Positions 1 through 28,946 of a stretch of 28,946 bases of DNA are shown here, one piece after another (within the stretch, counting starts at the first letter, position 1; every line of letters begins with the position of its first letter). The stretch comes from a virus (Duplodnaviria > Heunggongvirae > Uroviricota > Caudoviricetes). The translations under genes were made by a program, and so were the position numbers. Location: IMG/VR virus record IMGVR_UViG_2617270968_000004; one strand, 5' to 3'. The notes under the pieces are model-generated. The model was given only the letters and a program-made list of their open reading frames with translations. It was not told the origin of the DNA and made no database searches.

Positions 1-124
1 CCTTTGATGAAAGCGTGATCCGCGCCGCTTCAGCCAGCCATTCTGGTTGTGTTATCAGACGCAGCAGCCGTTGAATCCGTAGGGACGGATCGGTGACTGC
101 CCATGTGGCAAGCTTGCGTTGCAT
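1..124 (-). CDS. Intron-encoded reverse transcriptase/maturase, N-terminal fragment (runs off window)
   Basis: Minus-strand ATG at 124 opens a frame through position 1; the ...ITLSSKG motif precedes the RT domain in group II intron proteins. Family recognised by pattern only. Confidence 0.5.
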   Translation of the reverse strand, partial: MQRKLATWAVTDPSLRIQRLLRLITQPEWLAEAARITLSSK

Positions 125-795
125 TTCGCTGATTATCAAAGGTCTTCACCTCGTTAGGTCAGTTAATTCACGTCGCAAACACATTCAAACTGCTTCCCTT
201 CGCCATGTAATGGGCTTTCCCCATCGCGGACTACTACGGAAGCTCCGCCAGCCAGCGCGTCATCGGAGCCATGCCCCCTTAACATCCGTCGCTGACCTTC
301 CCCGGTTTACCTGCCTGGACTCAGGCATACTGAGGAGGCTGCCCGTCGCACTCTTTATCCTTGCTTGCCGCAAGTTGGCAGAAGTCAGCAACGCAAGCGT
401 GATAGACGCTGCTGCCCCGGTGTTTCGCATACATGTCAAAACACCTTCGACCGGCAGTGCTTACGTATCACTGCCAGTTCCTCCTGCACGGCCTGTCAGA
501 TCACGTAGGCCGTGGTGACGTTTTCAACCCACAGAGGCGGATTAACGGGTTCATGTTCTTCAGCCTTTCAGTACTTAACCTTGAGGATCATCTTGGCTTA
601 GTGATCTCGCCTCAATCCCCGTTGTCAGCGGGTTACATCACCCTGCGGGCATGCCGCAGGTCACTGCCGCTCAGGTTCTCCACCGTCACACCCGGTGGGA
701 TTGTTGGGTTTCTCATCGTGAGTTACCGGTTCAATATTCCAGACAGACTCGCGGTTCATTTAAGCATCCATGCCCGCCCTGAACTCCGGGCACAC
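1..795 (-). mobile_element. Group II intron, 5' portion (ribozyme domains plus start of the intron-encoded protein); continues beyond window start
   Basis: On the minus strand the IS629 orfB frame breaks after the FTY codons at 796 and the inserted sequence begins GTGTGCCCGGAG (GUGYG group II 5' consensus). About 670 nt further an ORF starts (ATG at 124..122, minus) reading MQRKLATWAVTDPSLRIQRLLRLITQPEWLAEAARITLSSKG, typical of the N-terminal region of bacterial group II intron reverse transcriptase/maturases. Confidence 0.6.
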
Positions 796-1213
796 CGTAA
801 GTAAAATCAGCCACCCACAGCTGGTCAGGTCGTTCTGCCACGAACTGACGGTTTACGCGGTCGCCTGCGGCAACGGCTTTCCGGCTGATGGTCGTACGGA
901 CCTTTTTACCCCGGAGAACACCGGCAAGTCCCATAACCGCCATGAGACGTGCCACAGTGCATCTGGCCACTCTGATACCTTCCCGTAACAACTGACGCCA
1001 GACTTTACGCACACCGTATACCTTGTGATTTTCATCGTATACGCGCTGTATCTCTTTCTTCAGCCAGTCATCGCGCTGCGCACGGGCACTGCGTTTATCC
1101 GGATGATGTCGCTGTTGCTGACAGTGGTAATACGTTGACGGGGCAATATGCAGTTCGCTGCATAGCGGTCCGACCCCGTACAGCTTACGCAGCTTATCCA
1201 GCAGTGGCATCAT
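796..1213 (-). pseudogene. IS3-family transposase OrfB, N-terminal part truncated by intron insertion
   Basis: [32 protein letters not shown]...WVADFTY matches IS629 OrfB up to FTY, then diverges into intron sequence (track ORF 731..1213). Confidence 0.75.
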
Positions 1214-1536
1214 TTTTTCCAGAGGCGGTCGAACTCCGCCTTCGCAAAATAAGCGGAAGCCTGGCGAAGGATATCGTTACTGCGGCGCAGTTCACGATTT
1301 TCACGTTCCAGCTCTTTCAGACGCTGACGTTCAGCGGTGGTGAGCCCTCCATCACCGCCCCCGGTATCCCGCTCATGCTGGCGAACCCAGACACGCAGAG
1401 TCTCCGGCGTACAGCCAATCTTTGGAGCAATGGAACAAATTGTCGCCCATTGTGAGTCATATTCGCTCTGACTTTCCAGAACCATACGGACTGCCCGTTG
1501 ACGGACTTCGGGGGAAAAACGAGTATTTTTAGTCAT
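1210..1536 (-). CDS. IS3-family transposase OrfA (IS629-type)
   Basis: 108-aa [25 protein letters not shown]... with helix-turn-helix and leucine-zipper-like C-terminus, characteristic of IS629/IS1203 OrfA. Confidence 0.85.
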
Positions 1537-1590
1537 CCTGTTTACCTCTTTCTCAGGAAGTTTAGTCTCCAGGATTCCCGGGGCGGTTCA

Positions 1591-1948
1591 CTATTACCTG
1601 GCCGTCGTATTGGAAATGGCGAATCATTTCGCGGATCCAGGTGGCAGGTGGGAGTTTTAATTTTTTGCCAACAGTCATACCCTGAGACTCATCCTCAAGC
1701 CCGGCGGCGAGCGTCACAACCCAGCGTAGCTCTGCTATGCCCCACATACGGTAAGCCAGCAAATCCGGGCGATATTGCTCATCGGGAAGAACGTAATAAA
1801 TCGTCAGATTCTTGTCGTTCGATTCACACATAAGCATCACCTCTTTGCGTAGCTCTGCCCTGAGTATTGGATCGGCTATGTTGCGGTCGTCATACCGCGA
1901 CAGAGGATATTGCCGGGTGCTTTGGGTTGTAGTGATTGATGTAGCCAT
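1591..1948 (-). pseudogene. Backbone gene of unknown function, C-terminus replaced by IS629 insertion
   Basis: ORF 1562..1948 (minus) runs into the IS629 terminus at 1590; the last about 9 codons are IS-derived. Confidence 0.5.
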
Positions 1949-2020
1949 AGTCAGCCTGCCAGAAATAGATGATGGTGATTCTACCGCTAGTCATTTGTTG
2001 ATTATTTAACTCAATAAAAG

Positions 2021-2037
2021 AAAATTATTAGTGCAAT
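2021..2037 (-). promoter_or_regulatory. C1 operator-like site (ATTGCACTAATAATTTT, 15/17 to consensus)
   Basis: Reverse complement of 2021..2037 matches the P1 C1 operator consensus ATTGCTCTAATAAATTT with 2 mismatches; lies in the AT-rich divergent intergenic region. Confidence 0.45.
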
Positions 2038-2094
2038 TTTGATTGTGAAATGTATCATTCTGCCCTTAAGTAGGTTCTTCACGAGGAAACAAAA

Positions 2095-2340
2095 TTGGCA
2101 GAACGTGTTGATGATGCAGAGCTGAGCATGAATCAGTTAGAAGCTCTCAAAGACATGGCCATCGATAACATCAGAAAGCAGGCACAGGTCGTGAGCCAGG
2201 TATTTACAGGGAAGTGTCGTTACTGCAATGAATCGATTGAATCAGGCATTTATTGTGACGCTGAATGTGCGCAATGGCACAGGGAAGAGCAGGCTGCAAA
2301 ACAGCGTAAATATAGCATGCGACCGGCAGGATTTGACTGA
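2095..2340 (+). CDS. TraR/DksA-family C4 zinc-finger protein
   Basis: Small protein with C-terminal CxxC...CxxxC (CRYCNESIESGIYCDAEC); TTG start at 2095 with GAGGA upstream; alternative ATG at 2128. Confidence 0.5.
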   Translation: MAERVDDAELSMNQLEALKDMAIDNIRKQAQVVSQVFTGKCRYCNESIESGIYCDAECAQWHREEQAAKQRKYSMRPAGFD

Positions 2341-2342
2341 TT

Positions 2343-2921
2343 ATGTTGCGCTTTACTGAGGAAGAGTTTCAGGCTTTTAGTGAGCGTCGAAATAAGGGGC
2401 GGTCCAGGCCAAAAACCAAAAAGGATCCATTCTTATCGCTTGCGCCGGTAAAAGAAGTTTCTCCACATGCGAAGGCACTTGCAGCACTGGCAAAGAACCC
2501 CGACCTGCGCGACGGAAATTGCGAGCACTTCGAGCAGGTTTTCATTTTTGATTACTTCGAACGCAAGCACCCTGACATCTATGAGCTGTTGCATGCAACG
2601 CCTAACGGAGGGAAACGTTCAAAAGCAACCGCCGGGAAAATGAAGGCTGAAGGGCAGAAAAAAGGTTATCCGGACATGAGTCTCGATAAAGCATGCGGTA
2701 TTTATCACGGCATGCGAATTGAGCTTAAAGAACCAAATGGTAAAGCCCCGACGAAAGAGCAGATCGCCTGGATGCGCAGGCTTAGAGAGGAAGGTTACTA
2801 CGTCGTTCTTGCGTATGGTGCAGAACAAGCGATAACCGCCATCCTGGAATACATGAGCCTTAAAAAGGGTGAGGCTATTGAGCATGTATTGAACGGTGAC
2901 AAGTGGTTGTACGCTACGTGA
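2343..2921 (+). CDS. VRR-NUC domain nuclease-like protein
   Basis: 192 aa; C-terminal half carries the PD-(D/E)xK-type VRR-NUC signature (GYPDMSL...GMRIELK); start abuts the upstream stop. Confidence 0.55.
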   Translation: MLRFTEEEFQAFSERRNKGRSRPKTKKDPFLSLAPVKEVSPHAKALAALAKNPDLRDGNCEHFEQVFIFDYFERKHPDIYELLHATPNGGKRSKATAGKMKAEGQKKGYPDMSLDKACGIYHGMRIELKEPNGKAPTKEQIAWMRRLREEGYYVVLAYGAEQAITAILEYMSLKKGEAIEHVLNGDKWLYAT

Positions 2922-3117
2922 AATAATAAATTAATTAGTGCATGTGTGCTCTTTGATATAGCGCACATTAACATCGGGAGAATAATCGTGTCATCCAAGG
3001 CTAATTATGAATCGCTGGCATCGATCATGCCGCGTAATGAACAGGAAGCAGATGCTGTAGTGGACCCGGTAATCGCTGAAATGAATGCTCGCCTGGAGGC
3101 TGAATTTGCAGCTGAGA

Positions 3118-3747
3118 ATGAACATACCACCCAGGGCGACTAGGACTGTTTTTTGTGTCGGTAGCGGTCCGTCACTCACTCGTGAGGACTGTGCTGCTAT
3201 AGAAAAAACTGGCTGTTCAATCATCGCGGTTAACAATTCCTGGCAGATGTTCGATGACATTTATGCCTTATACGCCGGTGATTTGTCATGGTGGAAGCAA
3301 TACGGATCCACCATACCGGGAGGGAGATTCCGCAAAGTGACAGCCAACCTGGCGGCGGCGAAATCATTTTCGTTGGAGTACAGGCGATATTGTGGACCGG
3401 CTGAAGGGGTTAATAGCGGCGCGCAGGCTATCAGTCTGGCGGCTGAATCAGGGGCTGAAGTAGTTGTATTAGTCGGCTATGACTGTTCTCTGCAAAACGG
3501 CCTTCATTGGCATGGAGCACACCCTCAAGCCCTACGGAATCCAACGCAGGTGTCTATTTCAAAATGGCAACAGCAGTTCCTGGATACCCGCAAAAAACAC
3601 GCAGATTTACATATTTTGAATGCAAGTAGGAGCAGTGCAATTCAATGTTTCCCAAGAATAAATTTAGAGGCAGTGATCGCGTTATTATCGTCGGCAGTGG
3701 CCCAAGCGCCGCAAACTTTGTTGCGCCGCGCGGAGTGCCGATTATAG
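3118..3747 (+). CDS. Hypothetical protein with GxGPS Rossmann-like motif (paralog 1)
   Basis: MNIPPRATRTVFCVGSGPSLT...IIAVNNSW; motif spacing mirrors the downstream paralog. The track ORF begins at 3085; the in-frame ATG at 3118 gives a size equal to paralog 2. Confidence 0.5.
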   Translation: MNIPPRATRTVFCVGSGPSLTREDCAAIEKTGCSIIAVNNSWQMFDDIYALYAGDLSWWKQYGSTIPGGRFRKVTANLAAAKSFSLEYRRYCGPAEGVNSGAQAISLAAESGAEVVVLVGYDCSLQNGLHWHGAHPQALRNPTQVSISKWQQQFLDTRKKHADLHILNASRSSAIQCFPRINLEAVIALLSSAVAQAPQTLLRRAECRL

Positions 3748-4271
3748 CGGTCAATGGGGCCATCGACTGGCTGAACCGCGCTTCTTATTTTTTCACACTT
3801 GATCCATCGCCAGACAATATGCGGCGCGTTGGTCGTGGCCGCCGTCGCCGTGGTGTTTGTTATTGCATGGCACTACCCGATGTTAAAGAACGTGAAGTCA
3901 GAGACGGCGTTCTGTGCTTCCGTCGTGTGGCTGAACGTGGCATGGAGCCAAAAAATACGAATTCTCCCGAGTGGTGGGCGTGGCGCTGGTCCGCACATTT
4001 CGGACTTTGCGAAGATGAGAATGAAATTGCCAGCGGCAATAGTGCATATGGCGCTCTGAACCTGGCTTTCCATATCGGATTCAAACATGTCGCCCTGGTG
4101 GGCGTTGACGCTACACAAGAACCACGCGTTCACTCCGGCGGCACGCCAAAAAATCTAAGTCACCTGCCTTTGTTATTCCAGTCTGCGCGTGAACAGATTG
4201 ACGTTGTTTCATGCGGGAGAATGGGAGGTATTCCGCAGATGACTCTTAAAGAATGGCTGAAGAATACATGA
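3645..4271 (+). CDS. Hypothetical protein with GxGPS Rossmann-like motif (paralog 2)
   Basis: [25 protein letters not shown]...IIAVNGA; AGGAG upstream; stop overlaps the next start (ATGA). Confidence 0.55.
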
Positions 4272-4945
4272 TGGCACCCACAATTTATCACCGTATCGAC
4301 GGTACCAAATACAGGAATGTCTGGGTTGTTGGTGATCTGCATGGTTGCTACACCAGACTGATGTCCGAACTCCATCGTGTGGATTTTGACCCGGCGCAGG
4401 ATTTACTGATATCGGTCGGCGACCTTATCGATCGCGGTACTGAAAATGTCGAATGTCTGGAACTATTGCAGATGCCCTGGTTCAGAGCGGTCATGGGTAA
4501 CCATGAGCGGCTGATGATTGATGCGTTAAGTCCAGATGGCAACGTGAATAACTGGCTAATGAATGGCGGACAATGGTTCTTCATGCTGGACACTGAGCAG
4601 GAAATATTAGCCTGGGCGCTGGTGGAGTTGGTAAGACGACTGCCCTATATCATTGAGTTGAACACCGGGCAAGAAACTATCGTTATAGCCCATGCCGACT
4701 ATCCGGATAATGAATACCAATTCGGTAAGGAGGTGCCGCTTTTCAACGTTGTCTGGGCGCGCGAGCGTATCAGTGATTCGATGGATGATATTGGTGGCGA
4801 AATTTCGGGCGCAGATCGTTTTATCTTTGGTCACACTCCGGTGAAAAGCCCGAAGACATTCTGGAATCAGCAGTATATCGACACTGGTGCCGTATTTTGC
4901 GGAAACCTGACATTGATGAAAGTGAAAGGTGATGGTGCAGCATGA
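4253..4945 (+). CDS. Lambda-type serine/threonine protein phosphatase (calcineurin-like metallophosphoesterase)
   Basis: [16 protein letters not shown] and GNHE motifs; alternative start ATG at 4268 overlaps the upstream stop. Confidence 0.8.
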
Positions 4946-5643
4946 AGATTGCTTTAGTTTTTCGCTCTGGTGGTGACTATAACGCTTCCGATGTGCAGTG
5001 GCTGGTTAATCAACTGCCAAAAGGCTATGAAATTATTTGCCTGACAGACCTGAAGCGTTTACATGTACCTGGCGTCAAAGTTGTCCCATTGATCAACCAG
5101 TGGCAAAAGTGCCGTGGCTGGTGGGCGAAAATAGAGTTGTTCCGACCGGATATAACAGATGATCTGTTCTATCTGGATTTGGACACAGTTATTGCCGGTG
5201 ATATACGCCCAATCCTTGAGAATCCACCAACCAGCTTCACCATGCTTAGGGATTTTTACCATCCACAATATCGTGGTAGCGGTGCCCTGTGGATACCAAA
5301 TAGTGTAAAAGCGCATATCTGGAGTGCATTCTGGCAAGATCCGGAAGGTTGGGTTGCTCGTTGTGTTACTACTGAATGCTGGGGTGAGCAGGGGTTTTTG
5401 CGGAAGGTTATGGGTGATGATACACCAGCATTTCAGGATCTGTATCCGGGATGGTTTGTAAGTTACAAGGCCGATGTTGTGGAACCTGGTTCGAAATATG
5501 CGAGCGCGCGTTACTCCAGGGGGAATGGGGCATTACCAAAAGACTGCCGAATAATCTTTTTCCACGGCAAACCGCGACCTCGCGAAGTGTCAGAGGATTG
5601 GCTTCCCCTTATCAGCTCGTTTTTTGAGCGAGAATCAGAATAA
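4942..5643 (+). CDS. Putative glycosyltransferase-like protein (DxD motif)
   Basis: 233 aa with YLDLDTVI (DxD-like) in an N-terminal Rossmann-like region; ATGA overlap with the phosphatase stop. Confidence 0.4.
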
Positions 5644-5644
5644 T

Positions 5645-5661
5645 ATTGCTCTAATAATTCC
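5645..5661 (+). promoter_or_regulatory. C1 operator (ATTGCTCTAATAATTCC)
   Basis: 14/17 match to the C1 operator consensus, with the first 13 bp exact. Confidence 0.55.
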
Positions 5662-5670
5662 ATATTTTTA

Positions 5671-5699
5671 AAACGTGATGTACACTTATCACGTTTTTT
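5671..5699 (+). terminator. Rho-independent terminator
   Basis: 9-bp stem AAACGTGAT/ATCACGTTT with 8-nt loop followed by a T-run, directly after the glycosyltransferase-like gene. Confidence 0.6.
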
Positions 5700-5710
5700 A
5701 TTAGAGCAAT
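5694..5710 (-). promoter_or_regulatory. C1 operator (minus orientation)
   Basis: Reverse complement reads ATTGCTCTAATAAAAAA. Confidence 0.5.
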
Positions 5711-5724
5711 CTACAGGGTGCACT

Positions 5725-5943
5725 ATGTGGCCATTCCGACGGAAATATCACTACTGGCTGATCGCCTTTGTTACGCCGACCGGCGGTATCAGGCATGTCA
5801 TCACCAGGTATCGCAACAAGAGACTCACCTTAGCCAGAATTTTACAGGCTGCCATAGGTGAGGGACTGGATACAAATTGCGTAGTCCTTCCTCCTTCATA
5901 CTTAGGAAAAATGACCGAAGCACAAGCTAATACGGAACTTTGA
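5725..5943 (+). CDS. Hypothetical small protein
   Basis: 72-aa ORF ending 1 bp before the next gene; no recognisable motif, weak RBS. Confidence 0.3.
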   Translation: MWPFRRKYHYWLIAFVTPTGGIRHVITRYRNKRLTLARILQAAIGEGLDTNCVVLPPSYLGKMTEAQANTEL

Positions 5944-5944
5944 A

Positions 5945-7207
5945 ATGAGCACTTCAGCACAAAACCAATCAATCGAAAATGTATCTATCCCTGATGTCCT
6001 GAATGCCGGTATCCCGGCCATTATCCAGAACATCCGGGCCGCGCAACGCCGCGTTAGTTGTGATGACCTCACAGCACGTTTTTTTGATAATGCGGTTCAG
6101 TCAGCGGAGATGCTTCACGCACAGCTTATTGATGTTTATAACGCAGAAGCTGATAGCCATAACTCCCTGGTAGATGCAGCTGAAAATATGCAGTTGGATC
6201 TCGGTCTGAAGGGTAAAGAAATTGAAGAGCTTCAGCTGCAAATTGAACATTTGAAACGCCAGCAACAGGACGCGATCGACGATGCGACGCATGACGCCAA
6301 CCAGCGTGCTGATAATGCCGAACGTATAAGCATTGAGCTGGAAACAAAACTCAATGAAGTGACCGCGATGGTTGAACTGCGGAACTCACAGATTTCAACG
6401 CTAAAATCTCAATATAAAGAGATCATGAAACTTGATCCTTTTAACCTTGAGAAACGCTATAACAAAGCCAAAAGTGAGCGACAGGAACTGCGTAAGCAGG
6501 TCGCCGACCTTAACCAACAGCTCAAAAAGACTATTAAAGATGCAAGTGAGGCGCGCGTGGCATTTGCTAATAAAAAAGCAGAGGTTACCGCGCTGGTTAA
6601 TGAGAATGCCAAATTTGCGACGCTCAAGAAGGAAATGTATGGCATTACTGAGCGACGTTTCCCTGCAAGCAAACTTCATCCGACGTTAGGGCAAATCTCC
6701 TTCTTCCCGCGCCTCCTGGCTTATGGGATCTCATCGCCTAAAGAGTTCAATAACGAGCGTCCTTATATCGTTTCTAAGCTGGACTTTGCTTATCAGTTCT
6801 GCTGCGACATGGGCTATGCCATTGATATCCGAATCAACGAATGGTTGATGCCAAACTTCCAGCCGTTGGCCATTTTCCGCGAGTTCCAGCCGGAAGGTTG
6901 GGTAGAGTTCTTCCATGAATTGATCTGTAAAGAGATGGAAAGCCGCCGCCCGGAACTGGTCCGTCGAGTTGAGTGGGCGCAAGAGGTTATGTTGGCAGAG
7001 GCAGAGCTGCCGTTCGAACCGGAATTTATTGATGATCTGGCAGCTAAAGGGCTGCATACCCTGTTTGATGTGGTTACCCGCCGTCATGAGCAGTTGGTTG
7101 TCGAATTGGGTTTAGAGGAAACAGCGGCAAGAAGACTTCTCGATGTTTGCTATGCACGTAGCGATGCATGGGAAAAAGAGAACGGCGGCACTATTTACGT
7201 TCGCTGA
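5945..7207 (+). CDS. Hypothetical protein with long N-terminal coiled-coil region
   Basis: 420 aa; residues about 70-230 are heptad-rich (E/K/Q/L), C-terminal globular part unrecognised. Confidence 0.6.
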   Translation: MSTSAQNQSIENVSIPDVLNAGIPAIIQNIRAAQRRVSCDDLTARFFDNAVQSAEMLHAQLIDVYNAEADSHNSLVDAAENMQLDLGLKGKEIEELQLQIEHLKRQQQDAIDDATHDANQRADNAERISIELETKLNEVTAMVELRNSQISTLKSQYKEIMKLDPFNLEKRYNKAKSERQELRKQVADLNQQLKKTIKDASEARVAFANKKAEVTALVNENAKFATLKKEMYGITERRFPASKLHPTLGQISFFPRLLAYGISSPKEFNNERPYIVSKLDFAYQFCCDMGYAIDIRINEWLMPNFQPLAIFREFQPEGWVEFFHELICKEMESRRPELVRRVEWAQEVMLAEAELPFEPEFIDDLAAKGLHTLFDVVTRRHEQLVVELGLEETAARRLLDVCYARSDAWEKENGGTIYVR

Positions 7208-7279
7208 CAGTTACAGTGTCACTTTTGATGCTGGTGGAGTGCGCCCACCAGCATTTTTTTCGTCCAATGAGGAGGGCAT

Positions 7280-7786
7280 TTGAGTATTTTCAATAAACAC
7301 GCACACCAGGAACGTCCGTATATCGTCATAGTTGATATTGATGGAACAATATCAGAGGCAACTGAAGACAGACTGCATTTGCTTCCGCCACCAGGTAAAG
7401 GTGCATTAACAAAGGACTGGAACGAGTTTAATCTCGCCTGTGACACTGATACTCCCATAACTCCAGTTATTGATATTGTGCGCCAGTTATTTAACGTTTA
7501 CACGGTCTGGTTTGTAACCGGGCGCTGTGAGATCGCAAGGGATAAAACACGAGCCTGGCTGCGGAAGTACGTAACAAACGGGGCTGAGCCTTTGCTATCT
7601 ATGCGTCCTGCCACCGATGACAGAAATGACGGCCCAGCAAAGATTGATCTCCTTAAGAAAATTGGTCTAAGTAAAATCGCGTTCGCGCTGGAAGATAAGA
7701 TTGAAGTGGCGCGTGTTTTCAGGAGGCACGGCGTGCTTACGTTAATGGTCAGGGAGTATGAAAACGCGCTTCTCCATCAACAATAA
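7280..7786 (+). CDS. HAD-superfamily phosphatase-like protein (polynucleotide 3'-phosphatase-like; P1 pap-like by position)
   Basis: N-terminal DIDGT motif (HAD motif I) in a 168-aa protein. Confidence 0.55.
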   Translation: MSIFNKHAHQERPYIVIVDIDGTISEATEDRLHLLPPPGKGALTKDWNEFNLACDTDTPITPVIDIVRQLFNVYTVWFVTGRCEIARDKTRAWLRKYVTNGAEPLLSMRPATDDRNDGPAKIDLLKKIGLSKIAFALEDKIEVARVFRRHGVLTLMVREYENALLHQQ

Positions 7787-7802
7787 TTGCTCTAATAAAT
7801 AT
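7786..7802 (+). promoter_or_regulatory. C1 operator (ATTGCTCTAATAAATAT)
   Basis: 16/17 match to consensus, overlapping the pap-like stop codon. Confidence 0.6.
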
Positions 7803-7825
7803 TTATTTTTAAAGCAGAGAAAGTG

Positions 7826-7856
7826 AAAATAAAAACATGCCGCAAGGCGCGGCATG
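7826..7856 (-). terminator. Rho-independent terminator for minus-strand (hsdR) transcription
   Basis: 8-bp stem CATGCCGC/GCGGCATG with 5-nt loop; on the minus strand it is followed by a U-rich run (plus-strand A-run 7826..7835). Confidence 0.55.
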
Positions 7857-7884
7857 TATCCAATCAATCACAGGAGCTGAAAAT

Positions 7885-7971
7885 ATGAACACGGCATTCA
7901 AAATCATTATGGCCGCGATCTATTTCTGGCTGTTCTCTATCACTTTTGGCGATATCGTCGCACATGGGTAA
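7885..7971 (+). CDS. Small hydrophobic peptide (28 aa), candidate membrane peptide
   Basis: MNTAFKIIMAAIYFWLFSITFGDIVAHG with strong SD (CAGGAG, 8-nt spacing); lies within the 3' untranslated region of convergent hsdR. Confidence 0.3.
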   Translation: MNTAFKIIMAAIYFWLFSITFGDIVAHG

Positions 7972-8050
7972 GGGGAGTATATTAGCCATTTGGAACCCCA
8001 CGGTCTCTTGCGGGTTTAATTAAGAACCCGCAAGAAAAACACGAATTGGG

Positions 8051-11000
8051 CTATATTTTTCCGCCTACGCCTTTAAACTTCTCAATAAACGAGACGATTT
8101 TCTGGAAAACTGCCTGTTTTTTCGTTTTATATTGCGGATTTAACGGACTAAGTTTTGGTAATGTTTCGTTTAATTCTGTGCCATTTTCGGTGGCATATTC
8201 GCGTTTTAAAGACGTGCGAATATAGCGTTTTGCTGCATCTTCATTGAGATTTTCTTCTTTTATCAATGCTTCTGCTTCACGTTGCTGTTCGCGTTGAGCA
8301 AACGTAAAGAATGCGTCAATGATGCTGGCTTTGTCCGGTAAATCATCCAGGTTCGTTTGCTGAATAAAATCGACCACCAGGCCCTCTTTAGCACGGTTTC
8401 CCAGGCTTGAACGAATTAAGCGTTTGACCTCTTCGATCATTTCGCCCTTGCCTTTATTTTGTCTGTTGTGTTCGAAAATCAGTCCAAGGATATAATCCAG
8501 GTTTATTTCCTGAGACTTCAGCAAATCGACCTCAAAAACTACGTCATCCCAGTCAGTGGTTGATTTCTCTTTTTTCTCAGCTTCTTTCTCACGGCGCTGC
8601 CAGTCGCGAATATCGTTATAGGCAGAACGATAATCCTGAATCTTGCGATCAGCAGGGAGACGAATTGTTTGCAATTCAGCGAACTTTTCATCATCCACAT
8701 AATGTTCTGCTTTGAATTTTTCTACCGCAACAGGATCGCTAAGATCGATTTGTTGCAGGGCTTTTAGCGTGGCAAATTCATCATAGTTTTGCAGGATGTT
8801 CTCGGCACGCAGGTATTCGCCAAACAGTTTAACGAAGTCTTTCTTCTCTTTTTCACTTTCAATACTGGTAGGGTCAGGGAACCGTTGTTCCAGTTCTGAA
8901 ACTACTGTCATGAAGCCGCGTTTAGCTTCACCTGTAGCAGCATCAGTAAAGCCTTCCATATACTCTGTATAACTCTTTTCTAACACCACATTTTTGGTGT
9001 TTTTGTCACCAAACAGCGTTATGGCATCAATAGTTGAGCGTTCCAGATCCCGGAAAGTGACGATATTACCGAAGGTTTTAGTGGCGTCATAAATGCGGTT
9101 GGTGCGGGAAAATGCCTGCATCAGGCCGTGATAACGTAAGTTTTTATCGACGAATAGCGTGTTCAATGTTGGAGCATCGAAGCCGGTTAAGAACATCCCC
9201 ACGACAATTAGCAGATCGATATCCTGATTTTTAACCCGCTGGGCTAAATCACGATAGTAGTTCTGAAAACCGTTACTGTCGGTGCTAAAGTTAGTTTTAA
9301 AATGGCTGTTATATTCACGAATTGCAGCGTCCAGAAACTCTTTAGCACTGCTGTCCATTGCGCTGGTATCAAAAGTTTCATCGGAAATTTCACCAATGGC
9401 ATTTTGTTCTTCATTGGCGGCAAAGGAGAAGATTGTCGCAATACGCAGCGGTTTATAGGTAGCCGATTTATTAGCGGCTTCTTCTTGTAACCGTTTAAAC
9501 GTCGCATAATAGGCTTTCGCGGCATCCACGCTGCTCACTGCCAACATAGCATTAAAACCTTTTGAGCCAGGGAAGGTACGGTGGGTTTTCTGGCGGAAAT
9601 TATTCAGAATATATTGCGTGATTTCCTGAATACGCATGGGATGAAGAAACGCCTGCTGATTTTCAGCCGCACTCAGTTTTTTCTCGTCAGTTTCTGTCTC
9701 TAAAGACTTAAACTGTGGCCGCACATCGTTGTAGTCCACCTTGAATTTGAGCACTTTTTCGTCACGAATCGCATCGGTAATTACATACGAATGCAATTCA
9801 CGACCAAATACGCTGGCGGTTGTTTCTGAGCCTAAGGCGTTTTCCGGGAAAATAGGGGTGCCGGTAAAACCAAACTGATAATAGCGTTTGAATTTCTTCT
9901 TCAGGTTTTTCTGCGCTTCTCCAAACTGGCTGCGGTGGCATTCATCAAATATAAACACCACTTGCTGATTATATACAGGCAGATCGCTTTCTGCTTTCAT
10001 CAGGTTATTGAGTTTCTGAATAGTAGTGACGATAATTTTGTTATCGTCCTTATCCAGATTTCGTTTAAGGCCTGCGGTATTTTCCGAGCCGTTGACGCTG
10101 TCTGGCGAAAAACGCTGATATTCCTTCATGGTCTGGTAATCGAGGTCTTTCCTGTCGACCACAAAGAAGACTTTATCAATAAAGTCCAGCTCTGTTGCCA
10201 GACGCGCGGCTTTAAAGCTGGTGAGGGTTTTACCAGAACCGGTAGTGTGCCAGATATACCCACCGCTTTCCGGTTTTGACCAGTTCTTCGCTGTAAAGGA
10301 ACTCTTAATTTTCCACAGAATGCGCTCGGTGGCGGCAATCTGGTACGGTCGCATTACCAGTAGTGTCTGACTGCTGTCAAAAACGCTGTAGTTCACCAGA
10401 ACATTAAGCAGAGTATGTTTCTGGAAAAAGGTGGCGGTAAAGTCTTTGAGGTCTTTAATCAGCGTATTGTCTGATTTCGCCCAGTTCATGGTGAAGTCAA
10501 AACTGTTTTTATCGCGCTTTGTCGTGTTGGCAAAATAACGGGTATCAGTGCCGTTGGAAATGACGAACAGCTGCAGATACTTAAACAGGGAATTTTCGCT
10601 GTTAAAACTCTCTTTACTGTAACGATGTATCTGGTTGAAAGCCTCACGAATCGCCACGCCGCGTTTTTTCAGTTCGATTTGTACCAGCGGTAAGCCATTA
10701 ACCAGGATAGTTACGTCATAACGGTTAGCGTGAGAACCCGCCTGTTCAAACTGCTGGATAATCTGCACCTTATTGCGCATGAGATTCTTTTTATCTATCA
10801 AATAGATGTTCTCAAGACGCTCGTCATCAAAAATAAAGTCGCAAATATAGTCGATATGGATTTTACGGGTCTTATCCAGAATGCCATCGCTCGGGTTATC
10901 CAGATACTGCTCCGTGAAACGCCGCCACTCGCTGTCATTAAACACCACACCATTGAGGTTCTGAAGCTGTTCCCGAACATTGGCCAGCATCGCCGACTGT

Positions 11001-11167
11001 GATTTTACGGATATAAATTCATAGCCCTGATTCCGTAGGTCCTGTATCAGTTCGCGTTCCAGGTCCGATTCGCTCTGGTAGCTGTCGCCTGTTGGCTCAG
11101 CTTTGATGTACTTATCAAGAACGATAAAGTTATTGGATTCAGCAATGGTGTGTGTCTGATGAGTCAT
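8051..11167 (-). CDS. hsdR: Type I restriction enzyme R subunit (HsdR), type IC EcoR124-like
   Basis: 1038 aa; N-terminal PD-ExK nuclease motif ([17 protein letters not shown]), helicase motifs TGSGKT and DECH; size and N-terminus match the EcoR124 family as I recall it. Confidence 0.92.
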
Positions 11168-11288
11168 AGCGCATCCTTTGTGCCGTCTGGCAAGGGCCGG
11201 AAGGGGGGTAATGGTGACTTCCGGCGCGTAAAAAATAGTCTATATACTGACCGGGTGTTAAGGTGGTCCGATCGGTAGCAATGATCAA

Positions 11289-12503
11289 TTAATTACTGAC
11301 AGTTTCAGGTTTCGGGAAACTGAACAGTAAATCACGATAGTACTCGTATTGTTTCTGGCGCAACTCGATTTCACGCGGAAGACCTTCGGTGATGGAGTTA
11401 GTCAGTGTGTCGAATTTGTCGAGTATTTCGACAATTCGTTGTTGTTCATTGATGTTAGGAACCGGAATTTTAAATGAAAATAATTTTTTACTGTCAATAG
11501 AAGCTACGGACCCTCCTGTCTTTTTCGCTGCTCGCAGAATATCACTCCCCCTAGACCCAATCATATGATAAATATATTTAACCAAGATGTTTTCATGAGG
11601 AATGACTGCTTTCATATCTTGATTGAGCGTAGCAGGTACTTTTATTAATGCACTTGGTAATACTTTATCCAATATGCTTGAGCGAACAACGATTGCAATC
11701 GAGTTTGCTGGAATCAGTTTTGTTGACGATTGTAGAACAGCCTCCTCAGTTATATAGTCTTCCGAAGAGTCTACAAGTGTTCGGCCCATATCTTTCGGGG
11801 AAATCCATGGAATGCTTCCATTTTCCCAAAATTCAATTTTATTTTTTGATGGTGTCCCTCCCCCATACCATTTTCCGATCTCTCCCAAAGTCTTCCACTC
11901 AACCTCACCCTCTTTAAAACTCAACAACTGGTCGCGATAGTAGTTGTACTGTTTTTTACGCATGTTAAGCTCAGCGGTAAGCTCAGCGGTAAGTGCAGTA
12001 AATTTATCCAGAATCCGAACGATTTCAGACTGGATGGCAAGGGATTTTTCCGGATTATCCGGGCAGGGGATTGGGATTTTTTTTTGAGAATAATTACTAA
12101 TCCATTGGCGTTTATGGTCTCCCTCTGCGAATTCACTTGGTAATGTATTGAGCCAATAGTAAACATATTTCAGTAAGGTTTTATTATCATCACATGATGT
12201 AACCATTTTCATGGCCGATGATTTTGCCTTAAAGTCAAAATCCACCCATTTATTAGCGGTGGTGAAATCATCAAAAATTATTACAGGTGCCTTTGATGCC
12301 TGATAAATACCATGAGTCTCATTTGTGTATCCAAGAATAAATGTTTTTCCGGCAGTAAGAACCGGTATGGTATATGTGTCGTGATAATCTTTTGCTTTTA
12401 CCAAATACTTTGTTGGCTGTTCATATTTGGTTATTTCCCCCAATGGCAACCACTCAACTTCAACCCCATCCAGCAATTTTTCCAGATAACTCATCTCGCT
12501 CAT
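11289..12503 (-). CDS. hsdS: Type I restriction-modification specificity subunit (HsdS)
   Basis: 404 aa with two target-recognition domains separated by conserved regions ...[26 protein letters not shown] and ...[19 protein letters not shown]; 4-bp overlap with hsdM. Confidence 0.9.
11967..11990 (-). repeat. Tandem 12-bp repeat (2 copies) encoding TAEL-TAEL in the HsdS central conserved region
   Basis: Plus-strand AAGCTCAGCGGT x2; in type IC systems the copy number of this repeat sets the spacer length of the recognition site. Confidence 0.8.
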
Positions 12504-14062
12504 TTCTGCACCTCGCAGCCTTCAATTTCAGCCACAATCGCATCAATATCTTTGCGCAACTGGTCGATTTTGCTGACCGTGGTTTTCAGCTCAGCATTCA
12601 GCTCAGCAATATCGATAATTTCGCGGTTATCTTTCGCTTCCACATAGCTGCTCACCGACAGGTTATAGTCATTAGCAACAACGGTCTCAAACGCGACAGA
12701 TTTCGCCAGATGAGCAACATCTTCCTTGCTGGCAAATACCTGCATAATCTGTTCGATATGGGCATCGGTCAGGATATTGTTGTTAGTCTCTTTTTTGAAC
12801 AGTTCGCTGGCGTCAATAAACTGAACGTTGGTATCCGTTTTATGTTTGGACAGAACCAGAATGTTTACTGCAATGGTGGTGCCAAAGAACAGGTTCGGTG
12901 CCAGTGAAATTACGGTTTCGACATAGTTATTGTCAATCAGATACTGACGGATTTTCTGCTCCGCGCCGCCACGGTAAAAAATACCCGGGAAGCAAACAAT
13001 CGCAGCACGACCTTTGGCAGAAAGATAGTTCAGCGCATGTAATACAAACGCAAAGTCAGCTTTGGATTTGGGGGCCAGAACGCCAGCCGGGGCAAAACGT
13101 TCATCGTTAATCAGCGTCGGGTCATCGCTGCCAATCCATTTCACCGAATACGGCGGGTTAGAAACGATGGCATCAAACGGTTTTTCATCTCTGAAGTGTG
13201 GCTCAGTCAGTGTATTACCCAGCTTGATATCAAACTTGTCGTAGTTGATGTTGTGCAAAAACATGTTCATACGTGCCAGGTTATAGGTTGTATGGTTGAT
13301 TTCCTGACCAAAAAAGCCTTCTTCGATGATATGGTCATCAAACTGTTTTTTAGCCTGCAACAACAGCGAACCGGATCCTGCTGCCGGGTCGTAGATTTTG
13401 TTAACGTGGGTCTGCCCGTGCATAGCCAGTTGTGCAATCAGCTTAGAGACGTGTTGCGGTGTAAAGAACTCGCCGCCTGACTTACCGGCATTCGCCGCAT
13501 AGTTAGAAATCAGGAACTCATAGGCGTCACCGAACAGGTCAATCTGATGTTCGTTGAAGTCACCAAGTTTTAACCCTTCAACCCCTTTCAGAACCGCAGC
13601 CAGGCGGGCATTTTTATCTTTAACGGTGTTACCCAGGCGGTTACTGGTAGTATCGAAATCAGCAAACAAACCTTTGATGTCAGCTTCTGAAGGATAACCG
13701 TAAGCAGAACTTTCGATAGCAACGAAGATGCTGTTTAAATCTGCATTCAGTCTGTCATTAGTATTTGCTTTCGCAGCTACGTTGCAGAAAAGCTGACTGG
13801 GGTAGATGAAGTAGCCTTTAGTTTTGATGGCATCGTCTTTAATGTCATCAGTAATTACGCTGTCATCCAGTTTCGCATAACAGATACTGTCATCACCGGC
13901 TTCAATATAACTGGAAAAATTTTCGCTGATAAAACGGTAGAAAAGTGCGCCCAGAACGTATTGCTTAAAATCCCATCCATCGACCGAACCCCTGACATCG
14001 TTAGCAATTTGCCAGATTTGACGATGAAGCTCTGCACGTTGTTGAATACTTGTCATTTTCAT
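12500..14062 (-). CDS. hsdM: Type I restriction-modification N6-adenine DNA methyltransferase subunit (HsdM)
   Basis: 520 aa; AdoMet-binding [10 protein letters not shown] and catalytic NPPY motifs. Confidence 0.92.
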
Positions 14063-14201
14063 CCACTTATTTCAGGCTTATGTAATTGGATGTGATTCTA
14101 CAGCAACTTGGATGCTTTAGCAGTTCGGACATTAGGCTACGAATGACCTGCCTAGAGGTTTGTTAAGCCGCAAAGTGCTGGTGCTTTATGCCTGTGAAGT
14201 T

Positions 14202-14230
14202 TATAATTGTGTACACATAACGAGTACATG
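14202..14230 (+). promoter_or_regulatory. phd-doc promoter/operator (-10 TATAAT followed by GTAC-centred palindromes)
   Basis: TATAAT at 14202..14207, perfect palindrome TGTGTACACA at 14208..14217 and a second GTAC-centred site at 14222..14229, immediately upstream of phd. Confidence 0.5.
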
Positions 14231-14238
14231 AGGTATTT

Positions 14239-14460
14239 ATGCAATCCATTAACTTCCGTACCGCGCGCGGCAACCTTTCTGAAGTGCTCAACAATGTTGA
14301 GGCCGGGGAAGAGGTTGAAATCACCCGCAGAGGCCGTGAGCCAGCAGTAATTGTCAGCAAGGCTACTTTCGAAGCCTACAAAAAAGCGGCGCTGGATGCT
14401 GAATTTGCATCCCTGTTTGACACCCTGGACTCCACCAACAAGGAACTGGTTAACCGATAA
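14239..14460 (+). CDS. phd: Phd antitoxin (prevent host death; Phd/YefM family)
   Basis: 73-aa [39 protein letters not shown]..., P1 Phd length and sequence as I recall it; stop overlaps the doc start. Confidence 0.92.
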
Positions 14461-14840
14461 TGAGGCATATATCACCGGAAGAACTTATTGCGCTTCATGA
14501 TGCGAATATAAACCGCTACGGCGGCTTGCCGGGAATGTCAGATCCGGGTAGGGCAGAGGCCATTATCGGGAGAGTTCAGGCCAGAGTTGCCTACGAAGAG
14601 ATCACCGACCTTTTCGAAGTCTCCGCCACCTACCTGGTGGCTACAGCGAGAGGGCATATATTCAATGATGCCAATAAGCGTACCGCGCTAAACAGCGCGC
14701 TGCTATTTCTACGCCGTAACGGGGTGCAGGTATTTGATTCACCTGAACTGGCAGACCTTACTGTAGGCGCTGCGACTGGCGAGATATCTGTATCTTCTGT
14801 CGCCGACACGTTACGTAGATTGTATGGTTCTGCGGAGTAG
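14460..14840 (+). CDS. doc: Doc toxin (death on curing; Fic-fold kinase)
   Basis: 126 aa, Fic-like motif region [11 protein letters not shown]; translationally coupled to phd. Confidence 0.92.
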
Positions 14841-14844
14841 ATTA

Positions 14845-15024
14845 ATGGCACGCAAATACAACAAATTGTCCCGTGAAGCGTTAAAGATGCTTCTTGATGG
14901 CGTGAGTCGCCGCGAGGTAAAGCAATACCTGGTTGGTAAGCAAATTGGAGCCAGGACCGCTATTGCTGTGTTATGCCGTCAGGAAATGGTTGTGCTTAAA
15001 CAGAGAATGCCGGGCAGCAGATAA
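14845..15024 (+). CDS. Hypothetical small protein downstream of doc (pdcA-like position)
   Basis: 59-aa ORF from ATG 14845 with GGAG 8 nt upstream. Confidence 0.4.
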   Translation: MARKYNKLSREALKMLLDGVSRREVKQYLVGKQIGARTAIAVLCRQEMVVLKQRMPGSR

Positions 15025-15051
15025 AGCCCAATCAGTGATGAAAGGTGTGAT

Positions 15052-16095
15052 GTGAAAGCCGTAATTACTCCCTTTGTACAAAAAGAGCTTGGCGTCGCCA
15101 CATTCAAAGTGGATCAGGAAGTCAGAAAGCTGGTGGAGGCTGGCCGTAAATTTATTATGGAGCCGGTGCCGCGTGAGTTAATCGAGCACATGGACGACGG
15201 CCTCGTTGTTTCCGAGCAAACTATGGCAACAAATGAGGCGTTGCAGCCGTTTTTTAACAGCGATGAACTGTTTCGCAGTATTGGTGGAATTGACGCGCTG
15301 GTGGCGTGGTTGCGCAGGAAAGAGGGGCAATGCCAGGCCGCAGATCGTAGCTGGTGTGACAACCATATTGTCCACGCAGAACGAGACAATAGCGCGGTGT
15401 TGTTGTGCTGGCATCACGATAACCATTACCGGATGCGTGGTTTTAATGAGCTGAAAGAAACGCTGCATAATAATCGCGTTAACTGGATACTGGATGTCGC
15501 CCGTCAGGAAATGGGGCTTTCAGATGGCCATGATTTAAGTATTCAGGAACTGTGCTGGTGGGCTTTCATGCGCAACATGATGCACCTGATGCCGGAAGAA
15601 GTTTGCCGTATATCAATAAATAAGATGAAAGCCGCAACGCAGGATAGCGGACCTCTGAAAGAGGCGGATATTCGCCCGTATGACGATCGCGCTACAGCAT
15701 ATGTTCAGATGATGGAAGAACGCGCCGCGCCGATGCGTGCAAAAGTATGCCCTGTGGATGTTGACTCCGACCCTGGCATGGCGCATTTCAAAATACCAAA
15801 ACTGCAATCGCTAAAATTACCTGAGTACATGGACTTTGTTGCTTCCCGTCCATGCTGTGGGTGTGGAGCGGCGGGAGCTGGCGCTCACATTACGCCTTAT
15901 ATCGTTCGTCATAGTCGATTATACGCGCATGACATTTACGCAATTCCTCTGTGCCAGTCATGCCAGCGTGATATTGAGCGTGACCGCGATAATTGGGAGA
16001 AGACGCACGGTAGGCTGGCGATGCATCAACGATTGTTCTTTGATTACGCGCTTGGAGTCGGCGCTATCACAAGTCACTCGTCGAGCGTTAGATAA
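15052..16095 (+). CDS. Hypothetical protein with Cys/His-rich C-terminal region (pdcB-like position; possible degenerate HNH-like motif)
   Basis: 347 aa; C-terminus RPCCGCG...[10 protein letters not shown]...[10 protein letters not shown] resembles a zinc-binding HNH-like arrangement. Confidence 0.5.
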
Positions 16096-16096
16096 A

Positions 16097-16113
16097 ATTG
16101 CTCTAATGTATTG
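16097..16113 (+). promoter_or_regulatory. C1 operator overlapping a sigma70-like promoter
   Basis: ATTGCTCTAATGTATTG (14/17); -35 TTGCCA 16111..16116 and -10 TATTAT 16133..16138 with 16-bp spacing; 7-bp inverted repeat TGATTAG/CTAATCA at 16149..16171 in the leader. Confidence 0.55.
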
Positions 16114-16183
16114 CCATTTCTTTAATCGAGGGTATTATATTTCACGTTGATTAGTTGACATGGGCTAATCAGTAGGTGACAGG

Positions 16184-16766
16184 ATGTTACTTAACTGGCA
16201 GGGACGCCACTTCATGGAAATAAATCACTCACGAATAACATCGTACGAGATTGCGGATTACATGATCCGCACTAAATCTCTTCTATCAGCGAAAGAACTC
16301 GCAGCAATTCTTGAAAAGGAATACCCGCATCTGGATGTCGATAAGCGCGATGTTTATCTGCGCTTACGAACGAAAGCGTGAAAATAACTGGTCAGTGCTG
16401 GAAGCAGCTGAATTCATCGAGGCGCATGGCGGAAAAGTGCCGCCCCTGATGCTGGAGCAAATCAAAGCCGATCTGCGTGCTCCTAAGACCAATACCGATG
16501 ATGAGGAAAGGCAAACAGCCGTCGGTGGCCCTTCTCTTGAAGATCTGGACAAAGTTGCGCGAGAACGGGCCGCCAACCGCCGCGCCGATGCCGCATTGTG
16601 GATTGAGCAGCGTAGGGAAGAAATCGCCGATATCGTTGATACAGGCGGTTATGGAGATGTTGATACTGAAGGTGTATCAAACGACCCATGGCTGGAACAA
16701 GACCTGGACGAAGACGAGGAGGAAGACGAAGAAGTTACCCGCAAGCTATACGGGGATGATGATTAA
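16184..16766 (+). pseudogene. Candidate late gene (small-terminase or late-activator position) split across two frames
   Basis: ORF 16184..16381 (frame 2) and ORF 16311..16766 (frame 3, TTG-started in the track, acidic C-terminus [11 protein letters not shown]). A single +1 shift near 16375 would join them into about 190 aa; the stop overlaps the pacB start (TAATG). Confidence 0.3.
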
Positions 16767-18250
16767 TGGCCAGAAGTTGCGTAACGGATCCACGTTGGCG
16801 CGAGCTGGTGGCGCTATATCGTTATGACTGGATTGCTGCCGCTGATGTTTTGTTCGGCAAAACACCTACCTGGCAGCAGGATCTGATTATTGAGTCTGTG
16901 CAGGAACAGGGTAGCAAGACATCTGTTTCGTCTGGTCACGGTACCGGGAAATCAGACATGACTTCTATCATGATCATGTTGTTCATAATCATGTATCCCG
17001 GTGCCCGCGCCATTATCGTTGCGAACAAAATTCAGCAGGTAATGACCGGTATATTCAAGTACATCAAGATAAACTGGGCTACTGCCACCAGCCGTTTTCC
17101 ATGGCTTGCTGATTATTTTGTTCTGACAGAAACCGCTTTCTATGAGGTTACTGGTAAAGGTGTATGGACTGTAGTACCGAAGGGCTTTCGTCTGGGAAGT
17201 GAAGAAGCTCTCGCCGGTGAACACGCAGATCATCTTCTGTATATTATCGATGAAGCCTCCGGTGTCAGTGATAGAGCTTTCGGTATCATCACCGGTGCTC
17301 TTACCGGACAGGATAACCGCATCTTATTGCTGTCACAGCCTACACGCCCAAGCGGCTATTTCTACGATACACACCATAAACTGGCCAAGCGTCCTGGTAA
17401 CCCTGATGGCGTTTATACGGCGATCACGCTTAACAGTGAGGAATCACCGTTGGTAACGCCAGCATTTATCAAAATGAAGCTGGCGGAGTACGGCGGGCGT
17501 GATAACCCTATGTACATGATTAAGGTACGCGGCCTATTCCCTAAATCACAGGATGGCTTCCTTCTTGGACGTGATGAGGTTGAACGTGCAACGCGGCGGA
17601 AAGTCAAGATTGCCAAAGGATGGGGCTGGCTTGCATGTGTGGACGTTGCTGGTGGTACGGGACGGGATAAGTCCGTTATCAATATCATGATGGTGTCCGG
17701 CCAGCGAAATAAACGCCGTGTAATCAACTATCGAATGCTGGAATACACAGACGTTACAGAAACGCAGCTTGCCGCCAAAATTTTCGCAGAATGTAATCCT
17801 GAGCGATTCCCAAATATCACCATAGCGATAGACGGCGATGGCCTGGGTAAAGCAACGGCGGATCTGATGTACGAGTATTATGGTATTACCGTACAGCGTA
17901 TACGCTGGGGTAAAAAGATGCATAGCCGTGAAGATAAGAGCCTGTACTTTGATAAACGTGCTTATGCCAACGTTCAAGCCGCAGAGGCCGTAAAATCTGG
18001 TCGTATGAGACTGGATAAGGGTAATGAAACTATTGAGGAAGCGTCGAAAATCCCTGTAGGGATTAACTCCGCAGGTCAATGGAAGGTGATGAGTAAGGAG
18101 GATATGAAGAAAAAACTCAACCTGCACTCACCAGACCATTGGGATACATATTGTTTCGCTATGCTGGCGGATTATGTTCCCCAGGATGAAGTGCTTAGCG
18201 TCGAAGACGAAGCGCAGGTTGATGAAGCTCTGGCATGGCTTAATGAATGA
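16766..18250 (+). CDS. pacB: Terminase large subunit PacB
   Basis: 494 aa (the P1 PacB length as I recall it); Walker A-like GHGTGKS near the N-terminus; translational coupling to the upstream ORF. Confidence 0.8.
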
Positions 18251-18253
18251 ATA

Positions 18254-18270
18254 TTTGCTCTAATAAATTG
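18254..18270 (+). promoter_or_regulatory. C1 operator (TTTGCTCTAATAAATTG)
   Basis: 15/17 match, 4 bp after the pacB stop. Confidence 0.55.
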
Positions 18271-18395
18271 TGTTTTTTAACTACCGATGTTACATTGAGC
18301 CTGACCTCTTGCGCCTTGAGGCATTTTCGGTTTATGCTTATCAGGCACCTCATTAAAACGGGTGCCGGGATTGGCCTCCCGCTTAAGTCTAAGGC

Positions 18396-18425
18396 GATAC
18401 AGACGCCGCTCGCGTCTTTTTTTTG
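18396..18425 (+). terminator. Rho-independent terminator
   Basis: Stem AGACGC/GCGTCT with 5-nt loop followed by T8 (18418..18425). Confidence 0.6.
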
Positions 18426-18589
18426 TATCGGCGTACACGCACACCTCTACAATGGTGGGCTGTATGGGGCTACCTTCGGGTAGGCTGGTTACCTTGGACG
18501 CCAGTAAGGCCAACTCCGTACAGTCCACCGCCAGCAAGATTGGTCTCTTCTGCGGTGGTTACATACCAACGTCTAAGGAGGCTGCCAAT

Positions 18590-18811
18590 ATGGCTACTAT
18601 CCCTATCCCAACTCATCCTGAATTTATCTGGCGCTTTTACTCCTGCCAAAAACGTCACTATCACTTCGTTATTGCACCGACAGAAGATGAGGCCCGCTCT
18701 CAGCTTCCTGACGCCCCATGTATTTTCTCTGCCCGTTTTTCCACTGATTCACGCAATTCTCTCAGTTACTGGTGCCTCCCTGTTAACGCTTCTGCTCAGG
18801 AGGGACTATGA
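18590..18811 (+). CDS. icd: Icd-like small protein (73 aa) translationally coupled to the antirepressor gene
   Basis: ATG 18590 preceded by AAGGAGG; 73 aa, the P1 Icd length as I recall it; stop overlaps the ant start (ATGA). Confidence 0.5.
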   Translation: MATIPIPTHPEFIWRFYSCQKRHYHFVIAPTEDEARSQLPDAPCIFSARFSTDSRNSLSYWCLPVNASAQEGL

Positions 18812-19926
18812 GAACGTCATTAGTCACCCGTGAAGAGATGATCGAGGCAATTGAACAGCACACTGCCTGTATCAGTACCAGGGATATACCAGGCGTTATT
18901 GCCAACTACTTCATGATCACCAAACAACTTTACCGGAGAAAGGACAAGAACGCGGTTCACCGTATCCTGTTGTCTGATATCCGCGAATACCTGCTCGAAC
19001 AGGGTCATCTGAATTACGCAACCGCCGCAGCCGAAGCACGCAAGGAGGCACACAGAATGAAAGCAACTAACGTTAAATCAGAAAAAATTCATGCACCTTC
19101 AGTTCAAGAATCGGAGCTGGTGGTTGTTCAGAATCAGTCTGATGAAATTCCCGTTCTGGAATGGCAGGGAGTGCGTGTAGTGACAACCGAGACTCTTGCT
19201 AGAGGGTATGGGACAGAAACAATCCGTATTCGCCAAAATCATCATGAGAACAAAGTACGCTTTGTTGAAGGGAAGCACTTTTTCAAAGTTGAAGGAGAAT
19301 CATTGCGCGAGTTGAAGCACAGAGTAGCTTTAAACTACTCTGTAAAAATTGCTCGCAATGTTCGCTCACTCACCCTCTGGACAGAACGCGGCGCAGCCCG
19401 CCACGCTAAAATGCTCGAAACCGATCAGGCATGGGCATTCTTTGAAAAACTGGAAGACAGCTACTTCCGACAAAAAGAACAGCAACCGATCGCAATCCCC
19501 CAGACGCTTCCTGAAGCCCTACGCCTGGCTGCCGAACTGGCTGAACAAAAGCAACTTCTGGAACAGAAAGCCCACCAGCTAAATCAGCAGCTGGTGGCCG
19601 CCGCTCCTAAAGTCGATTTTGCCGACCGGGTATCAGTAGCTAAAGGGATCCTGATTGGGAATTTTGCAAAGGTTGTTGGACTTAAACAAAACGCGCTGTT
19701 TGTCTGGTTACGGGAGAACGGCATCCTGATAGCGTCCGGTGGACGTAAAAATGTGCCGTTCCAGCAGTACATCAACGCGGGGTATTTCACGGTGAAAGAA
19801 GTGGTGCTGGATGATGAAGATGGCTACCAGATACGGTTGACGCCTCAATTAACGGGTAAAGGCCAGCAGTGGTTGACGCGTAAACTGCTCGATGCTGGCT
19901 TGTTAAAACCGGTGGCGGCTGAATAA
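18808..19926 (+). CDS. ant: Antirepressor Ant1-like (ORF6N plus KilAC/Ant domains), with in-frame internal Ant2-like start at 19057
   Basis: 372 aa; central VLEWQGVRVVTTETLARGYG... and C-terminal VDFADRVSVAKG...FVWLRENGIL antirepressor-type regions; internal in-frame ATG 19057 has its own AAGGAGG, giving a 290-aa product. Confidence 0.6.
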   Translation: MRTSLVTREEMIEAIEQHTACISTRDIPGVIANYFMITKQLYRRKDKNAVHRILLSDIREYLLEQGHLNYATAAAEARKEAHRMKATNVKSEKIHAPSVQESELVVVQNQSDEIPVLEWQGVRVVTTETLARGYGTETIRIRQNHHENKVRFVEGKHFFKVEGESLRELKHRVALNYSVKIARNVRSLTLWTERGAARHAKMLETDQAWAFFEKLEDSYFRQKEQQPIAIPQTLPEALRLAAELAEQKQLLEQKAHQLNQQLVAAAPKVDFADRVSVAKGILIGNFAKVVGLKQNALFVWLRENGILIASGGRKNVPFQQYINAGYFTVKEVVLDDEDGYQIRLTPQLTGKGQQWLTRKLLDAGLLKPVAAE

Positions 19927-19958
19927 TGGAAGAATGCCCGGTTGATGCCGGGCATAAT

Positions 19959-20810
19959 TTATTGCGCGCTTTCGGGGTTGTCGTTTACTGGCTGCCCCTT
20001 CTTGGTTTTACGGCTGCGCGTAACTGATGCGGCTGACTTAACCTTTTTCTCTTCGCGAGTGATGGCAATTTGTTTTTTTACATTTTCAATATCTGCCAGG
20101 CGATATATTTTTGCTTGCGGCCAGCGGTCGCAGATGATCGGTTCTATGGAGTCATAAAGGCTAAATTTTGCTTTTTCGAATTCACCGTTGATGATAATTC
20201 CATCACGGAGAGTTTCATCGCAGATAAACACGCCACACAGTGGCACATGGTAACTAACTGATTTACCATCATTGTAGTTAGGGCTACTGGAAATGTAGTG
20301 GACGCGCAGCATTGTTTCGCTAAAGCCGTGTACGCGCATACGGAATTTTTCATCCTCCGGGTACTGCTTCATTAGCTCTTTTGTTGCTTCCAGGTTCTCT
20401 ATGTATTTCGCACTGTGCTCATTGATCCCCGCGCTTTTTTGGATGCGAATGTCCTTATCAATCAGATGAATAATGCGGCCAGCGGTCATGTTGACGCTGT
20501 TCACAGCTTCTGTCTGATAAGTTGTAACCTTACGCACACCGCGAAGGATGTTAGGCACTGGATATAAAATAGTCTTTGGGATATTGAGGTCTGGGTACTG
20601 TTCCAGTTCCCGCGCCATTAAAGTCCATTTATCAATTTCAGCCTGAATGCTGTCAGTTTCTTTGAACGGTAGAACGACAACCGGGCGTACAGGACGACCG
20701 TCGCTGGCTGTATCAACGTGTTGGGCGCGTGCAACAGCTTTTTTTAGAAAGAGATCCCTGAAGCTGACGAACTCCTGGTACAGTTGTTCGCCGTAGACAT
20801 AATTTATCAT
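19959..20810 (-). CDS. c1: C1 repressor of lysis (P1-type primary repressor)
   Basis: 283 aa, the P1 C1 length as I recall it; its cognate operators are scattered through the window and coi lies immediately upstream. Confidence 0.8.
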   Translation of the reverse strand: MINYVYGEQLYQEFVSFRDLFLKKAVARAQHVDTASDGRPVRPVVVLPFKETDSIQAEIDKWTLMARELEQYPDLNIPKTILYPVPNILRGVRKVTTYQTEAVNSVNMTAGRIIHLIDKDIRIQKSAGINEHSAKYIENLEATKELMKQYPEDEKFRMRVHGFSETMLRVHYISSSPNYNDGKSVSYHVPLCGVFICDETLRDGIIINGEFEKAKFSLYDSIEPIICDRWPQAKIYRLADIENVKKQIAITREEKKVKSAASVTRSRKTKKGQPVNDNPESAQ

Positions 20811-20904
20811 TGATCCTCCTCCAGAATTGACATGGTCAATAACGCCCGGCTGAGAAAACCGGTCATTACTGACCTATATTATAGAGGGATCAAACAAAAA
20901 TAAT

Positions 20905-20921
20905 AGATTTATTAGTGCATT
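20905..20921 (-). promoter_or_regulatory. C1 operator-like site between coi and c1
   Basis: Reverse complement AATGCACTAATAAATCT, 14/17 to consensus. Confidence 0.4.
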
Positions 20922-21130
20922 TATTGTGAGTCTAACTGGTTAGTTGCCATGAGATATTCGATTGTGTCAGTGAGGTCATCCAGGTCGTCTTGGGTGATGC
21001 GGTACTCCTGATTGGATATCTTTGAGTAGTGTTCAGCAATGGCGCGGGCAGCGTCGGTTTCGGCAGGGTCTACAGATAAAGCGTTAGAGCAATGTCTAAC
21101 GTCGTCGATGGTTGGTTGAATGAAAGCCAT
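20921..21130 (-). CDS. coi: Coi (C1 inactivator)
   Basis: 69-aa acidic protein directly upstream of c1 on the same strand, the P1 Coi size and position as I recall them. Confidence 0.7.
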   Translation of the reverse strand: MAFIQPTIDDVRHCSNALSVDPAETDAARAIAEHYSKISNQEYRITQDDLDDLTDTIEYLMATNQLDSQ

Positions 21131-21368
21131 AATTATGCCTCACTGTATTGACAACACAGAGCCTGAAGCTCTGACCTACTGTTTCACCCATGATCCATGC
21201 TGGGGTAATCTAACAACATTGCGCTGTGTGTAAGATGAGCAATGCATAGCTGTAATGCCGTTGTATAAGGTTTCCCTGTTTGCTCATTTCCTTCTGAGCC
21301 GCTCTACAACGCTGAAGACACATTAAATAGTGAATCCAAAGTCGTATTACGAAACGGCGGCAAAACTA

Positions 21369-21385
21369 TAATTCATTAGAGCAAT
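21369..21385 (-). promoter_or_regulatory. C1 operator (minus orientation)
   Basis: Reverse complement ATTGCTCTAATGAATTA (15/17). Confidence 0.55.
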
Positions 21386-21451
21386 TGTCAAACAACTATG
21401 AAAAACAATCCAGTTTTTGGCTGGTGGAGTTGGATTTTTCTCTCAAAATTT

Positions 21452-21468
21452 ATTGCTCTAATAATTCT
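21452..21468 (+). promoter_or_regulatory. C1 operator (ATTGCTCTAATAATTCT)
   Basis: 15/17 match to consensus, about 45 bp from loxP. Confidence 0.6.
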
Positions 21469-21511
21469 TGATTTTTATGCGCAGCTGGACGTAAACTCCT
21501 CTTCGGACCTA

Positions 21512-21545
21512 ATAACTTCGTATAGCATACATTATACGAAGTTAT
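21512..21545 (+). other. loxP: loxP recombination site (34 bp)
   Basis: Exact ATAACTTCGTATA-GCATACAT-TATACGAAGTTAT: two 13-bp inverted repeats around the 8-bp asymmetric spacer. Confidence 0.97.
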
Positions 21546-21564
21546 CTTAAGGGTTATTGAACAT

Positions 21565-21637
21565 GATCAATTTACCTGTAAATCCATACAGTTAAATACC
21601 TTATCAGGTCAAATAGTGATCACTTGATCATTTGATC
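21565..21637 (+). promoter_or_regulatory. GATC (Dam site) cluster in the loxP-cre regulatory region
   Basis: Four GATC sites at 21565, 21618, 21626 and 21634, the last three as TGATCA repeated at 8-bp spacing; P1 cre promoters are known to be Dam-regulated. Confidence 0.5.
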
Positions 21638-21734
21638 AAGGTTGCGCTACGTAAAATCTGCGAAATGTTGGCAGTGTTAGTGCTCCAGATTTCGCGTAGC
21701 GCACTTAGCACCACCAATCAATCAGAGGTGAAAA

Positions 21735-21956
21735 ATGGGATATTCAGCTGCTAAAGTGTCCACTCATATTGAGCTTGAGAAAAACCGTGGTTACTGGCGG
21801 GCAAAAGGGTTTGATCGTGATAGTTGTCAACTGTCATTATCGCGCGGTGAAGAGAAAATAGAACGCACGCGTGGTCGCTGGCGTTTCTATGACGAGAACC
21901 ATAAACAGGTAAAGGCAGAGCCGATCCTGTACACTTTACTTAAAACCATTATCTGA
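21735..21956 (+). CDS. Hypothetical small protein between loxP and cre
   Basis: 73-aa ORF with strong SD (GAGGTG, 5-nt spacing), ending 8 bp before cre; basic, no recognised motif. Confidence 0.3.
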   Translation: MGYSAAKVSTHIELEKNRGYWRAKGFDRDSCQLSLSRGEEKIERTRGRWRFYDENHKQVKAEPILYTLLKTII

Positions 21957-21963
21957 GTGTTAA

Positions 21964-22995
21964 ATGTCCAATTTACTGACCGTACACCAAAATTTGCCTG
22001 CATTACCGGTCGATGCAACGAGTGATGAGGTTCGCAAGAACCTGATGGACATGTTCAGGGATCGCCAGGCGTTTTCTGAGCATACCTGGAAAATGCTTCT
22101 GTCCGTTTGCCGGTCGTGGGCGGCATGGTGCAAGTTGAATAACCGGAAATGGTTTCCCGCAGAACCTGAAGATGTTCGCGATTATCTTCTATATCTTCAG
22201 GCGCGCGGTCTGGCAGTAAAAACTATCCAGCAACATTTGGGCCAGCTAAACATGCTTCATCGTCGGTCCGGGCTGCCACGACCAAGTGACAGCAATGCTG
22301 TTTCACTGGTCATGCGACGGATCCGAAAAGAAAACGTTGATGCCGGTGAGCGTGCAAAACAGGCGCTGGCGTTCGAACGCACTGATTTCGACCTGGTTCG
22401 TTCACTCATGGAAAATAGTGAGCGCTGCCAGGATATACGTAATCTGGCATTTCTGGGGATTGCTTATAACACCCTGTTACGTATAGCCGAAATTTCCAGG
22501 ATCAGGGTTAAAGATATCTCACGTACTGACGGTGGGAGAATGTTAATCCATATTGGCAGAACGAAAACGCTGGTTAGCACCGCTGGTGTAGAGAAGGCAC
22601 TTAGCCTAGGGGTAACTAAACTGGTTGAGCGATGGATTTCTGTCTCTGGTGTAGCTGATGATCCGAATAACTACCTGTTTTGCCGCGTCAGAAAAAATGG
22701 TGTTGCCGCGCCATCATCCACCAGCCAGCTATCAACTCGCGCCCTGGAAGGGATTTTTGAAGCAACTCATCGATTGATTTACGGCGCTAAGGATGACTCT
22801 GGTCAGAGATACCTGGCCTGGTCTGGACACAGTGCCCGTGTCGGAGCCGCGCGAGATATGGCCCGCGCCGGAGTTTCAATACCGGAGATCATGCAAGCTG
22901 GTGGCTGGACCAACGTAAATATTGTCATGAACTATATCCGTAACCTGGATAGTGAAACAGGGGCAATGGTGCGCCTGCTGGAAGATGGCGATTAG
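21964..22995 (+). CDS. cre: Cre site-specific tyrosine recombinase
   Basis: 343 aa MSNLLTVHQNLPALPVDATSDEVRKNLMDMFRDRQAFSEHTWKMLLSVCRSWAAW...; catalytic-region motifs (HSARVGAARDM, GGWTNVNIVMNY) and an adjacent loxP. Confidence 0.97.
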   Translation: MSNLLTVHQNLPALPVDATSDEVRKNLMDMFRDRQAFSEHTWKMLLSVCRSWAAWCKLNNRKWFPAEPEDVRDYLLYLQARGLAVKTIQQHLGQLNMLHRRSGLPRPSDSNAVSLVMRRIRKENVDAGERAKQALAFERTDFDLVRSLMENSERCQDIRNLAFLGIAYNTLLRIAEISRIRVKDISRTDGGRMLIHIGRTKTLVSTAGVEKALSLGVTKLVERWISVSGVADDPNNYLFCRVRKNGVAAPSSTSQLSTRALEGIFEATHRLIYGAKDDSGQRYLAWSGHSARVGAARDMARAGVSIPEIMQAGGWTNVNIVMNYIRNLDSETGAMVRLLEDGD

Positions 22996-23012
22996 CCATT
23001 AACGCGTAAATT

Positions 23013-23029
23013 ATTGCTCTAATTCTTTG
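23013..23029 (+). promoter_or_regulatory. C1 operator (ATTGCTCTAATTCTTTG)
   Basis: First 11 bp exact match to consensus; lies between cre and the next gene. Confidence 0.5.
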
Positions 23030-23045
23030 ATATTTATGGTGACAT

Positions 23046-23357
23046 ATGAGAAAGGATTTCAACATCGACGGAAAATATGTAGTGCTGTCTGTAAGCACTA
23101 ATATTCAGTCGCCAGCCGTCATTGTCACCGTAAAGTTGAGCGATAGGATGCCTGATATCGACTCGATATCTGTTGCGTTCCCCGTTAAAAGCATGCGGAG
23201 TGCTGAACATTTTGTGATGAATGCAACGGAGGAGGAAGCGCGGCGCGGGCTTACTAGAGTGATGGCGGAATTTGGCGAACTCCTGGGTAAGGTAAACAAT
23301 GCCCTTTCAATCAGTTCAGCAAGGTCCAAAGCGTTAACAGCTTCCATGATGAAATAA
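23046..23357 (+). CDS. Hypothetical protein (cra-like, cre-associated position)
   Basis: 103-aa ORF directly downstream of cre. Confidence 0.45.
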   Translation: MRKDFNIDGKYVVLSVSTNIQSPAVIVTVKLSDRMPDIDSISVAFPVKSMRSAEHFVMNATEEEARRGLTRVMAEFGELLGKVNNALSISSARSKALTASMMK

Positions 23358-23383
23358 AAAAAAAGCCTGGCAAGGAGCCAGGC
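23355..23383 (-). terminator. Terminator-like hairpin oriented for minus-strand transcripts
   Basis: Stem GCCTGGC/GCCAGGC (loop AAGGA) preceded on the plus strand by A10, which is a U-run after the hairpin on the minus strand. Confidence 0.4.
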
Positions 23384-23490
23384 TGCACAAAAGAGCGGGT
23401 TTGTATTCCGCATCCAATCAATCAAGAAGGAGTATAGCACACAGGTACTGAAGTAAAAAAATGTGATTCGCGATAAAAAAAATACCTACC

Positions 23491-23507
23491 ATTGCTCTAA
23501 TTGATTG
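23491..23507 (+). promoter_or_regulatory. C1 operator (ATTGCTCTAATTGATTG) with adjacent -10 TATAAT (23509..23514)
   Basis: First 11 bp exact match to consensus; -10 hexamer immediately downstream. Confidence 0.55.
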
Positions 23508-23575
23508 ATATAATTTAACCGCAGTTTTTGTCAACTACGAAGACGTTGCTATTACTACACTCCTTGACATCATTG

Positions 23576-23599
23576 GCGGCCATTAGGCCGCTTTTTTTT
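23576..23599 (+). terminator. Intrinsic terminator/attenuator hairpin 5 bp upstream of the ref start codon
   Basis: Stem GCGGCC/GGCCGC (loop ATTA) followed by T8; ref has no obvious SD. Confidence 0.5.
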
Positions 23600-23604
23600 G
23601 CCAT

Positions 23605-24165
23605 ATGAAAACAATCGAACAAAAACTTGAACAGCGCCGCGAGTGGCAGAAGGCAGCCAGAGAACGAGCGATCGCTCGGCAACGGGAAAAGTTGGCTGAC
23701 CCCGCCTGGCGAGAATCGCAATATCAGAAAATGCGGGATTCTATCGACCGCCGTATCGCTAAACAGAAAGAGCGCCCACCAGCCAGCAAAACGCGGAAAA
23801 GTGCGGTAAAAATAAAATCTCGTGGCTTGAAGGGGCGAACACCGACGGCGGAGGAACGGACCATCGCCAATGCTCTTGGCACTCTCCCCTGCATTGCCTG
23901 CTACATGCATGGAGTAATATCTGAAGAGGTGTCTCTGCACCATATCTCCGGTCGTACCGCGCAGGGTTGTCACAAAAAGCAATTGCCCCTTTGTAGATGG
24001 CACCACCAGCATGCAGCACCGGCTGAAGTAAGAGAAAAATACCCCTGGCTGGTCCCCGTTCATGCCGATGGTGTGGTTGGAGGCAAGAAAGAATTCACCT
24101 TGCTGAACAAGTCAGAGATGGAATTGCTGGCTGACGCCTATGAGATGGCAAACATCATGCACTAA
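23605..24165 (+). CDS. ref: Ref (recombination enhancement function; HNH-family endonuclease)
   Basis: 186 aa, the P1 Ref length as I recall it; basic N-terminal region and HNH-like Cys/His core (CIACYMHG...HHISGRT...CRWHH). Confidence 0.8.
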   Translation: MKTIEQKLEQRREWQKAARERAIARQREKLADPAWRESQYQKMRDSIDRRIAKQKERPPASKTRKSAVKIKSRGLKGRTPTAEERTIANALGTLPCIACYMHGVISEEVSLHHISGRTAQGCHKKQLPLCRWHHQHAAPAEVREKYPWLVPVHADGVVGGKKEFTLLNKSEMELLADAYEMANIMH

Positions 24166-24316
24166 TAAATATATTATTTTTAATCTGAAATAATTGACAA
24201 CTGACAAGTGACTTCAGTCAGAATCATCACATGCCCGGTACGGATGGATCCCTTTTCAAATATTCCATGGACGGCACAGTCTGAGTACCGGGCGCTACCT
24301 TCAGTTGTATTGCTAA

Positions 24317-24341
24317 GCCGCCGCTGGTGGCTTTTCTTTTT
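24317..24341 (+). terminator. Terminator-like hairpin plus U-run between ref and mat
   Basis: GCCGCCGCTGGTGGC hairpin followed by TTTTCTTTTT, ending about 12 bp before the mat SD. Confidence 0.4.
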
Positions 24342-24353
24342 GTAGGGGGAGCT

Positions 24354-24998
24354 ATGGATAAGAAAATATGCGTTGTTTCGATGAACGTCGGCAAACCGGC
24401 GTCAATGACTGCTGCATGGATCAACAACGAGCTGATAATGGCTGAGCGGACCAGATACCCTGAACGCCGCCGCGACATGGAACTCCAGCTGCTGCGCGAA
24501 TTGCGAGAAAAAGAGGAAAAGGGTTTTATCGTGCTGGTGGAAGAGGAAAACAGCTTTATTACTGGTCGAGTTGGCCAGCGTGTAAGGTTGCGCGATCCCT
24601 TCATGAACGGCAGGCCGGTACTAATTGAAGCAATGCAGATTTACAAGGAGTTGGAACGCCAGAAAGCGATCAAGTTACCGCGCAAGGAATCCGGCAAATA
24701 CATCCTCCACCAAAGCATCTTCGATTCCGAACACGATAAAAAAGGCGATGAGTTTTTCAACATCAACTGGAGCGAAATAACGACAGAGCATGTTCTGACG
24801 TTGTTATGCTGCTTCGCAACAGAATACAACAACGTGGTAAGCGCAGACTACATCAGGACAATGACAGACACCGTTACTAAACAAGACAACGAATATTCAC
24901 CATATGAGCCATTTGTAAATATGATAAAAGCATTTTATCGGATGGAGCTCACTAAAGTTCCTCAAGGTAAATTAACAGGTAAGGATAACATCTTTTAA
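24354..24998 (+). CDS. mat: Mat-like protein (maturation control position in P1)
   Basis: ORF with AGGGGGAG SD before ATG 24354 (track ORF 24327..24998); positioned after ref as in P1. Confidence 0.5.
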   Translation: MDKKICVVSMNVGKPASMTAAWINNELIMAERTRYPERRRDMELQLLRELREKEEKGFIVLVEEENSFITGRVGQRVRLRDPFMNGRPVLIEAMQIYKELERQKAIKLPRKESGKYILHQSIFDSEHDKKGDEFFNINWSEITTEHVLTLLCCFATEYNNVVSADYIRTMTDTVTKQDNEYSPYEPFVNMIKAFYRMELTKVPQGKLTGKDNIF

Positions 24999-25051
24999 GC
25001 ACAGTAATGAGGTGCTTAGATGTTCATATCAATATCCTAACTCTCTGCATC

Positions 25052-25741
25052 TCATAAATCTGATAGCCACTTACTATCTATGGACTCAATCTCCGTCAGC
25101 GGAATTGATGGGAAAAAATATCCCTGAGCGCCCCATAGTCCTATCCCTTTTGATAACTTATGACAATCAATGTTTTCGACGCCTTCAGCGATGATATTCG
25201 GACATAACTTTTTTAAATTGCTAATAATGACATCAAAATGAGGCTTAATCATATGCTCTTGAAAAAATGACTTATCAAGTTTTATTGCATGATATTTATT
25301 TTTAATTAATGCTTTCATGGTGGCGTTACCACTTCCAAAATCATCAAGCCAAACATTATCTGTCAAAGTCAGTAGAAAGGATATGATGTAATCCTCATCG
25401 CTTAAATCAGGATAGTTTTCTGATATTTCAATCGCTATAAATTTATTGTTTATTAGTAGTTCTTGAATTTGTTTATTGCCATATATATATAAACAGGTAT
25501 CATAATCTACATTGATAGAGCATAATATATTATGGCGTTCAAAAAAATACTTATATTTGATTATTGTGTTAAGTTGAGATTTTAGCAAGTTAATCTTCAT
25601 CTTGCTTGTAAACATACCCAATACTTTCTGAGTAGAAAGAATAGCCCCCTCGTTGGAATAAAATCTGCTCAACACTTCCACTGCTATCAACTTGTTAGTG
25701 CTTGTGGAAATGATTGGTTCTACTATGTAGATAACTTCCAT
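25052..25741 (-). CDS. EAL-domain protein (putative c-di-GMP phosphodiesterase), stand-alone
   Basis: 229 aa with EAL-domain signatures EVL (E retained), DDFGSG, KLDKSF, AEGVEN and QGYFF; SD GAGGG upstream; visibly AT-rich gene. Confidence 0.7.
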   Translation of the reverse strand: MEVIYIVEPIISTSTNKLIAVEVLSRFYSNEGAILSTQKVLGMFTSKMKINLLKSQLNTIIKYKYFFERHNILCSINVDYDTCLYIYGNKQIQELLINNKFIAIEISENYPDLSDEDYIISFLLTLTDNVWLDDFGSGNATMKALIKNKYHAIKLDKSFFQEHMIKPHFDVIISNLKKLCPNIIAEGVENIDCHKLSKGIGLWGAQGYFFPSIPLTEIESIDSKWLSDL

Positions 25742-25964
25742 GCTCCCACCCTCTATTTTTAAATTGGTTGGCTTTAGCAGATAAAGTGCCCTTTATATTT
25801 ACAGGGGTTACACACTATGTCAATTTATTTATCTGTAGTGAAATTGATAAAAATTCAATAATAAAAAAACAGCAACTGTGACACAAATCAATATTTTTAT
25901 TTTTTGCACAACTTCTTGATTTCAGTGCTGCTGTATCTCTATTCTTGTTCAAAGCCTCTTTAGA

Positions 25965-26699
25965 ATGGTGGTAGCTATGTCAGGAGTCTGTTACTTCATC
26001 CTAATAAAAAAACCGATAATTTTTCAATTTCTTAAGGATTTCTTAATATTAAATTATGGTGATGTGCTGTTGCTTAAACATTCTGAACGCGAATTCTTAC
26101 AAACCTATTCAGATAAATATATCGAATTCGAACTTAATGATAGTGCTGTAAGAAACTATTTATCTTGTCACAATCACCAAGGGAAGCAACTTCTGGATAA
26201 ATGCCCACATTTGCTAAAAAAGTCTTTTGCTTATCCTGATTTATTAATCAGGATGATCGATAATATAAGTGACCAGAATCATATACATCCTGATTTTAAG
26301 GATGCTTTAACTTTTTCATTACTTTCAATTTTTAGTGATGTTGACAACCTTAGAGCTTTTCTTACGTCTGGCATGCCTACTTTCTCAGGGAAAGTACGCA
26401 GCATATTTCTTTCAGATGTATCTAAACATTGGAAACTAAGAGATTTAACTGATTATCTATACATGAGTGAGAGTTTAATAAAGAAAAAACTATTATTAGA
26501 AAACACCTCCTTCAGTAAGTTATTACTTGATACACGGATGGCTTTTGCTATTAAATTACTAAAGCAAAACCGCCCCCTCAAACAAGTATCAGAAAGTTGT
26601 GGTTTTAGTAGTATATCGTACTTTGTGTACCTATTTAGGCAGTATTATAATTGTACACCATGTGAATATGCAAAACATCAGTTATCATCTGGGAAATAA
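25965..26699 (+). CDS. AraC/XylS-family transcriptional regulator
   Basis: 244 aa; C-terminal helix-turn-helix region ...LKQVSESCGFSSISYFVYLFRQYYNCTPCEY; AT-rich, divergent from the EAL gene. Confidence 0.7.
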   Translation: MVVAMSGVCYFILIKKPIIFQFLKDFLILNYGDVLLLKHSEREFLQTYSDKYIEFELNDSAVRNYLSCHNHQGKQLLDKCPHLLKKSFAYPDLLIRMIDNISDQNHIHPDFKDALTFSLLSIFSDVDNLRAFLTSGMPTFSGKVRSIFLSDVSKHWKLRDLTDYLYMSESLIKKKLLLENTSFSKLLLDTRMAFAIKLLKQNRPLKQVSESCGFSSISYFVYLFRQYYNCTPCEYAKHQLSSGK

Positions 26700-26737
26700 G
26701 ATGCATTTATCTCCCAGATAATATTGTAATATTAAAC

Positions 26738-26986
26738 TCAGTCAGCATTTAGTAGCAGAGCATTATCTATGATGATCTGCTCCCATTCTTCGAATGCCCG
26801 GTCGCGGACGCCCTGGGGAACGCTGTTTGTTTTGAAATCGACGACCGTCCGCCATTTTCCGTCAGGACGGTACATGCGCAGAGCTTTACTTCCCCCTTCC
26901 CTGCGCACCTCAACGTTATGCTTGTCAGCAAACTCTTGTAATGCTCGTAGCGTCCCATGCTTTACTGTGTAGTATCGCTTTTTCAA
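26738..26986 (-). CDS. Hypothetical protein (82 aa)
   Basis: ORF whose start overlaps the stop of the upstream 146-aa ORF (ATGA). Confidence 0.45.
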   Translation of the reverse strand: MKKRYYTVKHGTLRALQEFADKHNVEVRREGGSKALRMYRPDGKWRTVVDFKTNSVPQGVRDRAFEEWEQIIIDNALLLNAD

Positions 26987-27423
26987 GTTTTATCTCCAGC
27001 CTGTGCTAAGGCTTCAACTTCCAAATCGTAAGACTCAAACTCATAGTCCTGGTCGTCAACTTCTTCAGGCACTGGCAGTAAATGCCAGGCTGAGTATATC
27101 TGACCATTATCAAAACGCTCCTGGCTGTAGAGCGTCGCGGCTATGAGTGTTAGCGCCGGGCGGTCATAACGGTAAATTTTGCGAACGTCACGGTCAACGA
27201 GACGACCGAAATTACCATAACCGCGCTCCAGTAATAATTTTTTAATTTCCGGCCAGTATGGACCATAGCTGCGGTACAGGCGGGGGTTTTTCAGTAATCG
27301 CCCGCGTAGCCCTGACAGGAAGAAATCAACGTATTCGTCTTCTGTTTTTCCTAACAACGCTGTACGGAGTACCGCCTCAAGATATGTTTTATTCGGTTTT
27401 ATTGTATCAGATAGTGTGACCAT
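26983..27423 (-). CDS. Hypothetical protein (146 aa)
   Basis: ORF preceded on the minus strand by a stable GCGCCCGG-TTCG-CCGGGCG hairpin (27424..27445). Confidence 0.45.
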   Translation of the reverse strand: MVTLSDTIKPNKTYLEAVLRTALLGKTEDEYVDFFLSGLRGRLLKNPRLYRSYGPYWPEIKKLLLERGYGNFGRLVDRDVRKIYRYDRPALTLIAATLYSQERFDNGQIYSAWHLLPVPEEVDDQDYEFESYDLEVEALAQAGDKT

Positions 27424-27456
27424 ATTATGCGACGCCCGGCGAACCGGGCGCTCCTG

Positions 27457-27621
27457 TTATGCGTATTGTTGGATGACGGCCAGAACGTCCGCCACGTTGT
27501 GTTTTGTCTCGATAATCCACCAGTTGCCCGGGAAATCGCTGTTCTTCGCCTTCGCTGGCAGCCAGCGAGCGCCGAATTTTTCCTTGATTGCGTCTTTAGC
27601 ACGGAAAAGAACGCCTTTCAT
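27457..27621 (-). CDS. Hypothetical small protein (54 aa)
   Basis: ATG 27621 (minus) with strong SD AGGAGG 8 nt upstream; the longer track ORF 27457..27747 extends into the IS911 end and is unlikely to be real. Confidence 0.4.
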   Translation of the reverse strand: MKGVLFRAKDAIKEKFGARWLPAKAKNSDFPGNWWIIETKHNVADVLAVIQQYA

Positions 27622-27674
27622 GCCGGACGCCTCCTGAAGCCCAAATACCTCACCAGCTGCGAATTTTGGTGCGT

Positions 27675-28008
27675 TGAAGTGGCACACTGAATTTGGCCAC
27701 CTGAACAGAGGTGATATGCTCACCTCAGAACAACACAGGTGCTCCAATGAAAAAAAGAAATTTTAGCGCAGAGTTTAAACGCGAATCCGCTCAACTGGTT
27801 GTTGACCAGAAATACACGGTGGCAGATGCCGCCAAAGCTATGGATGTTGGCCTTTCCACAATGACAAGATGGGTCAAACAACTGCGTGATGAGCGTCAGG
27901 GAAAAACACAAAAAGCCTCTCCGATAACACCAGAACAAATCGAAATACGTAAGCTGAGGAAAAAGCTACAACGCATTGAAATGGAGAATGAAATATTAAA
28001 AAAGGCTA
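27675..28008 (+). mobile_element. IS911 (IS3 family) left end, interrupted by IS30
   Basis: Terminus TGAAGTGGCACACTGAATTTGGCCACC from 27675; orfA follows and is cut after ...ENEILKKAT. Confidence 0.8.
27747..28008 (+). pseudogene. insN: IS911 OrfA (InsN-like), truncated by IS30 insertion
   Basis: [52 protein letters not shown]... then diverges into IS30 end sequence. Confidence 0.8.
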
Positions 28009-28946
28009 CGGTAGATTCAATTGGTCAACGCAACAGTTATGTGAAAACATGGGGTTGCGGAGTTTTTTTGAATGAGACGAACATTTACAGCAGAGGAAAA
28101 AGCCTCTGTTTTTGAACTATGGAAGAACGGAACTGGCTTCAGTGAAATAGCGAATATCCTGGGTTCAAAACCCGATCTTCACTATGTTTAAGGGATACTG
28201 GCGGCATAAAACCCCCATGAGCGTAAGCGGGCTGTAGCTCACCTGACACTGTCTGAGCGCGAGGAGATACGAGCTGGTTTGTCAGCCAAAATGAGCATTC
28301 GTGCGATAGCTACTGCGCTGAATCGCAGTCCTTCGACGATCTCACGTGAAGTTCAGCGTAATCGGGGCAGCCGCTATTACAAAGCTGTTGATGCTAATAA
28401 CCGAGCCAACAGAATGGCGAAAAGGCCAAAACCGTGCTTACTGGATCAAAATTTACCATTGCGAAAGCTTGTTCTGGAAAAGCTGGAGATGAAATGGTCT
28501 CCAGAGCAAATATCAGGATGGTTAAGGCGAACAAAACCCTTTGTCATGCAGCTCCACCGATTTTGAGAACGACAGCGACTTCCGTCCCAGCCGTGCCAGG
28601 TGCTGCCTCAGATTCAGGTTATGCCGCTCAATGCGACGGTCGCATAGCCTTCGCCATGGCAGGCGTCATACCCGCAAAGGCGAAAGAGGTACGATTAACA
28701 TAGTGAACGGAACACCAATTCACGAACGTTCCCGAAATATCGATAACAGACGCTCTCTGGGGCATTGGGAGGGCGATTTAGTCTCAGGTACAAAAAACTC
28801 TCATATAGCCACACTTGTAGACCGAAAATCACGTTATACGATCATCCTTAGACTCAGGGGCAAAGATTCTGTCTCAGTAAATCAGGCTCTTACCGACAAA
28901 TTCCTGAGTTTACCGTCAGAACTCAGAAAATCACTGACATGGGACA
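28009..28946 (+). mobile_element. IS30 copy (partial; runs off window end)
   Basis: IS30 end GTAGATTCAATTGGTCAACGCAACAG..., then transposase coding sequence [34 protein letters not shown]... Confidence 0.8.
28071..28946 (+). pseudogene. insI: IS30 transposase (InsI-like) with frame disruptions
   Basis: Frame from ATG 28071 stops at about 28188; homology resumes in other frames (LRDTGGIK, HERKRAVAHLTLSEREEIRAGLSAKMSIRAIA..., later GERGTINIVNGTPIHERSRNIDNRRSLGHWEGDLVSG...), implying several indels and a divergent stretch around 28550..28650. Confidence 0.65.

Follow-up and report, generated by a model that had tools for sequence, protein, structure and literature searches.

Group II intron E.c.I4 within an IS629 copy at gene 26 of a P1-like phage-plasmid

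Introduction

What makes up the first 1,590 nucleotides of a P1-like viral contig, and in what order did the pieces arrive? The contig, IMG/VR record IMGVR_UViG_2617270968_000004, is 28,946 nucleotides long and is referred to here as the window. A sequence-only reading of it had proposed that a group II intron lies within IS629, that IS629 lies within a backbone gene, and that the locus records two successive insertions. We find it very probable that window 1-1590 represents the left-hand part of a nested mobile element, in which the group II intron E.c.I4 occupies IS629 orfB in the sense orientation and IS629 occupies gene 26 of a P1-like phage-plasmid. The nesting of E.c.I4 in IS629 is already described; the only new element is its location in a P1-like plasmid. 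IS629, the intron, and gene 26 are all encoded on the minus strand, and the coordinates of their parts are collected in Table 1.

Table 1. Coordinates, strand, and supporting evidence for the nested element and the gene it interrupts
Feature	Window position	Strand	Evidence
Group II intron E.c.I4, 5' 795 nt (domains I-III and start of domain IV with ORF), cut by window edge	1..795	-	Starts GUGUG; 794/795 identical to the 2270-nt L001 copy; published E.c.I4 coordinates; MFE z-score -3.0
5' splice-site consensus GUGUG (GUGYG)	791..795	-	Sequence; boundary set by spliced-junction match
Intron-encoded reverse transcriptase/maturase (ltrA), first 41 codons	2..124	-	Translation identical to the N terminus of the 502-aa L001 protein
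EBS1, 5'-CGUAAG-3', intron nt 331-336, in hairpin loop (hairpin at window 477..455)	460..465	-	6/6 Watson-Crick pairs with exon -6..-1, CUUACG
Candidate EBS2, 5'-GAGAUCA-3', intron nt 188-194, in predicted hairpin loop	602..608	-	Pairs with exon -14..-8, UGAUUUU (5 Watson-Crick and 2 G-U)
Homing-site 5' exon: IBS1 CUUACG (801..796) and candidate IBS2 UGAUUUU (809..803)	796..809	-	D-F-T-Y codons of IS629 orfB
IS629, 5' 795 nt, left terminal repeat to intron insertion point	796..1590	-	99.3-99.8% identity to copies annotated as IS3-like element IS629; terminus TGAACCGCCCC
IS629 orfB, N-terminal 139 codons	797..1213	-	Open frame; Pfam HTH_21, 1.3e-18
IS3-family programmed -1 frameshift signal, ALIL pseudoknot	1139..1255	-	Rfam RF01497, 119.4 bits, E 6e-32
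IS629 orfA, intact, 108 aa	1210..1536	-	Pfam HTH_Tnp_1, 7.4e-13
P1 gene 26 (baseplate protein), codons 1-119	1591..1948	-	119/119 identical to P1 gp26

Results

IS629 interrupts gene 26 of a P1-like replicon

The sequence-only reading had seen the IS629 terminus at 1590 truncate a backbone ORF at 1591..1948, and this ORF proved to be P1 gene 26, of which the last 6 codons are lost. Its frame continues into the IS629 end and stops at 1562, so that the last 6 residues of gp26, GTLSIA, are exchanged for the 9 residues VNRPGNPGD. The IS629 end follows ...CAGGTAATAG, which is position 78097/78098 of P1 (AF234172), 20 nt ahead of the gene 26 stop. Oriented like gene 26, IS629 stands between this gene and the downstream late genes 25, 7, and 24; with an insert of ~3.6 kb at this place, a polar effect on those genes is plausible.

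The surroundings are those of a P1-like element. Window 1591-22000 is covered over 59 to 96% of its length, at 95 to 98% identity, by P1, P7, RCS47, SJ46, and vB_EcoM-673R5, and in 154 plasmids the coverage is 80% or more. In comparison with bacteriophage P1 gene 26 and the late operon LP26 (AF234172), gp26 residues 1-119 are identical and the surrounding 20 kb is 95 to 98% identical to P1-like phages and plasmids, whereas the C-terminal 6 gp26 residues are replaced by the IS-derived tail and the lineage is without lpa'-'pacA (1135 bp, including pac). This deletion relative to P1 (AF234172 90173-91308) lies at window 16366/16367, with the lpa remnant starting at 16184 and the pacA remnant extending to 16766. 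It cuts Lpa, the late-promoter activator, after codon 61, and LPpac, the pac cleavage site, and the 5' two-thirds of pacA are gone.

Two other IMG/VR contigs carry the gene 26/IS629 junction. The first matches window 1363-14288 at 100% identity and has its end in IS629. The other (L022) is 99.8% identical to the window over 10.8 kb, with an identical gene 26/IS629 junction, and its intron runs 553 nt further, ending at about intron nt 1348. The same lpa-pacA deletion junction is present in both, and contigs with gene 26::IS629 and this deletion represent a lineage of probably defective P1-like plasmids. Although the insertion site in the second contig is the same, its IS629 differs from the window copy at 5 positions, 4 of them within 63 nt (window 1072-1213), and the differences match the IS629 variant of a plasmid (L002); such clustering points to gene conversion between copies of IS629. 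Plasmid records and complete E. coli genomes yielded no gene 26/IS629 junction, and a scan of metagenomes for the source replicon or a leftward extension was empty.

Other parts of the window carry further accessory DNA. A type I restriction-modification operon occupies 8051-14062 on the minus strand (hsdR, 1038 aa; hsdS, 404 aa; hsdM, 520 aa); the hsdS region (about 11423-12450) is divergent from that of vB_EcoM-673R5, the closest phage, as would be expected if the target-recognition specificity differs. Window 24863-27423 holds cargo not common to vB_EcoM-673R5, namely, an EAL-domain protein (25052-25741, minus strand), an AraC-family regulator (25965-26699, plus strand), and a 146-aa ORF without a Pfam match. 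At the far end, 27711-28946 is a pile-up of insertion sequences in which an IS3-family orfA (HTH_Tnp_1) is cut at about 28010 by an IS30 that shows homopolymer-length differences and an inverted IS1 fragment at about 28540-28640. The pile-up lacks the IS3-family orfB and therefore shows no E.c.I4 homing site.

The intron is inserted precisely into IS629 orfB

We compared window 1-2000 with complete E. coli genomes by megablast. In 30 genomes, window 1..~1600 was covered in one stretch at 99.3 to 99.8% identity, and those stretches are annotated as IS3-like element IS629 family transposase, ltrA group II intron reverse transcriptase/maturase, and IS3 family transposase (missing N terminus). The left end of IS629, TGAACCGCCCCGGGAATCC, lies at window 1590, and the leftward reading opens with the terminal repeat, TGAACCGCCCCGGGAATCCTGGAGAC. 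A longer IS629 end, given by 8 to 14 extra flanking bases in BLAST matches from other genomes, was rejected, as the flanks are unrelated (GGTAATAC and CCAGTAACGG versus CCAGGTAATAG, only loosely alike). The window holds the left repeat, orfA, the ALIL pseudoknot, and the N-terminal part of orfB, all at the identity to annotated IS629 given above. In contrast to an uninterrupted IS629, the window copy is split by the intron at nt 795/796; the DDE core, the right repeat, and the target duplication lie off-window and are present in the complete copy used as a reference, locus L001 of E. coli 67-1.

The interrupted part of orfB ends ...LWVADFTY, just ahead of the catalytic core, with the Tyr codon at 799..797. 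The intron opens GTGTGCCCGG at 795, directly after G796 (the same start is also given as GTGTGCCCGGAG). The sequence-only reading had placed a cut after the codons FTY, at position 796; the cut and the site stand, but 796 is the last exon base, the first base of a Val codon, and the intron starts at 795. This boundary comes from the spliced junction, which we rebuilt by joining 104 nt of 5' exon (...TTACG) to 146 nt of 3' exon (TCAGCACATGG...). The resulting 250-mer, ...GATTTTACTTACG|TCAGCACATGG, is a 100% match to uninterrupted IS629, and an unbroken stretch spanning at least 80% of it occurs in 3095 genomes. Both intron boundaries are therefore fixed, the insertion is precise, and excision restores ...D F T Y V S T W....

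The window and L001 differ at 3 of 1590 positions, without indels, and the single substitution of the window intron relative to the compared copies is at intron nt 202 (window 594). The L001 intron is 2270 nt long (L001 4804..7073) and ends ...CUCUAC; IS629 resumes right after it with TCAGCACATGG... and continues to the right end. Its domain V/VI, which in our locus would lie off-window, matches Rfam RF00029 at 64.9 bits (gathering score, 40; E 1e-11). The termini fit the group II consensus, as GUGUG at window 795..791 agrees with GUGYG and the ...CUAC of the full copy agrees with AY.

An intron-encoded maturase had been expected to begin about 670 nt into the insert, and the ATG is indeed at 124..122, 671 nt into the intron; the frame reads MQRKLATWAVTDPSLRIQRLLRLITQPEWLAEAARITLSSK up to the window edge. 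The full 502-aa L001 protein matches RVT_1 (1.4e-34) and GIIM (1.3e-10), and no HNH family was found in it (Pfam, E ≤ 0.01). The 671-nt ribozyme part folds better than 20 of 20 shuffled sequences (z, -3.0). Rfam families for group II domains D1-D4 gave no match in window 1-2000 at E ≤ 1, and these models may not cover class A introns. A CRISPR-DR8 match in the intron part (Rfam) was disregarded as being at chance level (E 0.77). Judged by its match to full copies elsewhere that carry domains V/VI, reverse transcriptase, and maturase, window 795..1 is a group II intron.

The nested arrangement stood up, at a level of agreement well above chance: its 1590 nt differ at 3 positions from the L001 IS629::intron. 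Its leftward extension could be followed in part. The second sibling contig adds 553 nt, reaching into the reverse transcriptase; the protein frame there is open through residue 225, in the RT domain, and the 1348 visible nt differ from L001 at 2 positions, both amino-acid substitutions. Complete copies elsewhere contain the reverse transcriptase, the maturase, domains V/VI, and a resuming IS629, but the right junction of our locus (IS629 right end, 0 to 8 nt, gene 26 tail) was not found in viral or metagenome contigs. The window itself displays the intron to nt 795, and the completeness of the nested element here is presumed from the copies elsewhere.

Exon recognition at the IS629 site

Base pairing between the intron and the exon at 796, which the sequence-only reading had named as a check on its claim, was found at 6/6 positions between EBS1 and IBS1. 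CGUAAG is the sole exact complement of the last six exon bases within the 795 intron nt, against a chance expectation of about 0.2 for such a hexamer match in that length. It lies in the 9-nt loop of the hairpin GGCAGUG-AUACGUAAG-CACUGCC (-16.1 kcal/mol; z, -4.6), and a hairpin loop is the usual presentation of EBS1. A466, which adjoins EBS1 on its 5' side, could pair with U at position +1 of the 3' exon. The assignment of EBS2 is tentative, because its pairing is only partly kept at other natural IS3-family homing sites.

Two other stretches of complementarity were set aside. UAAGUA (intron nt 219-224), which pairs with exon -8..-3, was rejected as EBS1 because it stops short of the splice site and shares bases with IBS1. 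A 7-nt complement at intron nt 662-668 lies in domain IV beside the ORF start and was taken as a chance match.

At each site with an available flank, E.c.I4 follows the D-(I/V/F)-T-Y codons of an IS3-family orfB and one further base. Among these IS3-family sites, a 6/6 match to EBS1 is confined to IS629; the IBS1 of several others has 1 or 2 mismatches. The EBS1 loop is identical in all near-identical copies, and the divergent copy L009 gave no gap-free alignment, so there is no covariation of EBS1 with the IS host to compare.

The intron is E.c.I4

A comparison with described introns, a check that the sequence-only reading had suggested, identified the copy, and its coordinates in other genomes match published ones. 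The supplement of Leclercq and Cordaux (2012) lists E.c.I4-4 of E. coli 55989 at 4751982-4754252, and a 1764-nt remnant, E.c.I4-tr1, of K-12 at 271415-273178 (PMC3522654). Our match in E. coli 55989 (H11) has its intron start at 4751983, in agreement with E.c.I4-4, and the K-12 matches (H84 and H85) start at 271415, the position of E.c.I4-tr1. We attribute the 1-nt offset, and the length of 2270 nt here versus 2271 nt as listed, to a different counting of an ambiguous G at the 5' junction.

On these comparisons the intron is E.c.I4, of bacterial class A and without an endonuclease domain. Toro and coworkers placed E.c.I4 and S.f.I1 in bacterial class A, with ORFs lacking a recognizable D/En region (PMC3552965, PMC4244168), consistent with the missing HNH match reported above. 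The 795 nt of the window are 1 nt away from full copies of E.c.I4/S.f.I1 (Zimmerly database naming) and occupy the same IS629 orfB homing site, and the intron protein likewise has RT and X domains without an endonuclease domain. The window copy shows no difference in kind; it stands out by its place on a P1-like phage-plasmid, and it can be read over its 5' third only.

A parallel is RmInt1, in ISRm2011-2 of Sinorhizobium meliloti (also cited in PMC3522654), a bacterial group II intron that likewise lacks an endonuclease and naturally homes to a site within an insertion sequence. The likeness to E.c.I4 in IS629 is in this way of homing; RmInt1 differs in class (D versus A), IS family, and host, and the two show no sequence relation at the level examined.

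Of 5426 complete E. coli genomes, 2563 contain the 5' 795 nt of the intron; K-12 is one of them, and its copy is annotated ykfC. In a scan of one genome per species, the 5' end was also found in Shigella, E. albertii, Kluyvera, Enterobacter, Pantoea, Tenebrionibacter, and a Halomonas MAG. Outside E. coli, near-identical copies (loci L006-L019) occupy a homologous position in at least six different IS3-family transposase genes. E.c.I4 also assembles as stand-alone contigs of 2271 to 2272 nt in draft genomes. Specific positions of IS629, IS911, ISEc16, and ISEc31 are used by E.c.I4 (PMC3522654).

Order of insertion and integrity of the element

A trivial explanation for the nesting could be a chimera put together by the assembler from joined repeats, given that IS629 and E.c.I4 are both multi-copy. 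The gene 26/IS629 junction is, however, identical in two other independent contigs and is therefore real rather than an assembly artifact, and the IS629/intron junction is the canonical homing site of 30 complete genomes; a chimera is thus scarcely credible. A less improbable alternative, which we nonetheless regard as unlikely, is that the element is a dead fragment, with the intron or the 3' part of IS629 truncated or rearranged left of the window or with neighboring P1 tail genes removed by an IS-mediated deletion. The intron is cut off by the end of the window at nt 795 and by the end of the sibling contig at about nt 1348, the junction of the IS629 right end with the gene 26 tail is missing from the viral and metagenome contigs, the plasmid is already decayed (the 1135-bp lpa-pacA deletion and the IS pile-up at the other end), and truncated E.c.I4 copies such as the K-12 remnant are documented. 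Yet short-read contigs normally end in multi-copy repeats, and this intron even forms contigs of its own; moreover, the 1348 visible nt are intact, with an open intron protein frame and 2 positions of difference from L001.

How the nested element came to lie in gene 26 is more evenly balanced. The earlier claim of two successive insertions holds in that IS629 preceded its intron, but the order relative to entry into gene 26 does not follow, since a composite could have entered in a single event. Entry of IS629::E.c.I4 (about 3.58 kb) as one unit is a real possibility that we place somewhat below an even chance. Such composites occur in 30 complete genomes with several different flanks (treR, DUF932 genes, and a plasmid); they would keep both IS ends, with transposase perhaps coming from spliced mRNA or, in trans, from other IS629 copies; and an intron-free gene 26::IS629 was not found in plasmids or E. 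coli genomes. Varied flanks are, on the other hand, equally expected from repeated retrohoming into resident IS629 copies, and in some strains E.c.I4 fills most available IS3-family sites by independent recent retrohoming (PMC3522654), which makes retrohoming in situ equally plausible. The data do not separate in situ retrohoming from transposition of a preformed composite.

Discussion

The arrangement at this locus can be placed in a mechanism that draws on the known steps of group II intron mobility (reviewed in PMC4424553). E.c.I4 recognizes its target, a stretch that is conserved in transposase genes of the IS3 family, by base pairing through EBS1/IBS1 (CGUAAG/CUUACG) and probably EBS2/IBS2. 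Its RNP would then reverse-splice into DNA, and, without an endonuclease, the intron would be copied with nascent replication-fork strands as the primer. Removal of the intron from the IS629 transcript by splicing would reopen the orfAB transposase frame, whereas an unspliced IS629 would be unable to make its own catalytic domain (the DDE core). For the phage, the expected consequence would be a gp26 lacking its 6 C-terminal residues, and a polar effect of the ~3.6-kb insert is likely.

Could a P1-like phage-plasmid lineage serve as a vehicle that moves IS629::E.c.I4 between enterobacterial hosts? We consider this very improbable. In the phage collection, intron-bearing IS629 occurs only in Stx and other prophage records and in none of the P1-like records; if the idea were true, Punavirus genomes would gain their first recorded group II intron, and read-through from the late promoter LP26 would supply a phage-driven transcript for intron splicing.

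The value of the finding is mainly one of annotation: it supplies the correct name, E.c.I4 in IS629, and the exact boundaries of a nested retroelement that disrupts gene 26. Together with the lpa-pacA deletion, that disruption marks a probably defective prophage-plasmid that is gathering mobile DNA. For the intron, the locus is one further instance of the documented colonization by E.c.I4 of IS3-family transposase genes on mobile replicons.

Follow-up and report, generated by a model that had tools for sequence, protein, structure and literature searches.

The window, a stretch of 28,946 nucleotides of viral DNA, raises the question of whether a 17-bp sequence recurring across it marks the operators of a single repressor, C1 of phage P1, and which genes would then fall under its control. 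The original prediction held that at least ten such sites are present. We scanned the window with the asymmetric 17-bp C1 operator consensus ATTGCTCTAATAAATTT, allowing up to 3 mismatches, with dinucleotide shuffles as controls. The results showed 10 sites, at 2021 (minus), 5645, 5694 (minus), 7786, 16097, 18254, 20905 (minus), 21369 (minus), 21452 and 23491, whereas the shuffles averaged 0.20 sites and never gave more than 2; the predicted number was thus borne out. The 9-base core TGCWCTAAT was found in 13 exact copies (0.58 expected; 0 of 100 shuffles reached 13). A matrix was trained on seven P1 operators (Op21, 51, 53, 55, 68, 72a and 72b); circularity was avoided because they all came from P1 DNA outside the region homologous to the window. 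With this matrix of known P1 operators, enrichment over shuffled sequence was again found: 13 sites scored at least 14 bits (0.39 expected; maximum of 3 in 300 shuffles), and 14 scored at least 12 bits (1.04 expected). A matrix match at 7661 inside pap (13.6 bits) was taken as background; its core is broken, and the same sequence is unannotated in P1. When the whole of P1 was scanned, 21 sites of at least 14 bits were obtained, 18 of them annotated and three unannotated. Therefore, the matrix score alone cannot prove a new site.

Matches of this kind could in principle arise by chance or composition. The motif is AT-rich in its 3' half, its core (TGnTCTAAT) resembles an extended -10 element of a type common in AT-rich intergenic DNA, and at the site before c8 (see below) a single base change gives TGCTATAAT. 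However, no dinucleotide shuffle came near the observed counts in any of the three tests (consensus, core and matrix), the exact 11-mer ATTGCTCTAAT occurs 8 times in the window, and sites are identical to annotated P1 operators. This explanation is refuted by the three shuffle controls together with orthology, and we give it practically no weight.

The C1 operator network of P1 has been mapped from the late 1980s onward. P1 C1 is reported to bind 22 dispersed operators of the same consensus (PMC8546580). The backbone of the window is collinear with P1 (reference annotation, GenBank AF234172 / NC_005856) at 96-98% identity, and the window belongs to a P1-like (Punavirus) plasmid prophage. All 13 protein_bind operators annotated as "phage repressor C1" in the homologous region of P1 map to the window, with 0 or 1 change each:

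2021-2037, minus strand: O26 (former Op82), between gene 26 and pmgL; ATTGCACTAATAATTTT, identical to P1 78528-78544; 23.5 bits
2928-2944, minus strand: Oppp (former Op83); CATGCACTAATTAATTT, identical to P1 79435-79451; 17.7 bits
5645-5661, plus strand: OpmgRa (Op86a), at the predicted PpmgR promoter; identical to P1 82152-82168; 19.3 bits
5694-5710, minus strand: OpmgRb (Op86b), upstream of pmgR (5725-5943); identical to P1 82201-82217; 20.0 bits
7786-7802, plus strand: OpmgT (Op88); ATTGCTCTAATAAATAT, one change from P1 84293-84309; 26.9 bits
16097-16113, plus strand: Olpa (Op94), upstream of the lpa remnant (16184-16381); identical to P1 89904-89920
20894-20910, plus strand: Oc1b (Op99b), one change from P1; half of the bivalent operator Oc1ab
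20905-20921, minus strand: Oc1a (Op99a), identical to P1; half of the bivalent operator Oc1ab
21077-21093, minus strand: Oc1c (Op99c), inside coi; ATTGCTCTAACGCTTTA, identical to P1 94349-94365
21369-21385, minus strand: Oc1d (Op99d), at promoter P1coi; ATTGCTCTAATGAATTA, one change (A12G) from P1
21452-21468, plus strand: Oc1e (Op99e), at P4cre, towards lox, cra and cre; identical to P1 94724-94740
23491-23507, plus strand: Oref (Op2a), upstream of ref (23605-24165); identical to P1 1962-1978
24156-24172, plus strand: Omat (Op2b), at the ref/mat junction; CATGCACTAATAAATAT, identical to P1 2628-2644

The bivalent operator Oc1ab (Op99a,b) spans 20894-20921, at promoter Pc1. The window shares with P1 the asymmetric 17-bp consensus, the placement of operators beside the same genes, the repressor (99% identical), Lxc and Coi. 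It differs in that hsd stands in place of the operon that follows Op88 and only a truncated gene follows Olpa; in addition, the one change in the window copy of OpmgT makes it read as the Op68 sequence. Oc1b and Oc1c are weak consensus matches, exactly as in P1. The sites named in the original prediction were real, but Oppp, Oc1b and Omat were missing from it. Those at 2021 and 20905, given with no strand, are C1 operators on the minus strand, and the weak candidate at 21077 within coi is present, matching the consensus at 12/17 positions. It assigned the genes correctly at the immI-like module, c1-coi, cra/cre and ref. At 16097 there is an operator, as proposed, but what it precedes is the truncated lpa, an activator of late promoters, and not a late gene. 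Since the P1 C1 operators are annotated site by site in GenBank, the operator set of the window is already annotated or published, and as a discovery it is ordinary and of little weight.

Conservation was examined in up to 44 related viral contigs (IMG/VR P1-like). Variation at the sites was almost wholly confined to positions 12-17 of the 17-bp operator; the only exceptions in positions 1-11 were position 1 at the 18254 site and a minority allele at position 7 of Oref and of the 23013 site. Olpa was identical in 13/13 contigs, and Oc1a and Oc1c were each identical in 29/29. The A12G variant of Oc1d was found in 1 of 31 contigs, and the Oref core was kept in 33 of 36 despite flanks that were only 90% identical. 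The promoters adjoining the operators are mostly predictions only in the P1 record. Simple sigma-70 scans run around 7786, 18254 and 23013 failed to pick up any promoter that the P1 annotation would lead one to expect there, and the promoter assignments given here therefore rest on alignment to P1.

The window also encodes the repressor and its partner proteins:

19959-20810, minus strand: c1, repressor gene; 281/283 residues identical to P1 C1 (C1.100)
20921-21130, minus strand: coi, C1 inactivator; 67/69 residues identical to P1 Coi
26738-26986, minus strand: lxc (bof), C1 corepressor (immT); 82/82 residues identical to P1 Lxc

The near-identity of the encoded C1, together with the mapping of every annotated operator of the homologous region, supports the proposal of a single repressor controlling dispersed operons. 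We infer from P1 biology and from the near-identity of sites and protein that C1 would bind and repress on this DNA. In such a scheme, C1 would occupy the dispersed operators with the aid of Lxc and would silence the dispersed early/lytic promoters during plasmid lysogeny, and Coi and the Ant antirepressor would counter it. The operator map marks the window as belonging to a plasmid prophage of the P1 type whose immunity system is intact, comprising C1, Coi and Lxc as well as a second C4/Ant module (see below). The arrangement is analogous to the "stoperators" of mycobacteriophage L5, where one repressor, gp71, acts at many asymmetric sites dispersed over the genome and not at a single operator cluster; the protein and the motif are unrelated. 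Very probably, the motif represents the C1 operators of a P1-like prophage, comprising 13 orthologues of P1 operators, an Op51-type site at 18254 and a plausible extra site at 23013, with hsd as cargo lacking C1 control.

Two sites, at 18254 and 23013, lack an annotated operator at the corresponding place in P1. The former heads a group of features resembling immI:

18254-18270, plus strand: C1 operator, equivalent of P1 Oc4/Op51; TTTGCTCTAATAAATTG; 21.2 bits
18345-18422, plus strand: isrK-like leader RNA; Rfam RF01394, 60.8 bits, above the gathering score
18448-18535, plus strand: C4 antisense RNA; Rfam RF01695, 75.9 bits, above the gathering score
18590-18811, plus strand: icd-like gene; 53/66 (80%) identical to P1 Icd over the aligned 66 residues
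18808-19926, plus strand: ant, antirepressor gene; 56% identical to P1 Ant1; ANT/KilAC and ORF6N domains

The 18254 site aligns with P1 Op51-P51a, and its core TGCTCTAAT is invariant across 7 diverged immI leaders. By alignment, a putative P51a-like promoter could be read, with a -35 element (TTGTGT, 18268-18273) overlapping the 3' end of the operator and a -10 element (TACATT, 18291-18296); a simple promoter scan did not call these hexamers at 18268-18296. The icd and ant open reading frames overlap by 4 nt (18808-18811), in keeping with the translational coupling of an immI module. The order C4 RNA, icd, ant is that of immI in P1 and P7 (Op51-P51a/P51b-c4-icd-ant1/2), in which the operator likewise overlaps the -35 element of the first promoter. 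However, the module of the window lies between pacB and c1, whereas canonical immI lies between sim and kilA, and its Ant has an ORF6N central domain. The C4 loop CCUUGGAC is complementary to the icd ribosome-binding region GUCUAAGG (18573-18580). The corresponding pair in P1 is CACUAAC/GUUAGUG; both members have changed together, which implies a different immunity specificity. We considered whether this module is a relocated immI and rejected that idea, as the closest phage relatives have both modules, the one between pacB and c1 being carried in addition to canonical immI. This insertion has already been described in P1-like plasmids, for pTZ20_1P and RCS47 (PMC6906374). The 18254 site thus reads as a fourteenth operator, of the Op51 type, serving a second immI-type module inserted between pacB and c1. 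A second module that has a C4 specificity of its own and shares the C1 repressor offers a small testable lead.

The remaining site is located before c8:

23013-23029, plus strand: candidate C1 operator; ATTGCTCTAATTCTTTG; exact 11-base core; 15.3 bits

The start codon of c8 (23046) follows 17 nt downstream, and the site is unannotated in P1 and P7. The original prediction was right to list it, but it matches the consensus at 13/17 positions and not at the 14 to 16 claimed. At the equivalent position, P1 and P7 carry ATTGCTATAATTATTTG, in which the operator core is mutated; the C-to-A change that breaks the core also creates the perfect extended -10 element mentioned above. The core was intact in 41 of the 44 IMG/VR P1-like contigs. 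Because P1 itself gives unannotated sites of at least 14 bits, it is the exact core and the conservation, and not the score, that speak for the 23013 site, and we regard it as a plausible candidate for a fifteenth C1 operator. It is conceivable, if somewhat doubtful, that this site before c8 is an additional C1 operator that most P1-like plasmid prophages have and the P1 and P7 references lack. c8 is a putative lysogeny-establishment gene; in that case it would be under C1 control in the wild population, and its expression in the laboratory phages P1 and P7 would not depend on C1. A population-wide candidate operator that the reference phages lack is again a small testable lead. P1-like plasmids are frequent carriers of resistance genes, and the leads at c8 and at the second immI module bear on how these plasmids set superinfection immunity.

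Part of what C1 would control has been lost. Through a 1132-bp deletion, Lpa has lost residues ~62 to 150 and PacA residues 1 to ~258, and both the late promoter LPpac and the pac site are gone. The deletion is rare, being found in 2 of 686 plasmids, and is therefore probably recent. lpa is a C1-controlled activator of late promoters. With lpa largely gone and pacA lacking its 5' part, late transcription, a main output of the regulon, is probably broken, and selection on some operators may now be relaxed. IS fragments also break the backbone at 1-1588 and after 27700. The deletion and the broken backbone would fit a decaying, plasmid-locked prophage whose switch no longer sets lysis or lysogeny, the operators being leftover sequence that persists only because the decay is recent. 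However, every operator is intact, as are C1, Coi and Lxc, and C1 would still be needed against toxic early genes, which in P1 include kilA and the icd-ant operon; we consider this explanation unlikely. Whether the prophage is decaying bears on the present-day usefulness of the sites, not on what they are.

The map of C1 operators separates operator-bearing backbone from operator-free cargo: in the matrix scan of the window, the IS fragments, hsd and the EAL/AraC segment contained no site of at least 10 bits. The restriction genes were suggested in the original prediction to sit at a C1-controlled locus:

8051-14062, minus strand: hsdM-hsdS-hsdR, type IC, EcoR124I-type; replaces P1 pmgT to humD
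14062-12500, minus strand: hsdM
12503-11289, minus strand: hsdS
11167-8051, minus strand: hsdR

The position was correct, this being the Op88-controlled pmgT block of P1. No further P1 regulatory element follows OpmgT (Op88), which overlaps the stop codon of pap, before the hsd replacement is reached; P1 homology continues past the operator to 7975, and P1 84483-87969 is replaced. Being on the minus strand, the hsd genes converge with the Op88 promoter, and no C1 site of at least 10 bits was found by the matrix in the hsd region (7976-14162, 6.2 kb); therefore, C1 control of hsd is not supported, and nothing points to it. C1 might still act through Op88, either by direct repression or through a derepressed antisense RNA reaching the 3' end of hsdR and lessening restriction during lytic growth. 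The stop codon of hsdR lies 250 bp from the retained Op88 and its predicted promoters, the stretch from 7802 to 8200 has no predicted terminator on the plus strand, and the pap-Op88-hsdR junction is present in 258 plasmid records. However, the hsdM/S/R upstream region (14062-14163, minus strand), itself free of C1 sites, is ~6 kb from Op88, and the PpmgT promoters are weak predictions only. Moreover, many plasmids share an hsd flank that starts at window position 7892, without the operator, which implies that hsd functions without Op88. According to notes in the P1 record, the same P1 junction adjoins the EcoDXXI and R124 hsd genes. Action of C1 on hsd through Op88 is thus highly improbable; a C1-dependent antisense transcript into hsdR from the Op88 promoter beside it is the lesser possibility to be kept in mind.

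As cargo, the hsd locus is a familiar one. HsdR matches PDB 2w00 (EcoR124I HsdR) over its full length (1-1038, 2309 bits), with Pfam EcoR124_C present, and is essentially identical to that of EcoR124I; the P1 junctions (84482 and 87969/87970) coincide with the ones that notes in the P1 record give for the flanks of EcoDXXI and R124, and nothing of substance differs at the locus. P1-flanked hsd loci of type IC, those of EcoR124I and EcoDXXI, go back to Tyndall et al. (1997, Mol Microbiol 23:729; cited in PMC12707154), and the hsd/Op88 junction has been known since 1997. HsdS, the specificity subunit, differs from that of the closest phage over part of its length. Such divergence of HsdS is expected for type I systems.

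A matrix scan, as the original prediction had proposed, showed that C1 operator sites were enriched in the window. The matrix was trained on seven annotated P1 operators outside window-homologous DNA (Ossb/Op21, Oc4/Op51, OrepL/Op53, Orlf/Op55, Odmt/Op68, and Oban a and b/Op72), which avoided circularity. At ≥14 bits, it detected 13 sites, whereas 300 dinucleotide shuffles set the expectation at 0.39 and never gave more than 3; at ≥12 bits, it detected 14 sites versus 1.04 expected. Similarly, the 17-mer consensus with at most 3 mismatches gave 10 sites versus 0.20 expected (shuffle maximum, 2), and the core TGCWCTAAT occurred 13 times versus 0.58 expected.

Punavirus (P1-like) phages and plasmids matched window positions 1588 to 24863 with 95 to 98% identity (megablast). 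The window was aligned with the P1 reference (GenBank accession no. AF234172) as follows.

Segments of the window and their P1 counterparts
1588 to 7975: P1 78095 to 84482
14163 to 16366: P1 87970 to 90173
16351 to 18248: P1 91308 to 93204 (83% identity)
19960 to 21528: P1 93232 to 94800, the map crossing lox next
21529 to 24863: P1 1 to 3336, past lox
26742 to 27674: P1 9754 to 10686 (lxc and ulx)

The P1 record gives every C1 operator as a protein_bind feature. When these features were mapped with their flanks, P1 operators and window sites corresponded one to one, with zero or one change each.

Annotated P1 operators mapped onto the window
2021 to 2037, minus strand: O26/Op82
2928 to 2944, minus strand: Oppp/Op83
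5645 to 5661: OpmgRa/Op86a
5694 to 5710, minus strand: OpmgRb/Op86b
7786 to 7802: OpmgT/Op88
16097 to 16113: Olpa/Op94
20894 to 20910: Oc1b
20905 to 20921, minus strand: Oc1a
21077 to 21093, minus strand: Oc1c
21369 to 21385, minus strand: Oc1d
21452 to 21468: Oc1e
23491 to 23507: Oref/Op2a
24156 to 24172: Omat/Op2b

All of the sites originally predicted were real, but those at 2021 and 20905 lie on the minus strand, the match at 23013 covers 13 of 17 positions rather than 14 to 16, and three annotated operators (Oppp, Oc1b, and Omat) had been missed. In AF234172, Omat reads CATGCACTAATAAATAT on the plus strand at 2628 to 2645, and its GenBank strand label appears to be flipped. Across up to 44 related IMG/VR contigs, operator variation fell almost wholly at positions 12 to 17; the sole exceptions within positions 1 to 11 were position 1 of the site at 18254 and position 7, as a minority allele, of Oref and the site at 23013. 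The Oref core was kept in 33 of 36 contigs despite flanks only 90% identical. Oc1d, the operator of the coi promoter, carries a rare A12G variant (1 of 31 related contigs), which might slightly shift the control of coi by C1.

The C1 protein is identical to P1 C1 at 281 of 283 residues, as are Coi and Lxc to their P1 counterparts at 67 of 69 and 82 of 82, respectively. C1 binds 22 dispersed operators with the same asymmetric consensus; Lxc strengthens this binding, and Coi and Ant1/2 antagonize C1 (PMC8546580). From the near-identity to P1, we infer that C1 would bind the operators of the window. The proposal of a single repressor controlling dispersed operons was essentially right, and the operator set is the textbook, database-annotated regulon, already known, in a new P1-like plasmid. 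Only two minor leads emerged: a site before c8 and a second immI module that the same repressor would control.

The first, ATTGCTCTAATTCTTTG (23013 to 23029), lies 17 nt 5′ of the c8 start codon, has an exact 11-base core, and scored like Olpa and Oref with the matrix. At the same place, P1 (1485 to 1501) and P7 (about 186 to 202) have ATTGCTATAATTATTTG, with a C-to-A change, and no operator is annotated there in either phage. The core was intact in 41 of 44 IMG/VR contigs with matching flanks; the other 3 had the P1 allele. This allele, TGCTATAAT, is a perfect extended −10, at which no promoter is annotated in P1 or P7. We take the site at 23013 for a candidate operator that both reference phages have lost, which makes it a modest lead; the operator is unproven because three unannotated P1 sites also reach ≥14 bits with the same matrix.

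The second lead concerns the site at 18254, which has no counterpart in place in P1. It stands at the head of an insertion of 1.7 kb that separates pacB from c1 and in which two RNA genes were found.

RNA genes of the pacB-c1 insertion
18345 to 18422: isrK-like RNA
18448 to 18535: C4 antisense RNA (Rfam, 75.9 bits)

The insertion also has an icd-like gene, whose product is 80% identical to P1 Icd (53 of 66 residues), and an antirepressor with KilAC and ORF6N domains, 56% identical to Ant1. The leader aligned with the P1 immI leader, placing the 18254 operator opposite Op51; at its 3′ end, this operator overlaps a P51a-like −35. Across seven diverged immI leaders, TGCTCTAAT was unchanged. Judged by its alignment with Op51 within a P1-like immI leader, the site is an operator of the Op51 type, belonging to an immI-type module. 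The loop of the C4 RNA (CCUUGGAC) shows complementarity to GUCUAAGG, which lies at the icd ribosome-binding site (window 18448 to 18600), whereas P1 has CACUAAC and GUUAGUG at the aligned positions, so that the window pair differs in a matched way. This joint change of loop and target suggests that the second module has an immunity specificity of its own. The closest phages, vB_EcoM-673R5, JL22, and RCS47, have the canonical immI in addition to this module, whose leader was found in at least 292 plasmid records. Modules of Stx phages are 78% identical to the RNA part of the module, whereas the operator-bearing leader was confined to P1-like elements. An ant insertion between pacB and c1 is known in pTZ20_1P and RCS47 (PMC6906374). 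A Pfam Phage_ASH match (window 18362 to 18811) overlaps the C4 RNA gene, as do the "ash family protein" coding sequences annotated in RefSeq relatives; these open reading frames (ORFs) look like an RNA gene read as protein and not like a true protein gene.

The hsd cargo had been proposed to sit at a C1-controlled locus. P1 84483 to 87969 (pmgT to humD) is replaced by window 7976 to 14162, which carries hsdM-hsdS-hsdR on the minus strand. HsdR matched PDB entry 2w00 with 2,309 bits and is essentially EcoR124I HsdR; by this homology, the system is type IC. A note in AF234172 itself states that P1 84263 to 84482 and 87969 to 88647 match the sequences that border the hsd loci of EcoDXXI and R124, and P1 DNA flanking these loci is published (Tyndall et al. 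1997, as cited in PMC12707154). In pSvP1, too, pmg genes are reported to be replaced by a type I system (PMC6906374). The pap-Op88-hsdR junction occurs in 258 plasmid records; in another plasmid class, the hsd flank begins at 7892, without the operator. Since hsd and the Op88 promoters are in convergent orientation and the matrix scan found no C1 site inside the cargo, C1 control of the locus is a matter of position alone. A possible antisense transcript from the Op88 promoter into hsdR, dependent on C1, would meet no predicted plus-strand terminator between Op88 and hsdR, but nothing supports its existence. Two features that are not annotated in P1 lie in the P1-homologous flank separating Op88 from the hsdR stop codon: a perfect palindrome (7835 to 7857) that reads as a minus-strand terminator and a 28-codon hydrophobic ORF (7885 to 7971; MNTAFKIIMAAIYFWLFSITFGDIVAHG) with a good ribosome-binding site.

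Compared with its closest phage (positions 19307 to 20438), the window lacks 1,132 bp between 16-bp direct repeats. The affected region is window 16184 to 16766, with the deletion junction at 16351 to 16366. A 65-residue Lpa fragment remains 3′ of Olpa, and pacA has lost its first ~258 codons; the pac site and LPpac, a late promoter, are also gone. A similar arrangement was found in only 2 of 686 plasmids. Late-gene activation and DNA packaging, the main lytic output of the regulon, are probably disabled; the operators and repressor are intact despite the deletion.

The P1 backbone is also interrupted elsewhere. Window 1 to 1588 is a minus-strand fragment of an IS3-family element, with HTH_Tnp_1 and HTH_21 ORFs and an ALIL frameshift pseudoknot (RF01497; 1139 to 1255); it borders baseplate gene 26 at the gene's 3′ end, the point at which P1 homology begins. 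At 24863 to 26738, two genes stand in place of the P1 res-mod (EcoPI type III) region.

Genes in place of P1 res-mod
25052 to 25741, minus strand: EAL-domain gene
25965 to 26699, plus strand: AraC-type regulator

The closest phage has another insert at this position, encoding a RelA/SpoT family protein. After ulx, where P1 has darB, further IS-derived ORFs (HTH_Tnp_1 and HTH_38) break the backbone at 27700 to 28946, together with 97 bp that match the P1 copy of IS1.

Follow-up and report, generated by a model that had tools for sequence, protein, structure and literature searches.

Results

The 28,946-nt stretch of viral DNA analysed here (the window; IMG/VR record IMGVR_UViG_2617270968_000004) comes from a P1-like phage-plasmid, and its positions 3118-5643 hold the P1 genes pmgO, pmgP, ppp and pmgQ. 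The 6 kb from 2000 to 8000 share ~98% identity with P1, with P7 and with over 1000 P1-like plasmids, and both the gene coordinates and the C1 operators of the block match those of P1/P7. P1 features were moved onto the window from GenBank AF234172 with a constant offset of 1001 nt (Table 1). A first-pass annotation made from the letters alone had placed four open reading frames here, linked in part by ATGA overlaps; all four were found, as were both ATGA junctions (4268-4271 for pmgP/ppp and 4942-4945 for ppp/pmgQ), and what had been missed is that the block is the known P1 operon pmgN-pmgO-pmgP-ppp-pmgQ. In P7, pmgN, pmgO, pmgP and pmgQ are named hdmA, hdmB, hdmC and hdmD, respectively, and GenBank gives the P1/P7 genes a "putative morphogenetic function" or a part in "head morphogenesis", the P1 annotation dating from 2004.

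The 3' end of pmgN overlaps the start of pmgO, and its product matches PHROG 2350, a family of unknown function. At the far end of the operon, the C1 operators OpmgRa and OpmgRb stand either side of a hairpin that probably serves as the terminator; a consensus promoter and terminator scan of the window recovered neither the annotated PpmgN nor this hairpin. Downstream lies pmgR, which is needed for head completion (PMC9024508).

Table 1. Coordinates of the pmgN-pmgQ operon and its control signals in the window.
Feature	Position	Strand	Details	Source
Predicted sigma-70 promoter PpmgN	-35 TTGAAC 2889-2894; -10 2910-2915	+		P1 AF234172 annotation; sequence read
C1 repressor operator Oppp/Op83	2928-2944	minus		P1 AF234172 annotation; sequence read
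pmgN	2946-3143	+	65 aa from GTG 2946 or 51 aa from ATG 2988	
pmgO	3118-3747	+	209 aa; 220 aa from upstream ATG 3085, as P1 annotates	
pmgP	3645-4271	+	208 aa	
ppp	4268-4945	+	225 aa from ATGA-coupled start; P1 annotates start 4253	
pmgQ	4942-5643	+	233 aa	
C1 operator OpmgRa	5645-5661		ATTGCTCTAATAATTCC	P1 annotation
Hairpin and T-run at operon end	5670-5699		AAAACGTGAT-gtacactt-ATCACGTTTT-TT	Read from sequence
C1 operator OpmgRb	5694-5710			P1 annotation

The overlap of about 100 bp in another frame that had been described between the first two genes is present and measures 103 nt (3645-3747), pmgP being read in the -1 frame with respect to pmgO. The pmgP ATG (3645-3647) spans the Gln-Cys codons of the PmgO motif IQCF, the Cys of which is conserved, and the last ~18 residues of PmgO (~3694-3747) form a non-conserved tail over-printed on pmgP. 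The accompanying suspicion of a frameshift found no support. A sequencing or assembly frameshift splitting one gene was rejected because the PmgO and PmgP HMMs are each covered nearly end to end, in separate frames, and both genes are intact in 84 of 84 P1-like loci, in which synonymous codon differences far exceed non-synonymous ones (purifying selection). Programmed -1 frameshifting from PmgO into PmgP was also rejected: a canonical X_XXY_YYZ heptamer (A_AAT_TTA, 3660-3666) does lie in the pmgO frame inside the overlap, but it is absent from JK004, phiNP, EP_H11 and the other relatives compared, and it was judged a chance match (by a rough estimate, the chance of such a heptamer within the overlap is ~5%). 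The overlap is genuine: no sequencing frameshift accounts for it, and it holds no conserved slippery site. Gene callers frequently overlook the overlapped gene of the pmgO/pmgP pair, a systematic annotation gap.

Paralogy of the two GxGPS proteins, as first proposed, is weak in pairwise BLAST (E 0.003) and solid in hhalign profile-profile comparison (probability 97.6%, E 2.6e-12, 154 columns), and fold searches rank the matches of the two identically. Both carry GSGPS and IIAVN near the N terminus, but not with the equal spacing that had been claimed: 15 residues separate the motifs in PmgO and 11 in PmgP, and BLASTP places a 4-residue gap between them. The motifs along PmgO are GSGPS, AVNN, AGD55, NS100G, GYD122CS and HWHG, and those along PmgP, which carries a ~35-aa insertion relative to PmgO, are GSGPS, AVNG, LD53PS, GNS133A, GVD155AT and H173.

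Fold searches place both proteins in the modified GT-A/Rossmann fold common to Maf, Cst-II and MptE, with Maf as the top structural match. The Pfam family PF01973 scores 23.4 bits for PmgO and 21.0 bits for PmgP, both below the gathering threshold of 34.6 bits; it is matched at E<0.01 by 34 of 42 relatives, and one PmgP-family fusion protein (P0324) clears the threshold with 44.1 bits. PmgO and PmgP are distant relatives of PF01973 and not formal Pfam members. In the Protein Data Bank, sequence searches with the single PmgO and PmgP sequences and with the separate family profiles returned noise, and the merged profile of both families alone reached sialyltransferases. The family alignments show little or no variation in the N-terminal, nucleotide-binding G-x-G-P-S loop and in the (N/T)-S-G ... 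G-x-D motifs, which align to GNGPS and TSG...GID of Cst-II. D55, S100 and D122 of PmgO and D53, S133 and D155 of PmgP are invariant candidate active-site residues, with a Ser-Asp spacing of 22 in both; mutagenesis has shown that Maf depends on an acid, on a Ser and on an Asp/Asn located 23 positions after that Ser (CbMaf D272, S334 and D357; bioRxiv 10.1101/2020.06.03.131540). On these fold matches, PmgO and PmgP are a diverged pair of putative transferases of the sialyltransferase/Maf (Maf/GT42/MptE) fold.

The two proteins differ from the known members of that fold. The Maf flagellin nonulosonic-acid O-glycosyltransferases (PF01973; Magnetospirillum magneticum 5mu5, C. botulinum and G. kaustophilus) are ~600 aa long and carry domains for acceptor recognition at both termini or have GlfM as a partner, whereas PmgO and PmgP are bare ~200-aa domains that are paired, always accompanied by a GT8 partner, phage-borne and free of linked nonulosonic-acid biosynthesis genes. 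With Cst-I and Cst-II (GT42, Campylobacter jejuni) they have no significant full-length sequence similarity, and from our reading of its sequence Cst-II has Asn at the position of the invariant PmgO/PmgP Asp; the Cst enzymes also have lipid-linked glycan acceptors and a membrane-association tail.

PmgQ had been called a DxD transferase, correctly: GT8 structures align to it through the DxD. A profile of 30 PmgQ homologues matched 6mw5 (E 1.4e-6, residues 93-238) and 5gvv (E 1.3e-3), compared with E 0.07 for the single sequence. K63 (in WWAKIELF), D79-L80-D81 (the DxD) and H208 (in H208-G-x-P-R-P) are invariant in the 30 homologues, and these Lys, DxD and C-terminal His motifs align to TKL, YIDADAIV and HYSSNPKP of 6mw5, respectively. 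The sole family match is PHROG 1962 ("glycosyltransferase"); the Pfam (Glyco_transf_8) and NCBIfam models gave no match at E<=0.01. By these alignments PmgQ is a GT8-like, glycogenin-like putative glycosyltransferase. Its profile aligns over ~150 residues with GT8 enzymes (glycogenin, Skp1 alpha-galactosyltransferase 6mw5, pneumococcal GlyE 5gvv and the LgtC/LPS core transferases), several of which extend protein glycans, and it differs from them in being shorter, below Pfam/NCBIfam detection, a distinct phage family and nearly always paired with PmgP.

The lambda-type Ser/Thr phosphatase was likewise identified correctly. Ppp, a member of the PPP family, matches the lambda phosphatase 1G5B (NinI) end to end (E 6.2e-94, residues 6-224 vs 3-221), scores 59 bits against Metallophos PF00149 (cut-off 21.5), matches PHROG 246 and carries GDLHG, GDLIDRG and GNHE; it is an orthologue of the lambda enzyme, related also to E. 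coli PrpA/PrpB, with all metal-binding motifs. The lambda gene lies in the nin region without glycosyltransferase neighbours, whereas P1 ppp is wedged between pmgP and pmgQ with ATGA on both sides. A Salmonella P1-like element has ppp, while the same operon lacks it in the P1-like phage JK004 and in a Pantoea P1-like plasmid, as does every non-P1 copy of the pmgO-pmgP-pmgQ set examined; elsewhere its slot is filled by a methyltransferase or a further glycosyltransferase. Ppp is a lineage-specific insertion, a passenger in the variable accessory slot and not a core component.

The pmgO-pmgP-pmgQ set stands together in P1, JK004, phiNP, EP_H11, the jumbo phage XacN1 and several prophages. Unrelated phages that infect diderm bacteria also have the three genes, with no ppp between them; there they lie among late or virion genes, often right behind the capsid gene, and methyltransferases or additional glycosyltransferases are frequent companions. 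An initial scan of viral contigs returned near-identical P1 copies only; a scan of a genome collection with very strict derived peptide patterns yielded 18 loci, and PmgP-type proteins form ~600 clusters at 50% identity. Natural fusions join O+P, P+Q, Q+P, Q+P+methyltransferase and methyltransferase+P, and genes inserted in the set encode enzymes of sugar chemistry: a GT4-like protein, TylF, FkbM and class-I methyltransferases, a cupin and a fourth protein, with a DxD-like WLDVDS motif and no Pfam match. Judged from these gene neighbourhoods, the O-P-Q core looks like a portable three-glycosyltransferase cassette common to many unrelated phages, which probably adds sugars to proteins of the phage or of the cell surface. 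The first-pass annotation had suggested a modification pathway that combined the transferases with the phosphatase; the transferase part is borne out by the fold of PmgO and PmgP, the GT8-like PmgQ, the co-occurrence and the fusions, and the phosphatase as an integral member is not, being missing elsewhere.

In four unrelated prophages, the gene immediately ahead of the cassette codes for the major capsid or cement protein, and some loci have the cassette between capsid and head-tail connector genes; other copies adjoin terminase or lysis genes, being inside or next to the lysis cassette in some prophages, and in two large phages the cassette is beside ribonucleotide reductase genes. In P1 it is upstream of pmgR. 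A bona fide kdsB lies 2.3 kb downstream of pmgQ in the Pantoea P1-like plasmid, a single case: none was found in other pmgOPQ-bearing phages or plasmids. In the chromosomes of Pseudescherichia, genes for an inverse autotransporter and for four further Big_1 surface proteins lie intermingled with O, P and Q. A search with an HMM derived from these Pseudescherichia invasin repeats found no convincing Big_1/Ig-like domain in P1 (nt 1-50,000 and ~75,500-87,500, plus the window) or in other phage cassette loci, and Pfam did not bear out its weak match to a 104-aa Pantoea protein (E 1.6e-4). When the neighbours were compared all against all by BLAST, no conserved fourth gene or small specificity factor emerged, pmgN was not found beside the cassette outside P1-like elements in the neighbourhoods of other cassette loci examined, and flagellar or neuB/pseI-type genes were absent from every cassette locus examined.

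MptE and thiamine pyrophosphokinase are pyrophosphokinases within the same fold, which counts against a glycosylation reading, and PmgO and PmgP might be enzymes of that kind acting with a matching phosphatase, Ppp, in a small-molecule or nucleotide metabolic or anti-defence pathway. We regard this as improbable: the partner that never changes is a GT8 glycosyltransferase, fused to PmgP in some cases, those that do change are glycosyltransferases and methyltransferases of the sugar-modifying kind, and most copies of the cassette have no phosphatase. Moreover, Maf is the top structural match, sequence profiles reach sialyltransferases first, and the late or virion-module position is unlike that of an early anti-defence function.

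Single deletions (knockouts, PMC9024508) or CRISPRi knockdowns of pmgO, pmgP, ppp and pmgQ cause no plaque defect, and antirestriction activity is unchanged in the pmg knockouts, pmgO-pmgQ included (PMC9024508); the statement that the function is unknown still holds experimentally (PMC9024508, PMC10695390). The original P1/P7 annotation, in which the proteins are structural or assembly ("morphogenetic") factors, is favoured by the GenBank notes and by the neighbour pmgR, but the pmg names were given by map position only and each of the four proteins has an enzyme fold in which the catalytic residues are conserved; with the knockout data largely refuting it, its probability is close to nil.

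The enzymes might instead glycosylate phage DNA, a base hypermodification that would evade restriction. DNA is the classic target of phage glycosyltransferases (bioRxiv 10.1101/2023.12.21.572611), and the ribonucleotide reductase neighbours of the two large phages fit such a role. No hydroxymethylase or other base-activating enzyme was found at any cassette locus examined, and the knockouts kept their antirestriction phenotype. Ordinary restriction enzymes routinely cut P1 DNA, and we know of no Maf-fold enzyme that acts on DNA, which leaves this alternative very improbable.

Discussion

From gene identity, folds, motif conservation, co-occurrence, fusions, genomic positions and purifying selection, all of them observed directly, we infer a glycosyltransferase activity together with its donor, acceptor and biological role. 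We put at about even odds (probability roughly 0.5) that the block is a C1-repressed operon with a portable three-enzyme cassette that builds a dispensable glycan on virion proteins, with Ppp as a passenger. The operon is repressed by C1 in the lysogen and would be expressed once the prophage enters lytic growth, and its overlapping, translationally coupled genes would supply the three enzymes in fixed proportion. PmgO and PmgP, diverged from each other, would each be a minimal catalytic domain (~200 aa) with the Maf/GT42 sialyltransferase fold, and PmgQ a retaining GT8 DxD hexosyltransferase using a UDP-hexose. The three probably form a complex in the cytoplasm that assembles a short glycan on a protein. 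The likeliest acceptor is a surface protein of the virion (a subunit of capsid, decoration or tail), which would receive its dispensable glycan coat before or during assembly. That virion proteins are glycosylated is suggested by one line of evidence, the capsid-adjacent position of the cassette in other phages; morons, too, are classically found between lysis and terminase genes, which counts against a virion role, as premature stops or a frameshift in pmgQ in 4 of 79 P1-like loci count against glycosylation. Further points against the reading are the normal plaques after deletion or knockdown, the sub-threshold Pfam scores of PmgO and PmgP and their lack of Maf-type acceptor-binding domains, the solitary kdsB case, and the failure to find Big_1-like domains in the parts of P1 searched or in the other phage loci. 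No report of glycosylated P1 virions was found, and the P1 proteome and capsid-structure papers mention none.

The usual donors of enzymes with the Maf/GT42 sialyltransferase fold are CMP-activated ulosonic acids. Kdo plus a hexose would be the most economical guess for the glycan because CMP-Kdo is, to our knowledge, the only CMP-activated ulosonic acid in the K-12-type hosts of P1; E. coli K-12, as far as we know, makes no CMP-sialic acid. Maf enzymes O-glycosylate protein Ser/Thr in the cytoplasm, and when produced in E. coli BL21 they took Kdo from the CMP-Kdo of the host and transferred it (bioRxiv 10.1101/2020.06.03.131540). By analogy, this promiscuity and the Pantoea kdsB linkage are circumstantial evidence that PmgO and PmgP may use a CMP-activated ulosonic acid donor. 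A more specific proposal, that the Maf-like pair and the GT8 enzyme O-glycosylate virion surface proteins with a Kdo-containing glycan from host CMP-Kdo, in P1 and in several hundred related protein clusters of diderm phages and prophages, with Big_1 adhesins as the targets in some bacteria, is doubtful as a whole.

The best-known bacterial GT42 and GT8 enzymes act on lipo-oligosaccharide and not on protein, which counts against a protein acceptor, and the cassette might instead act at the inner membrane of the infected cell and remodel the LPS core of the host or some other lipid-linked glycan. Such remodelling could keep superinfecting phages out, or hide the P1 receptor and so spare progeny from being lost to debris. 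The LPS core is where P1 adsorbs, Cst-I/II, as the nearest GT42 enzymes that have been characterised, modify lipo-oligosaccharide, and many GT8 enzymes (LgtC, WaaI/J/O/R) are generally known to modify lipo-oligosaccharide or LPS outer cores; all named cassette hosts are diderms with LPS, CMP-Kdo and kdsB belong to LPS metabolism, and some prophages carry the cassette within or beside the lysis cassette. However, LPS conversion genes are normally expressed by the prophage, whereas the P1 operon is C1-repressed in the lysogen and the cassette elsewhere sits in late operons. PmgO, PmgP and PmgQ have no conserved segment for membrane association, the C-terminal helix of PmgO being of variable length and missing in other lineages, and the capsid/head-tail connector and Big_1 adhesin neighbourhoods are better explained by protein acceptors. 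On balance an LPS target is possible but rather unlikely; if LPS were the target, the cassette would amount to a new system for masking the receptor in the lytic phase.

For glycosylation of virion proteins, mycobacteriophages offer what is, by analogy, the only established precedent for the proposed role in P1: phage glycosyltransferases of Che8 and Myrna that are dispensable for growth are reported to glycosylate capsid and tail-tube subunits (Freeman et al. 2023, via PMC11256854 and PMC12619734). Those systems work in Actinobacteria hosts, and the glycosylation genes of Maravista, according to PMC11256854, lie near the right genome end and not in the head module.

P1 is among the phages most heavily used in genetics, and these genes have carried a placeholder annotation for two decades; seen as a conserved, mobile cassette for glycosylation, the four orphan genes yield a hypothesis that can be tested directly. 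Glyco-engineering could also find tools in the minimal Maf-like domains. If virions are glycosylated, this would bear on phage immunogenicity and pharmacokinetics in therapy, as has been shown with mycobacteriophages, and on phage stability, adsorption and the use of P1-derived vectors. If the Kdo reading is true, it would mean a natural Ser/Thr-O-Kdo protein modification and an unrecognised, widespread glycan coat on the virions of Gram-negative phages.

Operon identity and layout

The block is an already known, annotated operon of a classical phage: by sequence search, the 6-kb stretch around it is about 98% identical to P1, P7 and more than 1000 Enterobacteriaceae P1-like plasmids. The P1 GenBank annotation (AF234172) was transferred onto the window at a constant offset of 1001 nt (see table). 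In P1 the products are labelled "putative morphogenetic function", in P7 "head morphogenesis", both from map position alone. The P1 operon is annotated as C1-repressed and sits just upstream of pmgR, which is required for head completion (PMC9024508). Reading the ORFs and sequence directly recovered every element that the first-pass annotation had described, namely two GSGPS proteins (PmgO and PmgP), a phosphatase (Ppp) and a DxD protein (PmgQ), both ATGA junctions and the pmgO/pmgP overlap of about 100 bp. The observation is thus confirmed, and its idea of a modification pathway, partly supported, can be sharpened. Two further P1 genes with "morphogenetic" or otherwise mistaken names, pmgM and pap, are really nucleic-acid enzymes.

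Features of the window, with P1 names where transferred
Feature	Coordinates	Strand	Remarks
IS629 (IS3-family) copy	1-1560		
ALIL frameshift pseudoknot of IS629	1139-1255		
orfA of IS629	1210-1536	-	
Tail gene 26 ORF	1562-1948		128 aa (125 aa in P1)
pmgM	2343-2921		Contains VRR-NUC nuclease domain
C1 operator Oppp	2928-2944		P1 annotation; upstream of operon, as is the predicted promoter PpmgN
pmgN	2988-3143	+	P1 annotation; P7 annotates hdmA from GTG 2946
pmgO	3085-3747	+	P1 annotation
pmgP	3645-4271	+	P1 annotation
pmgO/pmgP overlap	3645-3747		103 nt; pmgP in -1 frame
Slippery heptamer A_AAT_TTA	3660		
ppp	4253-4945	+	P1 annotation
ATGA junctions	4268-4271, 4942-4945		
pmgQ	4942-5643	+	P1 annotation
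Two C1 operators either side of hairpin with T-run	5645-5710		Downstream of operon; followed by pmgR, pmgS
pap	7280-7786		PNKP-type HAD 3'-phosphatase, not acid phosphatase
Type I restriction-modification system	8051-14062	-	Complete: hsdR (1038 aa), hsdS, hsdM
isrK sRNA, C4 antisense RNA, antirepressor gene (immI region), Cre-like tyrosine recombinase	18345-19926, 21964-22995, 25052-26699		Also a low-GC cargo segment (33-36% GC) encoding EAL-domain protein and AraC-family regulator

Judging from identical copies in E. coli chromosomes, the IS629 copy is interrupted by a group II intron (ltrA). It lies against the 3' end of P1 tail gene 26, between that gene and gene 25, so the prophage may be tail-defective. 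The type I system is inserted in the P1 backbone between pap and the pmgT side; its hsdR is presumably EcoR124-like (type IC), and the P1 annotation itself records R124-like sequence at this junction.

The paralogous pair and its overlap

PmgO and PmgP barely detect each other by pairwise BLAST (E 0.003), and their profiles, built on 43 and 38 homologues, match across 154 columns (probability 97.6%, E 2.6e-12), bearing out the proposed paralogy; they are genuine but ancient paralogues. Both carry the GSGPS and IIAVN motifs, though the "same spacing" reported for these holds only approximately (15 vs 11 intervening residues). AlphaFold models are of high confidence (pLDDT 90.6 for PmgO, 94.7 for PmgP). 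Both proteins match Pfam MptE-like PF01973 below threshold, as do 34 of 42 relatives in total, and one PmgP-family protein matches above it. With a merged PmgO+PmgP profile, eight Cst-II sequences rank first and Maf next, in alignments spanning the GxGPSL loop and the (N/T)SG...GxD segment. Mutagenesis shows three residues to be necessary for Maf activity: an acidic one, a Ser and, 23 positions after the Ser, an Asp/Asn (bioRxiv 10.1101/2020.06.03.131540). In the family alignments D55/S100/D122 of PmgO and D53/S133/D155 of PmgP are invariant with a Ser-Asp spacing of 22, and with this candidate set kept at near-equal spacing, both paralogues look catalytically competent. The fold also includes pyrophosphokinases, which counts against a glycosylation role.

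A frameshift as the origin of the overlap is not borne out: the family HMMs reach position 184 of 187 in PmgO and start at position 1 in PmgP, in different frames, and with coverage near-complete for both, neither gene is truncated. Programmed frameshifting was rejected, the canonical slippery heptamer of P1 being absent from relatives. In each of the 84 P1-like loci examined, both ORFs are intact. The pmgP ATG combines the last base of one pmgO codon with the TG of a conserved Cys codon, part of the PmgO C-terminal xCF motif (P1, JK004, phiNP, EP_H11); the length of PmgO beyond this point varies. Measured from the pmgP ATG to the pmgO stop, the overlap is 4 nt in XacN1 (as annotated) and about 12 nt in a Pseudomonas prophage, 37 nt in EP_H11, 70 nt in JK004 and 100 nt in phiNP and P1. 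The conserved PmgO end lies over a non-conserved PmgP N-terminus, and the conserved PmgP GSGPS loop over a non-conserved, low-confidence PmgO tail. A natural in-frame PmgO+PmgP fusion protein (P0278) supports the idea that the two may act together. Depositors' annotations miss or shorten one member of the pair in several phages: pmgO is left unannotated in JK004 and phiNP and pmgP in EP_H11, and D3 orf7 (D3 5762-6406) is an N-terminally truncated annotation of a full PmgO.

PmgQ, Ppp and selection

PmgQ has no match in Pfam or NCBIfam. Its profile (30 homologues) matches the Skp1 alpha-galactosyltransferase (6mw5, E 1.4e-6) and pneumococcal GlyE (5gvv, E 1.3e-3), GT8 structures aligned through the DxD, which upholds the glycosyltransferase call; glycogenin-type enzymes have their Lys, DxD and His at the positions of the invariant K63, D79-L-D81 and H208-G-x-P-R-P. 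Ppp, proposed to be a lambda-type phosphatase, is a full-length orthologue of the lambda enzyme (E 6e-94), and because that alignment begins at residue 6 of a protein begun at 4268, the evidence favours this ATGA-coupled start over the annotated 4253. Purifying selection is evident from synonymous:non-synonymous codon differences of 217:20 (pmgO), 267:81 (pmgP), 331:158 (ppp) and 615:278 (pmgQ) across P1-like loci, counts that lack phylogenetic independence; of 79 loci, 4 carry a broken pmgQ.

A cassette beyond P1

The main new point is the occurrence of the pmgO-pmgP-pmgQ trio outside P1. HMM scans of related loci found it without ppp in the P1-like Cronobacter phage JK004, a Pantoea P1-like plasmid, the lambdoid Citrobacter phage phiNP, the 111-kb coliphage EP_H11, the jumbo Xanthomonas phage XacN1, Pseudomonas and Alloalcanivorax prophages, a Sinomicrobium (Bacteroidota) contig and a metagenomic phage; several more prophages contain the P-Q pair alone. 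The slot between P and Q varies in content: it is filled by ppp in P1 and in a P1-like element of Salmonella, by a GT4-like protein in EP_H11, by class-I methyltransferases in two prophages and, in XacN1, by a TylF-type methyltransferase fused to PmgQ. Elsewhere the cassette has as its neighbour an FkbM methyltransferase, a cupin together with a methyltransferase, or a fourth protein with a DxD-like WLDVDS motif and no Pfam match. Searching 1.84 billion representative proteins with a profile gave 606 PmgP-type clusters (244 at E<=1e-10), including P+Q, Q+P, Q+P+methyltransferase and methyltransferase+P fusions. In two large phage genomes, XacN1 and the Sinomicrobium contig, the cassette directly adjoins ribonucleotide reductase genes; in XacN1 two proteins of >1000 aa follow, one with a PKD/Ig-like domain.

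Taken together, co-occurrence, fusions and sugar-chemistry companions are most economically read as signs of a glycan-building pathway, and we put the probability that the block is a glycosylation cassette at about 80%. The same evidence shows the phosphatase to be a lineage-specific passenger; the proposed modification pathway would stand for the trio and not for Ppp. Literature searches returned no description of a mobile, conserved Maf-like/GT8 glycosylation cassette whose accessory slot varies, and this reading of the block appears to be new. Against the proposal, plaque formation is unaffected when pmgO, pmgP, ppp or pmgQ is deleted or knocked down by CRISPRi, and pmg knockouts leave antirestriction activity unchanged (PMC10695390, PMC9024508); papers on the P1 virion proteome and on the capsid by cryo-EM make no mention of glycans.

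Donor and acceptor

All named cassette hosts are diderms, and no nonulosonic-acid synthesis genes were linked to the cassette in the loci examined. In E. coli K-12, CMP-Kdo is the sole CMP-activated sugar on offer. Maf enzymes expressed in E. coli BL21 put Kdo onto Ser/Thr (bioRxiv 10.1101/2020.06.03.131540). The P1-like plasmid of Pantoea sp. CCBC3-3-1 (CP034366) has a bona fide kdsB (CMP-Kdo synthetase; 254 bits vs an equivalog cut-off of 155) 2.3 kb downstream of pmgQ (L097 8654-9418), in the slot held by pap in P1. Together this is suggestive, on a single linkage found in CP034366 only among the P1-like elements, and CMP-Kdo is on balance an unlikely donor.

The strongest rival to protein glycosylation is remodelling of the LPS core, because textbook bacterial GT42 and GT8 enzymes act on lipo-oligosaccharide. 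Genomic position bears on the choice. In four unrelated HK97-type prophages the cassette directly follows the major capsid gene, or the capsid and cement/adaptor genes, and precedes head-closure and tail genes; phage D3 has its full PmgO at the same post-capsid place. In other prophages the cassette adjoins terminase or lies between lysis and terminase genes. Major capsid proteins encoded beside the cassette end in short Ser-rich tails (GSLSES, GNLSGAS and GSLTAS; L004 6179-7375, L108 4841-6214, D3 4459-5646), and the 62% identical capsid of the cassette-less Vibrio phage P2 (L119 3956-5143) ends GELKTA, a possible acceptor-site lead with too few cases to judge. Against the proposal, a scan of P1 nt 1-50,000 and about 75,500-87,500 and of the window found no Ig-like domain. 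In Serratia a PmgO gene abuts two Big_1 proteins. Pseudescherichia chromosomes contain all three genes outside any prophage, as separate transcription units (L116 2236-18532; layout repeated in L102-L106), scattered among genes for an inverse autotransporter (IAT_beta plus seven Big_1 domains) and for four further Big_1 proteins. Maf enzymes, which O-glycosylate Ser/Thr in the cytoplasm before export, are a mechanistic precedent. The positions together point to a protein acceptor that ends up on a surface; a virion or surface protein as acceptor is given even odds at best, and the Pseudescherichia island may be an adhesin glycosylation locus.

Follow-up and report, generated by a model that had tools for sequence, protein, structure and literature searches.

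Organization of the hsd locus and its flanks

The window analyzed here, a 28,946-bp stretch of Caudoviricetes DNA from the IMG/VR record IMGVR_UViG_2617270968_000004, contains three hsd genes recognizable from their ORFs and domains, all on the minus strand: hsdM (12500..14062, 520 aa), encoding an N6-adenine methyltransferase subunit; hsdS (11289..12503, 404 aa), encoding a specificity subunit of the EcoR124I allele; and hsdR (8051..11167, 1038 aa), encoding an ATP-dependent translocase and endonuclease subunit. A preliminary description of this DNA had called the three genes intact and co-oriented, and the ORFs agreed with it exactly. Translation of each gene gave a single, terminal stop, and a search for stops and frameshifts over the ~6 kb of hsdM-hsdS-hsdR found none. 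The genes lie in this order, which is that of type IC loci. A 4-bp overlap (ATGA) joins hsdM to hsdS, in keeping with the “operon” of the preliminary description; the term is loose for hsdR, which is set behind a 121-bp gap containing a promoter-like site.

Domain content was consistent with these assignments. Pfam models placed HSDR_N, SWI2_SNF2, T1R_D3-like and EcoR124_C domains in HsdR, the last being a C-terminal domain specific to the EcoR124 family (E = 1.9e-71), two stretches of Methylase_S in HsdS, and HsdM_N and N6_Mtase in HsdM. The NCBIfam models TIGR00348 (HsdR, 775 bits) and TIGR00497 (HsdM, 648 bits) scored far over their family cut-offs. HsdR retains nuclease motifs (D151, E165 and K167 of PD-(D/E)xK, and QIHRY at 179 for QxxxY) as well as helicase motifs (Walker A GSGKT at 310 and the DEAD-like DECH at 408), and HsdM retains the AdoMet motif DPAAGSG at 225 and NPPY at 302.

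In EcoR124I, transcription follows a two-promoter arrangement in which hsdR has its own promoter. The hsdS-hsdR gap (11168..11288, minus strand) is a candidate for such a separate hsdR promoter, with a promoter-like site at 11261..11232 (minus strand; TTAACA, 18 nt, TATTTT) that is a consensus match only. Upstream of hsdM and still inside the hsd block, positions 14063..14162 (minus strand) are a candidate location for an hsdM-hsdS promoter; here an extended -10 lookalike, TGcTGTAGAAT, was noticed by eye ~45 bp before the hsdM ATG and was not called by the promoter scan. That scan returned nine promoter-like sites in the region, fewer than the 12.0 in shuffled sequence, so these promoter assignments are weak and we infer their function. 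On this basis, hsdM-hsdS may be expressed from a promoter within 14063-14162 and hsdR from one within the 121-bp gap.

The locus lies, as had been proposed, between a pap-like gene accompanied by a C1 operator and a phd-doc addiction module. The pap-like gene (7280..7786, plus strand; 168 aa, HAD_PNKP domain) aligns to P1 pap and sits in DNA 97.7% identical to P1. The adjoining C1 operator, ATTGCTCTAATAAATAT (7786..7802, plus strand), has one mismatch to the consensus and is the equivalent of P1 OpmgT/Op88 (P1 84293-84309); C1-operator-like sites numbered 10 in the window against 0.2 expected. In P1 this operator overlaps the PpmgT promoters, and their equivalents in the window point at the 3' end of hsdR. 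On the other side, phd (14239-14460, plus strand; PhdYeFM_antitox, TIGR01552 over cut-off) and doc (14460-14840, plus strand; Fic/DOC domain, TIGR01550 over cut-off) abut at 14460 in the antitoxin-toxin order of the phd-doc module, and the pair is divergent from hsdM.

Relationship to EcoR124I and predicted specificity

Type I families are defined by cross-hybridization, complementation and sequence similarity. By sequence, the system described here is a complete type IC restriction-modification (R-M) system, specifically the EcoR124I allele: its three subunits, HsdR and HsdM identity, HsdS layout and catalytic motifs are those of the EcoR124 family. The preliminary description had already called it complete and EcoR124-like, a classification upheld by the family models and by near-identity to solved protein chains. 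All 520 positions of HsdM aligned to chain 7bst_D, the EcoR124 M protein, with N243D and V376I as the two substitutions, and HsdS was identical to chain 7bst_A at 403 of 404 residues, the sole difference being H258Q in target-recognition domain (TRD) 2. HsdR matched EcoR124I chain 2w00_A over its full length, with C247F as the sole substitution over the first ~968 residues. All four substitutions fall outside the catalytic motifs checked. Likeness to EcoR124I, the type IC prototype from plasmid R124 (PDB 2w00, 7bst), further extends to the subunit lengths (1038, 404 and 520 aa), the gene order, the hsdM/hsdS overlap, the gap ahead of hsdR and the two TAEL repeats of HsdS.

Type IC HsdS proteins consist of two variable TRDs and, between them, a conserved central region with TAEL repeats, whose count fixes the spacer of the target: two repeats in EcoR124I (GAA N6 RTCG) and three in EcoR124II (N7) (PMC3874165). 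In the window, an exact 12-bp tandem duplication (unit ACCGCTGAGCTT; 11967..11990, minus strand) encodes TAEL-TAEL at HsdS residues 172-179. Comparison with three other alleles at the same locus showed conserved central and C-terminal regions and variable TRDs. Given two TAEL repeats and EcoR124I TRDs, the predicted target of this HsdS is GAA(N6)RTCG. Eight such sites occur in the window against 7.6 expected; at this chance-level count, a sequence footprint of restriction pressure is absent.

The hsd block within a P1-like element

The backbone had been described as P1-like, and it is 97-98% identical to P1 on either side of the hsd genes (97.6-97.7% over 4000-7975 and 14163-16366, with 97.6% over pmgS-pap and phd-doc-pdcA-pdcB of NC_005856). 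Gene order is conserved (pmgS, pap ... phd, doc, pdcA, pdcB, lpa', pacA', pacB, ant, c1, cre, ref, mat), as are the C1 operators. A c1-sized ORF (19959-20810) aligns to P1 c1, and close relatives have an equivalent gene that annotation or a Pfam match identifies as repressor C1. Unlike the window, P1 has no hsd genes between pap and phd, and its lpa, pac and pacA are intact. The two also differ after mat, where P1 carries the type III EcoP1I res/mod genes and the window an EAL-domain gene and an AraC-type gene, as the preliminary description had noted in saying that other genes occupy this position.

At window position 16366/16367, ~1,134 bp of P1 are missing: lpa has lost its 3' part, pacA its 5' part, and the pac site is absent. 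The shortened Lpa, of 65 aa, aligns with positions 1-49 of a 131-position profile. IS elements near 1590 and 27675 bound the P1-like DNA, and the P1-type replicon and partition genes (repA, parAB) fall beyond the window. Intact lpa, pac site and pacA were taken to mark a working phage, and the element lacks them; given this loss and the bounding IS elements, it is probably no longer one.

Alignment to P1, which had been suggested for defining the boundaries of the locus, placed the breakpoints at window 7975/7976 and 14162/14163 (BLAST), which are equivalent to P1 84482 next to hsdR and P1 87969 between hsdM and phd. The BLAST comparison and the junction sequences thus delimit an hsd block of 6,187 bp (7976..14162) that has no P1 counterpart and takes the place of the 3,487-bp pmgT-humD segment. 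Right-hand homology to P1 restarts at 14163, where humD has its stop codon. The GC content of the block is lower (~40-46%) than that of its flanks (~46-50%). On the left, P1 homology beyond the 3' end of hsdR finishes in an 84-bp stretch (7892..7975) next to the breakpoint. Homology of F-plasmid and chromosomal hsd copies to the window starts at 7892, IS1-bounded hsd modules on F-type plasmids also keep these 84 bp, and the annotation of P1 84399-84482 gives 98% identity to the DNA that follows hsdR in R124/3.

The preliminary description treated the hsd genes as cargo inside the P1-like backbone. They do occupy the place of pmgT-humD, but “one allele” of a region known to be replaceable describes them better than “inserted cargo”. 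In a 2022 survey of P1-like phage-plasmids, pmgT-humD is variable region 8 (PMC9603915), and at both breakpoints misc_feature notes in the P1 reference annotation record homology to DNA flanking the EcoDXXI and R124/3 hsd loci. That P1 DNA flanks type IC hsd loci is the subject, by its title, of Tyndall et al. (1997, Mol Microbiol 23:729; cited in PMC12707154). The EcoDXXI, EcoR124/3 and EcoprrI loci share P1-derived flanks and breakpoint positions with the window. According to the P1 GenBank notes, these loci are located in conjugative plasmids or in other DNA of E. coli, whereas here the flanks run on into P1-like backbone that stays syntenic for more than 20 kb. Likewise, hsdR in the window adjoins a full P1-like left flank (pmgS, pap, Op88), of which R124-type and F-plasmid copies have only the 84 bp left, bounded by IS1.

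Nor is the arrangement as unusual as had been implied. Junction probes against PLSDB detected pap-hsdR in 250 plasmids and P1's own pap-pmgT in 172, counts that were taken without dereplication and are shaped by how clinical and farm E. coli have been sampled. Of 5,426 complete E. coli genomes, 200 contained window 7000-15000 over at least 80% of its length, and the phages vB_EcoM-673R5 (ON470615) and phi456 (OR339795) have hsd at the same locus. In these phages and the ~250 PLSDB plasmids, the pap-hsdR and hsdM-phd junctions are as in the window, and nucleotide identity to it is 96-98% across hsdR, hsdM and the flanks; their hsdS genes encode other target-recognition domains, often with three TAEL repeats. 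Two additional ORFs lie between hsdS and hsdM in phi456, and hsdR and hsdM are annotated as fragments in 673R5. Together with phd-doc-pdcA, hsdRSM form a ~7.4-kb segment (window 7892 to ~15216-15329) that is shared as a unit and found IS-bounded on F-type plasmids and one chromosome. The arrangement is therefore real but ordinary, already known rather than novel: the link has been published since 1997, and hundreds of sequenced plasmids carry it.

Proposed function and alternative readings

We are highly confident that the locus is EcoR124I, or an allele differing from it at the four observed residues, in an interval of a P1-like element, from pap/Op88 to phd-doc, that is known to be replaceable. 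If it works like the well-studied enzyme, HsdS and two HsdM would form an M2S methyltransferase acting on GAA(N6)RTCG, expected to N6-methylate one adenine per strand. Addition of HsdR would yield an R2M2S endonuclease that binds unmethylated sites, uses ATP to pull DNA in and cuts far off at non-specific positions. The two TAEL repeats would set the 6-bp spacer, and a third, if gained by unequal crossing-over, would change the target to N7. If active in vivo, the system may protect both host and element against incoming unmodified DNA, and the adjoining phd-doc would be expected to stabilize the element.

The direction of the replacement could also be read the other way, with hsd as the older or default state of the interval in the P1-like lineage and the pmgT-humD segment of canonical P1 as the replacement. 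We regard this as a tentative possibility. The greater frequency of the pap-hsdR junction in PLSDB is in its favor, within the sampling limits given above, as are two features of P1 itself: just upstream of pmgT it keeps the 84 bp found downstream of R124/3 hsdR, and it has an identical terminator-like hairpin oriented leftward, in the sense of hsdR, where P1 has no leftward gene. The hairpin may, however, serve another role in P1, and the lower GC of the hsd block fits both directions. A further reading concerns selection rather than history. Because hsdRSM-phd-doc-pdcA co-travel as an IS-bounded segment, hsd beside phd-doc might be selected mainly as an element-stabilizing maintenance or exclusion cassette that moves as a unit, and not for phage defense. 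Pfeifer et al. (2024) count R-M systems among those functions that phage-plasmids and plasmids exchange most often, and note that their spread may be selfish, which would suit such a cassette. Linkage does not prove function, though, addiction is already supplied by phd-doc, and defense and stabilizing roles can coexist. Moreover, post-segregational killing by type I systems is generally weak, since restriction is alleviated once modification lapses. We consider a mainly stabilizing role unlikely.

Less probable still is a silent or inactive system in spite of intact genes, whether from an inactivating substitution, a lack of transcription or restriction alleviation, leaving modification only or nothing. 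The four substitutions relative to the solved enzyme could be taken in this sense, as could the decay of the surrounding element (the lpa-pacA deletion and flanking IS elements), the weak promoter evidence and the absence of the exact HsdM sequence from a collection of 15 billion proteins. Against it, every catalytic motif checked is intact and the 6 kb are free of stops and frameshifts. In the same collection, the exact HsdR protein was recorded from 23 contigs and the exact HsdS from 108, other P1-like contigs among those carrying this HsdS, and such recurrence argues for maintained alleles.

Under the preferred reading, of an EcoR124I-type allele in a replaceable interval, we also considered whether the convergent PpmgT/Op88 (7786 to ~7830) might affect the system. 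PpmgT in P1 is C1-repressed and drives pmgT rightwards; prophage derepression could conceivably produce antisense transcription across hsdR and less restriction, a scenario that we judge highly improbable. If true, it would make restriction activity dependent on the lysis-lysogeny switch. The P1 annotation places the same operator (Op88) downstream of the EcoDXXI hsd locus as well, so the convergent geometry of PpmgT and hsdR is not new.

Identity and predicted specificity of the hsd locus

Three co-oriented ORFs on the minus strand make up the restriction-modification system: hsdM (12500-14062, 520 aa), hsdS (11289-12503, 404 aa), and hsdR (8051-11167, 1038 aa), each complete, with a terminal stop alone and none within. 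A 4-bp overlap (ATGA) joins hsdM and hsdS, and 121 bp separate hsdS from hsdR. We searched the products with Pfam and NCBIfam profiles, and all scored far over the curated cut-offs: HsdM carries HsdM_N and N6_Mtase (TIGR00497, 648 bits), HsdS carries Methylase_S in two stretches, and HsdR carries HSDR_N, SWI2_SNF2, T1R_D3-like, and the family-specific Pfam domain EcoR124_C (TIGR00348, 775 bits). The preliminary description had proposed a complete type IC operon carried as cargo in a P1-like backbone, between a pap-like gene with a C1 operator and the phd-doc module, and both its gene coordinates and this setting were borne out. On the left lies the pap-like gene (7280-7786), directly followed by a C1 operator with one mismatch to the consensus (7786-7802); on the right, Pfam and NCBIfam profiles identified phd (14239-14460) and doc (14460-14840). 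Operator-like C1 sites number 10 in the window, compared to 0.2 expected by chance.

Judged by sequence, the encoded proteins are EcoR124I itself. HsdR matched PDB chain 2w00_A from end to end, with C247F as the sole substitution among the ~968 residues compared, while HsdS differed from chain 7bst_A only by H258Q (403/404 identical) and HsdM from chain 7bst_D by N243D and V376I (518/520 identical). The nuclease (D151, E165, K167, and QIHRY at 179) and helicase (GSGKT at 310, DECH at 408) motifs of HsdR are intact, as are DPAAGSG at 225 and NPPY at 302 in HsdM. Residues 172-179 of HsdS read TAEL-TAEL, encoded by an exact tandem 12-bp duplication (11967-11990). As described by Loenen et al. (2013, PMC3874165), this unit occurs twice in EcoR124I (GAA N6 RTCG) and three times in EcoR124II (GAA N7 RTCG), and its number alters via unequal crossing-over. 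Because the window's HsdS has two units, as in EcoR124I, its predicted recognition sequence is GAA(N6)RTCG.

By identity with the studied enzyme, an M2S complex would methylate GAA(N6)RTCG, and R2M2S would translocate DNA at the expense of ATP and then cleave unmodified DNA at distant sites. Assembly of EcoR124I is described as running through R1M2S (PMC12707154). Avoidance of GAA(N6)RTCG gave no signal in the window (8 sites vs 7.6 expected). Expression of the hsd genes could start from candidate promoters, namely an extended -10-like TGcTGTAGAAT ~45 bp upstream of hsdM and a promoter-like site in the hsdS-hsdR gap (11261..11232). A promoter and terminator scan of 7700-14300 returned 9 promoter-like sites compared to 12.0 in shuffled sequence, and such sites are therefore weak evidence for hsd promoters. 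The C1-controlled PpmgT/Op88 promoter beside pap, which is convergent with hsdR here, would in principle couple restriction to prophage induction; this is speculation, and we consider it very improbable.

Replacement of the P1 pmgT-humD interval

We aligned the window to P1 (NC_005856) by BLAST. On the left, homology (97.7% identity) ends at window 7975, equivalent to P1 84482, 6 bp ahead of the pmgT start codon; on the right, it restarts (97.6% identity) at window 14163, equivalent to P1 87970, at the humD stop codon. GC content is ~40-46% in the intervening hsd block, with its minimum over hsdS, compared to ~46-50% in the flanks. Of the P1 genes that the preliminary description had named upstream of phd (hot, lxc, and humD), lxc should read lxr.

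The P1 reference annotation already records relationships to hsd-linked DNA on both sides of this interval. P1 84263-84482 is listed as 96% identical to DNA downstream of the EcoDXXI hsd locus, P1 84399-84482 as 98% identical to R124/3 DNA downstream of hsdR, and P1 87969-88647 as 98% identical to conjugative-plasmid DNA upstream of the EcoDXXI hsd locus; the end-points of these matches coincide with the breakpoints measured in the window. To compare the two states of the locus, we probed each junction with a 1,001-bp sequence that had the junction at its centre; 80% coverage of such a probe requires a match to span the junction, and copies lacking pap are excluded. In PLSDB, the pap-hsdR junction was found in 250 plasmid records and P1's own pap-pmgT junction in 172, the records not being dereplicated. 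By these counts, PLSDB plasmids have the hsd state no less often than the canonical P1 state, and canonical P1 is not typical for the pap-phd interval. Coverage of window 7000-15000 as a whole reached at least 80% in 225 PLSDB plasmids, and the same held for 200 of the 5,426 complete E. coli genomes; hsd genes also occupy the same locus in two deposited P1-like phages, vB_EcoM-673R5 and phi456. A novel insertion into P1 can be ruled out, given that the breakpoints are those that the P1 annotation marks and that the junction recurs in 250 plasmids.

The direction of the replacement is a separate matter. Rather than hsd having been inserted, hsd may be the older state of the interval, with P1's pmgT-humD segment having replaced it. 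P1 retains 84 bp that in R124/3 come after hsdR, and the ratio of the two junctions (250:172) is also in keeping with this order of events. In addition, a terminator-like hairpin on the minus strand (7857..7835; a 10-bp GC-rich stem, then a T-run) lies ~200 bp past the hsdR stop in the P1-homologous spacer, and P1 retains it in identical form (~84342-84364). Its orientation would serve to terminate hsdR-sense transcription, yet P1 lacks any leftward gene at this point. P1 may have inherited the hairpin from an ancestor that carried hsd. Even so, we hold replacement of hsd by the P1 segment to be a tentative reading, and a somewhat doubtful one, when set against insertion of hsd.

The preliminary interpretation was correct overall, and what it described is already known: EcoR124I, at a locus known to vary, with an arrangement that hundreds of deposited plasmids share. 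Its discovery value is accordingly small, since EcoR124I is the best-studied type IC system and a linkage of type IC hsd loci to P1 DNA was published as early as 1997, reportedly by Tyndall and colleagues. The value lies in annotation, as the element can be labelled with EcoR124I specificity and the predicted target, a label relevant to transformation or phage work in the host strain. A 2025 EcoSal Plus review cites Tyndall et al. (1997) for the linkage of restriction-modification systems with mobile elements (PMC12707154). A survey published in 2022 and covering 77 P1-like phage-plasmids names pmgT-humD among eight highly variable regions, res-mod being another (PMC9603915), and restriction-modification systems are described as prominent in gene exchange between plasmids and phage-plasmids (Pfeifer et al., 2024, PMC10879196).

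Variation in hsdS and contexts of the allele

In most relatives, hsdR and hsdM matched at 96-98% and homology broke within hsdS. When HsdS of the window was aligned with that of its relatives 673R5, phi456, and pLR-62-2_1, the central and C-terminal regions proved invariant and the TRDs unrelated, with two TAEL repeats in the window and three in both 673R5 and phi456. Within the locus, it is the specificity gene that moves, being shuffled among P1-like elements and F plasmids. Of 72,556 PLSDB plasmids, only 2 contained the window's hsdS DNA (EcoR124I type) at 100% over 1,453 bp. One is an IncF plasmid in which an IS1-bounded segment, corresponding to window 7892-~15329, carries hsdRSM, phd, doc, and pdcA; the second has the same IS1-bounded layout. 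The exact HsdS protein was present on 108 contigs, in P1-like contexts (loci L006, L009, L013-L015) as well as in plasmid or chromosomal contexts bounded by IS1 (L007, L008, L010-L012). Exact HsdR was present on 23 contigs, and exact HsdM (N243D plus V376I) was absent from the 15-billion-protein collection searched.

Some features of these relatives deserve mention in their own right. Where this hsd allele lies in an F-plasmid or chromosomal setting (L007, L008, and L010-L012), SMODS-domain and S-4TM effector genes (CBASS-like) come just past the IS1 beside hsdR (~15500-17500 in locus coordinates) and, with phd-doc and ccdAB, make up a small cluster for defence and addiction. Between hsdS and hsdM, phage phi456 has two additional ORFs of 327 and 97 aa (9460-10727 in its locus, L003), one of which bears the annotation "putative baseplate hub protein"; they are reminiscent of the prr locus, a type IC hsd cluster with an extra gene inside. 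In 673R5 (L001, 5141-11092), hsdR is annotated in fragments (HsdR1, a hypothetical protein, and HsdR2) and hsdM in two pieces, which suggests frameshifts or sequencing errors in the deposit, unlike the intact genes of the window.

State of the P1-like backbone

At 16366/16367 (region 16184-16766), ~1.13 kb that P1, 673R5, and pLR-62-2_1 all contain is absent from the window. The deletion took two-thirds of lpa from its 3' end, together with the LPpac promoter, the site of pac cleavage, and ~260 codons of 5' pacA, leaving an Lpa of 65 aa that matches profile positions 1-49 of 131. With lpa truncated and pac and 5' pacA gone, the element should be unable to turn on late genes or package DNA. An assembly artefact was ruled out, as the identical junction recurs in the independent assemblies L009 and L013, and the complete 96-kb plasmid NZ_CP061751.1 has a similar junction, where its annotation lists lpa and pacA as truncated pseudogenes. 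The window is not itself contig JAAPEI010000004.1 (L009), which is a close relative (99.81% identity, 40 mismatches over 21,215 bp, no gaps).

Insertion-sequence material flanks the P1-like DNA on both sides. The left end (1-1590) has IS3-family orfA and orfB fragments on the minus strand (731-1536) in 55% GC DNA, and the right end (27675-28946) has an IS3-like HTH_Tnp_1 gene (27711-28115) and, at 28539-28635, a 94-97 bp match to DNA in or beside annotated IS1 copies of F-type plasmid and chromosomal contexts (L004, L007). Because L009 is a 320-kb contig, the P1-like segment may be a remnant within a larger replicon. Taken with the lpa-pacA deletion, these boundaries suggest that the element is probably a defective P1-like plasmid or remnant, which fits conversions described by Pfeifer et al. 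(2024, PMC10879196).

Two further segments depart from P1. The pacA remnant and pacB (16351-18248) are 83% identical to P1, 99.7% to 673R5, and 98.9% to pLR-62-2_1, by which measure the packaging-gene allele is divergent inside otherwise 97-98% P1-like DNA. After mat, a segment of ~32% GC (25052-26699) stands in place of P1's type III res/mod, in agreement with the earlier remark that this locus holds other genes; it encodes an AraC-family regulator (25965-26699, plus strand) and an EAL-domain protein (25052-25741, minus strand), the gene for which has the same place behind mat in pLR-62-2_1.

Follow-up and report, generated by a model that had tools for sequence, protein, structure and literature searches.

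A two-copy TAEL repeat in hsdS of an EcoR124I-type restriction-modification operon on a P1-like phage-plasmid

The window analysed here, by which we mean the whole 28,946-nucleotide stretch of DNA of the IMG/VR virus record IMGVR_UViG_2617270968_000004 (Caudoviricetes), carries a type I restriction-modification (hsd) operon. Its genes are read from the minus strand in the order hsdM-hsdS-hsdR (14062-12500, 12503-11289 and 11167-8051), all three open reading frames (ORFs) are intact, and the part of hsdS lying between the regions for its two target recognition domains (TRDs) contains a perfect 12-bp tandem repeat. The features are as follows.

8051..11167, minus strand: hsdR, 1038 aa; full-length match to EcoR124 HsdR structures (2W00_A, 2309.5 bits); Pfam EcoR124_C.
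11289..12503, minus strand: hsdS, 404 aa; 403 of 404 residues identical to EcoR124I HsdS (7BST_A, P10485); Pfam Methylase_S in two stretches.
11397..11873, minus strand: variable region of the C-terminal TRD, boundaries approximate; RTCG (CGAY) half-site in EcoR124I.
11874..12091, minus strand: central conserved region of hsdS, first coiled-coil helix; 95% identity (megablast) to positions 16113-16334 of L002, an intact P1-like relative.
11966..11993, minus strand: full periodic tract, 28 nt, 2.3 copies; homology for misalignment or unequal exchange.
11967..11990, minus strand: perfect 12-bp repeat in two copies, ACCGCTGAGCTT on the coding strand; TAEL-TAEL, HsdS residues 172-179; spacer-length determinant.
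12092..12449, minus strand: variable region of the N-terminal TRD, boundaries approximate; no megablast match to L002; GAA half-site in EcoR124I.
12500..14062, minus strand: hsdM, 520 aa; 518 of 520 residues identical to the EcoR124 M chain 7BST_D; 4-nt overlap with hsdS.

Type IC systems are recognized by HsdM and HsdR subunits that are highly similar to the prototypes, usually more than about 70% similar within the family, and here HsdM is almost identical to its EcoR124 counterpart whilst HsdR aligns with 2W00_A over residues 1-1038. The expected Pfam domains were detected in HsdM (N6_Mtase/HsdM_N), HsdR (HSDR_N/ResIII/EcoR124_C) and HsdS (Methylase_S), and the gene order on one strand, with hsdM and hsdS overlapping, is likewise that of type IC. 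HsdS has two variable TRDs and a central region with a tandem tetra-amino-acid repeat (TAEL in two copies), type IC central regions being known to carry TAEL, LEAT, SEAL or TSEL repeats (PMC10030836). Both TRDs are those of EcoR124 and exactly two 12-bp copies are present. HsdS and HsdM together depart from their EcoR124 counterparts at only three residues, and by its sequence the operon is EcoR124I itself; the almost identical complex has been solved by cryo-EM (7BST and related entries). The assignment to the EcoR124 type IC family made in an earlier note on this DNA, for which unrelated TRDs would have been fatal, is thus borne out by all three subunits, and the coordinates, strand, unit sequence and peptide that it gave for the repeat are all exact by sequence, frame and Tandem Repeats Finder.

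A megablast comparison with the L002 allele, which has different TRDs, delimited the domains of HsdS, positions 11874..12091 being the only internal part of the gene to align. The N-terminal TRD region is identical to that of EcoR124I HsdS, and the half-sites of the two EcoR124I TRDs follow PMC3874165 (Table 2). The sole difference from P10485, the UniProt entry for the EcoR124I/EcoR124II specificity subunit, and from 7BST_A, glutamine rather than histidine at residue 258 (codon at window 11730-11732), lies in the C-terminal TRD. Q258 was found in all natural copies and relatives in the protein collection, whereas H258 occurs solely in the reference entry P10485 and the PDB chains, and an exact look-up found no contig carrying the H258 sequence; H258 in P10485 is possibly an error or a clone-specific change of the reference. 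Two mechanically called ORFs overlapping hsdS (11648-11917 on the plus strand and 11921-12166 on the minus strand) were considered as genes and set aside, no supporting evidence having been seen. The N-terminus of HsdS also resembles the end of its own central conserved region (11289-12503 against 12500-12530, at the hsdM end and hsdS start), a likeness in keeping with the proposal in PMC3510504 that a duplicated half-subunit gave rise to HsdS.

On the plus strand the repeat reads as two copies of AAGCTCAGCGGT at window positions 11967-11990 (AAGCTCAGCGGTAAGCTCAGCGGT), which on the coding strand form the codons ACC GCT GAG CTT twice, in frame within the 404-aa ORF. Because the CTT codon before the two units and the A after them keep the 12-bp register, the periodic tract extends to 28 nt, and Tandem Repeats Finder accordingly reported period 12, 2.3 copies and 100% matches at 11966-11993. 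Two perfect 12x2 tandems were observed in the window, this one and another in hsdM, against 0.001 expected per window in sequences simulated by a first-order Markov model with the window's dinucleotide transitions. Measured from the ILDKF anchor to the RxKQY anchor, the central helix that includes the repeat is 13 residues long and its distal counterpart 17, a shortfall that one more TAEL would make good; these lengths fit the remark in a review of type I enzymes that three TAEL copies seem optimal (PMC3874165).

The repeat acts through the architecture of HsdS, in which an antiparallel coiled coil keeps the two TRDs apart. The number of TAEL copies sets the length of the first helix, hence the distance and rotation between the TRDs, and through these the non-specific gap of the bipartite target. 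Altered repeat number or flexibility is said to give promiscuous mutants. In the published relation, two copies of the 12-bp TAEL unit specify GAAN6RTCG (EcoR124I) and three copies GAAN7RTCG (EcoR124II), the copy number changing by unequal crossing-over (PMC3874165, PMC7383803). Hybrids with altered copy number had their spacer shifted as predicted (PMC3874165), and the relation between copy number and spacer is described again in PMC10030836 and, for the LEAT repeats of NgoAV, in PMC6789123. Given this relation, and because the present gene combines two copies with EcoR124 TRDs, GAAN6RTCG is its predicted target; were the 28-nt tract to gain a further 12-bp unit, by unequal exchange or replication slippage, the EcoR124II specificity GAAN7RTCG would result. 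The mechanism proposed in the earlier note (gain or loss of a repeat by unequal crossover, N6 versus N7) matches PMC3874165 and PMC7383803, and its N6 form for two copies is upheld, as a prediction, by the literature together with the EcoR124 TRDs. Counts of the two targets in the window (GAAN6RTCG 8 versus 7.6 expected; GAAN7RTCG 6 versus 8.0 expected) are at chance level, so that site avoidance, which we also considered, is uninformative either way.

We therefore read the repeat as the TAEL spacer determinant of an EcoR124I system on a P1-like phage-plasmid, with GAAN6RTCG as the predicted target and a specificity that could be switched, though rarely, and give this reading a probability of about 0.93. 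The repeat's sequence and frame, the near-identity of the subunits, the intact ORFs and the polymorphism of the family described below come from our own comparisons, and the relation between copy number and spacer from the literature. That the present element can switch is inferred, as is the expectation that switching of this allele would be a rare event rather than high-frequency phase variation; we judge it rare because the tract holds two units only and every public copy of the allele has two.

Among known systems, EcoR124I (plasmid R124; P10485; 7BST and 7BTO-7BTR) shares with the present one all three subunits at the identities given above, the gene order, two TAEL copies and the predicted target GAAN6RTCG, and differs in its location, the present operon lying beside phd/doc on a P1-like (IncY-type) phage-plasmid and not on R124, and in having H258 rather than Q258. 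EcoR124II (EcoR124/3) has the same TRDs and repeat unit but three TAEL copies and the target GAAN7RTCG, and would be the expected product of a one-unit gain here. EcoDXXI and EcoprrI, both with three TAEL copies (PMC3874165), and other Escherichia coli type IC hsdS alleles agree with the present hsdS in the central conserved region and in the 12-bp unit, which is identical, whilst their TRDs are different and copy number across these alleles is 1, 2, 3, 5 or 8. In NgoAV of Neisseria gonorrhoeae, the copy number of LEAT in HsdS sets GACN6TGC versus GACN7TGC (PMC6789123); here too a tetra-amino-acid repeat count in the central helix changes the spacer, but the repeat peptide and organism are different, and a frameshift truncating HsdS is a further determinant of specificity.

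Every natural copy of the same TRD pair that we recovered carries two repeat units. A screen of 5,426 complete E. coli genomes gave seven records with hsdS coverage of 80% or more. Six of them, from three ST540 chromosomes and from plasmids CP103563, LR882053 and JCANKZ010000002, match at 100% and have two copies, whilst the seventh reaches only 85.9% identity; PLSDB contributed two records covering hsdS, both at 100%. In a search of 5.8 billion protein clusters, every match at 98% identity or more was 404 aa long with two repeat units, one of them (P0010) reading TTEL instead of TAEL in the second unit. The exact HsdS protein of the window was found on 108 contigs across 228 index blocks of the assembly collection, always at 404 aa, whilst exact versions with one, three or four TAEL copies, in Q258 and H258 backgrounds, were absent from approximately 15 billion proteins. 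The N7 (EcoR124II) form of this TRD pair is likewise absent from public assemblies, which collapse minor variants, and within those assemblies the present allele displays none of the heterogeneity among near-identical isolates that marks a contingency locus.

The wider type IC family is more variable. The conserved central region was found in 1,277 of the 5,426 complete E. coli genomes (~24%), and in a sample of 60 evenly spaced records from 1368 matching E. coli records, with copies counted from the span of the subject against that of the query, two TAEL copies were found in 31 (~52%) and three in 24 (40%), with one record each at 1, 5 and 8 copies and two yielding no count. Translation established copy numbers of 8 (L003), 5 (L004), 1 (L005) and 3 (L006), and the confirmed alleles share the identical 12-bp unit wherever their DNA was read. 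The one-copy allele, a perfect TAEL, is on chromosome CP019961. The 8-copy allele, with eight perfect TAEL units, lies on chromosome CP050031, where an IS1 between hsdM and hsdS removes the normal start, and the 5-copy allele, also perfect, lies on chromosome CP075462 behind an hsdM annotated as a pseudogene; both are thus in damaged systems. Among the best 60 rows of the conserved-region search, the 5-copy allele occurred in at least 15 records, mostly pig-associated.

Comparison of 120 homologues uncovered two sibling pairs with 100% identical flanks, one of two copies versus one (P0059 and P0084) and one of two copies versus three, the first of the three being a degenerate TAAL (P0074 and P0103). 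Since these alleles differ in copy number alone, the switch does occur in nature within the type IC family. The earlier note's description of the repeat as a switch point thus holds as a capacity, seen in R124 in the laboratory and in natural siblings of other TRD pairs, but finds no echo in the present allele, for which public sequences contain no heterogeneity; its proposed comparison of copy number across relatives, once run, gave the same division, the present TRD pair being two-copy only and the type IC family variable. Three further homologues of 407 aa (P0011-P0013), with two TAEL copies, have the N-terminal TRD of EcoR124I in each half, P0012 being present on 4 contigs of up to 91 kb. 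They are natural equivalents of EcoR124I-NT, the symmetric engineered form, and their expected target is a palindromic GAA...TTC site.

The second perfect tandem of the window served as an internal control. It consists of two copies of TGCTGAGCTGAA on the coding (minus) strand of hsdM at window 12585-12608, coding for AELN-AELK (HsdM residues 486-493), and shares the core GCTGAGCT with the hsdS unit; it sits in the C-terminal helical domain of HsdM. No length variation was found in 59 of 59 repeat-spanning rows of a spread sample from 1,337 E. coli records. Because the hsdM tandem is constant in length, variation in hsdS is not the generic behaviour of a 12x2 tandem, and length variation is tolerated or selected in hsdS, not in hsdM.

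One alternative is that the repeat is a high-frequency contingency locus, in which frequent interconversion of two and three copies (N6 and N7) within a clonal population carrying the phage-plasmid would give mixed specificities as a hedge against phage attack. Laboratory observations of alternate expression of R124 and R124/3 (Glover et al. 1983, as cited in PMC3874165) point in that direction, as do the natural siblings that differ in copy number alone and a family range spanning 1 to 8 copies. A tract of two 12-bp units is, however, very short for slippage to be frequent, the allele is two-copy in every public instance (in assemblies, which collapse low-level variants), and, unless restriction is alleviated, a switch of specificity is costly because the new sites in the chromosome are still unmodified; we regard frequent interconversion as distinctly unlikely. 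A broader conjecture, which we also hold to be unlikely, is that copy number is more plastic than the N6/N7 pair implies, so that the phage-plasmid EcoR124I may hold minor bet-hedging subpopulations of three copies or more with shifted or broadened specificity, or that 5-8 units mark decay after inactivation.

The genetic context of the operon is that of a P1-like phage-plasmid. The best relatives of the window are IncY-type P1-like phage-plasmids, not plasmid R124, and they carry phd/doc, pdcA, DUF968, lpa, two terminase genes (which we take to be pacA/pacB by P1 nomenclature), ant, a c1 repressor inactivator, a tyrosine recombinase and ref. The hsd operon adjoins phd/doc in these elements, and between relatives solely the TRD-coding parts of hsdS differ. 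Rfam searches identified isrK (18345-18422) and a P1-type C4 antisense RNA (18448-18535) on the plus strand (window 18345-18535), just upstream of the antirepressor gene ant (18808-19926); this order of isrK, C4 and ant is the immI arrangement of P1/P7.

Two deletions distinguish the window from intact P1-like relatives. Compared with L002 and L007, it is without 1,134 bp at ~16351-16366, a loss that fuses lpa (5' part) and pacA (3' part) with a 16-nt overlap of the alignments. Late-gene activation and DNA packaging have probably been lost in the phage-plasmid. One public contig (L013, GCA_030002215.1) has the same lpa-pacA junction by gene pattern, and the context nearest to that of the window came from a P1-like contig sharing this deletion; one retrieved locus matches the window at 99.8% over 17 kb. 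At the junction ~1588-1590, beside an IS3-family remnant (796-1590) that contains an ALIL frameshift pseudoknot (1139-1255, minus strand), the window lacks approximately 3.9 kb of tail genes that L002 has, and this loss is likely to be an IS-mediated deletion. The phage part may be defective, whilst the restriction operon is intact.

Identical hsdS with phd/doc also occurs as an IS-flanked fragment in F-type plasmids and an ST540 chromosome. In L008, L011 and L014-L016 (the ST540 chromosome, plasmids LR882053 and CP103563, and others), a phd/doc-hsdMSR block flanked by IS1/IS5 adjoins S-4TM/SMODS-type genes and ccdAB, and the 89-kb F-type plasmid NZ_JCANKZ010000002, with identical hsdS, has only a phd/doc-hsd fragment. 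Evidently the phd/doc-hsdMSR module is mobile between replicons and takes part of the P1-like backbone along.

Decay of the element also bears on a second alternative, that the repeat is a fixed piece of coiled coil whose copy number is without consequence, the system, or at least restriction, being inactive. The deletions relative to intact relatives (3' lpa and 5' pacA; the tail-gene block) and the location of the 5- and 8-copy alleles in damaged systems elsewhere (hsdM pseudogene; IS1 insertion) would accord with such inactivity. We nevertheless find it very improbable, as hsdM, hsdS and hsdR each run to full length, their products nearly the same as those of EcoR124I, which are biochemically active, and the module is kept intact in several replicon contexts. 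A chance duplication or assembly artefact without meaning, which has nothing but the small size of the repeat in its favour, has negligible probability and is already refuted by the chance expectation of 0.001 per window and by the recurrence of the identical tract in assemblies made independently and in the reference sequence from the 1980s.

The repeat as spacer determinant of EcoR124I is an already known feature, the founding example of its kind, and its identification here brings no new biology; the repeat and its spacer effect in EcoR124 and EcoR124/3 were worked out in the 1980s. The survey makes modest additions, namely that the N7 form of the TRD pair was not found in public collections, that two and three copies are approximately evenly represented in the E. 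coli family, that alleles of 1, 5 and 8 copies are rare, and that the hsdM repeat is invariant. Ultimately, the finding gives the restriction-modification system of this phage-plasmid a precise predicted specificity (GAAN6RTCG), of use for predicting barriers to DNA transfer and for reading methylomes.

Follow-up and report, generated by a model that had tools for sequence, protein, structure and literature searches.

The DNA analyzed here (28,946 nucleotides of the IMG/VR virus record IMGVR_UViG_2617270968_000004, the whole of which is called the window below) is, judged from its sequence, part of a P1-like (Punavirus, RCS47-type) phage-plasmid. Very probably, a single illegitimate-recombination deletion of 1,149 bp, by which the 5′ part of lpa is joined to the 3′ part of pacA, made this phage-plasmid a defective one that is maintained solely as a plasmid, and no new packaging system is involved. 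Both the late-gene switch and the packaging origin are thus lost through one 1.15-kb deletion. The finding, although real, is an ordinary one: the window represents a recent deletion derivative of a well-known phage-plasmid, and the element is most likely a defective prophage of an ordinary kind, persisting only as a plasmid.

Phage-plasmid Backbone of the Window

Three segments of the window, 1588–7975, 14157–16366, and 16351–21528, align to RCS47 with 95–99% identity and in the same order. Besides this colinearity and identity with P1 and RCS47, the elements expected of the phage-plasmid backbone were found, namely c1, a C1 operator, and loxP-cre. The c1 repressor gene (19959–20810, minus strand) is a full-length ORF of 283 aa colinear with c1 of RCS47, and immunity is retained. 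The cre gene is located at 21964–22995 in the ORF list. Upstream of the lesion, pdcB (15052–16095, plus strand) is intact, encodes a DUF968 protein (Pfam, E = 1e-49), and is colinear with the P1 and RCS47 annotations; its P1 homologue is labeled as an HNH endonuclease in RefSeq. The visible part of the element is 29 kb, and repA, parAB, and repL lie outside the window. Inside it, phd/doc is intact, and hsd is also present in addition to c1. The hsd genes belong to a type I restriction-modification operon (8051–14062, minus strand) with ORFs of 1038, 404, and 520 aa that are hsdR/S/M-like, and this operon takes the place of the upf/hot/humD block found between pap and phd in RCS47 and P1.

Deletion Junction and the Missing Segment

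The pdcB-lpa-pacA-pacB regions of RCS47 and vB_EcoM-673R5 (673R5) show 98.9–99.8% identity to the window on both sides of the junction, and they share with it the gene order, the phiW39-type pacB allele, and the ant gene between pacB and c1. The window differs from them in that the segment running between lpa nt 184 and pacA nt 794, with LPpac and pac, is absent. By blastn and direct sequence comparison, the junction was located at 16365–16368, in the context GCGCT(TA)/CGAACG, and the breakpoint was mapped base by base between 16366 and 16367. The 2-nt TA in parentheses is the junctional microhomology and the sole sequence common to both parental sites, which leaves the exact crossover ambiguous by 2 nt. 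The missing segment amounts to 1,149 bp relative to P1 and RCS47 and to 1,147 bp relative to 673R5, whose pacA is itself 2 nt short. When the whole window was compared with RCS47 by blastn, positions 17368–18501 of the RCS47 locus (L006) had no match in the window. Furthermore, 16 phage records, among them the P1-like phages 673R5, RCS47, JL22, SJ46, P1, and P7, and 535 plasmids matched a 3,301-bp query across the region along at least 80% of the query, and among the matches listed the query always fell into two pieces spanning about 4,448 bp of the record. The alignment with P1-like lpa-pacA-pacB regions proposed in the earlier note therefore shows that this region is not colinear with that of functional P1-like phages, and its suggestion that an internal deletion removed pac and disables self-packaging was correct.

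According to the P1 annotation, in which pac lies inside the 5′ end of pacA, the deletion took away the 3′ two-thirds of lpa, the late promoter LPpac (P1 locus positions 2169–2187), the pacA start, an IHF site, four mapped pac cleavage positions, and 4+3 TGATCR elements. These elements are located at locus positions 2416–2450 and 2546–2569 in P1, RCS47, and 673R5. The first 264 pacA codons are gone, including those for the HTH-like N-terminal region of PacA. The pacA gene of 673R5 (ON470615.2; L001 2223–3414), which is 2 nt shorter than that of P1 and RCS47, is annotated as two CDSs, Pac1 and Pac2, and reflects either a genuine pacA frameshift or a sequencing error in the record.

Several candidates for the cause of the right breakpoint were rejected. 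The mosaic boundary between P1-type and phiW39-type pacA/pacB alleles is not at this position, as divergence begins about 135 bp further downstream. An insertion sequence (IS) at the junction, or at the corresponding pacA position of relatives, was also rejected; the IS2 and IS3-family insertions of CP057799 and NZ_CP061751 sit in pacB, not at the junction. At the right breakpoint, DNA folding revealed no local hairpin of significance (z −0.3), and long-range inverted repeats between lpa and pacA were found at chance level only (74–77% over 19–22 nt). In the literature, no paper describing this lpa-pacA deletion was found.

Remnants of lpa and pacA Upstream of pacB

The locus begins with Olpa, a C1 repressor operator (16097–16113, plus strand; ATTGCTCTAATGTATTG) that is identical at 17 of 17 positions to the annotated P1 operator. 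It is followed by Plpa, a C1-controlled sigma-70 promoter (16111–16138, plus strand) that matches the P1 annotation position for position, with a −35 element TTGCCA at 16111–16116 and a −10 element TATTAT at 16133–16138. Two substitutions in the Plpa region are private to the window lineage: one at 16115, which makes the −35 element TTGCCA instead of the TTGCTA of P1, RCS47, 673R5, and NZ_CP061751, and the other at 16142, just downstream of the −10 element.

The only plus-strand ORFs of size upstream of pacB are 16184–16381 (65 aa) and 16311–16766 (151 aa), which are in different frames, so that the earlier note was right, in coordinates and in content, to describe two overlapping ORFs and no pac-type GATC cluster between the C1 promoter and pacB. 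The upstream one is a truncated lpa: codons 1–61 are native (to 16366) and are followed by four out-of-frame codons (RTKA) and a stop. By BLASTP, this part is identical to residues 1–61 of the 150-residue RCS47 Lpa. In the Pfam profile BPP1_LPA, the ORF covers positions 1–49 of 131 while RCS47 Lpa covers 1–130, and in PHROG 1704 (Lpa-like activator) it covers positions 1–63 of 148; the full BPP1_LPA domain (about 131 positions, in a 150-aa protein) is thus absent from the ORF of the window. The downstream ORF contains the 3′ remnant of pacA (16367–16766, plus strand), which consists of PacA residues 265–397 and the stop codon and lacks a native start codon, a ribosome-binding site, and its own promoter; the ORF opens with 17 codons that come from lpa in a different reading frame. 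The remnant is identical (100%) to residues 265–397 of the 397-aa RCS47 PacA and covers positions 274–402 of 417 in the terminase profile PHROG 1711. Searches by sequence for relatives with solved structures returned none for Lpa and none for PacA. The downstream ORF ends with TAATG, overlapping the start of pacB at 16766. The pacB gene (16766–18250, plus strand), encoding the large terminase subunit (494 aa; PHROG terminase large subunit), is intact, and 493 of 494 residues are identical to RCS47 PacB.

The earlier note had proposed that a +1 shift would fuse the two ORFs into a protein of about 190 aa. The arithmetic holds (61 + 133 aa); the terminase does not, since the halves come from two unrelated proteins. 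Three points were missed there. The upstream ORF, from its identity with RCS47, is read as Lpa, the activator of late promoters, and not as the start of pacA; the +1 shift would yield a meaningless Lpa-PacA chimera and would not repair a terminase; and the loss of lpa and LPpac, which would shut off all late transcription, weighs more heavily than that of pac. In annotation, the two ORFs are best entered as pseudogene fragments of lpa and pacA; labels such as small terminase or hypothetical protein should be avoided.

Among the requirements of the P1 pacase, intact PacB is present in the window, and full-length PacA (397 aa), the pac site with its 4+3 TGATCR elements, IHF site, and cleavage points, and LPpac are absent. 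Compared with the P1 system, the window has preserved pacB and an Olpa/Plpa region identical or nearly identical to that of P1, and it differs in the loss of PacA residues 1–264, LPpac, and the entire pac site; its pacB is a diverged allele with 83% nucleotide identity to P1 pacB. In the 2 kb upstream of pacB there are six isolated GATC sites (15112, 15343, 15685, 16264, 16470, and 16542) against a chance expectation of about 7.8, and no TGATCR element occurs in these 2 kb or anywhere between 11282 and 16971. As for a pac-like site elsewhere, the only GATC/TGATCR cluster of the window is at 21565–21637, directly after loxP and upstream of cra/cre, and corresponds to the annotated Dam methylation sites of the cre regulatory region of P1. 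Here, loxP (21511–21544; ATAACTTCGTATAGCATACATTATACGAAGTTAT) is followed by four GATC sites (21565, 21618, 21626, and 21634), three of which are 8 nt apart; three Dam sites are annotated in the cre region of P1, and the window has one more. A late-promoter scan with the −22/−10 motif of LPpac found nothing, LPpac itself being atypical.

Carriers of the Junction, Predicted Consequences, and Rival Explanations

The exact 29-nt junction recurs in two further IMG/VR contigs, which stem from different genome projects. Over about 14 kb, these carriers match the window at 99.90 and 99.985% identity (13 and 2 substitutions, respectively), and one of them (L004) diverges structurally from the window after 24825. 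Because the same junction recurs in these contigs, the deletion is considered real and inherited; because the carriers are nearly identical and pacB is undecayed, it is considered recent. The allele is rare and known only from draft contigs: at IMG/VR loci having the right flank, wild-type pacA lies to its left in 109 of 111, and neither PLSDB nor the RefSeq complete E. coli genomes contain the exact junction.

The deletion very probably arose by illegitimate recombination, with its left end at the foot of a hairpin in lpa (see below) and the TA microhomology at the junction. In P1, mutants of gene 10 (lpa) are defective in late gene expression, and cutting at pac needs both PacA and PacB. Without Lpa, the late promoters would be silent and the head, tail, lysis, and pacase genes would not be expressed; without PacA and pac, the DNA would be neither cut nor packaged. 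After derepression, the element would then produce no virions and undergo no packaging from its own pac, and the plasmid would be kept by its addiction, immunity, and restriction modules. These failures of late transcription, packaging, and virion formation are predicted from established P1 biology, in which Lpa is required for late genes including those for lysozyme, structural proteins, and packaging proteins (PMC8198154), and pacA is among the 21 most conserved genes of P1-like elements (PMC9603915). The truncation of pacA in the window stands in contrast to this usually very high conservation. The element resembles the P1 gene 10 mutants in the loss of Lpa function and in the late-transcription failure predicted for it, and it differs in that the lesion is a natural deletion that also took packaging functions, not a point mutation. 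The content of the window is that of a defective phage-plasmid: lpa, pacA, and pac are lost and phd/doc, c1, and hsd are retained, the essentiality of Lpa and PacA being taken from the literature and from general knowledge of P1. Decay of P1-like phage-plasmids to plain plasmids through the loss of genes is documented (PMC10879196). Like such P1-derived plasmids, the element has a P1 backbone minus genes of the full cycle and has kept plasmid maintenance modules (phd/doc in the window); those plasmids are defined by loss of a many-gene repertoire, whereas here a single small mapped deletion is found in a visible backbone that is nearly intact. An intact second copy of lpa-pacA-pac in the same cell, for example on a co-resident P1-like plasmid, could complement the defects in trans. 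We would class the element as a defective P1-like plasmid without the ability to spread infectiously; the distinction is relevant to any scoring of P1-like plasmids as phage vectors that carry resistance or cargo genes.

Overlapping ORFs in different frames do look like a frameshift, and the earlier note had considered a sequencing error. An artefact of this kind, whether a frameshift of one base or a collapse during assembly within a small-terminase gene that is otherwise intact, is extremely improbable, because the difference from the relatives is a clean 1,149-bp gap and not one base, because the identical junction occurs in contigs of other IMG projects that are 2 and 13 substitutions away from the window, and because repair of the frame would join two unrelated proteins; with the junction present in three independent assemblies, this reading was dropped. 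Another proposal of the same note, that the lineage uses a different, short small terminase together with a different pac site, could draw on the acidic tail at the C-terminus and on the coupling to pacB through TAATG, which resemble the 3′ end of a small-terminase gene. The ORF bearing them, however, is identical to RCS47 PacA 265–397 and reaches only the last part of the terminase PHROG, the 5′ ORF is Lpa (identical to RCS47 Lpa 1–61), and all close relatives (99% identity) have complete genes together with the pac cluster, so that the probability of a distinct terminase is close to nil.

The element might also be a helper-dependent remnant for which a P1-like phage, co-resident or superinfecting, provides mobilization or complementation, or whose N-terminal Lpa peptide or C-terminal PacA fragment interferes with such a phage. 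The intact pacB, which now lies directly downstream of the C1-controlled early promoter Plpa and shows no decay (493 of 494 residues identical to RCS47), would suit this role, as would the fact that all seven of the seven IS-free lpa-truncating alleles examined (see below) keep at least 46 N-terminal Lpa codons along with Olpa/Plpa. Without pac, however, headful packaging cannot start even with a helper, and a recent deletion explains the intact pacB equally well, the three carriers differing by no more than 0.1%. In addition, the frames after the junction differ among the alleles and all but one are out of frame, so that no common fusion product has been selected. Helper dependence is accordingly very unlikely, and a simple deletion that left a plasmid-only derivative is preferred.

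Recurrent Truncation of lpa and a Possible Hairpin Hot Spot

The left end of the deletion coincides with a hairpin in lpa (16342–16366; lpa nt 159–183, 25 nt), TAAGCGCGAT-GTTT-ATCTGCGCTTA, whose centroid in DNA folding had an energy of −8.8 kcal/mol (z −2.85) when the wild-type context was used and of −10.3 kcal/mol (z −3.30) with the context of the window. At least seven distinct natural IS-free deletions truncating lpa were found, with left ends at lpa nt 140, 161, 183, 183, 183, 198, and 233 (loci L003, L117, L122, L123, L147, L148, and L160). Allele A, from lpa183 to pacA795, is that of the window and the two IMG/VR contigs. Allele B joins lpa233 to pacA795/796 in three complete plasmids (NZ_CP010179, NZ_CP061751, and NZ_JBRAVH010000003). 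Allele C, in NZ_AP045806, joins lpa183 to ant nt 1020 at the 3′ end of ant, and allele D joins lpa183 to pacB nt 668 with a 7-nt CGCTTAA microhomology in one IMG/VR contig and NZ_JBRNHF010000003. Allele E, an in-frame Lpa-Ant fusion starting from lpa198, was mapped in the IMG/VR contig L123 (IMGVR_UViG_2778261693_000004), and its junction sequence is 100% matched in the MRE162 plasmids (three substrain records, NZ_CP119401, NZ_CP119403, and NZ_CP119405) and in NZ_CP135674. The commonest is allele F, in which lpa161 is followed by 74 nt of pacB and then ant; it occurs in at least 23 complete E. coli plasmids, such as pEC1515-2. Allele G, from lpa140 to ant nt 1052, is carried by three plasmids. 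In an IMG/VR sample anchored in pdcB, the non-colinear loci with a break inside lpa all represent alleles A, D, E, or F.

The left ends of alleles A, C, and D fall on the final base of the hairpin, its 3′ foot, and that of allele F lies within the first three bases, its 5′ foot; junctional microhomology is 2–7 nt, and the deletions span 1.1–3.5 kb. By our own arithmetic, random placement of eight left ends (the seven alleles plus one allele ending near lpa nt 67) along a gene of 453 nt gives an expectation of 3e-4 to 3e-3 triple coincidences, the higher figure allowing for microhomology ambiguity. The three deletions may have arisen in a nested manner, for instance by conversion of A to C or D, and the same nucleotide would still have been reused. 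Because the same lpa nucleotide is used repeatedly, a hairpin-associated hot spot for slipped-mispairing deletions is supported, and the anatomy of the junctions suggests this mechanism. Spontaneous deletions of E. coli at hairpins and microhomologies arise by slipped mispairing or copy-choice at palindromes. The lpa deletions resemble these in having an end at the base of a stable stem-loop and 2–7 nt of junctional microhomology, and they differ in their span, which is longer than in typical events of the model systems. That the lpa hairpin is a natural deletion hot spot, which repeatedly and independently makes non-lytic plasmids out of P1-like phage-plasmids, is a tentative proposal whose chances fall a little short of even. 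If the hairpin lesion were also selected, since loss of Lpa stops lysis driven by late genes while plasmid functions are kept, it would constitute a mechanistically defined and recurrent route of domestication.

Of the 664 records with lpa among RefSeq complete E. coli genomes, 108 contain less than 80% of the gene, and the survey of truncations covers a spread sample of these 108. The numbers hint that lpa truncation is a frequent, possibly hot-spot-driven way by which P1-like phage-plasmids become plain plasmids. Some of the partial-lpa records are fragments of lpa nt 126–453 within TnAs1/IS26 resistance regions. For example, in NZ_CP063493.1 (38154–38495; L161) and similar records, a 3′ fragment of lpa is located between a truncated TnAs1 transposase gene and IS26. 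The transposon-borne fragment was found in 4 of 60 evenly sampled lpa-matching E. coli records, and this lpa remnant appears to travel with transposon DNA. In contrast to the IS-free alleles A–G, the allele of NZ_CP041922 keeps ISEc52 at its junction.

Alleles A and B end at the same place in pacA within 1 nt, at codon Tyr265 (window 16367; 3185–3187 in L003), directly 3′ of a 10-nt direct repeat, AAGCTGGCAT-TGTT-AAGCTGGCAT, and their left flanks and backbones differ by about 3%. No structural (local hairpin) or mosaic-boundary explanation for this shared right end was found. About 0.07 such coincidences are expected by chance after correction for about 28 pairs of right ends, and the coincidence is only mildly surprising.

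In allele E, lpa codon 66 is joined in frame to ant, the antirepressor gene, which predicts an Lpa(1–66)-Ant fusion under the C1-controlled Plpa. PHROG 26110 and 63 also detect the Lpa N-terminus, and therefore fusions of the Lpa-Ant type are represented in phage databases.

Other Features of the Window

A second lesion is present at the left end of the window. An IS3-family element carrying a group II intron (1–1590) has removed the last six codons of the baseplate gene 26, which fits a decaying prophage. The IS3-family element has HTH_Tnp_1 and HTH_21 ORFs on the minus strand, and the intron gene ltrA is found in matching plasmids. Gp26 (1562–1948) is identical to that of RCS47 for 119 aa, and its final six residues are replaced. 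Genes 25, 7, and 24, which come next after gene 26 in RCS47, are absent from the window.

On the other side, beyond ref (23605–24165, RecA-dependent nuclease), the P1 backbone gives way to cargo (24863–28946). This region encodes an EAL-domain protein (25052–25741, minus strand) and an AraC-family regulator (25965–26699), and it contains IS fragments at 27711–28115 and at 28539–28635, the latter being an IS1-like match of 97 nt.

Follow-up and report, generated by a model that had tools for sequence, protein, structure and literature searches.

The interval between pacB and c1 in the window, a 28,946-nt stretch of viral DNA from a P1-like phage-plasmid (IMG/VR record IMGVR_UViG_2617270968_000004), carries what is probably a complete and functional second copy of the immI-type circuit of phage P1, in which a processed antisense RNA controls the expression of an antirepressor operon. 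Within positions 18254-19926, a C1 operator and two promoter-like sites precede a leader RNA of the isrK type that ends in an intrinsic terminator; a C4 antisense RNA and the icd and ant1/ant2 genes follow (Table 1). Judged from its sequence, the module most likely serves as a second, independent heteroimmunity and induction circuit that acts on C1. The tripartite immunity (immC, immI, immT) of P1, the textbook example of a phage-plasmid, was established with the laboratory phages P1 and P7, both of which lack the module between pacB and c1.

An additional immI-type module between pacB and c1

Synteny comparison with P1 and P7 showed that the pacB-c1 site is empty in both canonical phages; in P1 the stop codons of pacB and c1 are only 25 bp apart. 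By this comparison the module is a 1.7-kb insertion relative to P1, reflecting either a gain or a loss. The 25-bp spacer of P1 was considered as a remnant of the terminal hairpin of the module, but this was rejected because the alignment gave no meaningful similarity. An earlier note on this DNA had described an immI-type module of operator, leader, icd and ant1/ant2 convergent to c1, and all of these elements were recovered at or close to the places it assigned to them. It had proposed either an arrangement distinct from canonical P1 or a rearrangement. The former is borne out, as P1 does not have the same gene order and both encoded proteins are related to their P1 counterparts, Icd and Ant. 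The latter does not hold: vB_EcoM-673R5 (673R5), RCS47 and JL22 also retain the canonical sim-c4-icd-ant-kilA locus, and the module is an additional, diverged copy.

Table 1. Features of the pacB-c1 module and the adjoining c1 gene (window coordinates)
Feature	Position	Strand	Remarks
C1 operator (Op51/Oc4 equivalent), predicted	18254..18270	+	TTTGCTCTAATAAATTG, 2 mismatches to consensus ATTGCTCTAATAAATTT
Promoter candidate 1 (P51a/P2c4 equivalent), operator-overlapped	18268..18296	+	-35 TTGTGT 18268-73, 17-nt spacer, -10 TACATT 18291-96
Promoter candidate 2 (P51b/P1c4 equivalent)	18309..18338	+	-35 TTGCGC 18309-14, 18-nt spacer, -10 TATGCT 18333-38; predicted start ~18345
isrK-type leader RNA	18345..18425	+	Rfam RF01394 match 18345-18422, 60.8 bits (gathering score 50), full model
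Leader decoy/target site a1	18371-77	+	TTGGCCT
Leader decoy/target site b1	18387-94	+	GTCTAAGG
Leader intrinsic terminator	hairpin 18401-17, T-run 18418-25 (T8)	+	terminator scan
c4 antisense RNA gene	18448..18535	+	Rfam RF01695, 75.9 bits (gathering score 45)
C4 recognition loop b'	18492-99	+	CCTTGGAC
C4 recognition loop a'	18507-13	+	AGGCCAA
Downstream C4 target	18540..18581	+	a2 TTGGTCT 18540-46; b2 GTCTAAGG 18571-78
icd, cell-division inhibitor Icd-like, 73 aa; leader ORF needed for ant translation	18590..18811	+	SD AAGGAGG 18575-81
ant1, 372 aa	18808..19926	+	start overlaps icd stop (ATGA)
ant2, in-frame internal start M84, 289 aa	19057..19926	+	SD AAGGAGG 19042-48; aligns exactly with annotated P1 Ant2 start
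GC-rich hairpin, likely shared terminator of convergent ant and c1	19934..19955	.	terminator scan, 9-bp stem; between both stop codons
c1 repressor gene, presumed operator regulator and presumed Ant target	19959..20810	-	NCBIfam phage_rep_C1 equivalog, 611 bits

The C1 operator that the earlier note had placed at the start of the module is indeed present. The window holds five C1 operator matches where 0.04 would be expected by chance; the module operator aligns with P1 Op51, AATGCTCTAATAAATTT, and is kept, with single-base variants, in about 60 related loci. The first promoter candidate is a weak match to the consensus (7 of 12 positions) but the positional homologue of the annotated P1 promoter P2c4 (alignment A1). 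The hexamers of the second are kept in all alleles, including two differently located copies (L032 and L042), and the Rfam isrK match begins 7 nt past its -10 element. A strict sigma-70 consensus scan upstream of the leader found no promoter, and both sites, which are weak consensus matches, are predicted from homology with the annotated P1 promoters only.

The translationally coupled pair anticipated in the earlier note, a 73-aa reading frame with a strong Shine-Dalgarno sequence followed by a 372-aa antirepressor-like gene, corresponds to icd and ant1. Icd has the same length as P1 Icd, with which it shares 54 of 73 residues (74%), and matches the NCBIfam family phage_ICD_like (NF033153, 2.6e-13), while a Pfam scan of Icd matched no family. 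In comparisons with other alleles, pN/pS of icd is 0.04-0.11, indicative of purifying selection. Homology between Ant1 and P1 Ant1 does not extend over the full protein: identity reaches 63% in residues 1-83 and about 90% at the C-terminus, whereas the middle part (residues 84-228) is only 25% identical. Pfam domains were found at residues 116-202 (ORF6N) and 260-361 (KilAC/ANT), and Pfam finds no ORF6N domain in P1 Ant1. Because of this replacement of the central domain, the Ant1 and Ant2 sizes of 372 and 289 aa differ from the 347 and 264 aa of P1, so that of the size matches expected earlier only that of Icd stands; the internal in-frame start with its own Shine-Dalgarno sequence was likewise correctly recognized, though its product is one residue shorter than the 290 aa given. 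The ATGA overlap occurs in all loci, the ant2 Shine-Dalgarno sequence and ATG are kept in 55 of 56 loci, and Ant measures 370-372 aa in 50 of 60 complete loci.

The product of the adjoining c1 gene is 99% identical to P1 C1. The window's own element has lost lpa/pacA sequence, and in this defective replicon the circuit cannot result in phage production. Its lpa-pacA deletion junction was matched by no PLSDB plasmid.

Leader RNA, C4 and the specificity classes

The structured leader with an intrinsic terminator that had been noticed upstream of icd resolves into two Rfam RNAs, isrK and C4. The c4-a1b1 motif (RF03163) matches P1 and other loci but not the module leader, in which a1 and b1 sit inside the isrK-type element (RF01394). 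In the minimum free energy (MFE) fold of the full leader (18345-18610, z = -3.58) a1 and b1 pair with a' and b' in cis. This fold corresponds to the inactive 'structure A' described for Gifsy-1 isrK-orf45-anrP, a locus whose antirepressor is translated upon activation by the short IsrK RNA (PMC4825925), and it counts in favour of the explanation preferred here. Near-identical alleles have leader T-runs of 6 to 9 residues, a variation that speaks against a coding function. With the intrinsic terminator located between the promoters and c4, the supply of C4 would depend on read-through.

By analogy with P1, mature C4 would extend from about 18454 to 18529. The isolated C4 fold (z = -3.75) exposes a' and b'; across 20 different sequences all of its stem pairs are retained, and 7 of the 16 outer-stem pairs have changed on both sides. 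Downstream, b2 overlaps the icd Shine-Dalgarno sequence and the a2/b2 layout is the same as in P1. The composite a..b motif occurs in the window at the two expected places only, with no further C4 targets.

Comparison of 65 loci revealed that a1/a'/a2 and b1/b'/b2 are perfectly complementary throughout, in five classes: A1B1, A2B2, A2B3, A3B2 and A3B3. In alignment A2 all cells are paired (100%), compared to 29-50% when the partners are slid, and both partners have changed in four of the seven a-pairs and three of the eight b-pairs. This covariation stems from few independent lineages; the a and b classes nonetheless reassort. RCS47 belongs to class A2B2 and JL22 to A2B3, both differing from the class of the window. 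The P1 c4 RNA has 2 a-position and 3-4 b-position mismatches to the tabulated module targets, all five classes are mismatched to the canonical c4, and the canonical immI that coexists with the module in 673R5, RCS47 and JL22 has different a/b sequences. On account of these mismatches we propose that the module adds an independent heteroimmunity determinant, with a recognition code of its own that exists in multiple alleles. No description of perfect three-site covariation of C4 loops and targets over five classes was found; fuller accounts of the module may exist (Gilcrease & Casjens 2018, Billard-Pomares 2014).

Relation to known antirepressor circuits

Judged by its similarities, the module is chimeric: its operator, icd and the two ends of Ant are of the P1 type, whereas its isrK-C4 leader and ORF6N core are similar to those found in Stx-converting lambdoid phages. 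Like the immI region of P1 and P7, it has a C1 operator over the first promoter, a C4 RNA of the same Rfam family, the sites a1, b1, b', a', a2 and b2 identically ordered and spaced, b2 again lying over the icd Shine-Dalgarno sequence, a 73-aa Icd, an ATGA-coupled ant1, an ant2 start at the same residue, and a closely similar KilAC C-terminus. It differs in map position, since canonical immI lies between sim and kilA-repL, a site that in complete relatives is filled by another copy present besides the module. Further differences are the leader, which is of the c4-a1b1 type in P1 and P7 and of the isrK type with an intrinsic terminator in the module, the Ant central domain, and the recognition sequences, which are CCUUGGAC/AGGCCAA in the module and UCACUAAC/CUGUCAA in P1.

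The leader resembles the isrK-orf45-anrP region of Gifsy-1 and the isrK-C4 cassettes of Stx phages. In Gifsy-1, too, there is partial read-through of the Rho-independent terminator of an isrK-type RNA, a C4-like processed RNA (STnc1160) lies downstream, the stop codon of a small upstream ORF and the antirepressor start share the sequence AUGA, and the leader is complementary to the downstream RNA (PMC4825925); in the module the corresponding a1:a' and b1:b' pairs also co-vary. The isrK-C4 cassette of Stx2a phages is 79-80% identical to that of the module at the DNA level, and the closest relatives of its ORF6N core are Ant proteins of Stx-converting phages (50-64% identity). Unlike these cassettes, the module is placed under a P1 C1 operator, its coupled ORF is a P1-type icd located downstream of C4 without overlapping it, and its antirepressor has the two-start Ant1/Ant2 architecture and N-terminal extension of P1. 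The immunity region of satellite phage P4 (seqA - CI RNA - seqC) also produces a processed antisense RNA that pairs with sites upstream and downstream in its own transcript. P4 CI brings about premature transcription termination of replication genes, and P4 is not known to have an icd or ant. IsrK was described by the Gifsy-1 authors as a structural homologue of P4 SeqA (PMC4825925).

Proposed mechanism, alternative explanations and occurrence

The mechanism we propose is modelled on P1 immI and Gifsy-1 isrK. The sequence elements, the homologies, the three-site covariation and the selective constraint on icd are directly seen; that the promoters are used, that the RNA is processed, that Rho polarity operates, that the leader serves as a decoy and that Ant binds C1 is presumed. 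Transcription would start at two tandem promoters, the first of which C1 would shut at the operator. Most transcripts would stop at the terminator of the isrK-type leader, and C4 would be cut from those that read through and accumulate. Its loops a' and b' would then pair with a2 and b2, covering the icd ribosome-binding site and preventing icd translation, so that the coupled ant1/ant2 would remain silent too, probably with Rho-dependent polarity as in P1. The leader copies a1 and b1 may compete for C4 or serve as its decoy. Increased transcription, or entry of a phage with the module into a cell with a non-matching C4, would allow Icd and Ant to be made, and inactivation of C1 by Ant would result in lytic growth. 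Arguments against this scheme are the weakness of both promoter matches, the dependence of C4 supply on read-through, the small number of lineages behind the covariation and the defective state of the element in the window.

Since the ORF6N core of Ant is unlike the corresponding part of P1 Ant and hypervariable, in contrast to the invariant C1, binding of C1 by this Ant is not assured, and the regulation could be as proposed with Ant directed not, or not only, at P1 C1 but at repressors of other resident prophages (Stx, lambdoid) or another variable partner. Under this reading C1 and C4 would control a device for cross-talk or against competitors. At least six types of ORF6N core, 47-84% identical to each other and reshuffled with respect to the c4 class, are found next to C1 proteins that are 99-100% identical, and the relationship of core and cassette to Stx phages points the same way. 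On the other hand, the Ant1-specific N-terminus and the KilAC C-terminus are of the P1 type, the module has a C1 operator and adjoins c1, and a variable ORF6N core is still compatible with C1 binding; we regard this alternative as rather unlikely. Very unlikely is a sole immI of the element moved beside c1 by rearrangement, even though the 29-kb window contains no second c4 or icd and the 39-kb plasmid NZ_CP069970.1 has one matching place only. Complete relatives have both loci, nearly all top plasmid matches have 2-4 matching places, and the leader type, Icd (74% identity) and Ant core differ from canonical immI, which identifies the module as a paralogue and not a moved copy.

In some loci ant is truncated to 60-257 aa, an IS element has inserted, a tandem duplication is present or the leader is deleted, and the element in the window is itself defective, as would be expected if the module were a decaying, non-functional remnant of lambdoid-phage recombination that is passively carried. 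However, 50 of the 60 complete loci have an intact operon, icd has been under purifying selection, compensatory changes are perfectly retained at three sites in five classes, and the Ant2 Shine-Dalgarno sequence and start are conserved, which makes passive carriage a slightly weaker candidate still. An extremely improbable reading is that the leader encodes a small protein instead of regulatory RNAs. The NCBI pipeline (PGAP) annotates a pseudogene for an 'ash family protein' across c4, and the translation of 18362-18808 matches Pfam PF10554 (Phage_ASH, 1.2e-9). Yet the matched frame runs through c4 into icd and is flagged as incomplete by PGAP, near-identical alleles differ by single-base indels (in the T-run and as a CCT-CCG deletion in 673R5), substitutions are compensatory for RNA pairing, and the Rfam scores exceed the gathering thresholds. 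A protein-coding leader of the Ash family was thus rejected on the basis of the indels and the RNA covariation.

An extension of the preferred reading, a second immI-type circuit acting on C1, is that wild P1-like phage-plasmids run two to three orthogonal C4-gated circuits (canonical immI, the pacB-c1 module and sometimes a third copy beyond cre), whose reassorting classes would form a combinatorial immunity code for coexistence, exclusion or induction among P1 relatives. Repressors of resident Stx or lambdoid prophages might be a further target of the second Ant through its hypervariable, lambdoid-derived core. We consider this extension speculative and improbable as it stands.

The same insertion, sharing site and gene order with 88-99.9% DNA identity, is present in RCS47, JL22, 673R5, pTZ20_1P and some 270 PLSDB plasmids. 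Counts in PLSDB gave about 268 plasmids with the module as compared to about 310 with a P1-type junction; roughly 45% of the P1-like plasmids with a typable pacB-c1 junction carry it, and it was detected in 260 of 5426 complete E. coli genomes. The module was briefly mentioned earlier by Venturini et al. 2019 (PMC6906374). It is thus common in wild relatives of P1 and has been noted before, and its description adds a useful detail, not a novel type of system. Gaps in annotation became apparent as well: none of the three phage records examined has a c4 or isrK RNA annotated at the pacB-c1 site, c4 of RCS47 being annotated only at the canonical locus, and the pseudogene called by PGAP covers c4. 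If the circuit is active, effects on prophage stability, spontaneous induction and coexistence or displacement among P1-like elements, many of them bearers of resistance genes, are to be expected. The five classes, together with natural variants that are c4-less or duplicated, are ready test material.

Location and parts of the additional module

The window carries, in order, a type I restriction-modification cluster, phd/doc, pdcB, a fused lpa/pacA remnant, pacB, the antirepressor module, c1, coi and cre. In P1 only 25 bp separate the pacB stop codon from that of c1, and the antirepressor locus immI lies elsewhere, between sim and kilA and about 45 kb from the pacB-c1 junction, so the 1.7 kb at 18251-19958 are extra as compared to P1. 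This bears out the earlier note, which placed the P1 module far from c1 and suggested that the gene order departs from that of P1, where pacB-c1 is uninterrupted. The same insertion is found in the complete P1-like relatives vB_EcoM-673R5 (99.7% identity to the window), RCS47 (92%) and JL22 (88%), which also carry a canonical immI in its normal position, sharing 93-96% identity with that of P1. The module is an additional locus and not a moved immI: the distinct arrangement beside c1 stands, and the alternative of a rearrangement is made very unlikely by relatives that have both loci.

Features of the module and adjacent genes (window positions)
Feature	Position	Remarks
pacB	16766-18250	
C1 operator TTTGCTCTAATAAATTG	18254-18270	2 mismatches to C1 consensus
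Promoter candidate 1, presumably C1-controlled	-35 18268-73, -10 18291-96	homology with P51a
Promoter candidate 2	-35 18309-14, -10 18333-38	homology with P51b; start near 18345
isrK RNA	18345-18422	Rfam, 60.8 bits
a1 TTGGCCT	18371-77	
b1 GTCTAAGG	18387-94	
C4 antisense RNA	18448-18535	Rfam, 75.9 bits
b' CCTTGGAC	18492-99	
a' AGGCCAA	18507-13	
a2 TTGGTCT	18540-46	
b2 GTCTAAGG	18571-78	overlaps SD 18575-81
icd, 73 aa	18590-18811	54/73 identical to P1 Icd; NCBIfam phage_ICD_like
ant1, 372 aa	18808-19926	start overlaps icd stop via ATGA
ant2, 289 aa	start 19057	internal start M84, AAGGAGG ahead; aligns exactly with annotated P1 Ant2 start
c1	19959-20810	minus strand; NCBIfam phage_rep_C1, 611 bits

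The module is real and its earlier reading essentially correct. The C1 operator downstream of pacB, the 73-aa ORF and the translationally coupled 372-aa antirepressor gene are all present, and the structured leader resolves into two RNAs recognised by Rfam at gathering thresholds, a C4 antisense RNA and, upstream of it, an isrK RNA. The 3' end of the isrK match is a hairpin followed by T8, the same hairpin being reported by a terminator scan. C1-operator sites number five in the window as compared to 0.04 expected. Both proteins are related to their P1 counterparts, Ant1 at both ends. The internal in-frame start with its own SD was correctly recognised, but its product has 289 and not 290 residues; likewise, the proposed agreement in size with P1 holds for Icd but not for Ant1 and Ant2, which in P1 have 347 and 264 residues. 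A strict promoter scan upstream of the leader called neither the P51a-like nor the P51b-like candidate.

Among PLSDB plasmids, 268 cover at least 80% of the pacB-end/module/c1-end sequence, versus 314 with an uninterrupted P1-type junction, and the operator-to-icd part is present to at least 80% in 260 of the 5426 complete E. coli genomes. Venturini et al. briefly mention the insertion in connection with RCS47 (PMC6906374); no other mention was found in a non-exhaustive literature search. Annotation of a c4 or isrK RNA at the pacB-c1 site is absent from the three phage records (673R5, RCS47, JL22), that of RCS47 having c4 annotated only at the canonical locus. The module is one more example, chimeric and widespread, of the C4-gated antirepressor operons already known, and it had been noticed in print at the gene level; as far as could be checked, its RNA components, five specificity classes and predicted orthogonality to canonical immI are undescribed. 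The 673R5 record (ON470615.2, 5606-7605) shows ant shortened to 257 aa and c1 broken into fragments despite the 99.7% DNA identity, which looks like homopolymer sequencing errors rather than biology.

C4 pairing and specificity classes

In P1, the C4 loops a' (CUGUCAA) and b' (UCACUAAC) have partners upstream (a1/b1) and downstream (a2/b2), with b2 at the icd ribosome-binding site. This layout recurs in the window with different sequences, and no composite a..b motif occurs elsewhere in it. A scan of IMG/VR with Icd gave 79 loci, more than 60 of them with the order pacB-module-c1. A total of 65 loci, nearly all of them located at the pacB-c1 site, had a readable leader and fall into five classes of a/b allele pairs: A1B1 (28 loci, including the window), A2B3 (15, JL22), A3B3 (10), A2B2 (8, RCS47) and A3B2 (4). 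In every class, complementarity is perfect among the three a-sites and among the three b-sites. Across 29 aligned sequences (20 distinct), the C4 stems and the a1:a', b1:b', a':a2 and b':b2 pairings consist of standard pairs in every cell, versus 29-50% with slid partners; both sides have changed in 4 of 7 a-pairs and 3 of 8 b-pairs. Reassortment between a and b types means that more than one event is recorded, though in few independent lineages.

The canonical immI loci of P1, 673R5, RCS47 and JL22 likewise show several a/b combinations: a' is CUGUCAA or CUGCUAA and b' is UCACUAAC, UCAUUCGU or UCACAAUC, matched each time by a1/b1 and a2/b2. Because the b' loops differ (UCAnnnnn in canonical loci versus CCUUnnnn in the module) and P1 c4 has two a-position and three to four b-position mismatches to the tabulated module targets, the sequences predict no cross-reaction between the two circuits where one genome has both. 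The chief value of the module is as a starting point for testing heteroimmunity between P1-like phage-plasmids.

Mosaic origin and proposed regulation

Over residues 1-83 Ant shares 63% identity with the Ant1-specific P1 N-terminus, and its KilAC C-terminus matches P1 at about 90%, whereas the middle is unrelated to P1 Ant1 (25% identity) and contains an ORF6N domain, which a Pfam search of P1 Ant1 did not return. This core shares 50-64% identity with Ant of Stx-converting lambdoid phages. The P1 leader belongs to Rfam c4-a1b1 (RF03163), whereas the module and its alleles match isrK, and Stx2a phages, phi191 and TL-2011c among them, share 79-80% DNA identity with 18346-18600. The module is thus chimeric, combining components of P1 immI (operator, icd, both ends of Ant, two-start architecture) with a lambdoid isrK-C4-antirepressor cassette. 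The ORF6N core (19162-19377, Ant residues ~119-190) is a diversification hotspot within otherwise near-identical Ant proteins.

The working of P1 immI was reportedly established by Citron & Schuster 1990, Biere et al. 1992 and Heinrich et al. 1995. By analogy, the module most likely works like P1 immI, with a leader behaving as shown for Gifsy-1 IsrK (PMC4825925). Beyond the observed anatomy, homology, selection and covariation, we infer five steps. Transcription would start from the C1-controlled promoter and a second one, both placed by homology, and most transcripts would end at 18425 as a leader RNA of ~80 nt. Read-through would supply C4, which would block the icd ribosome-binding site and hence the coupled ant genes, and a1/b1 would compete for C4, in cis or from the short RNA. 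The MFE fold of 18345-18610 pairs a1/b1 with a'/b' (z = -3.58), and C4 folded alone exposes both loops (z = -3.75). Derepression would then yield Icd and Ant1/Ant2, with Ant inactivating the C1 encoded next door. Less probably, Ant may have a target other than C1, or one in addition to it: the ORF6N core occurs in at least six types (47-84% mutual identity), reshuffled relative to c4 class, while C1 is 99-100% identical (loci L002 and L003 are among the examples).

Maintenance, variants and neighbouring sequence

The pN/pS of icd is 0.04-0.11 versus four other alleles, and the ATGA overlap occurs in all loci. Ant has 370-372 residues in 50 of 60 complete loci, and 55 of 56 loci keep the SD and start of Ant2. 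An 'ash family protein' encoded by the leader was considered, as RefSeq/PGAP places an incomplete pseudogene of that name exactly on the c4 RNA (18452-18565; 1699-1812 in locus L085) and Pfam Phage_ASH (PF10554) matches a frame crossing c4 into icd; it appears to be an artefact of a conserved RNA in which single-base indels are tolerated, and the family may partly be built on translated C4/CI-type RNA regions.

Locus L013 (2757-4785) carries a tandem duplication of isrK-C4-icd, with icd at 3001 and 4567. Locus L056 has lost leader and c4 (~2950-3000), pacB-internal sequence being joined directly to b2 and the icd SD, and may be unregulated. In L032 and L042 this isrK-type module has a separate operator, ATTGCTCTAATTATTTT, and is flanked by neither pacB nor c1. 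Some P1-like contigs contain, beyond cre and ~6-7 kb from the pacB-c1 module, another c4-icd locus whose leader is of the P1 c4-a1b1 type (among L069-L084, e.g. L079, L080 and L077, sharing contigs with L054, L063 and L018), which fits the icd-ant1/2 homologues reported from pSvP1 RD-1. One element can therefore carry three such modules; the 42-kb contig IMGVR_UViG_2698536372_000019 has three icd loci.

Compared with RCS47 and P1, the lpa-pacA fusion (16184-16766, junction 16351-16366) reflects a deletion of ~1.14 kb; its junction has 16 bp of microhomology and was found in none of the PLSDB plasmids. The loss extends from the 3' part of lpa through the late pac promoter and the pac site into pacA, of which the 5' two-thirds are gone, so that the window's element is expected to be incapable of late-gene activation and DNA packaging. 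In the restriction-modification cluster upstream of phd/doc (8051-14062, minus strand), the ORFs are 1038, 404 and 520 aa long, and matching plasmid records name them HsdR, S subunit and M subunit; in P1 there is only a remnant, noted as resembling sequence upstream of an hsd locus. Near the left end, an ALIL pseudoknot (RF01497, 119 bits; 1139-1255, minus strand) is the frameshift element of an insertion sequence of the IS3 family.

Follow-up and report, generated by a model that had tools for sequence, protein, structure and literature searches.

A predicted c4-type antisense control module between pacB and c1 in a P1-like phage-plasmid

Does the sequence ahead of an icd-like gene in a P1-like phage-plasmid encode an antisense RNA, and does this locus correspond to the immI region known from P1? 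The window is the whole stretch of 28,946 nucleotides that was analysed, a Caudoviricetes record of IMG/VR (IMGVR_UViG_2617270968_000004). A preliminary description, made by reading the sequence, had proposed a structured leader and, after the model of P1 immI, a control region with a c4-like antisense RNA. The proposal of a c4-like region was borne out by a covariance-model match, by complementary partner sequences and by covariation among relatives. Positions 18254-19926 very probably constitute a complete c4-type, immI-like antisense control module. A c4-type switch that keeps an anti-repressor gene silent is a known kind of RNA switch. The likeness to P1 immI holds for the kind of module, but not for its place. 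The module in the window is an additional, unannotated c4/immI-like copy with its own recognition sequences and is not the canonical immI.

Location and layout of the module

The order of the module is C1 operator, leader, c4, icd-like gene, and ant (Table 1). It is inserted between pacB (16766-18250) and c1 (19959-20810, minus strand), two genes that only 24 bp separate in P1. The C1 repressor gene (611.6 bits) adjoins it. Canonical immI lies between sim and kilA-repL, and the module in the window is flanked by pacB and c1 instead. In relatives, canonical immI was found elsewhere on the same contig as the insert (L026 with L060, L036 with L081, and L049 with L066). The insert is present in 279 of 5,426 complete E. 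coli genomes (about 5%). In the closest GenBank phage record, the regulatory RNA gene, the four target sites, and the terminated leader are all unannotated. RefSeq plasmids label the c4 region as a partial "ash family protein" pseudogene and annotate no RNA there.

Table 1. Features of the module, in window coordinates
Feature	Position	Strand	Details
C1 repressor operator (Op51/Oc4-like), predicted	18254-18270	+	TTTGCTCTAATAAATTG, 2 mismatches to consensus
C1-controlled promoter (P51a/P2c4-like), predicted	18268-18296	+	-35 TTGTGT 18268-18273, 17-nt spacer, -10 TACATT 18291-18296
Second promoter (P51b/P1c4-like), predicted	18309-18338	+	-35 TTGCGC 18309-18314, 18-nt spacer, -10 TATGCT 18333-18338, start near 18345
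IsrK-type leader RNA with a1 and b1	18345-18424	+	hairpin 1 (18345-18365), hairpin 2 (18366-18381), single-stranded b1, intrinsic terminator
a1 site	18371-18377	+	TTGGCCT, loop of leader hairpin 2; 7 pairs with a'
b1 site	18387-18394	+	GTCTAAGG; 8 pairs with b' including one G·U
Intrinsic terminator of leader	18401-18424	+	stem 18401-18417 (AGACGC-CGCTC-GCGTCT), T run to 18424; called by terminator scan
c4 antisense RNA, predicted mature form of about 76-77 nt	18454-18530	+	GGU... to ...CCACC(G)
c4 outer stem P1	18454-18469 with 18514-18529	+	family structure
c4 helix P2, UUCG hairpin	18470-18483	+	CUACC-UUCG-GGUAG
c4 hairpin P3	18484-18505	+	10-nt loop carries b'
b' recognition sequence	18492-18500	+	CCUUGGAC(G), in the P3 loop; 8 pairs with b1, 9 with b2
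a' recognition sequence	18507-18513	+	AGGCCAA, single-stranded junction between P3 and P1 3' arm; pairs with a1 and a2
Alternative hairpin CCACCGC...GCGGTGG	18525-18558	+	base 18525-18531 with 18552-18558; a2 in loop
a2 site	18540-18546	+	TTGGTCT; 7 pairs with a' including one G·U
b2 site	18570-18578	+	(C)GTCTAAGG, 9 pairs with b'; overlaps icd Shine-Dalgarno
icd Shine-Dalgarno	18575-18581	+	AAGGAGG; first four bases overlapped by second GTCTAAGG
icd-like gene, 73 aa	18590-18811	+	NCBIfam NF033153 phage_ICD_like 49.8 bits (cut-off 25); ATG 18590
ant, predicted anti-repressor, 372 aa	18808-19926	+	Pfam ANT/KilAC 107.9 bits, ORF6N 70.1 bits

The ant product is 56% identical to P1 Ant1 (E = 3e-130), and the stop of icd overlaps the start of ant (18808-18811). 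Ten C1 operator-like sites are present in the window, against 0.2 expected. In P1 immI, the annotated operator Oc4 holds the same position relative to the leader as the operator predicted here. Two promoters can be proposed by comparison with P1. The candidate that overlaps the operator corresponds in position to P2c4, a promoter annotated in P1 whose -35 likewise overlaps the operator. The other is suggested by the spacing between the -10 and the start of the isrK match, which equals that of P1. In P1 (L002), the annotated P1c4 -10 is at 619-624, 7 nt before the first isrK-model position (631), and in the window the isrK match begins at 18345, 7 nt past TATGCT. A generic sigma-70 scan of 18100-18900 called no promoter on the plus strand, the P51a- and P51b-like candidates included.

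The leader and the c4 RNA

The structured leader that had been proposed upstream of icd is real, and it can be described more closely as an IsrK-type a1/b1 leader that ends at a terminator. The Rfam isrK model (RF01394) matches it over its full length (1-77 at 18345-18422), with the 3' terminator included, at 60.8 bits (cut-off 50). The c4-a1b1 model (RF03163) gives 20.5 bits at 18332-18385, which is below its cut-off of 46.7. Elsewhere this model scores 51.0 for P1, 55.5 for P7, and 48.1 for Gifsy-1, so that the leader in the window, unlike that of P1, scores as isrK and not as c4-a1b1. The c4-a1b1 architecture was found in the window. There are two hairpins upstream of c4, a1 is in the loop of the second, b1 is directly 3' of it, and both are complementary to c4. 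The fold of two hairpins and a terminator is common to the window, L022, and Gifsy-1. The energy fold of the P1 leader yields only hairpin 1 and the terminator, and the hairpin with a1 in its loop is visible in the Rfam alignments. Hairpin 1 has one compensated pair among relatives, and the stability of the leader fold is ordinary (z = -0.96). The terminator had been placed at 18396-18425 and was confirmed as a stem followed by a T run. In the isrK model it corresponds to the 3' hairpin, and its stem is invariant in the window family. In P1 and Gifsy-1, a different hairpin with a U-run stands at its place. As for membership in the IsrK group, ant is on the same strand, after c4 and icd, and would be co-transcribed with them.

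The c4 region matches the Rfam C4 model (RF01695) over its full length (1-87 at 18448-18535) with 75.9 bits (cut-off 45, E = 2e-13). Its minimum free energy structure (MFE) is the three-helix structure of the family (-41.8 kcal/mol, z = -3.85), and 0 of 200 shuffles fold as well. In 22 relatives, all 27 pairs of the stems are 100% paired and 9 of the 27 are compensated. The UUCG hairpin had been taken for a separate stem of the leader. It is present, but it forms helix P2 of c4. The ends of the mature RNA are predicted by analogy with the annotated 77-nt P1 c4 and with the GGT RNase P site (PMC5320573). The sequence has a GGU at 18454 and, past the outer stem, a G-CCA resembling that of tRNAs (18530-18533). 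Processing by RNase P at GGT and occlusion of the ribosome-binding site by b' have been summarised for this kind of RNA (PMC5320573).

Target sites and their covariation

The preliminary description had reported the octamer GTCTAAGG at 18387 and 18571, the latter overlapping the icd Shine-Dalgarno. Both copies were found and they are the target sites b1 and b2. The partner that had been sought for them is CCUUGGAC (18492-18499), in a loop of c4. An exact reverse-complement search misses this partner because of one G·U wobble. A second recognition pair, made by the sites a1, a', and a2, goes beyond what had been described earlier. The CCACCGC/GCGGTGG stem was also found, and it presents a2 in its loop. 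Its 5' arm doubles as the 3' arm of the c4 outer stem. This alternative hairpin (-14 kcal/mol, z = -2.7) also forms when the whole transcript is folded to its MFE. Pairing of its 7-bp base is complete (100%) in 22 relatives, and one of the pairs is compensated. P1 has an analogous CCUGC/GCAGG hairpin around a2 (z = -4.1). All of the sequence elements listed earlier are present within 1-5 nt of where they had been placed.

There are three copies of GTCTAAGG in the window against 0.44 expected, two on the plus strand (18387-18394 and 18571-18578) and one on the minus strand (28846). The copy at 28846 was rejected as an extra target, being without an a-type site upstream, and is probably due to chance. 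The composite TTGGYCT-N(5-35)-GTCTAAGG occurs exactly twice in the window (18371-18394 and 18540-18578), against 0.01 expected. A scan of viral contigs for the composite target gave at least 120 matches, mostly single and scattered, and was uninformative because 15 specified bases and a wide gap let chance dominate. The duplex of b' with the b2 region has an energy of -14.5 kcal/mol, which was reached by 3 of 500 shuffles. The other energies were matched by shuffled targets more often, with 33/500 for b':b1 and 35/500 for a':a1, and that of a':a2 is not significant (141/500). Duplex energies alone are only modestly better than those of shuffled targets.

The pairings can be followed through evolution. 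The 33 distinct relatives compared represent at least 12 recognition types, and despite many double substitutions each of the four pairings is retained in them at 99-100%. Within the window family, with its 22 distinct sequences, a1:a' is 99.4% paired and b1:b', a':a2, and b':b2 are each 100% paired. Counts of cells overstate the number of independent events, since many sequences in the alignments are closely related. The pairs in which both sides changed number 4/7 for a1:a', 4/7 for a':a2, 3/8 for b1:b', and 3/8 for b':b2. Slid registers in the same family, used as a control, are 29-50% paired. The P1 family (11 sequences) is 100% paired, with both sides changed in 6/7 of the b pairs and 2/7 of the a pairs. 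These pair counts come from family-specific alignments, as a joint MAFFT alignment of both families misregistered the recognition segments by 1-2 columns. In a best-run search, TTGAGGC in the promoter region had been taken as a1 for two types, and it was replaced by the homologous a1 from the alignments. Variable columns are concentrated in the six sites (24/42, against 20/220 elsewhere, p = 2e-11). Covariation of this kind proves pairing, but not whether the pairing is in cis or in trans.

Each of the at least 12 recognition types is matched to its own targets. In a cross-type matrix, each type pairs at full length on its own targets (7-8; 6 for Gifsy-1 b':b1). The c4 of the window pairs with at most 4/8 (b) or 5/7 (a) positions on the targets of any other type. 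From these sequences, the type in the window is predicted to be orthogonal to the others, canonical immI included. None of the other types compared, P1 and P7 included, shares its recognition sequences. Thus, the second module should act independently of a canonical immI on the same kind of replicon.

Several known systems can be compared with the module. The annotation of P1 immI has the same layout point for point, with operator, two promoters, a1, b1, c4, a2, b2, icd, ant1, and the 4-nt overlap. In the immI of P1 and P7 (Citron & Schuster 1990; RF01695), as in the window, a1 and a2 are in hairpin loops, b1 follows a1, and b2 is on the icd Shine-Dalgarno. A terminator-like hairpin is found between b1 and c4, b' is in a c4 loop, and a' is in a junction. 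The a sites are 7 nt long and the b sites 7-8 nt in both. The sequences themselves differ. The a site is UUGGYCU in the window, UUGACAG in P1, and UUAGCAG in P7, and the b site is GUCUAAGG in the window, GUUAGUG in P1, and GAUUGUG in P7. Each of the two downstream pairings in the window contains one G·U, many compensated positions distinguish the c4 stems from their P1 and P7 counterparts, and the Ant of the window has an ORF6N domain in its middle part. P22 also has a second immunity region, immI, where the sar antisense RNA limits the synthesis of the ant anti-repressor. The sar RNA is a true cis-antisense RNA transcribed from the opposite strand. In the window, by comparison, one strand encodes both the regulator and its targets, and the pairing is made by two short, discontinuous stretches. 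Pairs of isrK and C4 upstream of ant or of regulatory genes are also present in Stx-converting and other lambdoid phages. These loci are 78-79% identical in nucleotides over 18346-18622 of the window (leader, c4, and a2/b2), and one such lambdoid-type record (LC710661.1) annotates both RNAs. Their downstream genes and phage type differ from those of the window.

The closest experimental parallel is Gifsy-1 (Hershko-Shalev 2016, PMC4825925; RF01394). There, isrK overlapping c4-a1b1 is followed by C4 and the anti-repressor, a layout like that of the window. As predicted for the window, a terminated short form and a read-through form occur, and a1:a' pairing joins the leader to the c4 region. Gifsy-1 differs in being a lambdoid prophage without a C1 operator, in its recognition sequences (a UUGGCGU, b AUCACCG), and in having no icd, so that b2 is directly on the anrP Shine-Dalgarno. 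In the published model, 'orf45' is the name given to the c4 region, and c4 does not figure (PMC4825925). The pairs that were compensated experimentally, G28:C162 and G31:C159 (PMC4825925), map exactly onto a1:a'. The module of the window and the Salmonella IsrK/"orf45"/STnc1160 system are of one kind.

A proposed switch and its alternatives

Transcription would start downstream of the C1 operator, from promoters placed as in P1. The intrinsic terminator, whose structure and sites are described above, may stop part of the transcripts and free a short leader RNA of about 80 nt. The read-through RNA contains the c4 gene and its fold, and a cut by RNase P before the GGU, as in P1, would give an RNA of about 77 nt. 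On the mRNA, c4 would pair b' with b2 and a' with a2, in line with the complementarity and covariation of these sites. Since b2 covers the start of the icd Shine-Dalgarno, icd would not be translated. Since ant overlaps icd by ATGA and would depend on its translation, ant would be silent too. Biere, Citron, and Schuster are said to have found in 1992 that c4 pairing in P1 also causes premature Rho-dependent termination. The sites a1 and b1 carry the same sequences as a2 and b2 and covary with c4 equally well. They could compete for c4, either in cis, within read-through RNA, or as the short leader RNA acting in trans, and relieve the repression. A decoy role of a1/b1 in P1 was proposed by Citron & Schuster 1990, as quoted in supplement 1 of Weinberg 2010. 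In Gifsy-1, the one system where such an activity has been demonstrated, IsrK in trans activates translation of the anti-repressor about 140-fold and a1 mutants have no effect (PMC4825925), a measured trans-activation that matches the decoy role proposed here. The cis a1 mutants of Gifsy-1 raise basal expression (PMC4825925), which a pure decoy model does not predict.

The same pairings could occur in cis only, as a conformational switch of one transcript ('inactive structure A') with no diffusible antisense RNA, refolding as modelled for isrK-orf45-anrP. When 18345-18600 is folded, the MFE structure (-99.5 kcal/mol, z = -3.7) contains a1:a' and b1:b' as cis pairings, and the c4 fold is opened. 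In Gifsy-1, native gels gave two conformers, and cis mutations in a1 or a' shifted both the conformer and expression (PMC4825925). This reading appears rather unlikely as the whole explanation. The c4 of P1 and P7 is a processed 77-nt immunity RNA that acts in trans (P1 GenBank annotation; PMC8546580; PMC5320573), and a processed RNA of about 80 nt, STnc1160, accumulates in Salmonella (PMC4825925). The c4 fold is itself conserved with compensated pairs. In addition, a2/b2 covary with c4 as tightly as a1/b1 do, which a cis a1:a' model alone does not need. The cis switch and the trans antisense are compatible, and one does not exclude the other. It is improbable that the region between the terminator and icd is coding sequence, with an 'Ash'/orf45-like upstream ORF from AUG 18452, in frame with icd, controlling icd and ant by its translation in place of an RNA gene. 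The frame from 18452 is open into icd (ORF 18362-18811), and its conceptual translation matches Pfam Phage_ASH (34.6 bits, cut-off 26), in keeping with the RefSeq label. Tagged ORF45 was detected in Salmonella, where anrP expression required its translation (PMC4825925). Against this, stop codons interrupt the frame in P1, the type system, 18452 is without a preceding Shine-Dalgarno, and Gifsy-1 ORF45 matches no family. Substitutions between subfamilies keep the base pairs, with the 9 compensated stem pairs 100% paired, and the Gifsy-1 paper notes that nucleotides are conserved while amino acids vary (PMC4825925). The c4 region may have both an RNA and a coding function.

The chance is slightly smaller still that the leader acts mainly on host genes, as a trans-acting, Hfq-binding small RNA like IsrK, and that its likeness to a c4 target is secondary. 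The name and match of the isrK model point in this direction, as does a terminator that would release a discrete RNA of about 80 nt, and IsrK was originally found as an Hfq-associated small RNA of islands (PMC2330248). However, the only variable blocks of the leader among relatives change in step with c4, the sole demonstrated IsrK target is the adjacent c4 region (PMC4825925), and the rest of the window has no composite a-b site. There is next to no likelihood that the octamer repeat is due to chance or to the Shine-Dalgarno, with the hairpins as ordinary intergenic terminators and no antisense function. AAGG is Shine-Dalgarno-like, the copy of GTCTAAGG at 28846 is partnerless, and the duplex energies of single sequences are modestly significant. 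This reading is already refuted by the covariation counts, a triple covariation over at least 12 types. It also does not agree with Rfam matches above their cut-offs, with a composite site that occurs twice, or with the close agreement with annotated P1 immI.

With the antisense reading preferred, we lean slightly towards a fuller account of it. The leader may be a true anti-antisense (sponge) RNA, in which the terminated RNA of about 80 nt titrates c4, and decoy, antisense, and mRNA would make up a three-RNA switch. The IsrK/'orf45'/STnc1160/AnrP system would be the P1 immI machine under other names. Plasmids that bear the insert would run two orthogonal switches. The specificities would come from an a × b combinatorial code, diversified by selection for heteroimmunity.

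The meaning of the window is mostly one of annotation, as an unannotated RNA gene, its targets, and its leader are present in about 5% of complete E. coli genomes. The placing of the Salmonella IsrK system in this kind of module joins two separate literatures, and the IsrK experiments are a functional test of a1/b1, which are called "putative" in the P1 work. The at least 12 matched antisense and target specificities form a natural set that might be used as orthogonal RNA regulators. In many P1-like phage-plasmids there is a second anti-repressor module under predicted antisense control, for which cross-talk with canonical immI is predicted to be absent. This second module bears on superinfection immunity and on the co-residence of plasmids that often carry resistance genes.

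Genomic setting of the module

The window belongs to a P1-like (Punavirus) phage-plasmid. Positions 1588-24863 match Escherichia phage vB_EcoM-673R5 at 97.8%, and P1, P7, SJ46 and RCS47 likewise match window DNA. P1 has 24 bp between the pacB and c1 stops, whereas 1.7 kb is inserted there in the window. An ant insertion at this place has been described as "two short hypothetical orfs and … ant … as in RCS47", with RNA not mentioned (PMC6906374). The insert was found in 279 of 5,426 complete E. coli genomes (>=80% coverage), mostly on ~97-kb plasmids. RefSeq labels there include Icd-like and KilAC proteins, and the closest phage record has no RNA annotation at the module. In relatives, the module and a canonical immI (the P1 immunity operon) were found together on one contig (L026 with L060, L036 with L081, and L049 with L066).

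The window has 10 operator-like sites (0.2 expected), among them the C1 operator proposed earlier. The other nine, with 1-3 mismatches, are at 2021, 5645, 5694, 7786, 16097, 20905, 21369, 21452, and 23491. This dispersal fits P1's dispersed C1 regulon.

The ALIL pseudoknot is the frameshift signal of IS3-family transposases. A match (RF01497, 119.4 bits) lies at 1139-1255 on the minus strand. Since 1-1587 is not common to P1-like relatives and holds this match, the left end of the window probably carries an insertion sequence.

Coordinates of the module, its neighbors and the corresponding Gifsy-1 elements
Feature	Position	Strand	Remark
pacB	16766-18250	+	upstream of module, same strand
C1 operator	18254-18270		
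-10 TATGCT	18333-18338		7 nt before first base of isrK match
isrK match (leader)	18345-18422		RF01394, 60.8 bits (cut-off 50)
a1	18371-18377	+	TTGGCCT; pairs with a'
GTCTAAGG, first copy	18387		
Terminator stem	18401-18417		followed by T run
C4 match	18448-18535		RF01695, 75.9 bits (cut-off 45)
UUCG hairpin	18470-18483		c4 helix P2
b'	18492-18500	+	CCUUGGAC(G); 10-nt loop of P3
a'	18507-18513	+	AGGCCAA; single-stranded junction of c4
CCACCGC/GCGGTGG stem	18525-18531 with 18552-18558		
a2	18540-18546	+	TTGGTCT; pairs with a'
GTCTAAGG, second copy	18571		
icd SD (AAGGAGG)	18575-18581		ahead of ATG 18590
c1 repressor gene	19959-20810	minus	convergent with module, which lies upstream; NCBIfam phage_rep_C1, 611.6 bits
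Gifsy-1 c4-a1b1	34329-34277	minus	Rfam
Gifsy-1 isrK	34316-34240	minus	Rfam
Gifsy-1 C4	34214-34131	minus	Rfam; anti-repressor anrP next

Leader, c4 RNA and pairing sites

The preliminary description had suggested a c4-like antisense control region upstream of icd. Its observations were confirmed, and this interpretation is supported by Rfam, by partner sequences that could be located and by covariation across relatives. The C4 and isrK covariance models both score above their curated cut-offs. The isrK match is the a1/b1 leader. It has two hairpins, with a1 in the second loop, then single-stranded b1 and the intrinsic terminator that had been noticed. Rfam holds c4-a1b1 (RF03163) as a separate family, published with C4 (Weinberg et al., 2010). 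The isrK and c4-a1b1 models overlap in coordinates in P1 and in Gifsy-1; the two families thus stand for a single kind of element. The window leader is below the c4-a1b1 cut-off (20.5 vs 46.7 bits), so by score it is classed with IsrK-type a1/b1 leaders and not with RF03163.

The c4 region folds into the three helices typical of its family (-41.8 kcal/mol, z = -3.85), and the UUCG hairpin is part of this fold. The octamer GTCTAAGG is present twice, the second copy overlapping the icd SD, as had been stated; the first copy is b1 and the second b2. Both copies pair with b' through one G·U, and because of this wobble the exact reverse complement of GTCTAAGG is absent. The composite a-then-b target occurs exactly 2 times in the window (0.01 expected). 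A third GTCTAAGG (28846-28853, minus strand) has an ATG directly after it. No a-type site was found in its upstream sequence and its ATG opens a 3-codon frame only; it is probably there by chance.

The CCACCGC/GCGGTGG stem exists, and the full transcript contains it when folded to minimum energy. No T run follows it, so in the window this stem is no terminator. The c4 outer stem supplies its 3' arm as the 5' arm of this stem, whose loop holds a2. At the base of the stem, all 7 bp are 100% paired and one is compensated. The P1 counterpart is a CCUGC/GCAGG hairpin around P1's a2 (z = -4.1).

An open frame in the icd frame (18452-18589; compare L086, 1402-1515) runs from the AUG at the c4 5' end through c4 into icd. 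Translated in silico, this frame hits Pfam Phage_ASH (PF10554) at 34.6 bits (cut-off 26) over profile positions 49-107, and the RefSeq annotation over c4 is a partial "ash family protein" pseudogene. The P1 equivalent of the frame contains stop codons. Some of what the Phage_ASH family models may be translated c4 RNA genes, or the region may have two functions.

Covariation of the recognition sites

The comparison set contained 80 loci from viral contigs, obtained via the icd region, together with P1, P7, and Gifsy-1. At least 12 recognition types were found among the 83 c4 copies, and b1/b'/b2 and a1/a'/a2 co-vary in every type. Pairs were counted in register-correct alignments of the pacB-c1 insert family (22 distinct sequences) and the canonical immI family (11 sequences). 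In the former, a1:a' is 99.4% paired and b1:b', a':a2, and b':b2 are 100% paired, with 3-4 pairs per helix changed on both sides; slid registers are 29-50% paired. In the latter, all four helices are 100% paired, with 6/7 b pairs and 2/7 a pairs changed on both sides (slid registers, 34-54%). Many of these sequences are close relatives, so such cell counts overstate independent events and the matched types, at least 12, are the more honest measure. Variable columns in the immI alignment make up 24/42 in the six sites and 20/220 elsewhere (p = 2e-11).

Single-sequence duplex energies give a modest gain over shuffled targets: b':b2, -14.5 kcal/mol (matched by 3/500 shuffles); b':b1, -12.4 (33/500); a':a1, -11.9 (35/500); and a':a2, -8.9 (141/500). 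The decisive evidence for the pairings is comparative covariation, not duplex energy.

The a and b alleles are combined in many ways (pacB-c1 family, 5 combinations; immI family plus P7, 7; loci L004-L084). Along the DNA the sites run a1 b1 ... b' a' ... a2 b2, so an a-only or b-only change needs three coordinated changes, which no single crossover gives. The single unpaired cell is L080 (1191-1477), where a1 (TTGGAAC) differs in type from the a' (GTCTCAA) and a2 (TTGAGAC) of the same locus, while the three b sites agree. Its leader looks recombinant, and the locus would offer a natural way to test whether a1 acts as a decoy. Two contigs each carry two c4 genes close together. In L027 they are identical copies of the window type, at 1358 and 2924, separated by 1,566 bp. 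In L079 a window-type copy at 1358, with truncated icd, is followed 1 kb later by one at 2363 that joins a P1-type b' to a P7-type a'. In L019 (1100-1520), the pacB interior runs straight into ...CCAACGTCTAAGGAGG-icd: b2-icd is kept, and the operator, leader, and c4 are absent. If real, this would be ant without antisense control.

IsrK, P1 immI and the proposed mechanism

The IsrK/"orf45"/STnc1160/anrP locus of the Salmonella prophage Gifsy-1 (NC_010392.1, 34076-34329, minus) is a c4-type module. With the isrK match starting at base 1, IsrK G28 and G31 fall in a1 (UUGGCGU) and "orf45" C162 and C159 in a' (ACGCCAA). Thus, the compensatory pairs G28:C162 and G31:C159 (Hershko-Shalev et al., 2016; PMC4825925) are a1:a' pairs. 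What is called the "first AUG of orf45" (+107) is the AUGG that is conserved where c4 begins, and the ~80-nt processed STnc1160 corresponds to c4. P1 and c4 are not mentioned in that paper, a 2025 review has IsrK and c4 as separate entries, and Rfam places isrK outside the C4 clan; none of the three makes the link.

The window layout follows the P1 GenBank annotation point for point (operator Oc4/Op51, P2c4, P1c4, a1, b1, c4, a2, b2, icd, ant1). Promoter positions are putative, taken from positional homology only, with the -10 placed like that of P1c4. Icd was identified by NF033153 and Ant by Pfam ANT and ORF6N; the latter is 56% identical to P1 Ant1. The icd/ant overlap is ATGA, and P1 ant1 likewise overlaps icd by 4 nt. 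In P1/P7, translational repression of icd reportedly also gives premature Rho-dependent termination, a finding ascribed to Biere, Citron and Schuster in 1992.

In P1/P7, RNase P cleavage at a GGU motif releases a c4 of about 77 nt from the operon transcript (the annotated P1 length is 77 nt); b' then blocks the ribosome-binding site, and specificity is increased by a' (PMC5320573, PMC8546580). In the window, c4 would be processed at G18454, and its outer stem is followed by a tRNA-like G-CCA. The leader could act as a decoy for c4, and Ant would act on C1. Competition of a1/b1 with a2/b2 for c4 has been proposed (quoted in Weinberg 2010, supplement 1). IsrK given in trans activates ~140-fold and a1 mutants do not, which fits the decoy idea, whereas a1 mutations in cis raise basal expression in Gifsy-1 and do not fit it simply (PMC4825925). 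The main rival or complement to a trans-acting c4 is a conformational switch in cis. The energy-preferred fold of transcript 18345-18600 has a1:a' and b1:b' paired in cis with c4 unfolded, and covariation alone does not separate cis from trans pairing; we regard the switch acting alone as rather unlikely.

The window c4 reaches at most 4/8 (b) and 5/7 (a) consecutive pairs on any other type in the pairing matrix, which predicts no cross-talk. The module is a second, previously unannotated copy of a well-known kind, with a recognition type unlike those of P1 and P7.

Follow-up and report, generated by a model that had tools for sequence, protein, structure and literature searches.

The ref gene in the window, which is the whole stretch of 28,946 nucleotides that was analysed, is preceded by a leader ending in an intrinsic terminator hairpin, located between a C1-controlled promoter and the start codon. 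We consider it probable that this hairpin acts as a leader attenuator, with the added roles of shielding ref from upstream read-through and holding the toxic nuclease at a low level; this reading is preferred because no other plus-strand terminator lies between ref and the genes upstream of it. The original prediction had placed an attenuator downstream of a C1-controlled promoter, and it is supported here by the orthology of the promoter P2ref and its operator Oref with those of P1 and by selection on the hairpin as a structure, as seen from its invariant stem and compensatory pairs. Attenuator control of P1 ref was reportedly proposed by Windle, Laufer and Hays in 1988 (J Bacteriol 170:4881), and the idea is already known since it was put forward for P1 38 years ago. 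From the hairpin being the sole terminator in the leader, we infer that the attenuator of 1988 is the hairpin described here. The additions made here are modest and consist of comparative support for the hairpin structure across P1-like lineages and of the dual role as an insulator.

The window represents a P1-like prophage or plasmid carrying cre, c8, ref and mat on the plus strand. The list of open reading frames together with the annotation of P1 (AF234172) placed cre at 21964-22995, c8 at 23046-23357 and mat 3' of ref, and the RecA-dependent HNH nuclease Ref of 186 amino acids is encoded at 23605-24165, as judged from its reading frame and homology to AF234172. The region shares 95-98% identity with the P1-type phages and plasmids RCS47, JL22, P1, P7 and SJ46, and across 951 bases comprising the 3' end of c8, the ref leader and ref the DNA identity to P1 is ~95%. 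On these alignments the element is the 5' leader of a P1-type ref gene. Its operator, -10 hexamer, leader, hairpin, U8 tract and ref start are all alike those of the regulatory region of P1 ref, with which it is orthologous, and no terminator feature is annotated within the ref region examined in AF234172. The position of the ref start is common to the P1 type, phage JK004 (ATG) and a Salmonella lineage (GTG). The tightness of ref repression matters for the biology of P1 and for the P1-like plasmids that often occur in Enterobacteriaceae, because Ref enhances killing by ciprofloxacin and blocks lysogeny (PMC4713147). The leader terminator would form a second layer of control besides C1 and H-NS.

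The promoter that feeds the leader is overlaid by the C1 operator Oref (ATTGCTCTAATTGATTG, 23491-23507, plus strand), which covers the -35 and the spacer, matches the 17-bp asymmetric consensus ATTGCTCTAATAAATTT at 14 of 17 positions and retains an intact core ATTGCTCTAAT. With up to three mismatches allowed, the consensus had 10 matches in the window where 0.2 were expected. One of them is the site at 23491, the orthologue of the Oref annotated in P1, which AF234172 describes as a monovalent C1-controlled operator that controls ref. The C1 operator predicted at 23491 is thus upheld by both its consensus match and its annotated orthologue, and the -10 hexamer TATAAT predicted at 23509 is present there and corresponds to the annotated P2ref of P1. 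P2ref comprises a -35 element CTACCA with three of six matches (23486-23491, plus strand, by homology to AF234172 1957-1962) and a -10 region TGaTATAAT (23506-23514, plus strand, as read from the sequence and by homology to AF234172), in which TG at 23506-23507 ahead of TATAAT (23509-23514) makes an extended -10 in the window allele, where P1 has GCTATAAT. TATAAT was unchanged in 81 of 81 P1-type loci, and 6 of the 17 positions of Oref were variable across them. Binding of H-NS to the 5' regulatory region of P1 ref at CGATAAA has been reported by EMSA and ChIP (PMC4713147), and this motif is present in the window at 23471-23477 (plus strand).

Two further observations were made around the operator. 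In L035 and one other IMG/VR locus, unrelated G+C-rich DNA takes the place of Oref's left half and of all sequence upstream (junction ...GACGACCCCTAATTGGTTGCTATAAT), and C1 control of the ref promoter has probably been lost in both. Also, a 9-bp perfect inverted repeat, ATCAATCAA at 23417-23425 and TTGATTGAT at 23501-23509, joins a conserved block between c8 and ref with the right half of Oref and the promoter spacer, in sequence of low complexity.

The predicted leader RNA of ~79 nt would extend over 23521-23599 (plus strand), from an inferred start 7 nt past the -10 through the last base of the U-tract. With regard to the leader of ~80 nt originally proposed, the position of its terminator stands and its length depends on this start near 23521. 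Terminator scanning and folding located the hairpin GGCGGCC-ATTA-GGCCGCU at 23575-23592 (plus strand), in which the arms GCGGCC (23576-23581) and GGCCGC (23586-23591) enclose the loop ATTA (23582-23585) and an extra G23575-U23592 pair is possible, the scan counting seven pairs (six G-C and the closing G-U), a loop of 4 nt and a T-run. The T8 tract (U8 in the RNA) occupies 23592-23599 on the plus strand and is followed by a 5-nt spacer GCCAT (23600-23604, plus strand) with no Shine-Dalgarno sequence, by reading and by anti-SD scan. The stem GCGGCC/GGCCGC and the U8 tract predicted at 23576-23599 are therefore all in place. A stricter scan asked for six or more Watson-Crick pairs, five or more of them G-C, with seven or more T among the next 8 bases; 3 sites in the 28.9 kb of the window passed, where a dinucleotide shuffle yields 0.02. 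The hairpin folds at -13.3 kcal/mol, and its stem has a probability of 0.999 in the leader ensemble.

Its G+C-rich stem of 7 pairs, which falls within the usual ~5-14, its short loop, its U-run directly 3' and its structure kept in evolution are those of an intrinsic terminator, and it is located between the predicted transcription start and the ref start codon, as an attenuator requires. A role of the hairpin on the minus strand was rejected, as no T-run follows it on that strand. From the upstream genes through ref it is the sole plus-strand terminator-like site in the P1 type, JK004 and Salmonella lineages, and transcripts of cre and c8 would also have to end at it because there is no other plus-strand terminator before ref. 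It is sited 3' of the ref promoter despite room upstream of the promoter. A literature search for 3'-end mapping or transcript maps of P1 found none.

The P1-type comparison of the hairpin covered 81 loci, drawn from IMG/VR and the genome collection and including P1 itself and the window, and yielded 37 distinct operator-to-ATG sequences; the scan of genome contigs gave 3 loci. P1 and most of its relatives have a perfect stem of seven G-C pairs, GGCGGCC/GGCCGCC, at -15.0 kcal/mol, whereas in the window allele a C is missing from the 3' arm, which leaves six G-C pairs and a G-U pair at -13.3 kcal/mol. Across the 81 loci the 5' arm shows zero variation and the 3' arm varies at its base only, always in a G-U-compatible manner. 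Three of the four loop positions are variable (ATTA, ATCA, TAAA), with a diversity of 0.09 as compared to 0.068 at third codon positions of ref. The T-run has 7-10 T in the 37 distinct alleles and the spacer is GCCAT, GACCAT or ACCTT (5-6 nt). By this comparison the hairpin is under selection as a structure in the P1 type, its stem being essentially invariant and its loop variable. As a side observation on the window allele, its TG-extended -10 should strengthen the promoter, while the lack of one G-C pair in the stem should weaken the terminator.

Distant Ref genes were sought by tblastn protein search. The Ref of Cronobacter phage JK004 is ~65% identical, and JK004 and three Salmonella plasmids share the arrangement of operator ATTGCTCTAATAATTAT, TATAAT, leader of ~60 nt, hairpin, T-run and ref start; in JK004 the stop codon of the upstream gene adjoins the operator. 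Their hairpin, GACGGTC-TTCG-GACCGTC, is followed by T8 (T7 in one Salmonella plasmid). In an alignment of 15 distinct leaders the terminator helix was paired in 100% of cells, two of its seven pairs being altered on both sides in JK004 and Salmonella relative to the P1 type (G-C to A-U and C-G to U-A), and the RNAalifold consensus fold retained this helix alone. The two compensatory changes count as a single evolutionary event, as they fall on one lineage split. The P1 leader carries an extra ATCATTG ahead of the hairpin as compared to JK004 and Salmonella, and the lineages may differ by exchange of the whole hairpin and not by mutation within it; either way, the feature preserved in the aligned leaders is a terminator at the leader end. 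No leader terminator was found at Ref homologues outside the C1-operator context, i.e. in D6-like phages and plasmids, Klebsiella and Citrobacter plasmids and a Pantoea plasmid, and ref of D6 has an ordinary Shine-Dalgarno sequence. The search also revealed some E. coli plasmids (L092, NZ_AP027761.1; hits H44-H46) in which ref is reduced to its 3' two thirds (residues 61-186, ~80-83% identity). This remnant is truncated, unannotated and without the leader, and adjoins mercury-resistance genes.

In the attenuator and insulator model, RNA polymerase would start from TATAAT, near the predicted position 23521, once C1 leaves Oref, and would meet the intrinsic terminator after ~55 nt. The majority of transcripts would probably stop at the hairpin to give the ~80-nt RNA, and the minority that read through would carry ref. 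The same hairpin would block transcripts arriving from cre and c8 and insulate ref in the lysogen. Ref, which harms the host and blocks lysogeny, would be made at a low level only, on full derepression in lytic growth, and its translation from read-through mRNA would begin at an AUG devoid of a Shine-Dalgarno sequence, where the single-stranded U8-GCCAU probably helps initiation. The data reported for P1 fit this model: ref RNA rose 73-fold on inactivation of C1.100 and reached its peak slightly later than other C1-controlled P1 genes, and lysogenisation was 40-fold lower with Ref (PMC4713147). As the 73-fold induction of ref is within the range of other C1-controlled genes, the block at the hairpin would have to be leaky or relieved.

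For relief of the block by an RNA antiterminator regulating read-through into ref, the evidence from folding models is suggestive at best. Nascent-RNA folding gave a candidate antiterminator GUUGCUA (23545-23551, plus strand), predicted to pair with UGGCGGC (23574-23580) of the terminator 5' arm. The outer pairs of a predicted 5' stem-loop, GUUUUUGU/ACGAAGAC (23524-23544, plus strand, specific to the P1 clade), compete with this candidate, so that a 1:2 / 2:3 / 3:4 layout can be drawn. Against shuffles, the antiterminator complement gave p=0.28 in the window (GUUGCUA) and p=0.056 in P1 (GUUGCCA), and JK004 and Salmonella have a non-homologous complement ACUGUCA:UGACGGU with p=0.02-0.04; the complement is missing in the P1-type variants L043 and L052. 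The candidate of the window carries a C to U change relative to P1. Forcing the 3' arm to stay unpaired gives a leader fold of -11.5 kcal/mol, versus -21.4 kcal/mol with the terminator formed. The attenuators of trp, his and pyrBI likewise have an intrinsic terminator between promoter and first codon, with 1:2, 2:3 and 3:4 structures that can be drawn and of which 2:3 competes with the terminator, but they have a leader peptide, whereas the ref leader is without one and its alternative structure is much weaker than the terminator.

Other candidate elements of the leader were tried and rejected. The 5' stem-loop is not a conserved element, being broken in L043, L054, L052 and the JK004 and Salmonella leaders; 75.9% of its cells pair, and the RNAalifold consensus drops this helix. 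A leader peptide or translational coupling was rejected. The leader has neither ATG nor GTG nor a Shine-Dalgarno sequence, and indels occur in its T-run and spacer. A frame opened by TTG (23528) stops in the window at a TGA overlapping the ref ATG (ATGA), enters ref in frame in P1 and stops elsewhere in other alleles, so it is not conserved, and a leader peptide is excluded as the sensor. Rfam detected no riboswitch or other family on the plus-strand leader, its sub-threshold minus-strand matches lying over another terminator only. A long-range pairing of the leader 5' end AGTTTTTGT (23523-23531) with the ref codons ACAAAAACT (23619-23627) was discarded, since it gave p of about 0.5 against shuffles and is imperfect in P1.

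The start of ref at 23605 had been predicted to lack a Shine-Dalgarno sequence. An ATG is indeed present there, and within the 20 nt upstream no Shine-Dalgarno sequence was found, the best anti-SD duplex (-2.0 kcal/mol) being at background level against the window median of -2.4 kcal/mol. Such a start is not peculiar to ref here, because cre and c8 are also without a recognisable Shine-Dalgarno sequence (21944-21963 and 23026-23045; -2.5 and -2.8 kcal/mol, background level). By analogy with U-rich translation enhancers, the U8 tract may stand in for the one missing at ref. If the element were mainly translational, the hairpin and U8 would act as a 5' stabiliser and a U-rich S1-binding platform or standby site, and termination would be inefficient in vivo. 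Zhang and Deutscher reportedly found such a case in the E. coli rnd (RNase D) leader, where a hairpin with U8 upstream of the start codon is needed for translation. The two leaders share a G+C-rich terminator-like hairpin with eight U near a poorly equipped start, but they are not homologous, and the element was reported as a translation signal in rnd whereas a termination role is favoured in ref. A mainly translational role draws on the absence of a Shine-Dalgarno sequence at ref, on a U8 tract that ends 5 nt ahead of the AUG, on the T7-T10 with a 5-6 nt spacer kept in P1-type relatives and on A/U-rich enhancers that stimulate translation without a Shine-Dalgarno sequence (PMC3592434, whose references include the rnd study). 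However, JK004 and Salmonella keep the hairpin and U-tract at 10-13 nt from the ref start, two of the Salmonella-lineage plasmids even having a usable GGAG (-6.4 kcal/mol), and the strongest constraint falls on the G+C-rich stem, which a U-rich enhancer alone would not need. We regard this role as the main one only with low probability; it is compatible with attenuation.

The terminated leader of ~80 nt could instead be a C1-controlled small RNA, an option that the original prediction also named, and act in trans on host or phage mRNAs, with ref as a by-product of read-through, which we consider improbable. Its layout is similar to that of Hfq-binding small RNAs, with a terminator hairpin and at least 7 U (criterion of PMC5558911) after a single-stranded stretch, but that U-tract would be found in any strong intrinsic terminator. 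The CU-rich CUCC(U/C)UGAC lies directly next to the hairpin in all three lineages, whereas conservation between them is lacking over the 5' two thirds of the leader, and the plus-strand leader has no Rfam match. A precedent exists in phages, where an early-terminated transcript gives rise to a regulatory small RNA (PMC7547250). In that system, PR'-tR' and StxS of Stx phages, a promoter likewise has a terminator close by, so that by default a short RNA is made and the genes further on depend on read-through, but the promoter is constitutive and read-through is driven by the Q antiterminator, whereas the ref promoter is repressor-controlled and no antiterminator protein is known for it. By analogy with StxS, a stable ~80-nt leader RNA might be the default product of the ref promoter and act through the CU-rich stretch early after induction, with ref expressed by read-through only; we would give this version little credence too.

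It is equally doubtful that the hairpin is an insulator only, stopping transcripts from P2ref and from cre and c8 while the productive ref mRNA arises without the hairpin from P1ref, a second promoter annotated as predicted in AF234172 (2017-2044; window 23546-23573, plus strand): its start ~7 nt past the -10 would fall in the 5' arm and the hairpin is the sole plus-strand terminator 3' of c8, but P1ref is weak (-35 TTGCTA at 23546-23551 and -10 CATCAT at 23568-23573, 8 of 12 matches), stayed under the threshold of the promoter scan of the window, has a CATCAT segment that is missing from the JK004 and Salmonella leaders where the hairpin is kept, and does not overlap Oref although ref RNA is strongly C1-dependent. 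The -10 of P1ref ends 1 nt ahead of the hairpin, and transcripts that start inside the hairpin could bypass the terminator.

On the minus strand, a strong terminator, AGCCTGGC-TCCTT-GCCAGGCT with T9, was found at 23384-23364 just past the c8 stop; it is also conserved across P1-type loci. An extended -10 TGcTATACT lies upstream of it (23439-23431, minus strand), and together, within 23356-23439, they would give an intergenic RNA of ~68 nt with a modelled fold of -23.2 kcal/mol (z -3.2). This predicted RNA had sub-threshold Rfam matches only, and no such feature is annotated in AF234172.

Downstream of ref, the mat gene shows a seemingly similar layout of promoter, leader and terminator (24244-24356). 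Its leader hairpin, AAGCCGCC-GCT-GGTGGCTT followed by TTTTCTTTTT (24315-24333, T-run to 24343, plus strand), lies between Pmat/LPmat and the ATG at 24354. In the P1 lineage it is the first plus-strand terminator after that of ref, and its position relative to mat mirrors that of the ref hairpin relative to ref. The ATG at 24354 has a strong Shine-Dalgarno sequence GGGGGAG (-9.3 kcal/mol). The annotated mat start of P1, which corresponds to 24244 in the window, shares its frame with this ATG in just 35 of 79 loci, and in the window the long reading frame is broken, so the annotated N-terminal extension of 37 codons is probably not coding.

Follow-up and report, generated by a model that had tools for sequence, protein, structure and literature searches.

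EAL phosphodiesterases are generally regarded as specific for c-di-GMP, and prophage-encoded YdeO-like regulators, PatE and PsrA/PsrB, are known in E. coli O157. Phage-borne c-di-GMP enzymes have been described as rare (PMC10333796). Two EAL proteins, YdiV (RflP) and STM1697, neither bind nor cleave c-di-GMP and act as anti-FlhD4C2 factors (PMC5622320, PMC10333796), and a degenerate loop 6 can silence EAL domains, about half of which are said to be down-regulated in this way (PMC10333796). In P1-like phage-plasmids, the slot between mat and lxc has been published as variable region 'RD-1' (Venturini et al. 2019, PMC6906374) and as 'region 1 (res-mod)' (Wang et al. 2022, PMC9603915), a hot spot with many alternative fillings (PMC6906374, PMC9603915). 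One of these fillings, in pJIE250-3, was listed as '2 orfs including putative transcriptional regulator' (PMC6906374); neither study names an EAL domain or analyses the pair (PMC6906374, PMC9603915). The slot and the cassette described below have been noted previously, without a function, as RD-1 of pJIE250-3, and our literature searches found no paper on the function of the EAL-AraC pair and no biochemical data on the EAL protein.

The window analysed here is a 28,946-nucleotide stretch of viral DNA (IMGVR_UViG_2617270968_000004). Homology to reference P1 (blastn, NC_005856), with 96% identity up to position 24863 (P1 3336), stops at that point and restarts at 26742 (P1 9754), leaving 1878 bp (24864–26741) that stand in place of the 6.4 kb res-mod region of P1. 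The left breakpoint falls inside the last ~135 bp of the maturation control gene mat (24327–24998, plus strand; phrog_1837, called Mat in OP279344 and NC_050153), so the C-terminus of Mat, encoded by 24864–24998, was swapped along with the cassette and differs from that of P1. The right breakpoint is just downstream of the stop codon of lxc (26738–26986, minus strand), a P1 backbone gene for a modulator of the C1 repressor. The replaced segment, an RD-1 allele, comprises the alternative mat 3' end, a gene for a stand-alone EAL-domain protein and predicted c-di-GMP phosphodiesterase (25052–25741, minus strand, 229 aa), a divergent intergenic control region (25742–25976), an intact AraC/XylS-family regulator gene (25965–26699, plus strand, 244 aa) and a hairpin (26683–26723). 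The cassette is flanked by the P1 genes ref, mat, lxc and ulx, and the two cassette genes are transcribed divergently across a gap of 223–235 bp. In reference P1 the corresponding interval is filled exactly by res and mod, encoding the EcoP1I Type III restriction-modification system, plus an IS5 in the reference strain. GC content is 0.323 in the replaced segment, 0.475 in the left flank, 0.501 in the right flank and 0.462 in the whole window, and drops to 0.27–0.35 across the pair. The initial annotation had proposed a divergent pair of 229- and 244-aa genes after mat, in the slot where P1 carries res-mod and more AT-rich than its surroundings, and each element of this description is borne out by the ORF calls, the strands, the P1 alignment and the GC profile (32.3% versus 47.5–50%).

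The cassette is widespread among P1-like elements. The full cassette was found in 127 of the 562 PLSDB plasmids matching any part of the query, or ~23% of P1-like PLSDB plasmids; the other records mostly match only the 59-bp lxc flank, and because only that flank matched we count them as other P1-like elements. By bit score, pJIE250-3 (NZ_MN510445) is the second-best plasmid match in PLSDB (3437 versus 3440), its cassette being 99.3% identical to that of the window. Among complete E. coli genomes 126 of 5426 (~2.3%) carry the cassette, nearly always on plasmids, as do 3 of 19 matching phage records, and the cluster of the EAL protein at 90% identity contains 1040 sequences. The only well-covered copy assigned to a chromosome, in strain ST2747, also has a P1-like context and was rejected as a chromosomal instance. 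Some copies carry IS5 or IS903 insertions. The reference elements P1, P7, RCS47 and SJ46 all lack the cassette; the EAL-AraC pair, whose composition was described at the outset as consistent with horizontal acquisition, is accordingly a frequent alternative allele and not P1 backbone.

The EAL protein is predicted to be a catalytically competent enzyme. Its residues 8–210 align to positions 18–233 of the 236 in the Pfam EAL profile (PF00563), scoring 66.9 bits (cut-off 31.3), and an AF2 model (pLDDT 93.2) forms a complete EAL barrel. Catalytic positions were assessed against the EAL domain of YahA/PdeL (sequence rebuilt from the search alignment) and K-12 PdeH. Active YahA has the same residue at all 12 canonical positions (E22, L24, R26, N77, E105, E108, D133, D134, K154, E186, E189 and Q206), and PdeH at all but R26. 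The initial annotation had described the catalytic signatures as largely intact and named substituted active-site residues as the finding that would count against it; on proper alignment no such substitution was found. Apart from R26, these residues show no change in 17 family members, SfaY/PdeY among them, whose identity falls as low as 23%. When 1.84 billion cluster representatives were searched exhaustively, only 12 clusters reached E<=1e-30. Among EAL-only relatives at >=30% identity, most retain 10 of 10 core residues, and the remainder differ solely at E189 (D, Q or A), save one (P0088) that keeps 6 of 10. Loop 6 reads DFGSGNAT, compared with the consensus DFG(T/A)GYSS and with DFGTGYAT and DFGTGMAN in active YahA and active PdeH, respectively; the departure from the consensus speaks against activity, a concern tempered by the deviation that active PdeH shows as well. 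The best NCBIfam match is the PdeH model (NF008617 / PRK11596; 96.7 bits, below the cut-off of 190). Identity with PdeU1-3 of uropathogenic E. coli (PMC5635171) was considered and rejected, as the motifs of those proteins (EVLIR, ELTE, DDFGTGYAT, KLDKGF) differ from the ones found here. We conclude that the EAL protein is probably an active c-di-GMP phosphodiesterase.

The regulator matches the Pfam families HTH_18 (45.2 against a cut-off of 33.6) and HTH_AraC (36.9 against 26.6). Its best NCBIfam model is YdeO (NF007407), at 149.2 bits over the full length and below the cut-off of 348, and it is 34% identical to K-12 YdeO over the full length. From M5 onwards it is collinear with YdeO (MSGVCYF... 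and MSLVCSV..., respectively) and with all of its relatives, which makes M5 at 25977 the likelier start and gives a protein of 240 aa. Sequence matches in the PDB are GadX, Rns, CsvR and ToxT; in Foldseek the DNA-binding domain of GadX aligns with a TM score of 0.87–0.90, and the nearest structures to the whole protein are Rns, CsvR and ToxT, the N-domain of the model being only moderately confident (pLDDT 76.7). Lambdoid phages and another P1-like phage encode YdeO-like relatives at 28–36% identity (phrog_1450).

Alignment of seven copies of the intergenic region revealed a block on its AraC side (25870–25945) that is conserved in all four lineages of the pair described below, the EAL-proximal half being poorly conserved between lineages. 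The block contains TGTGA-N6-TCAAT at 25877–25892, which resembles a CRP half-site, an inverted repeat AAATCAA (25885–25891) / TTGATTT (25916–25922), and a weak sigma-70-like pair composed of a -35 element TTGATT (25916–25921) and a -10 element TATTCT (25940–25945). We infer that this pair, near the AraC gene, is a promoter; the consensus promoter scan did not report it and yielded sites not above the chance number, and a repeat search of the intergenic region found nothing convincing besides the conserved block. The hairpin, which separates AraC from the convergent lxc gene at the cassette's right-hand end, has a 17-bp stem and a fold energy of -22.7 kcal/mol (z -5.35 on the minus strand and -2.74 on the plus strand) at a terminator-like site, and is probably a bidirectional terminator or insulator. 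There are no C1 operators in the cassette, compared with 10 elsewhere in the window, and Rfam gave no riboswitch or other RNA match within it.

We posit, with confidence somewhat better than even, that the cassette is a lysogenic-conversion module in which an active EAL-only phosphodiesterase lowers host c-di-GMP alongside a YdeO/Rns-class activator. According to this model, the two-gene segment would have been acquired horizontally into RD-1, where it forms an alternative allele in place of the Type III restriction-modification genes. The compact EAL-only enzyme would hydrolyse c-di-GMP to pGpG, and the c-di-GMP pool of the lysogen would fall, the expected direction of change being towards more motility and less curli/cellulose biofilm. 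The YdeO/Rns-class activator probably autoregulates, and may switch on AT-rich, probably H-NS-silenced divergent promoters, possibly including that of the EAL gene; it may also reach host genes. The C1 lytic switch would not govern expression of the cassette.

A different role for the EAL protein is suggested by its nearest solved relatives. By sequence these are STM1697 (phmmer against the PDB, E 8e-29) and YdiV (E 1e-19), and by fold YdiV (Foldseek TM 0.88, rmsd 1.9) and STM1697 (TM 0.84/0.91), with active YahA at ~0.77. In a neighbour-joining tree built without bootstrap, the family is sister to YdiV plus STM1697, PdeH being more basal, and one GenBank record labels the protein ydiV. The EAL-only protein could therefore be mainly or additionally a protein-binding factor that, like YdiV/RflP and STM1697, binds FlhD and shuts down flagellar genes, a proposal we regard as unlikely, the evidence favouring an enzyme. 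The FlhD-contact set of STM1697 comprises 11 residues: V115, L116, L136, V147, F160, K167, L172, L173, K175, H176 and Y180 (PMC5622320). Two of the 11 are identical in the EAL protein (F160 and K167, equivalent to F159 and K166), four are conservatively replaced (L136, V147, L172 and L173), and five are changed or ambiguous in the alignment. However, F160 is the general EAL residue of the 'KxDxSF' motif and so no particular mark of FlhD binding; of the polar contacts, K175 is replaced by S and H176 by N; Y180 is replaced by L; and F181 of YdiV has no conserved counterpart (a gap in one alignment, H168 in another). YdiV and STM1697 are substituted at 4–6 of the 12 catalytic positions, with E105, D133 and E186 lost in both and D134 and K154 lost in YdiV as well, whereas the EAL protein and all its relatives keep these residues, a pattern not easily accounted for unless catalysis is under selection. 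Of the catalytically intact proteins encountered in this analysis, the EAL family stands nearest to YdiV and STM1697.

A second alternative is that the cassette is largely neutral or decaying cargo that hitch-hikes in a P1 hot spot and persists by linkage, contributing nothing to the biology of the phage-plasmid. The character of RD-1 as a site with many fillings (PMC6906374, PMC9603915) fits such a view, as do the lesions seen among carriers. In the commonest P1 allele, which is 98.5–98.8% identical to the window, the regulator gene is short of one G at window position 26465; RefSeq annotates it as frameshifted, and its product would end before the first helix-turn-helix. An exact 76-mer across this lesion is present in 85 complete genomes and a near match in 107; the 3' part of the AraC gene occurs in about 136 genomes, so that at least 85 of these carriers are frameshifted, and the window-type intact sequence is found in at most 29. 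Independently, the GenBank P1 isolate OP279344 has an in-frame 21-bp deletion (26473–26493) that takes SLIKKKL out of the first recognition helix. The AraC gene is thus a pseudogene in most P1 carriers, and the window, in which both genes are intact, represents a minority, ancestral-looking state. Damage to the EAL gene is seen in phage Ro157c2YLVW, where the gene is split, and the IS5 and IS903 insertions add to the picture of decay. In the three P1 copies compared (the window, NZ_CP010243 and OP279344), however, the EAL ORF is intact and differs by at most one amino acid (R69C). With the regulator frameshifted in most P1 carriers while the EAL gene stays intact, the regulator is evidently either unnecessary or a handicap in many P1 hosts, an argument against EAL expression strictly requiring AraC.

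The distribution and divergence of the pair weigh further against neutrality. The divergent pair occurs in four lineages, two of P1 type and two of IncF type. The first P1-type lineage is that of the window, and the second is a group at 88–91% nucleotide identity found in Ro157c2YLVW, ST2747 and O111:H2. One IncF-type lineage (L005, L024) lies beside RelB/ParE near repA; the other (L020–23, L026) is IS-flanked and resides on E. coli and E. albertii plasmids of the IncFIA/FIB type. Between P1 and IncF lineages the EAL proteins are 65–69% identical and the regulators 68–83%. Ratios of dN/dS between lineages are 0.05–0.17 for the EAL gene and 0.05–0.19 for the AraC gene (0.05–0.2 overall) at dS>1, indicating that both genes are under purifying selection and have been kept together past synonymous saturation. 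Given these ratios, the intact EAL ORF, the size of the 1040-sequence cluster at 90% identity and the retention of the pair on unrelated replicons, we consider neutral carriage decidedly unlikely. A donor species was not found in a scan of 185,579 species genomes, in which the best chromosomal relatives, in Yersinia, Serratia, Pantoea and Enterobacter, reach only 24–32% identity and have no AraC relative within 4 kb.

Some copies and relatives of the two genes lie near fimbrial genes. The L020–L023 pair is ~1.8 kb from a chaperone-usher operon, relatives of the EAL protein at 46–50% identity follow a pap-like operon, as SfaY/PdeY follows S-fimbrial operons, and on IncFII plasmids K88-type fimbrial genes have AraC relatives (58% identity) as neighbours. 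The pair as a regulatory module of a fimbrial operon was considered and rejected, there being an IS3-family element between the L020–L023 pair and the chaperone-usher operon, which is found without the pair elsewhere. We retain these fimbrial contexts as a weak hint.

The roles of the two genes could also be reversed, with the AraC protein as the main effector, a prophage-borne YdeO/Rns-type activator rewiring host acid-resistance, adhesin or virulence genes, and the EAL protein as its local target or partner. The full-length similarity to YdeO (34%), the closeness to GadX, Rns, CsvR and ToxT in structure, the phage-borne relatives, the prophage regulators PatE and PsrA/PsrB and the K88-type neighbours of the 58% relatives are consistent with this, as is the greater conservation of AraC than of EAL between the P1 and IncF lineages (83% versus 67%). 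We nonetheless find it very improbable that the regulator is the principal effector, as its gene is a pseudogene in most P1 carriers, and the IS3-family insertion that splits the L020–L023 pair from the chaperone-usher operon means that their linkage may be accidental.

An anti-defence function in which the EAL enzyme degrades CBASS-type cyclic-dinucleotide signals is extremely improbable: the surroundings are of a defence and anti-defence kind (res-mod in P1, the anti-restriction genes ulx/darB next door) and the stand-alone EAL protein 6ifq was termed a 'versatile' cyclic-dinucleotide phosphodiesterase by its depositors, but the same pair is found on non-phage IncF plasmids, the EAL gene is accompanied by an AraC regulator of its own, the cassette lacks any C1 operator or phage promoter signal, and neither protein matched the PADLOC models, a library of defence systems rather than anti-defence genes.

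The lysogenic-conversion reading, in which the cassette lowers host c-di-GMP, is of interest because P1-like phage-plasmids, common in E. coli, are vehicles for resistance genes, and in about one fifth to one quarter of them the cassette takes the place of a restriction system. Provided that the enzyme is active, lysogeny would alter c-di-GMP-controlled motility, curli/cellulose biofilm and possibly colonisation. A more speculative and, in our estimation, improbable extension is that the EAL protein represents an extant intermediate linking PdeH-type enzymes with YdiV/STM1697, one that on a YdiV-like backbone with an intact active site both hydrolyses c-di-GMP and binds FlhD or another transcription factor. 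Were this so, the phage-plasmid would directly reprogramme flagellar expression and motility of the lysogen, for example against flagellotropic phages or host immunity. The EAL family may also help to explain the loss of catalysis in YdiV and STM1697, and the natural frameshift and deletion alleles of the AraC gene offer ready genetic controls for the link between AraC and EAL. Two features stand out as most appealing: the YdiV-like scaffold with its intact active site, and these natural AraC knock-outs.

Compared with known systems, the cassette is real, common and of an ordinary accessory-cargo kind, combining an EAL-only phosphodiesterase with an AraC virulence-type regulator on a mobile element. 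It shares with RD-1 or region 1 of P1 the same mat-lxc interval, the low-GC character and the hot-spot role, whereas the EcoP1I res-mod genes that occupy this interval in P1 are unrelated to the EAL-AraC pair. The regulator resembles the subgroup of YdeO, GadX, Rns, CsvR and ToxT, whose genes are AT-rich and often on mobile elements, but at 34% identity it falls below the YdeO equivalog cut-off (149 versus 348). With SfaY/PdeY, a distant member of the same protein alignment (P0027) encoded at the end of S-fimbrial operons in uropathogenic E. coli, the EAL protein has in common a horizontally transferred, EAL-only form with an intact active site, encoded beside adhesin or regulator genes; SfaY/PdeY is, however, only 23–24% identical, has SfaX and not an AraC protein as its partner, and is not phage-borne. 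PdeH is likewise EAL-only and of similar size, keeps the metal-binding and catalytic residues and has a non-consensus loop 6, but is 24–25% identical in its K-12 form and is a chromosomal core gene without an AraC partner, whereas the window gene is AT-rich cargo of a mobile element. Finally, YdiV/RflP and STM1697 resemble the EAL protein in being compact (~230 aa) and EAL-only and in carrying a GNATM/GNSTM motif after DDFG, but have lost catalytic residues that the window protein retains in full.

The AT-rich segment that diverges from reference P1 takes in not only the EAL–AraC cassette but also the final ~45 codons of mat (window 24864–24998), and because these codons lie within it the C-terminus of Mat is unlike that of reference P1. 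This exchange of the mat end looks like allele replacement via recombination inside mat, rather than insertion. The cassette itself is mosaic in the O111:H2 plasmid NZ_CP077553.1, where the EAL gene is close to that of the window (95% amino acid identity) while the AraC gene is that of the other P1 lineage (99% to the ST2747 copy). This indicates that the cassette has recombined internally.

The AraC gene is intact in the window copy, but the same ~30 bp of it has been struck by two independent lesions in other P1 carriers (comparison loci L030 and L001). The first is a 1-bp deletion at window 26465 that frameshifts AraC, an exact 76-mer match to which was found in 85 complete E. coli genomes, and the second an in-frame 21-bp deletion (window 26473–26493) in OP279344 with loss of the first HTH recognition helix. 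The latter record, OP279344.1, goes by the name 'Escherichia phage P1 isolate del res del mod' in GenBank but carries the EAL–AraC cassette between mat and lxc (3373–5251) rather than a clean deletion, with both genes labelled as hypothetical proteins. Salmonella phage SJ1 (OQ595196.1, 5004–5693) encodes the same EAL protein, with 99.6% identity to that of the window, and has IS1 and Tn21 mer genes in place of the AraC gene. The label of the SJ1 protein, 'ydiV, putative anti-FlhC(2)FlhD(4) factor', is probably an annotation transfer error, given that the catalytic residues are intact. The EAL gene of phage vB_EcoM-Ro157c2YLVW (NC_050153.1, 1639–2324) is annotated at 199 aa only and its tblastn match is split into two pieces, so the gene is probably disrupted.

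P1 homology, here the 5' end of darB, ends at window 27674, and next come an IS911/IS3-family orfA-like ORF (27711–28115) and an IS30-like transposase fragment (28279–28566). Since IS ORFs take over where the homology stops (27674–28946), darB appears to have been truncated through IS insertions.

The window element lacks Type III res-mod and encodes a complete Type I restriction-modification system elsewhere (8051–14062, minus strand), comprising hsdR (8051–11167), hsdS (11289–12503) and hsdM (12500–14062), all on that strand. It thereby resembles pSvP1, described as being without Type III res-mod but with a different restriction-modification system. As reported for some P1-like plasmids, such as RCS47 and pTZ20_1P, it also carries an extra antirepressor gene with ORF6N and ANT/KilAC domains (18808–19926, plus strand), upstream of c1 (19959–20810, minus strand). 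More distant EAL-only relatives (46–50% identity; L007 at 6001–6711, and L008–L010) follow a pap-like chaperone-usher operon and adjoin genes for a SPATE autotransporter and hlyCA-like genes, a layout that echoes the position of SfaY/PdeY at the ends of fimbrial operons.
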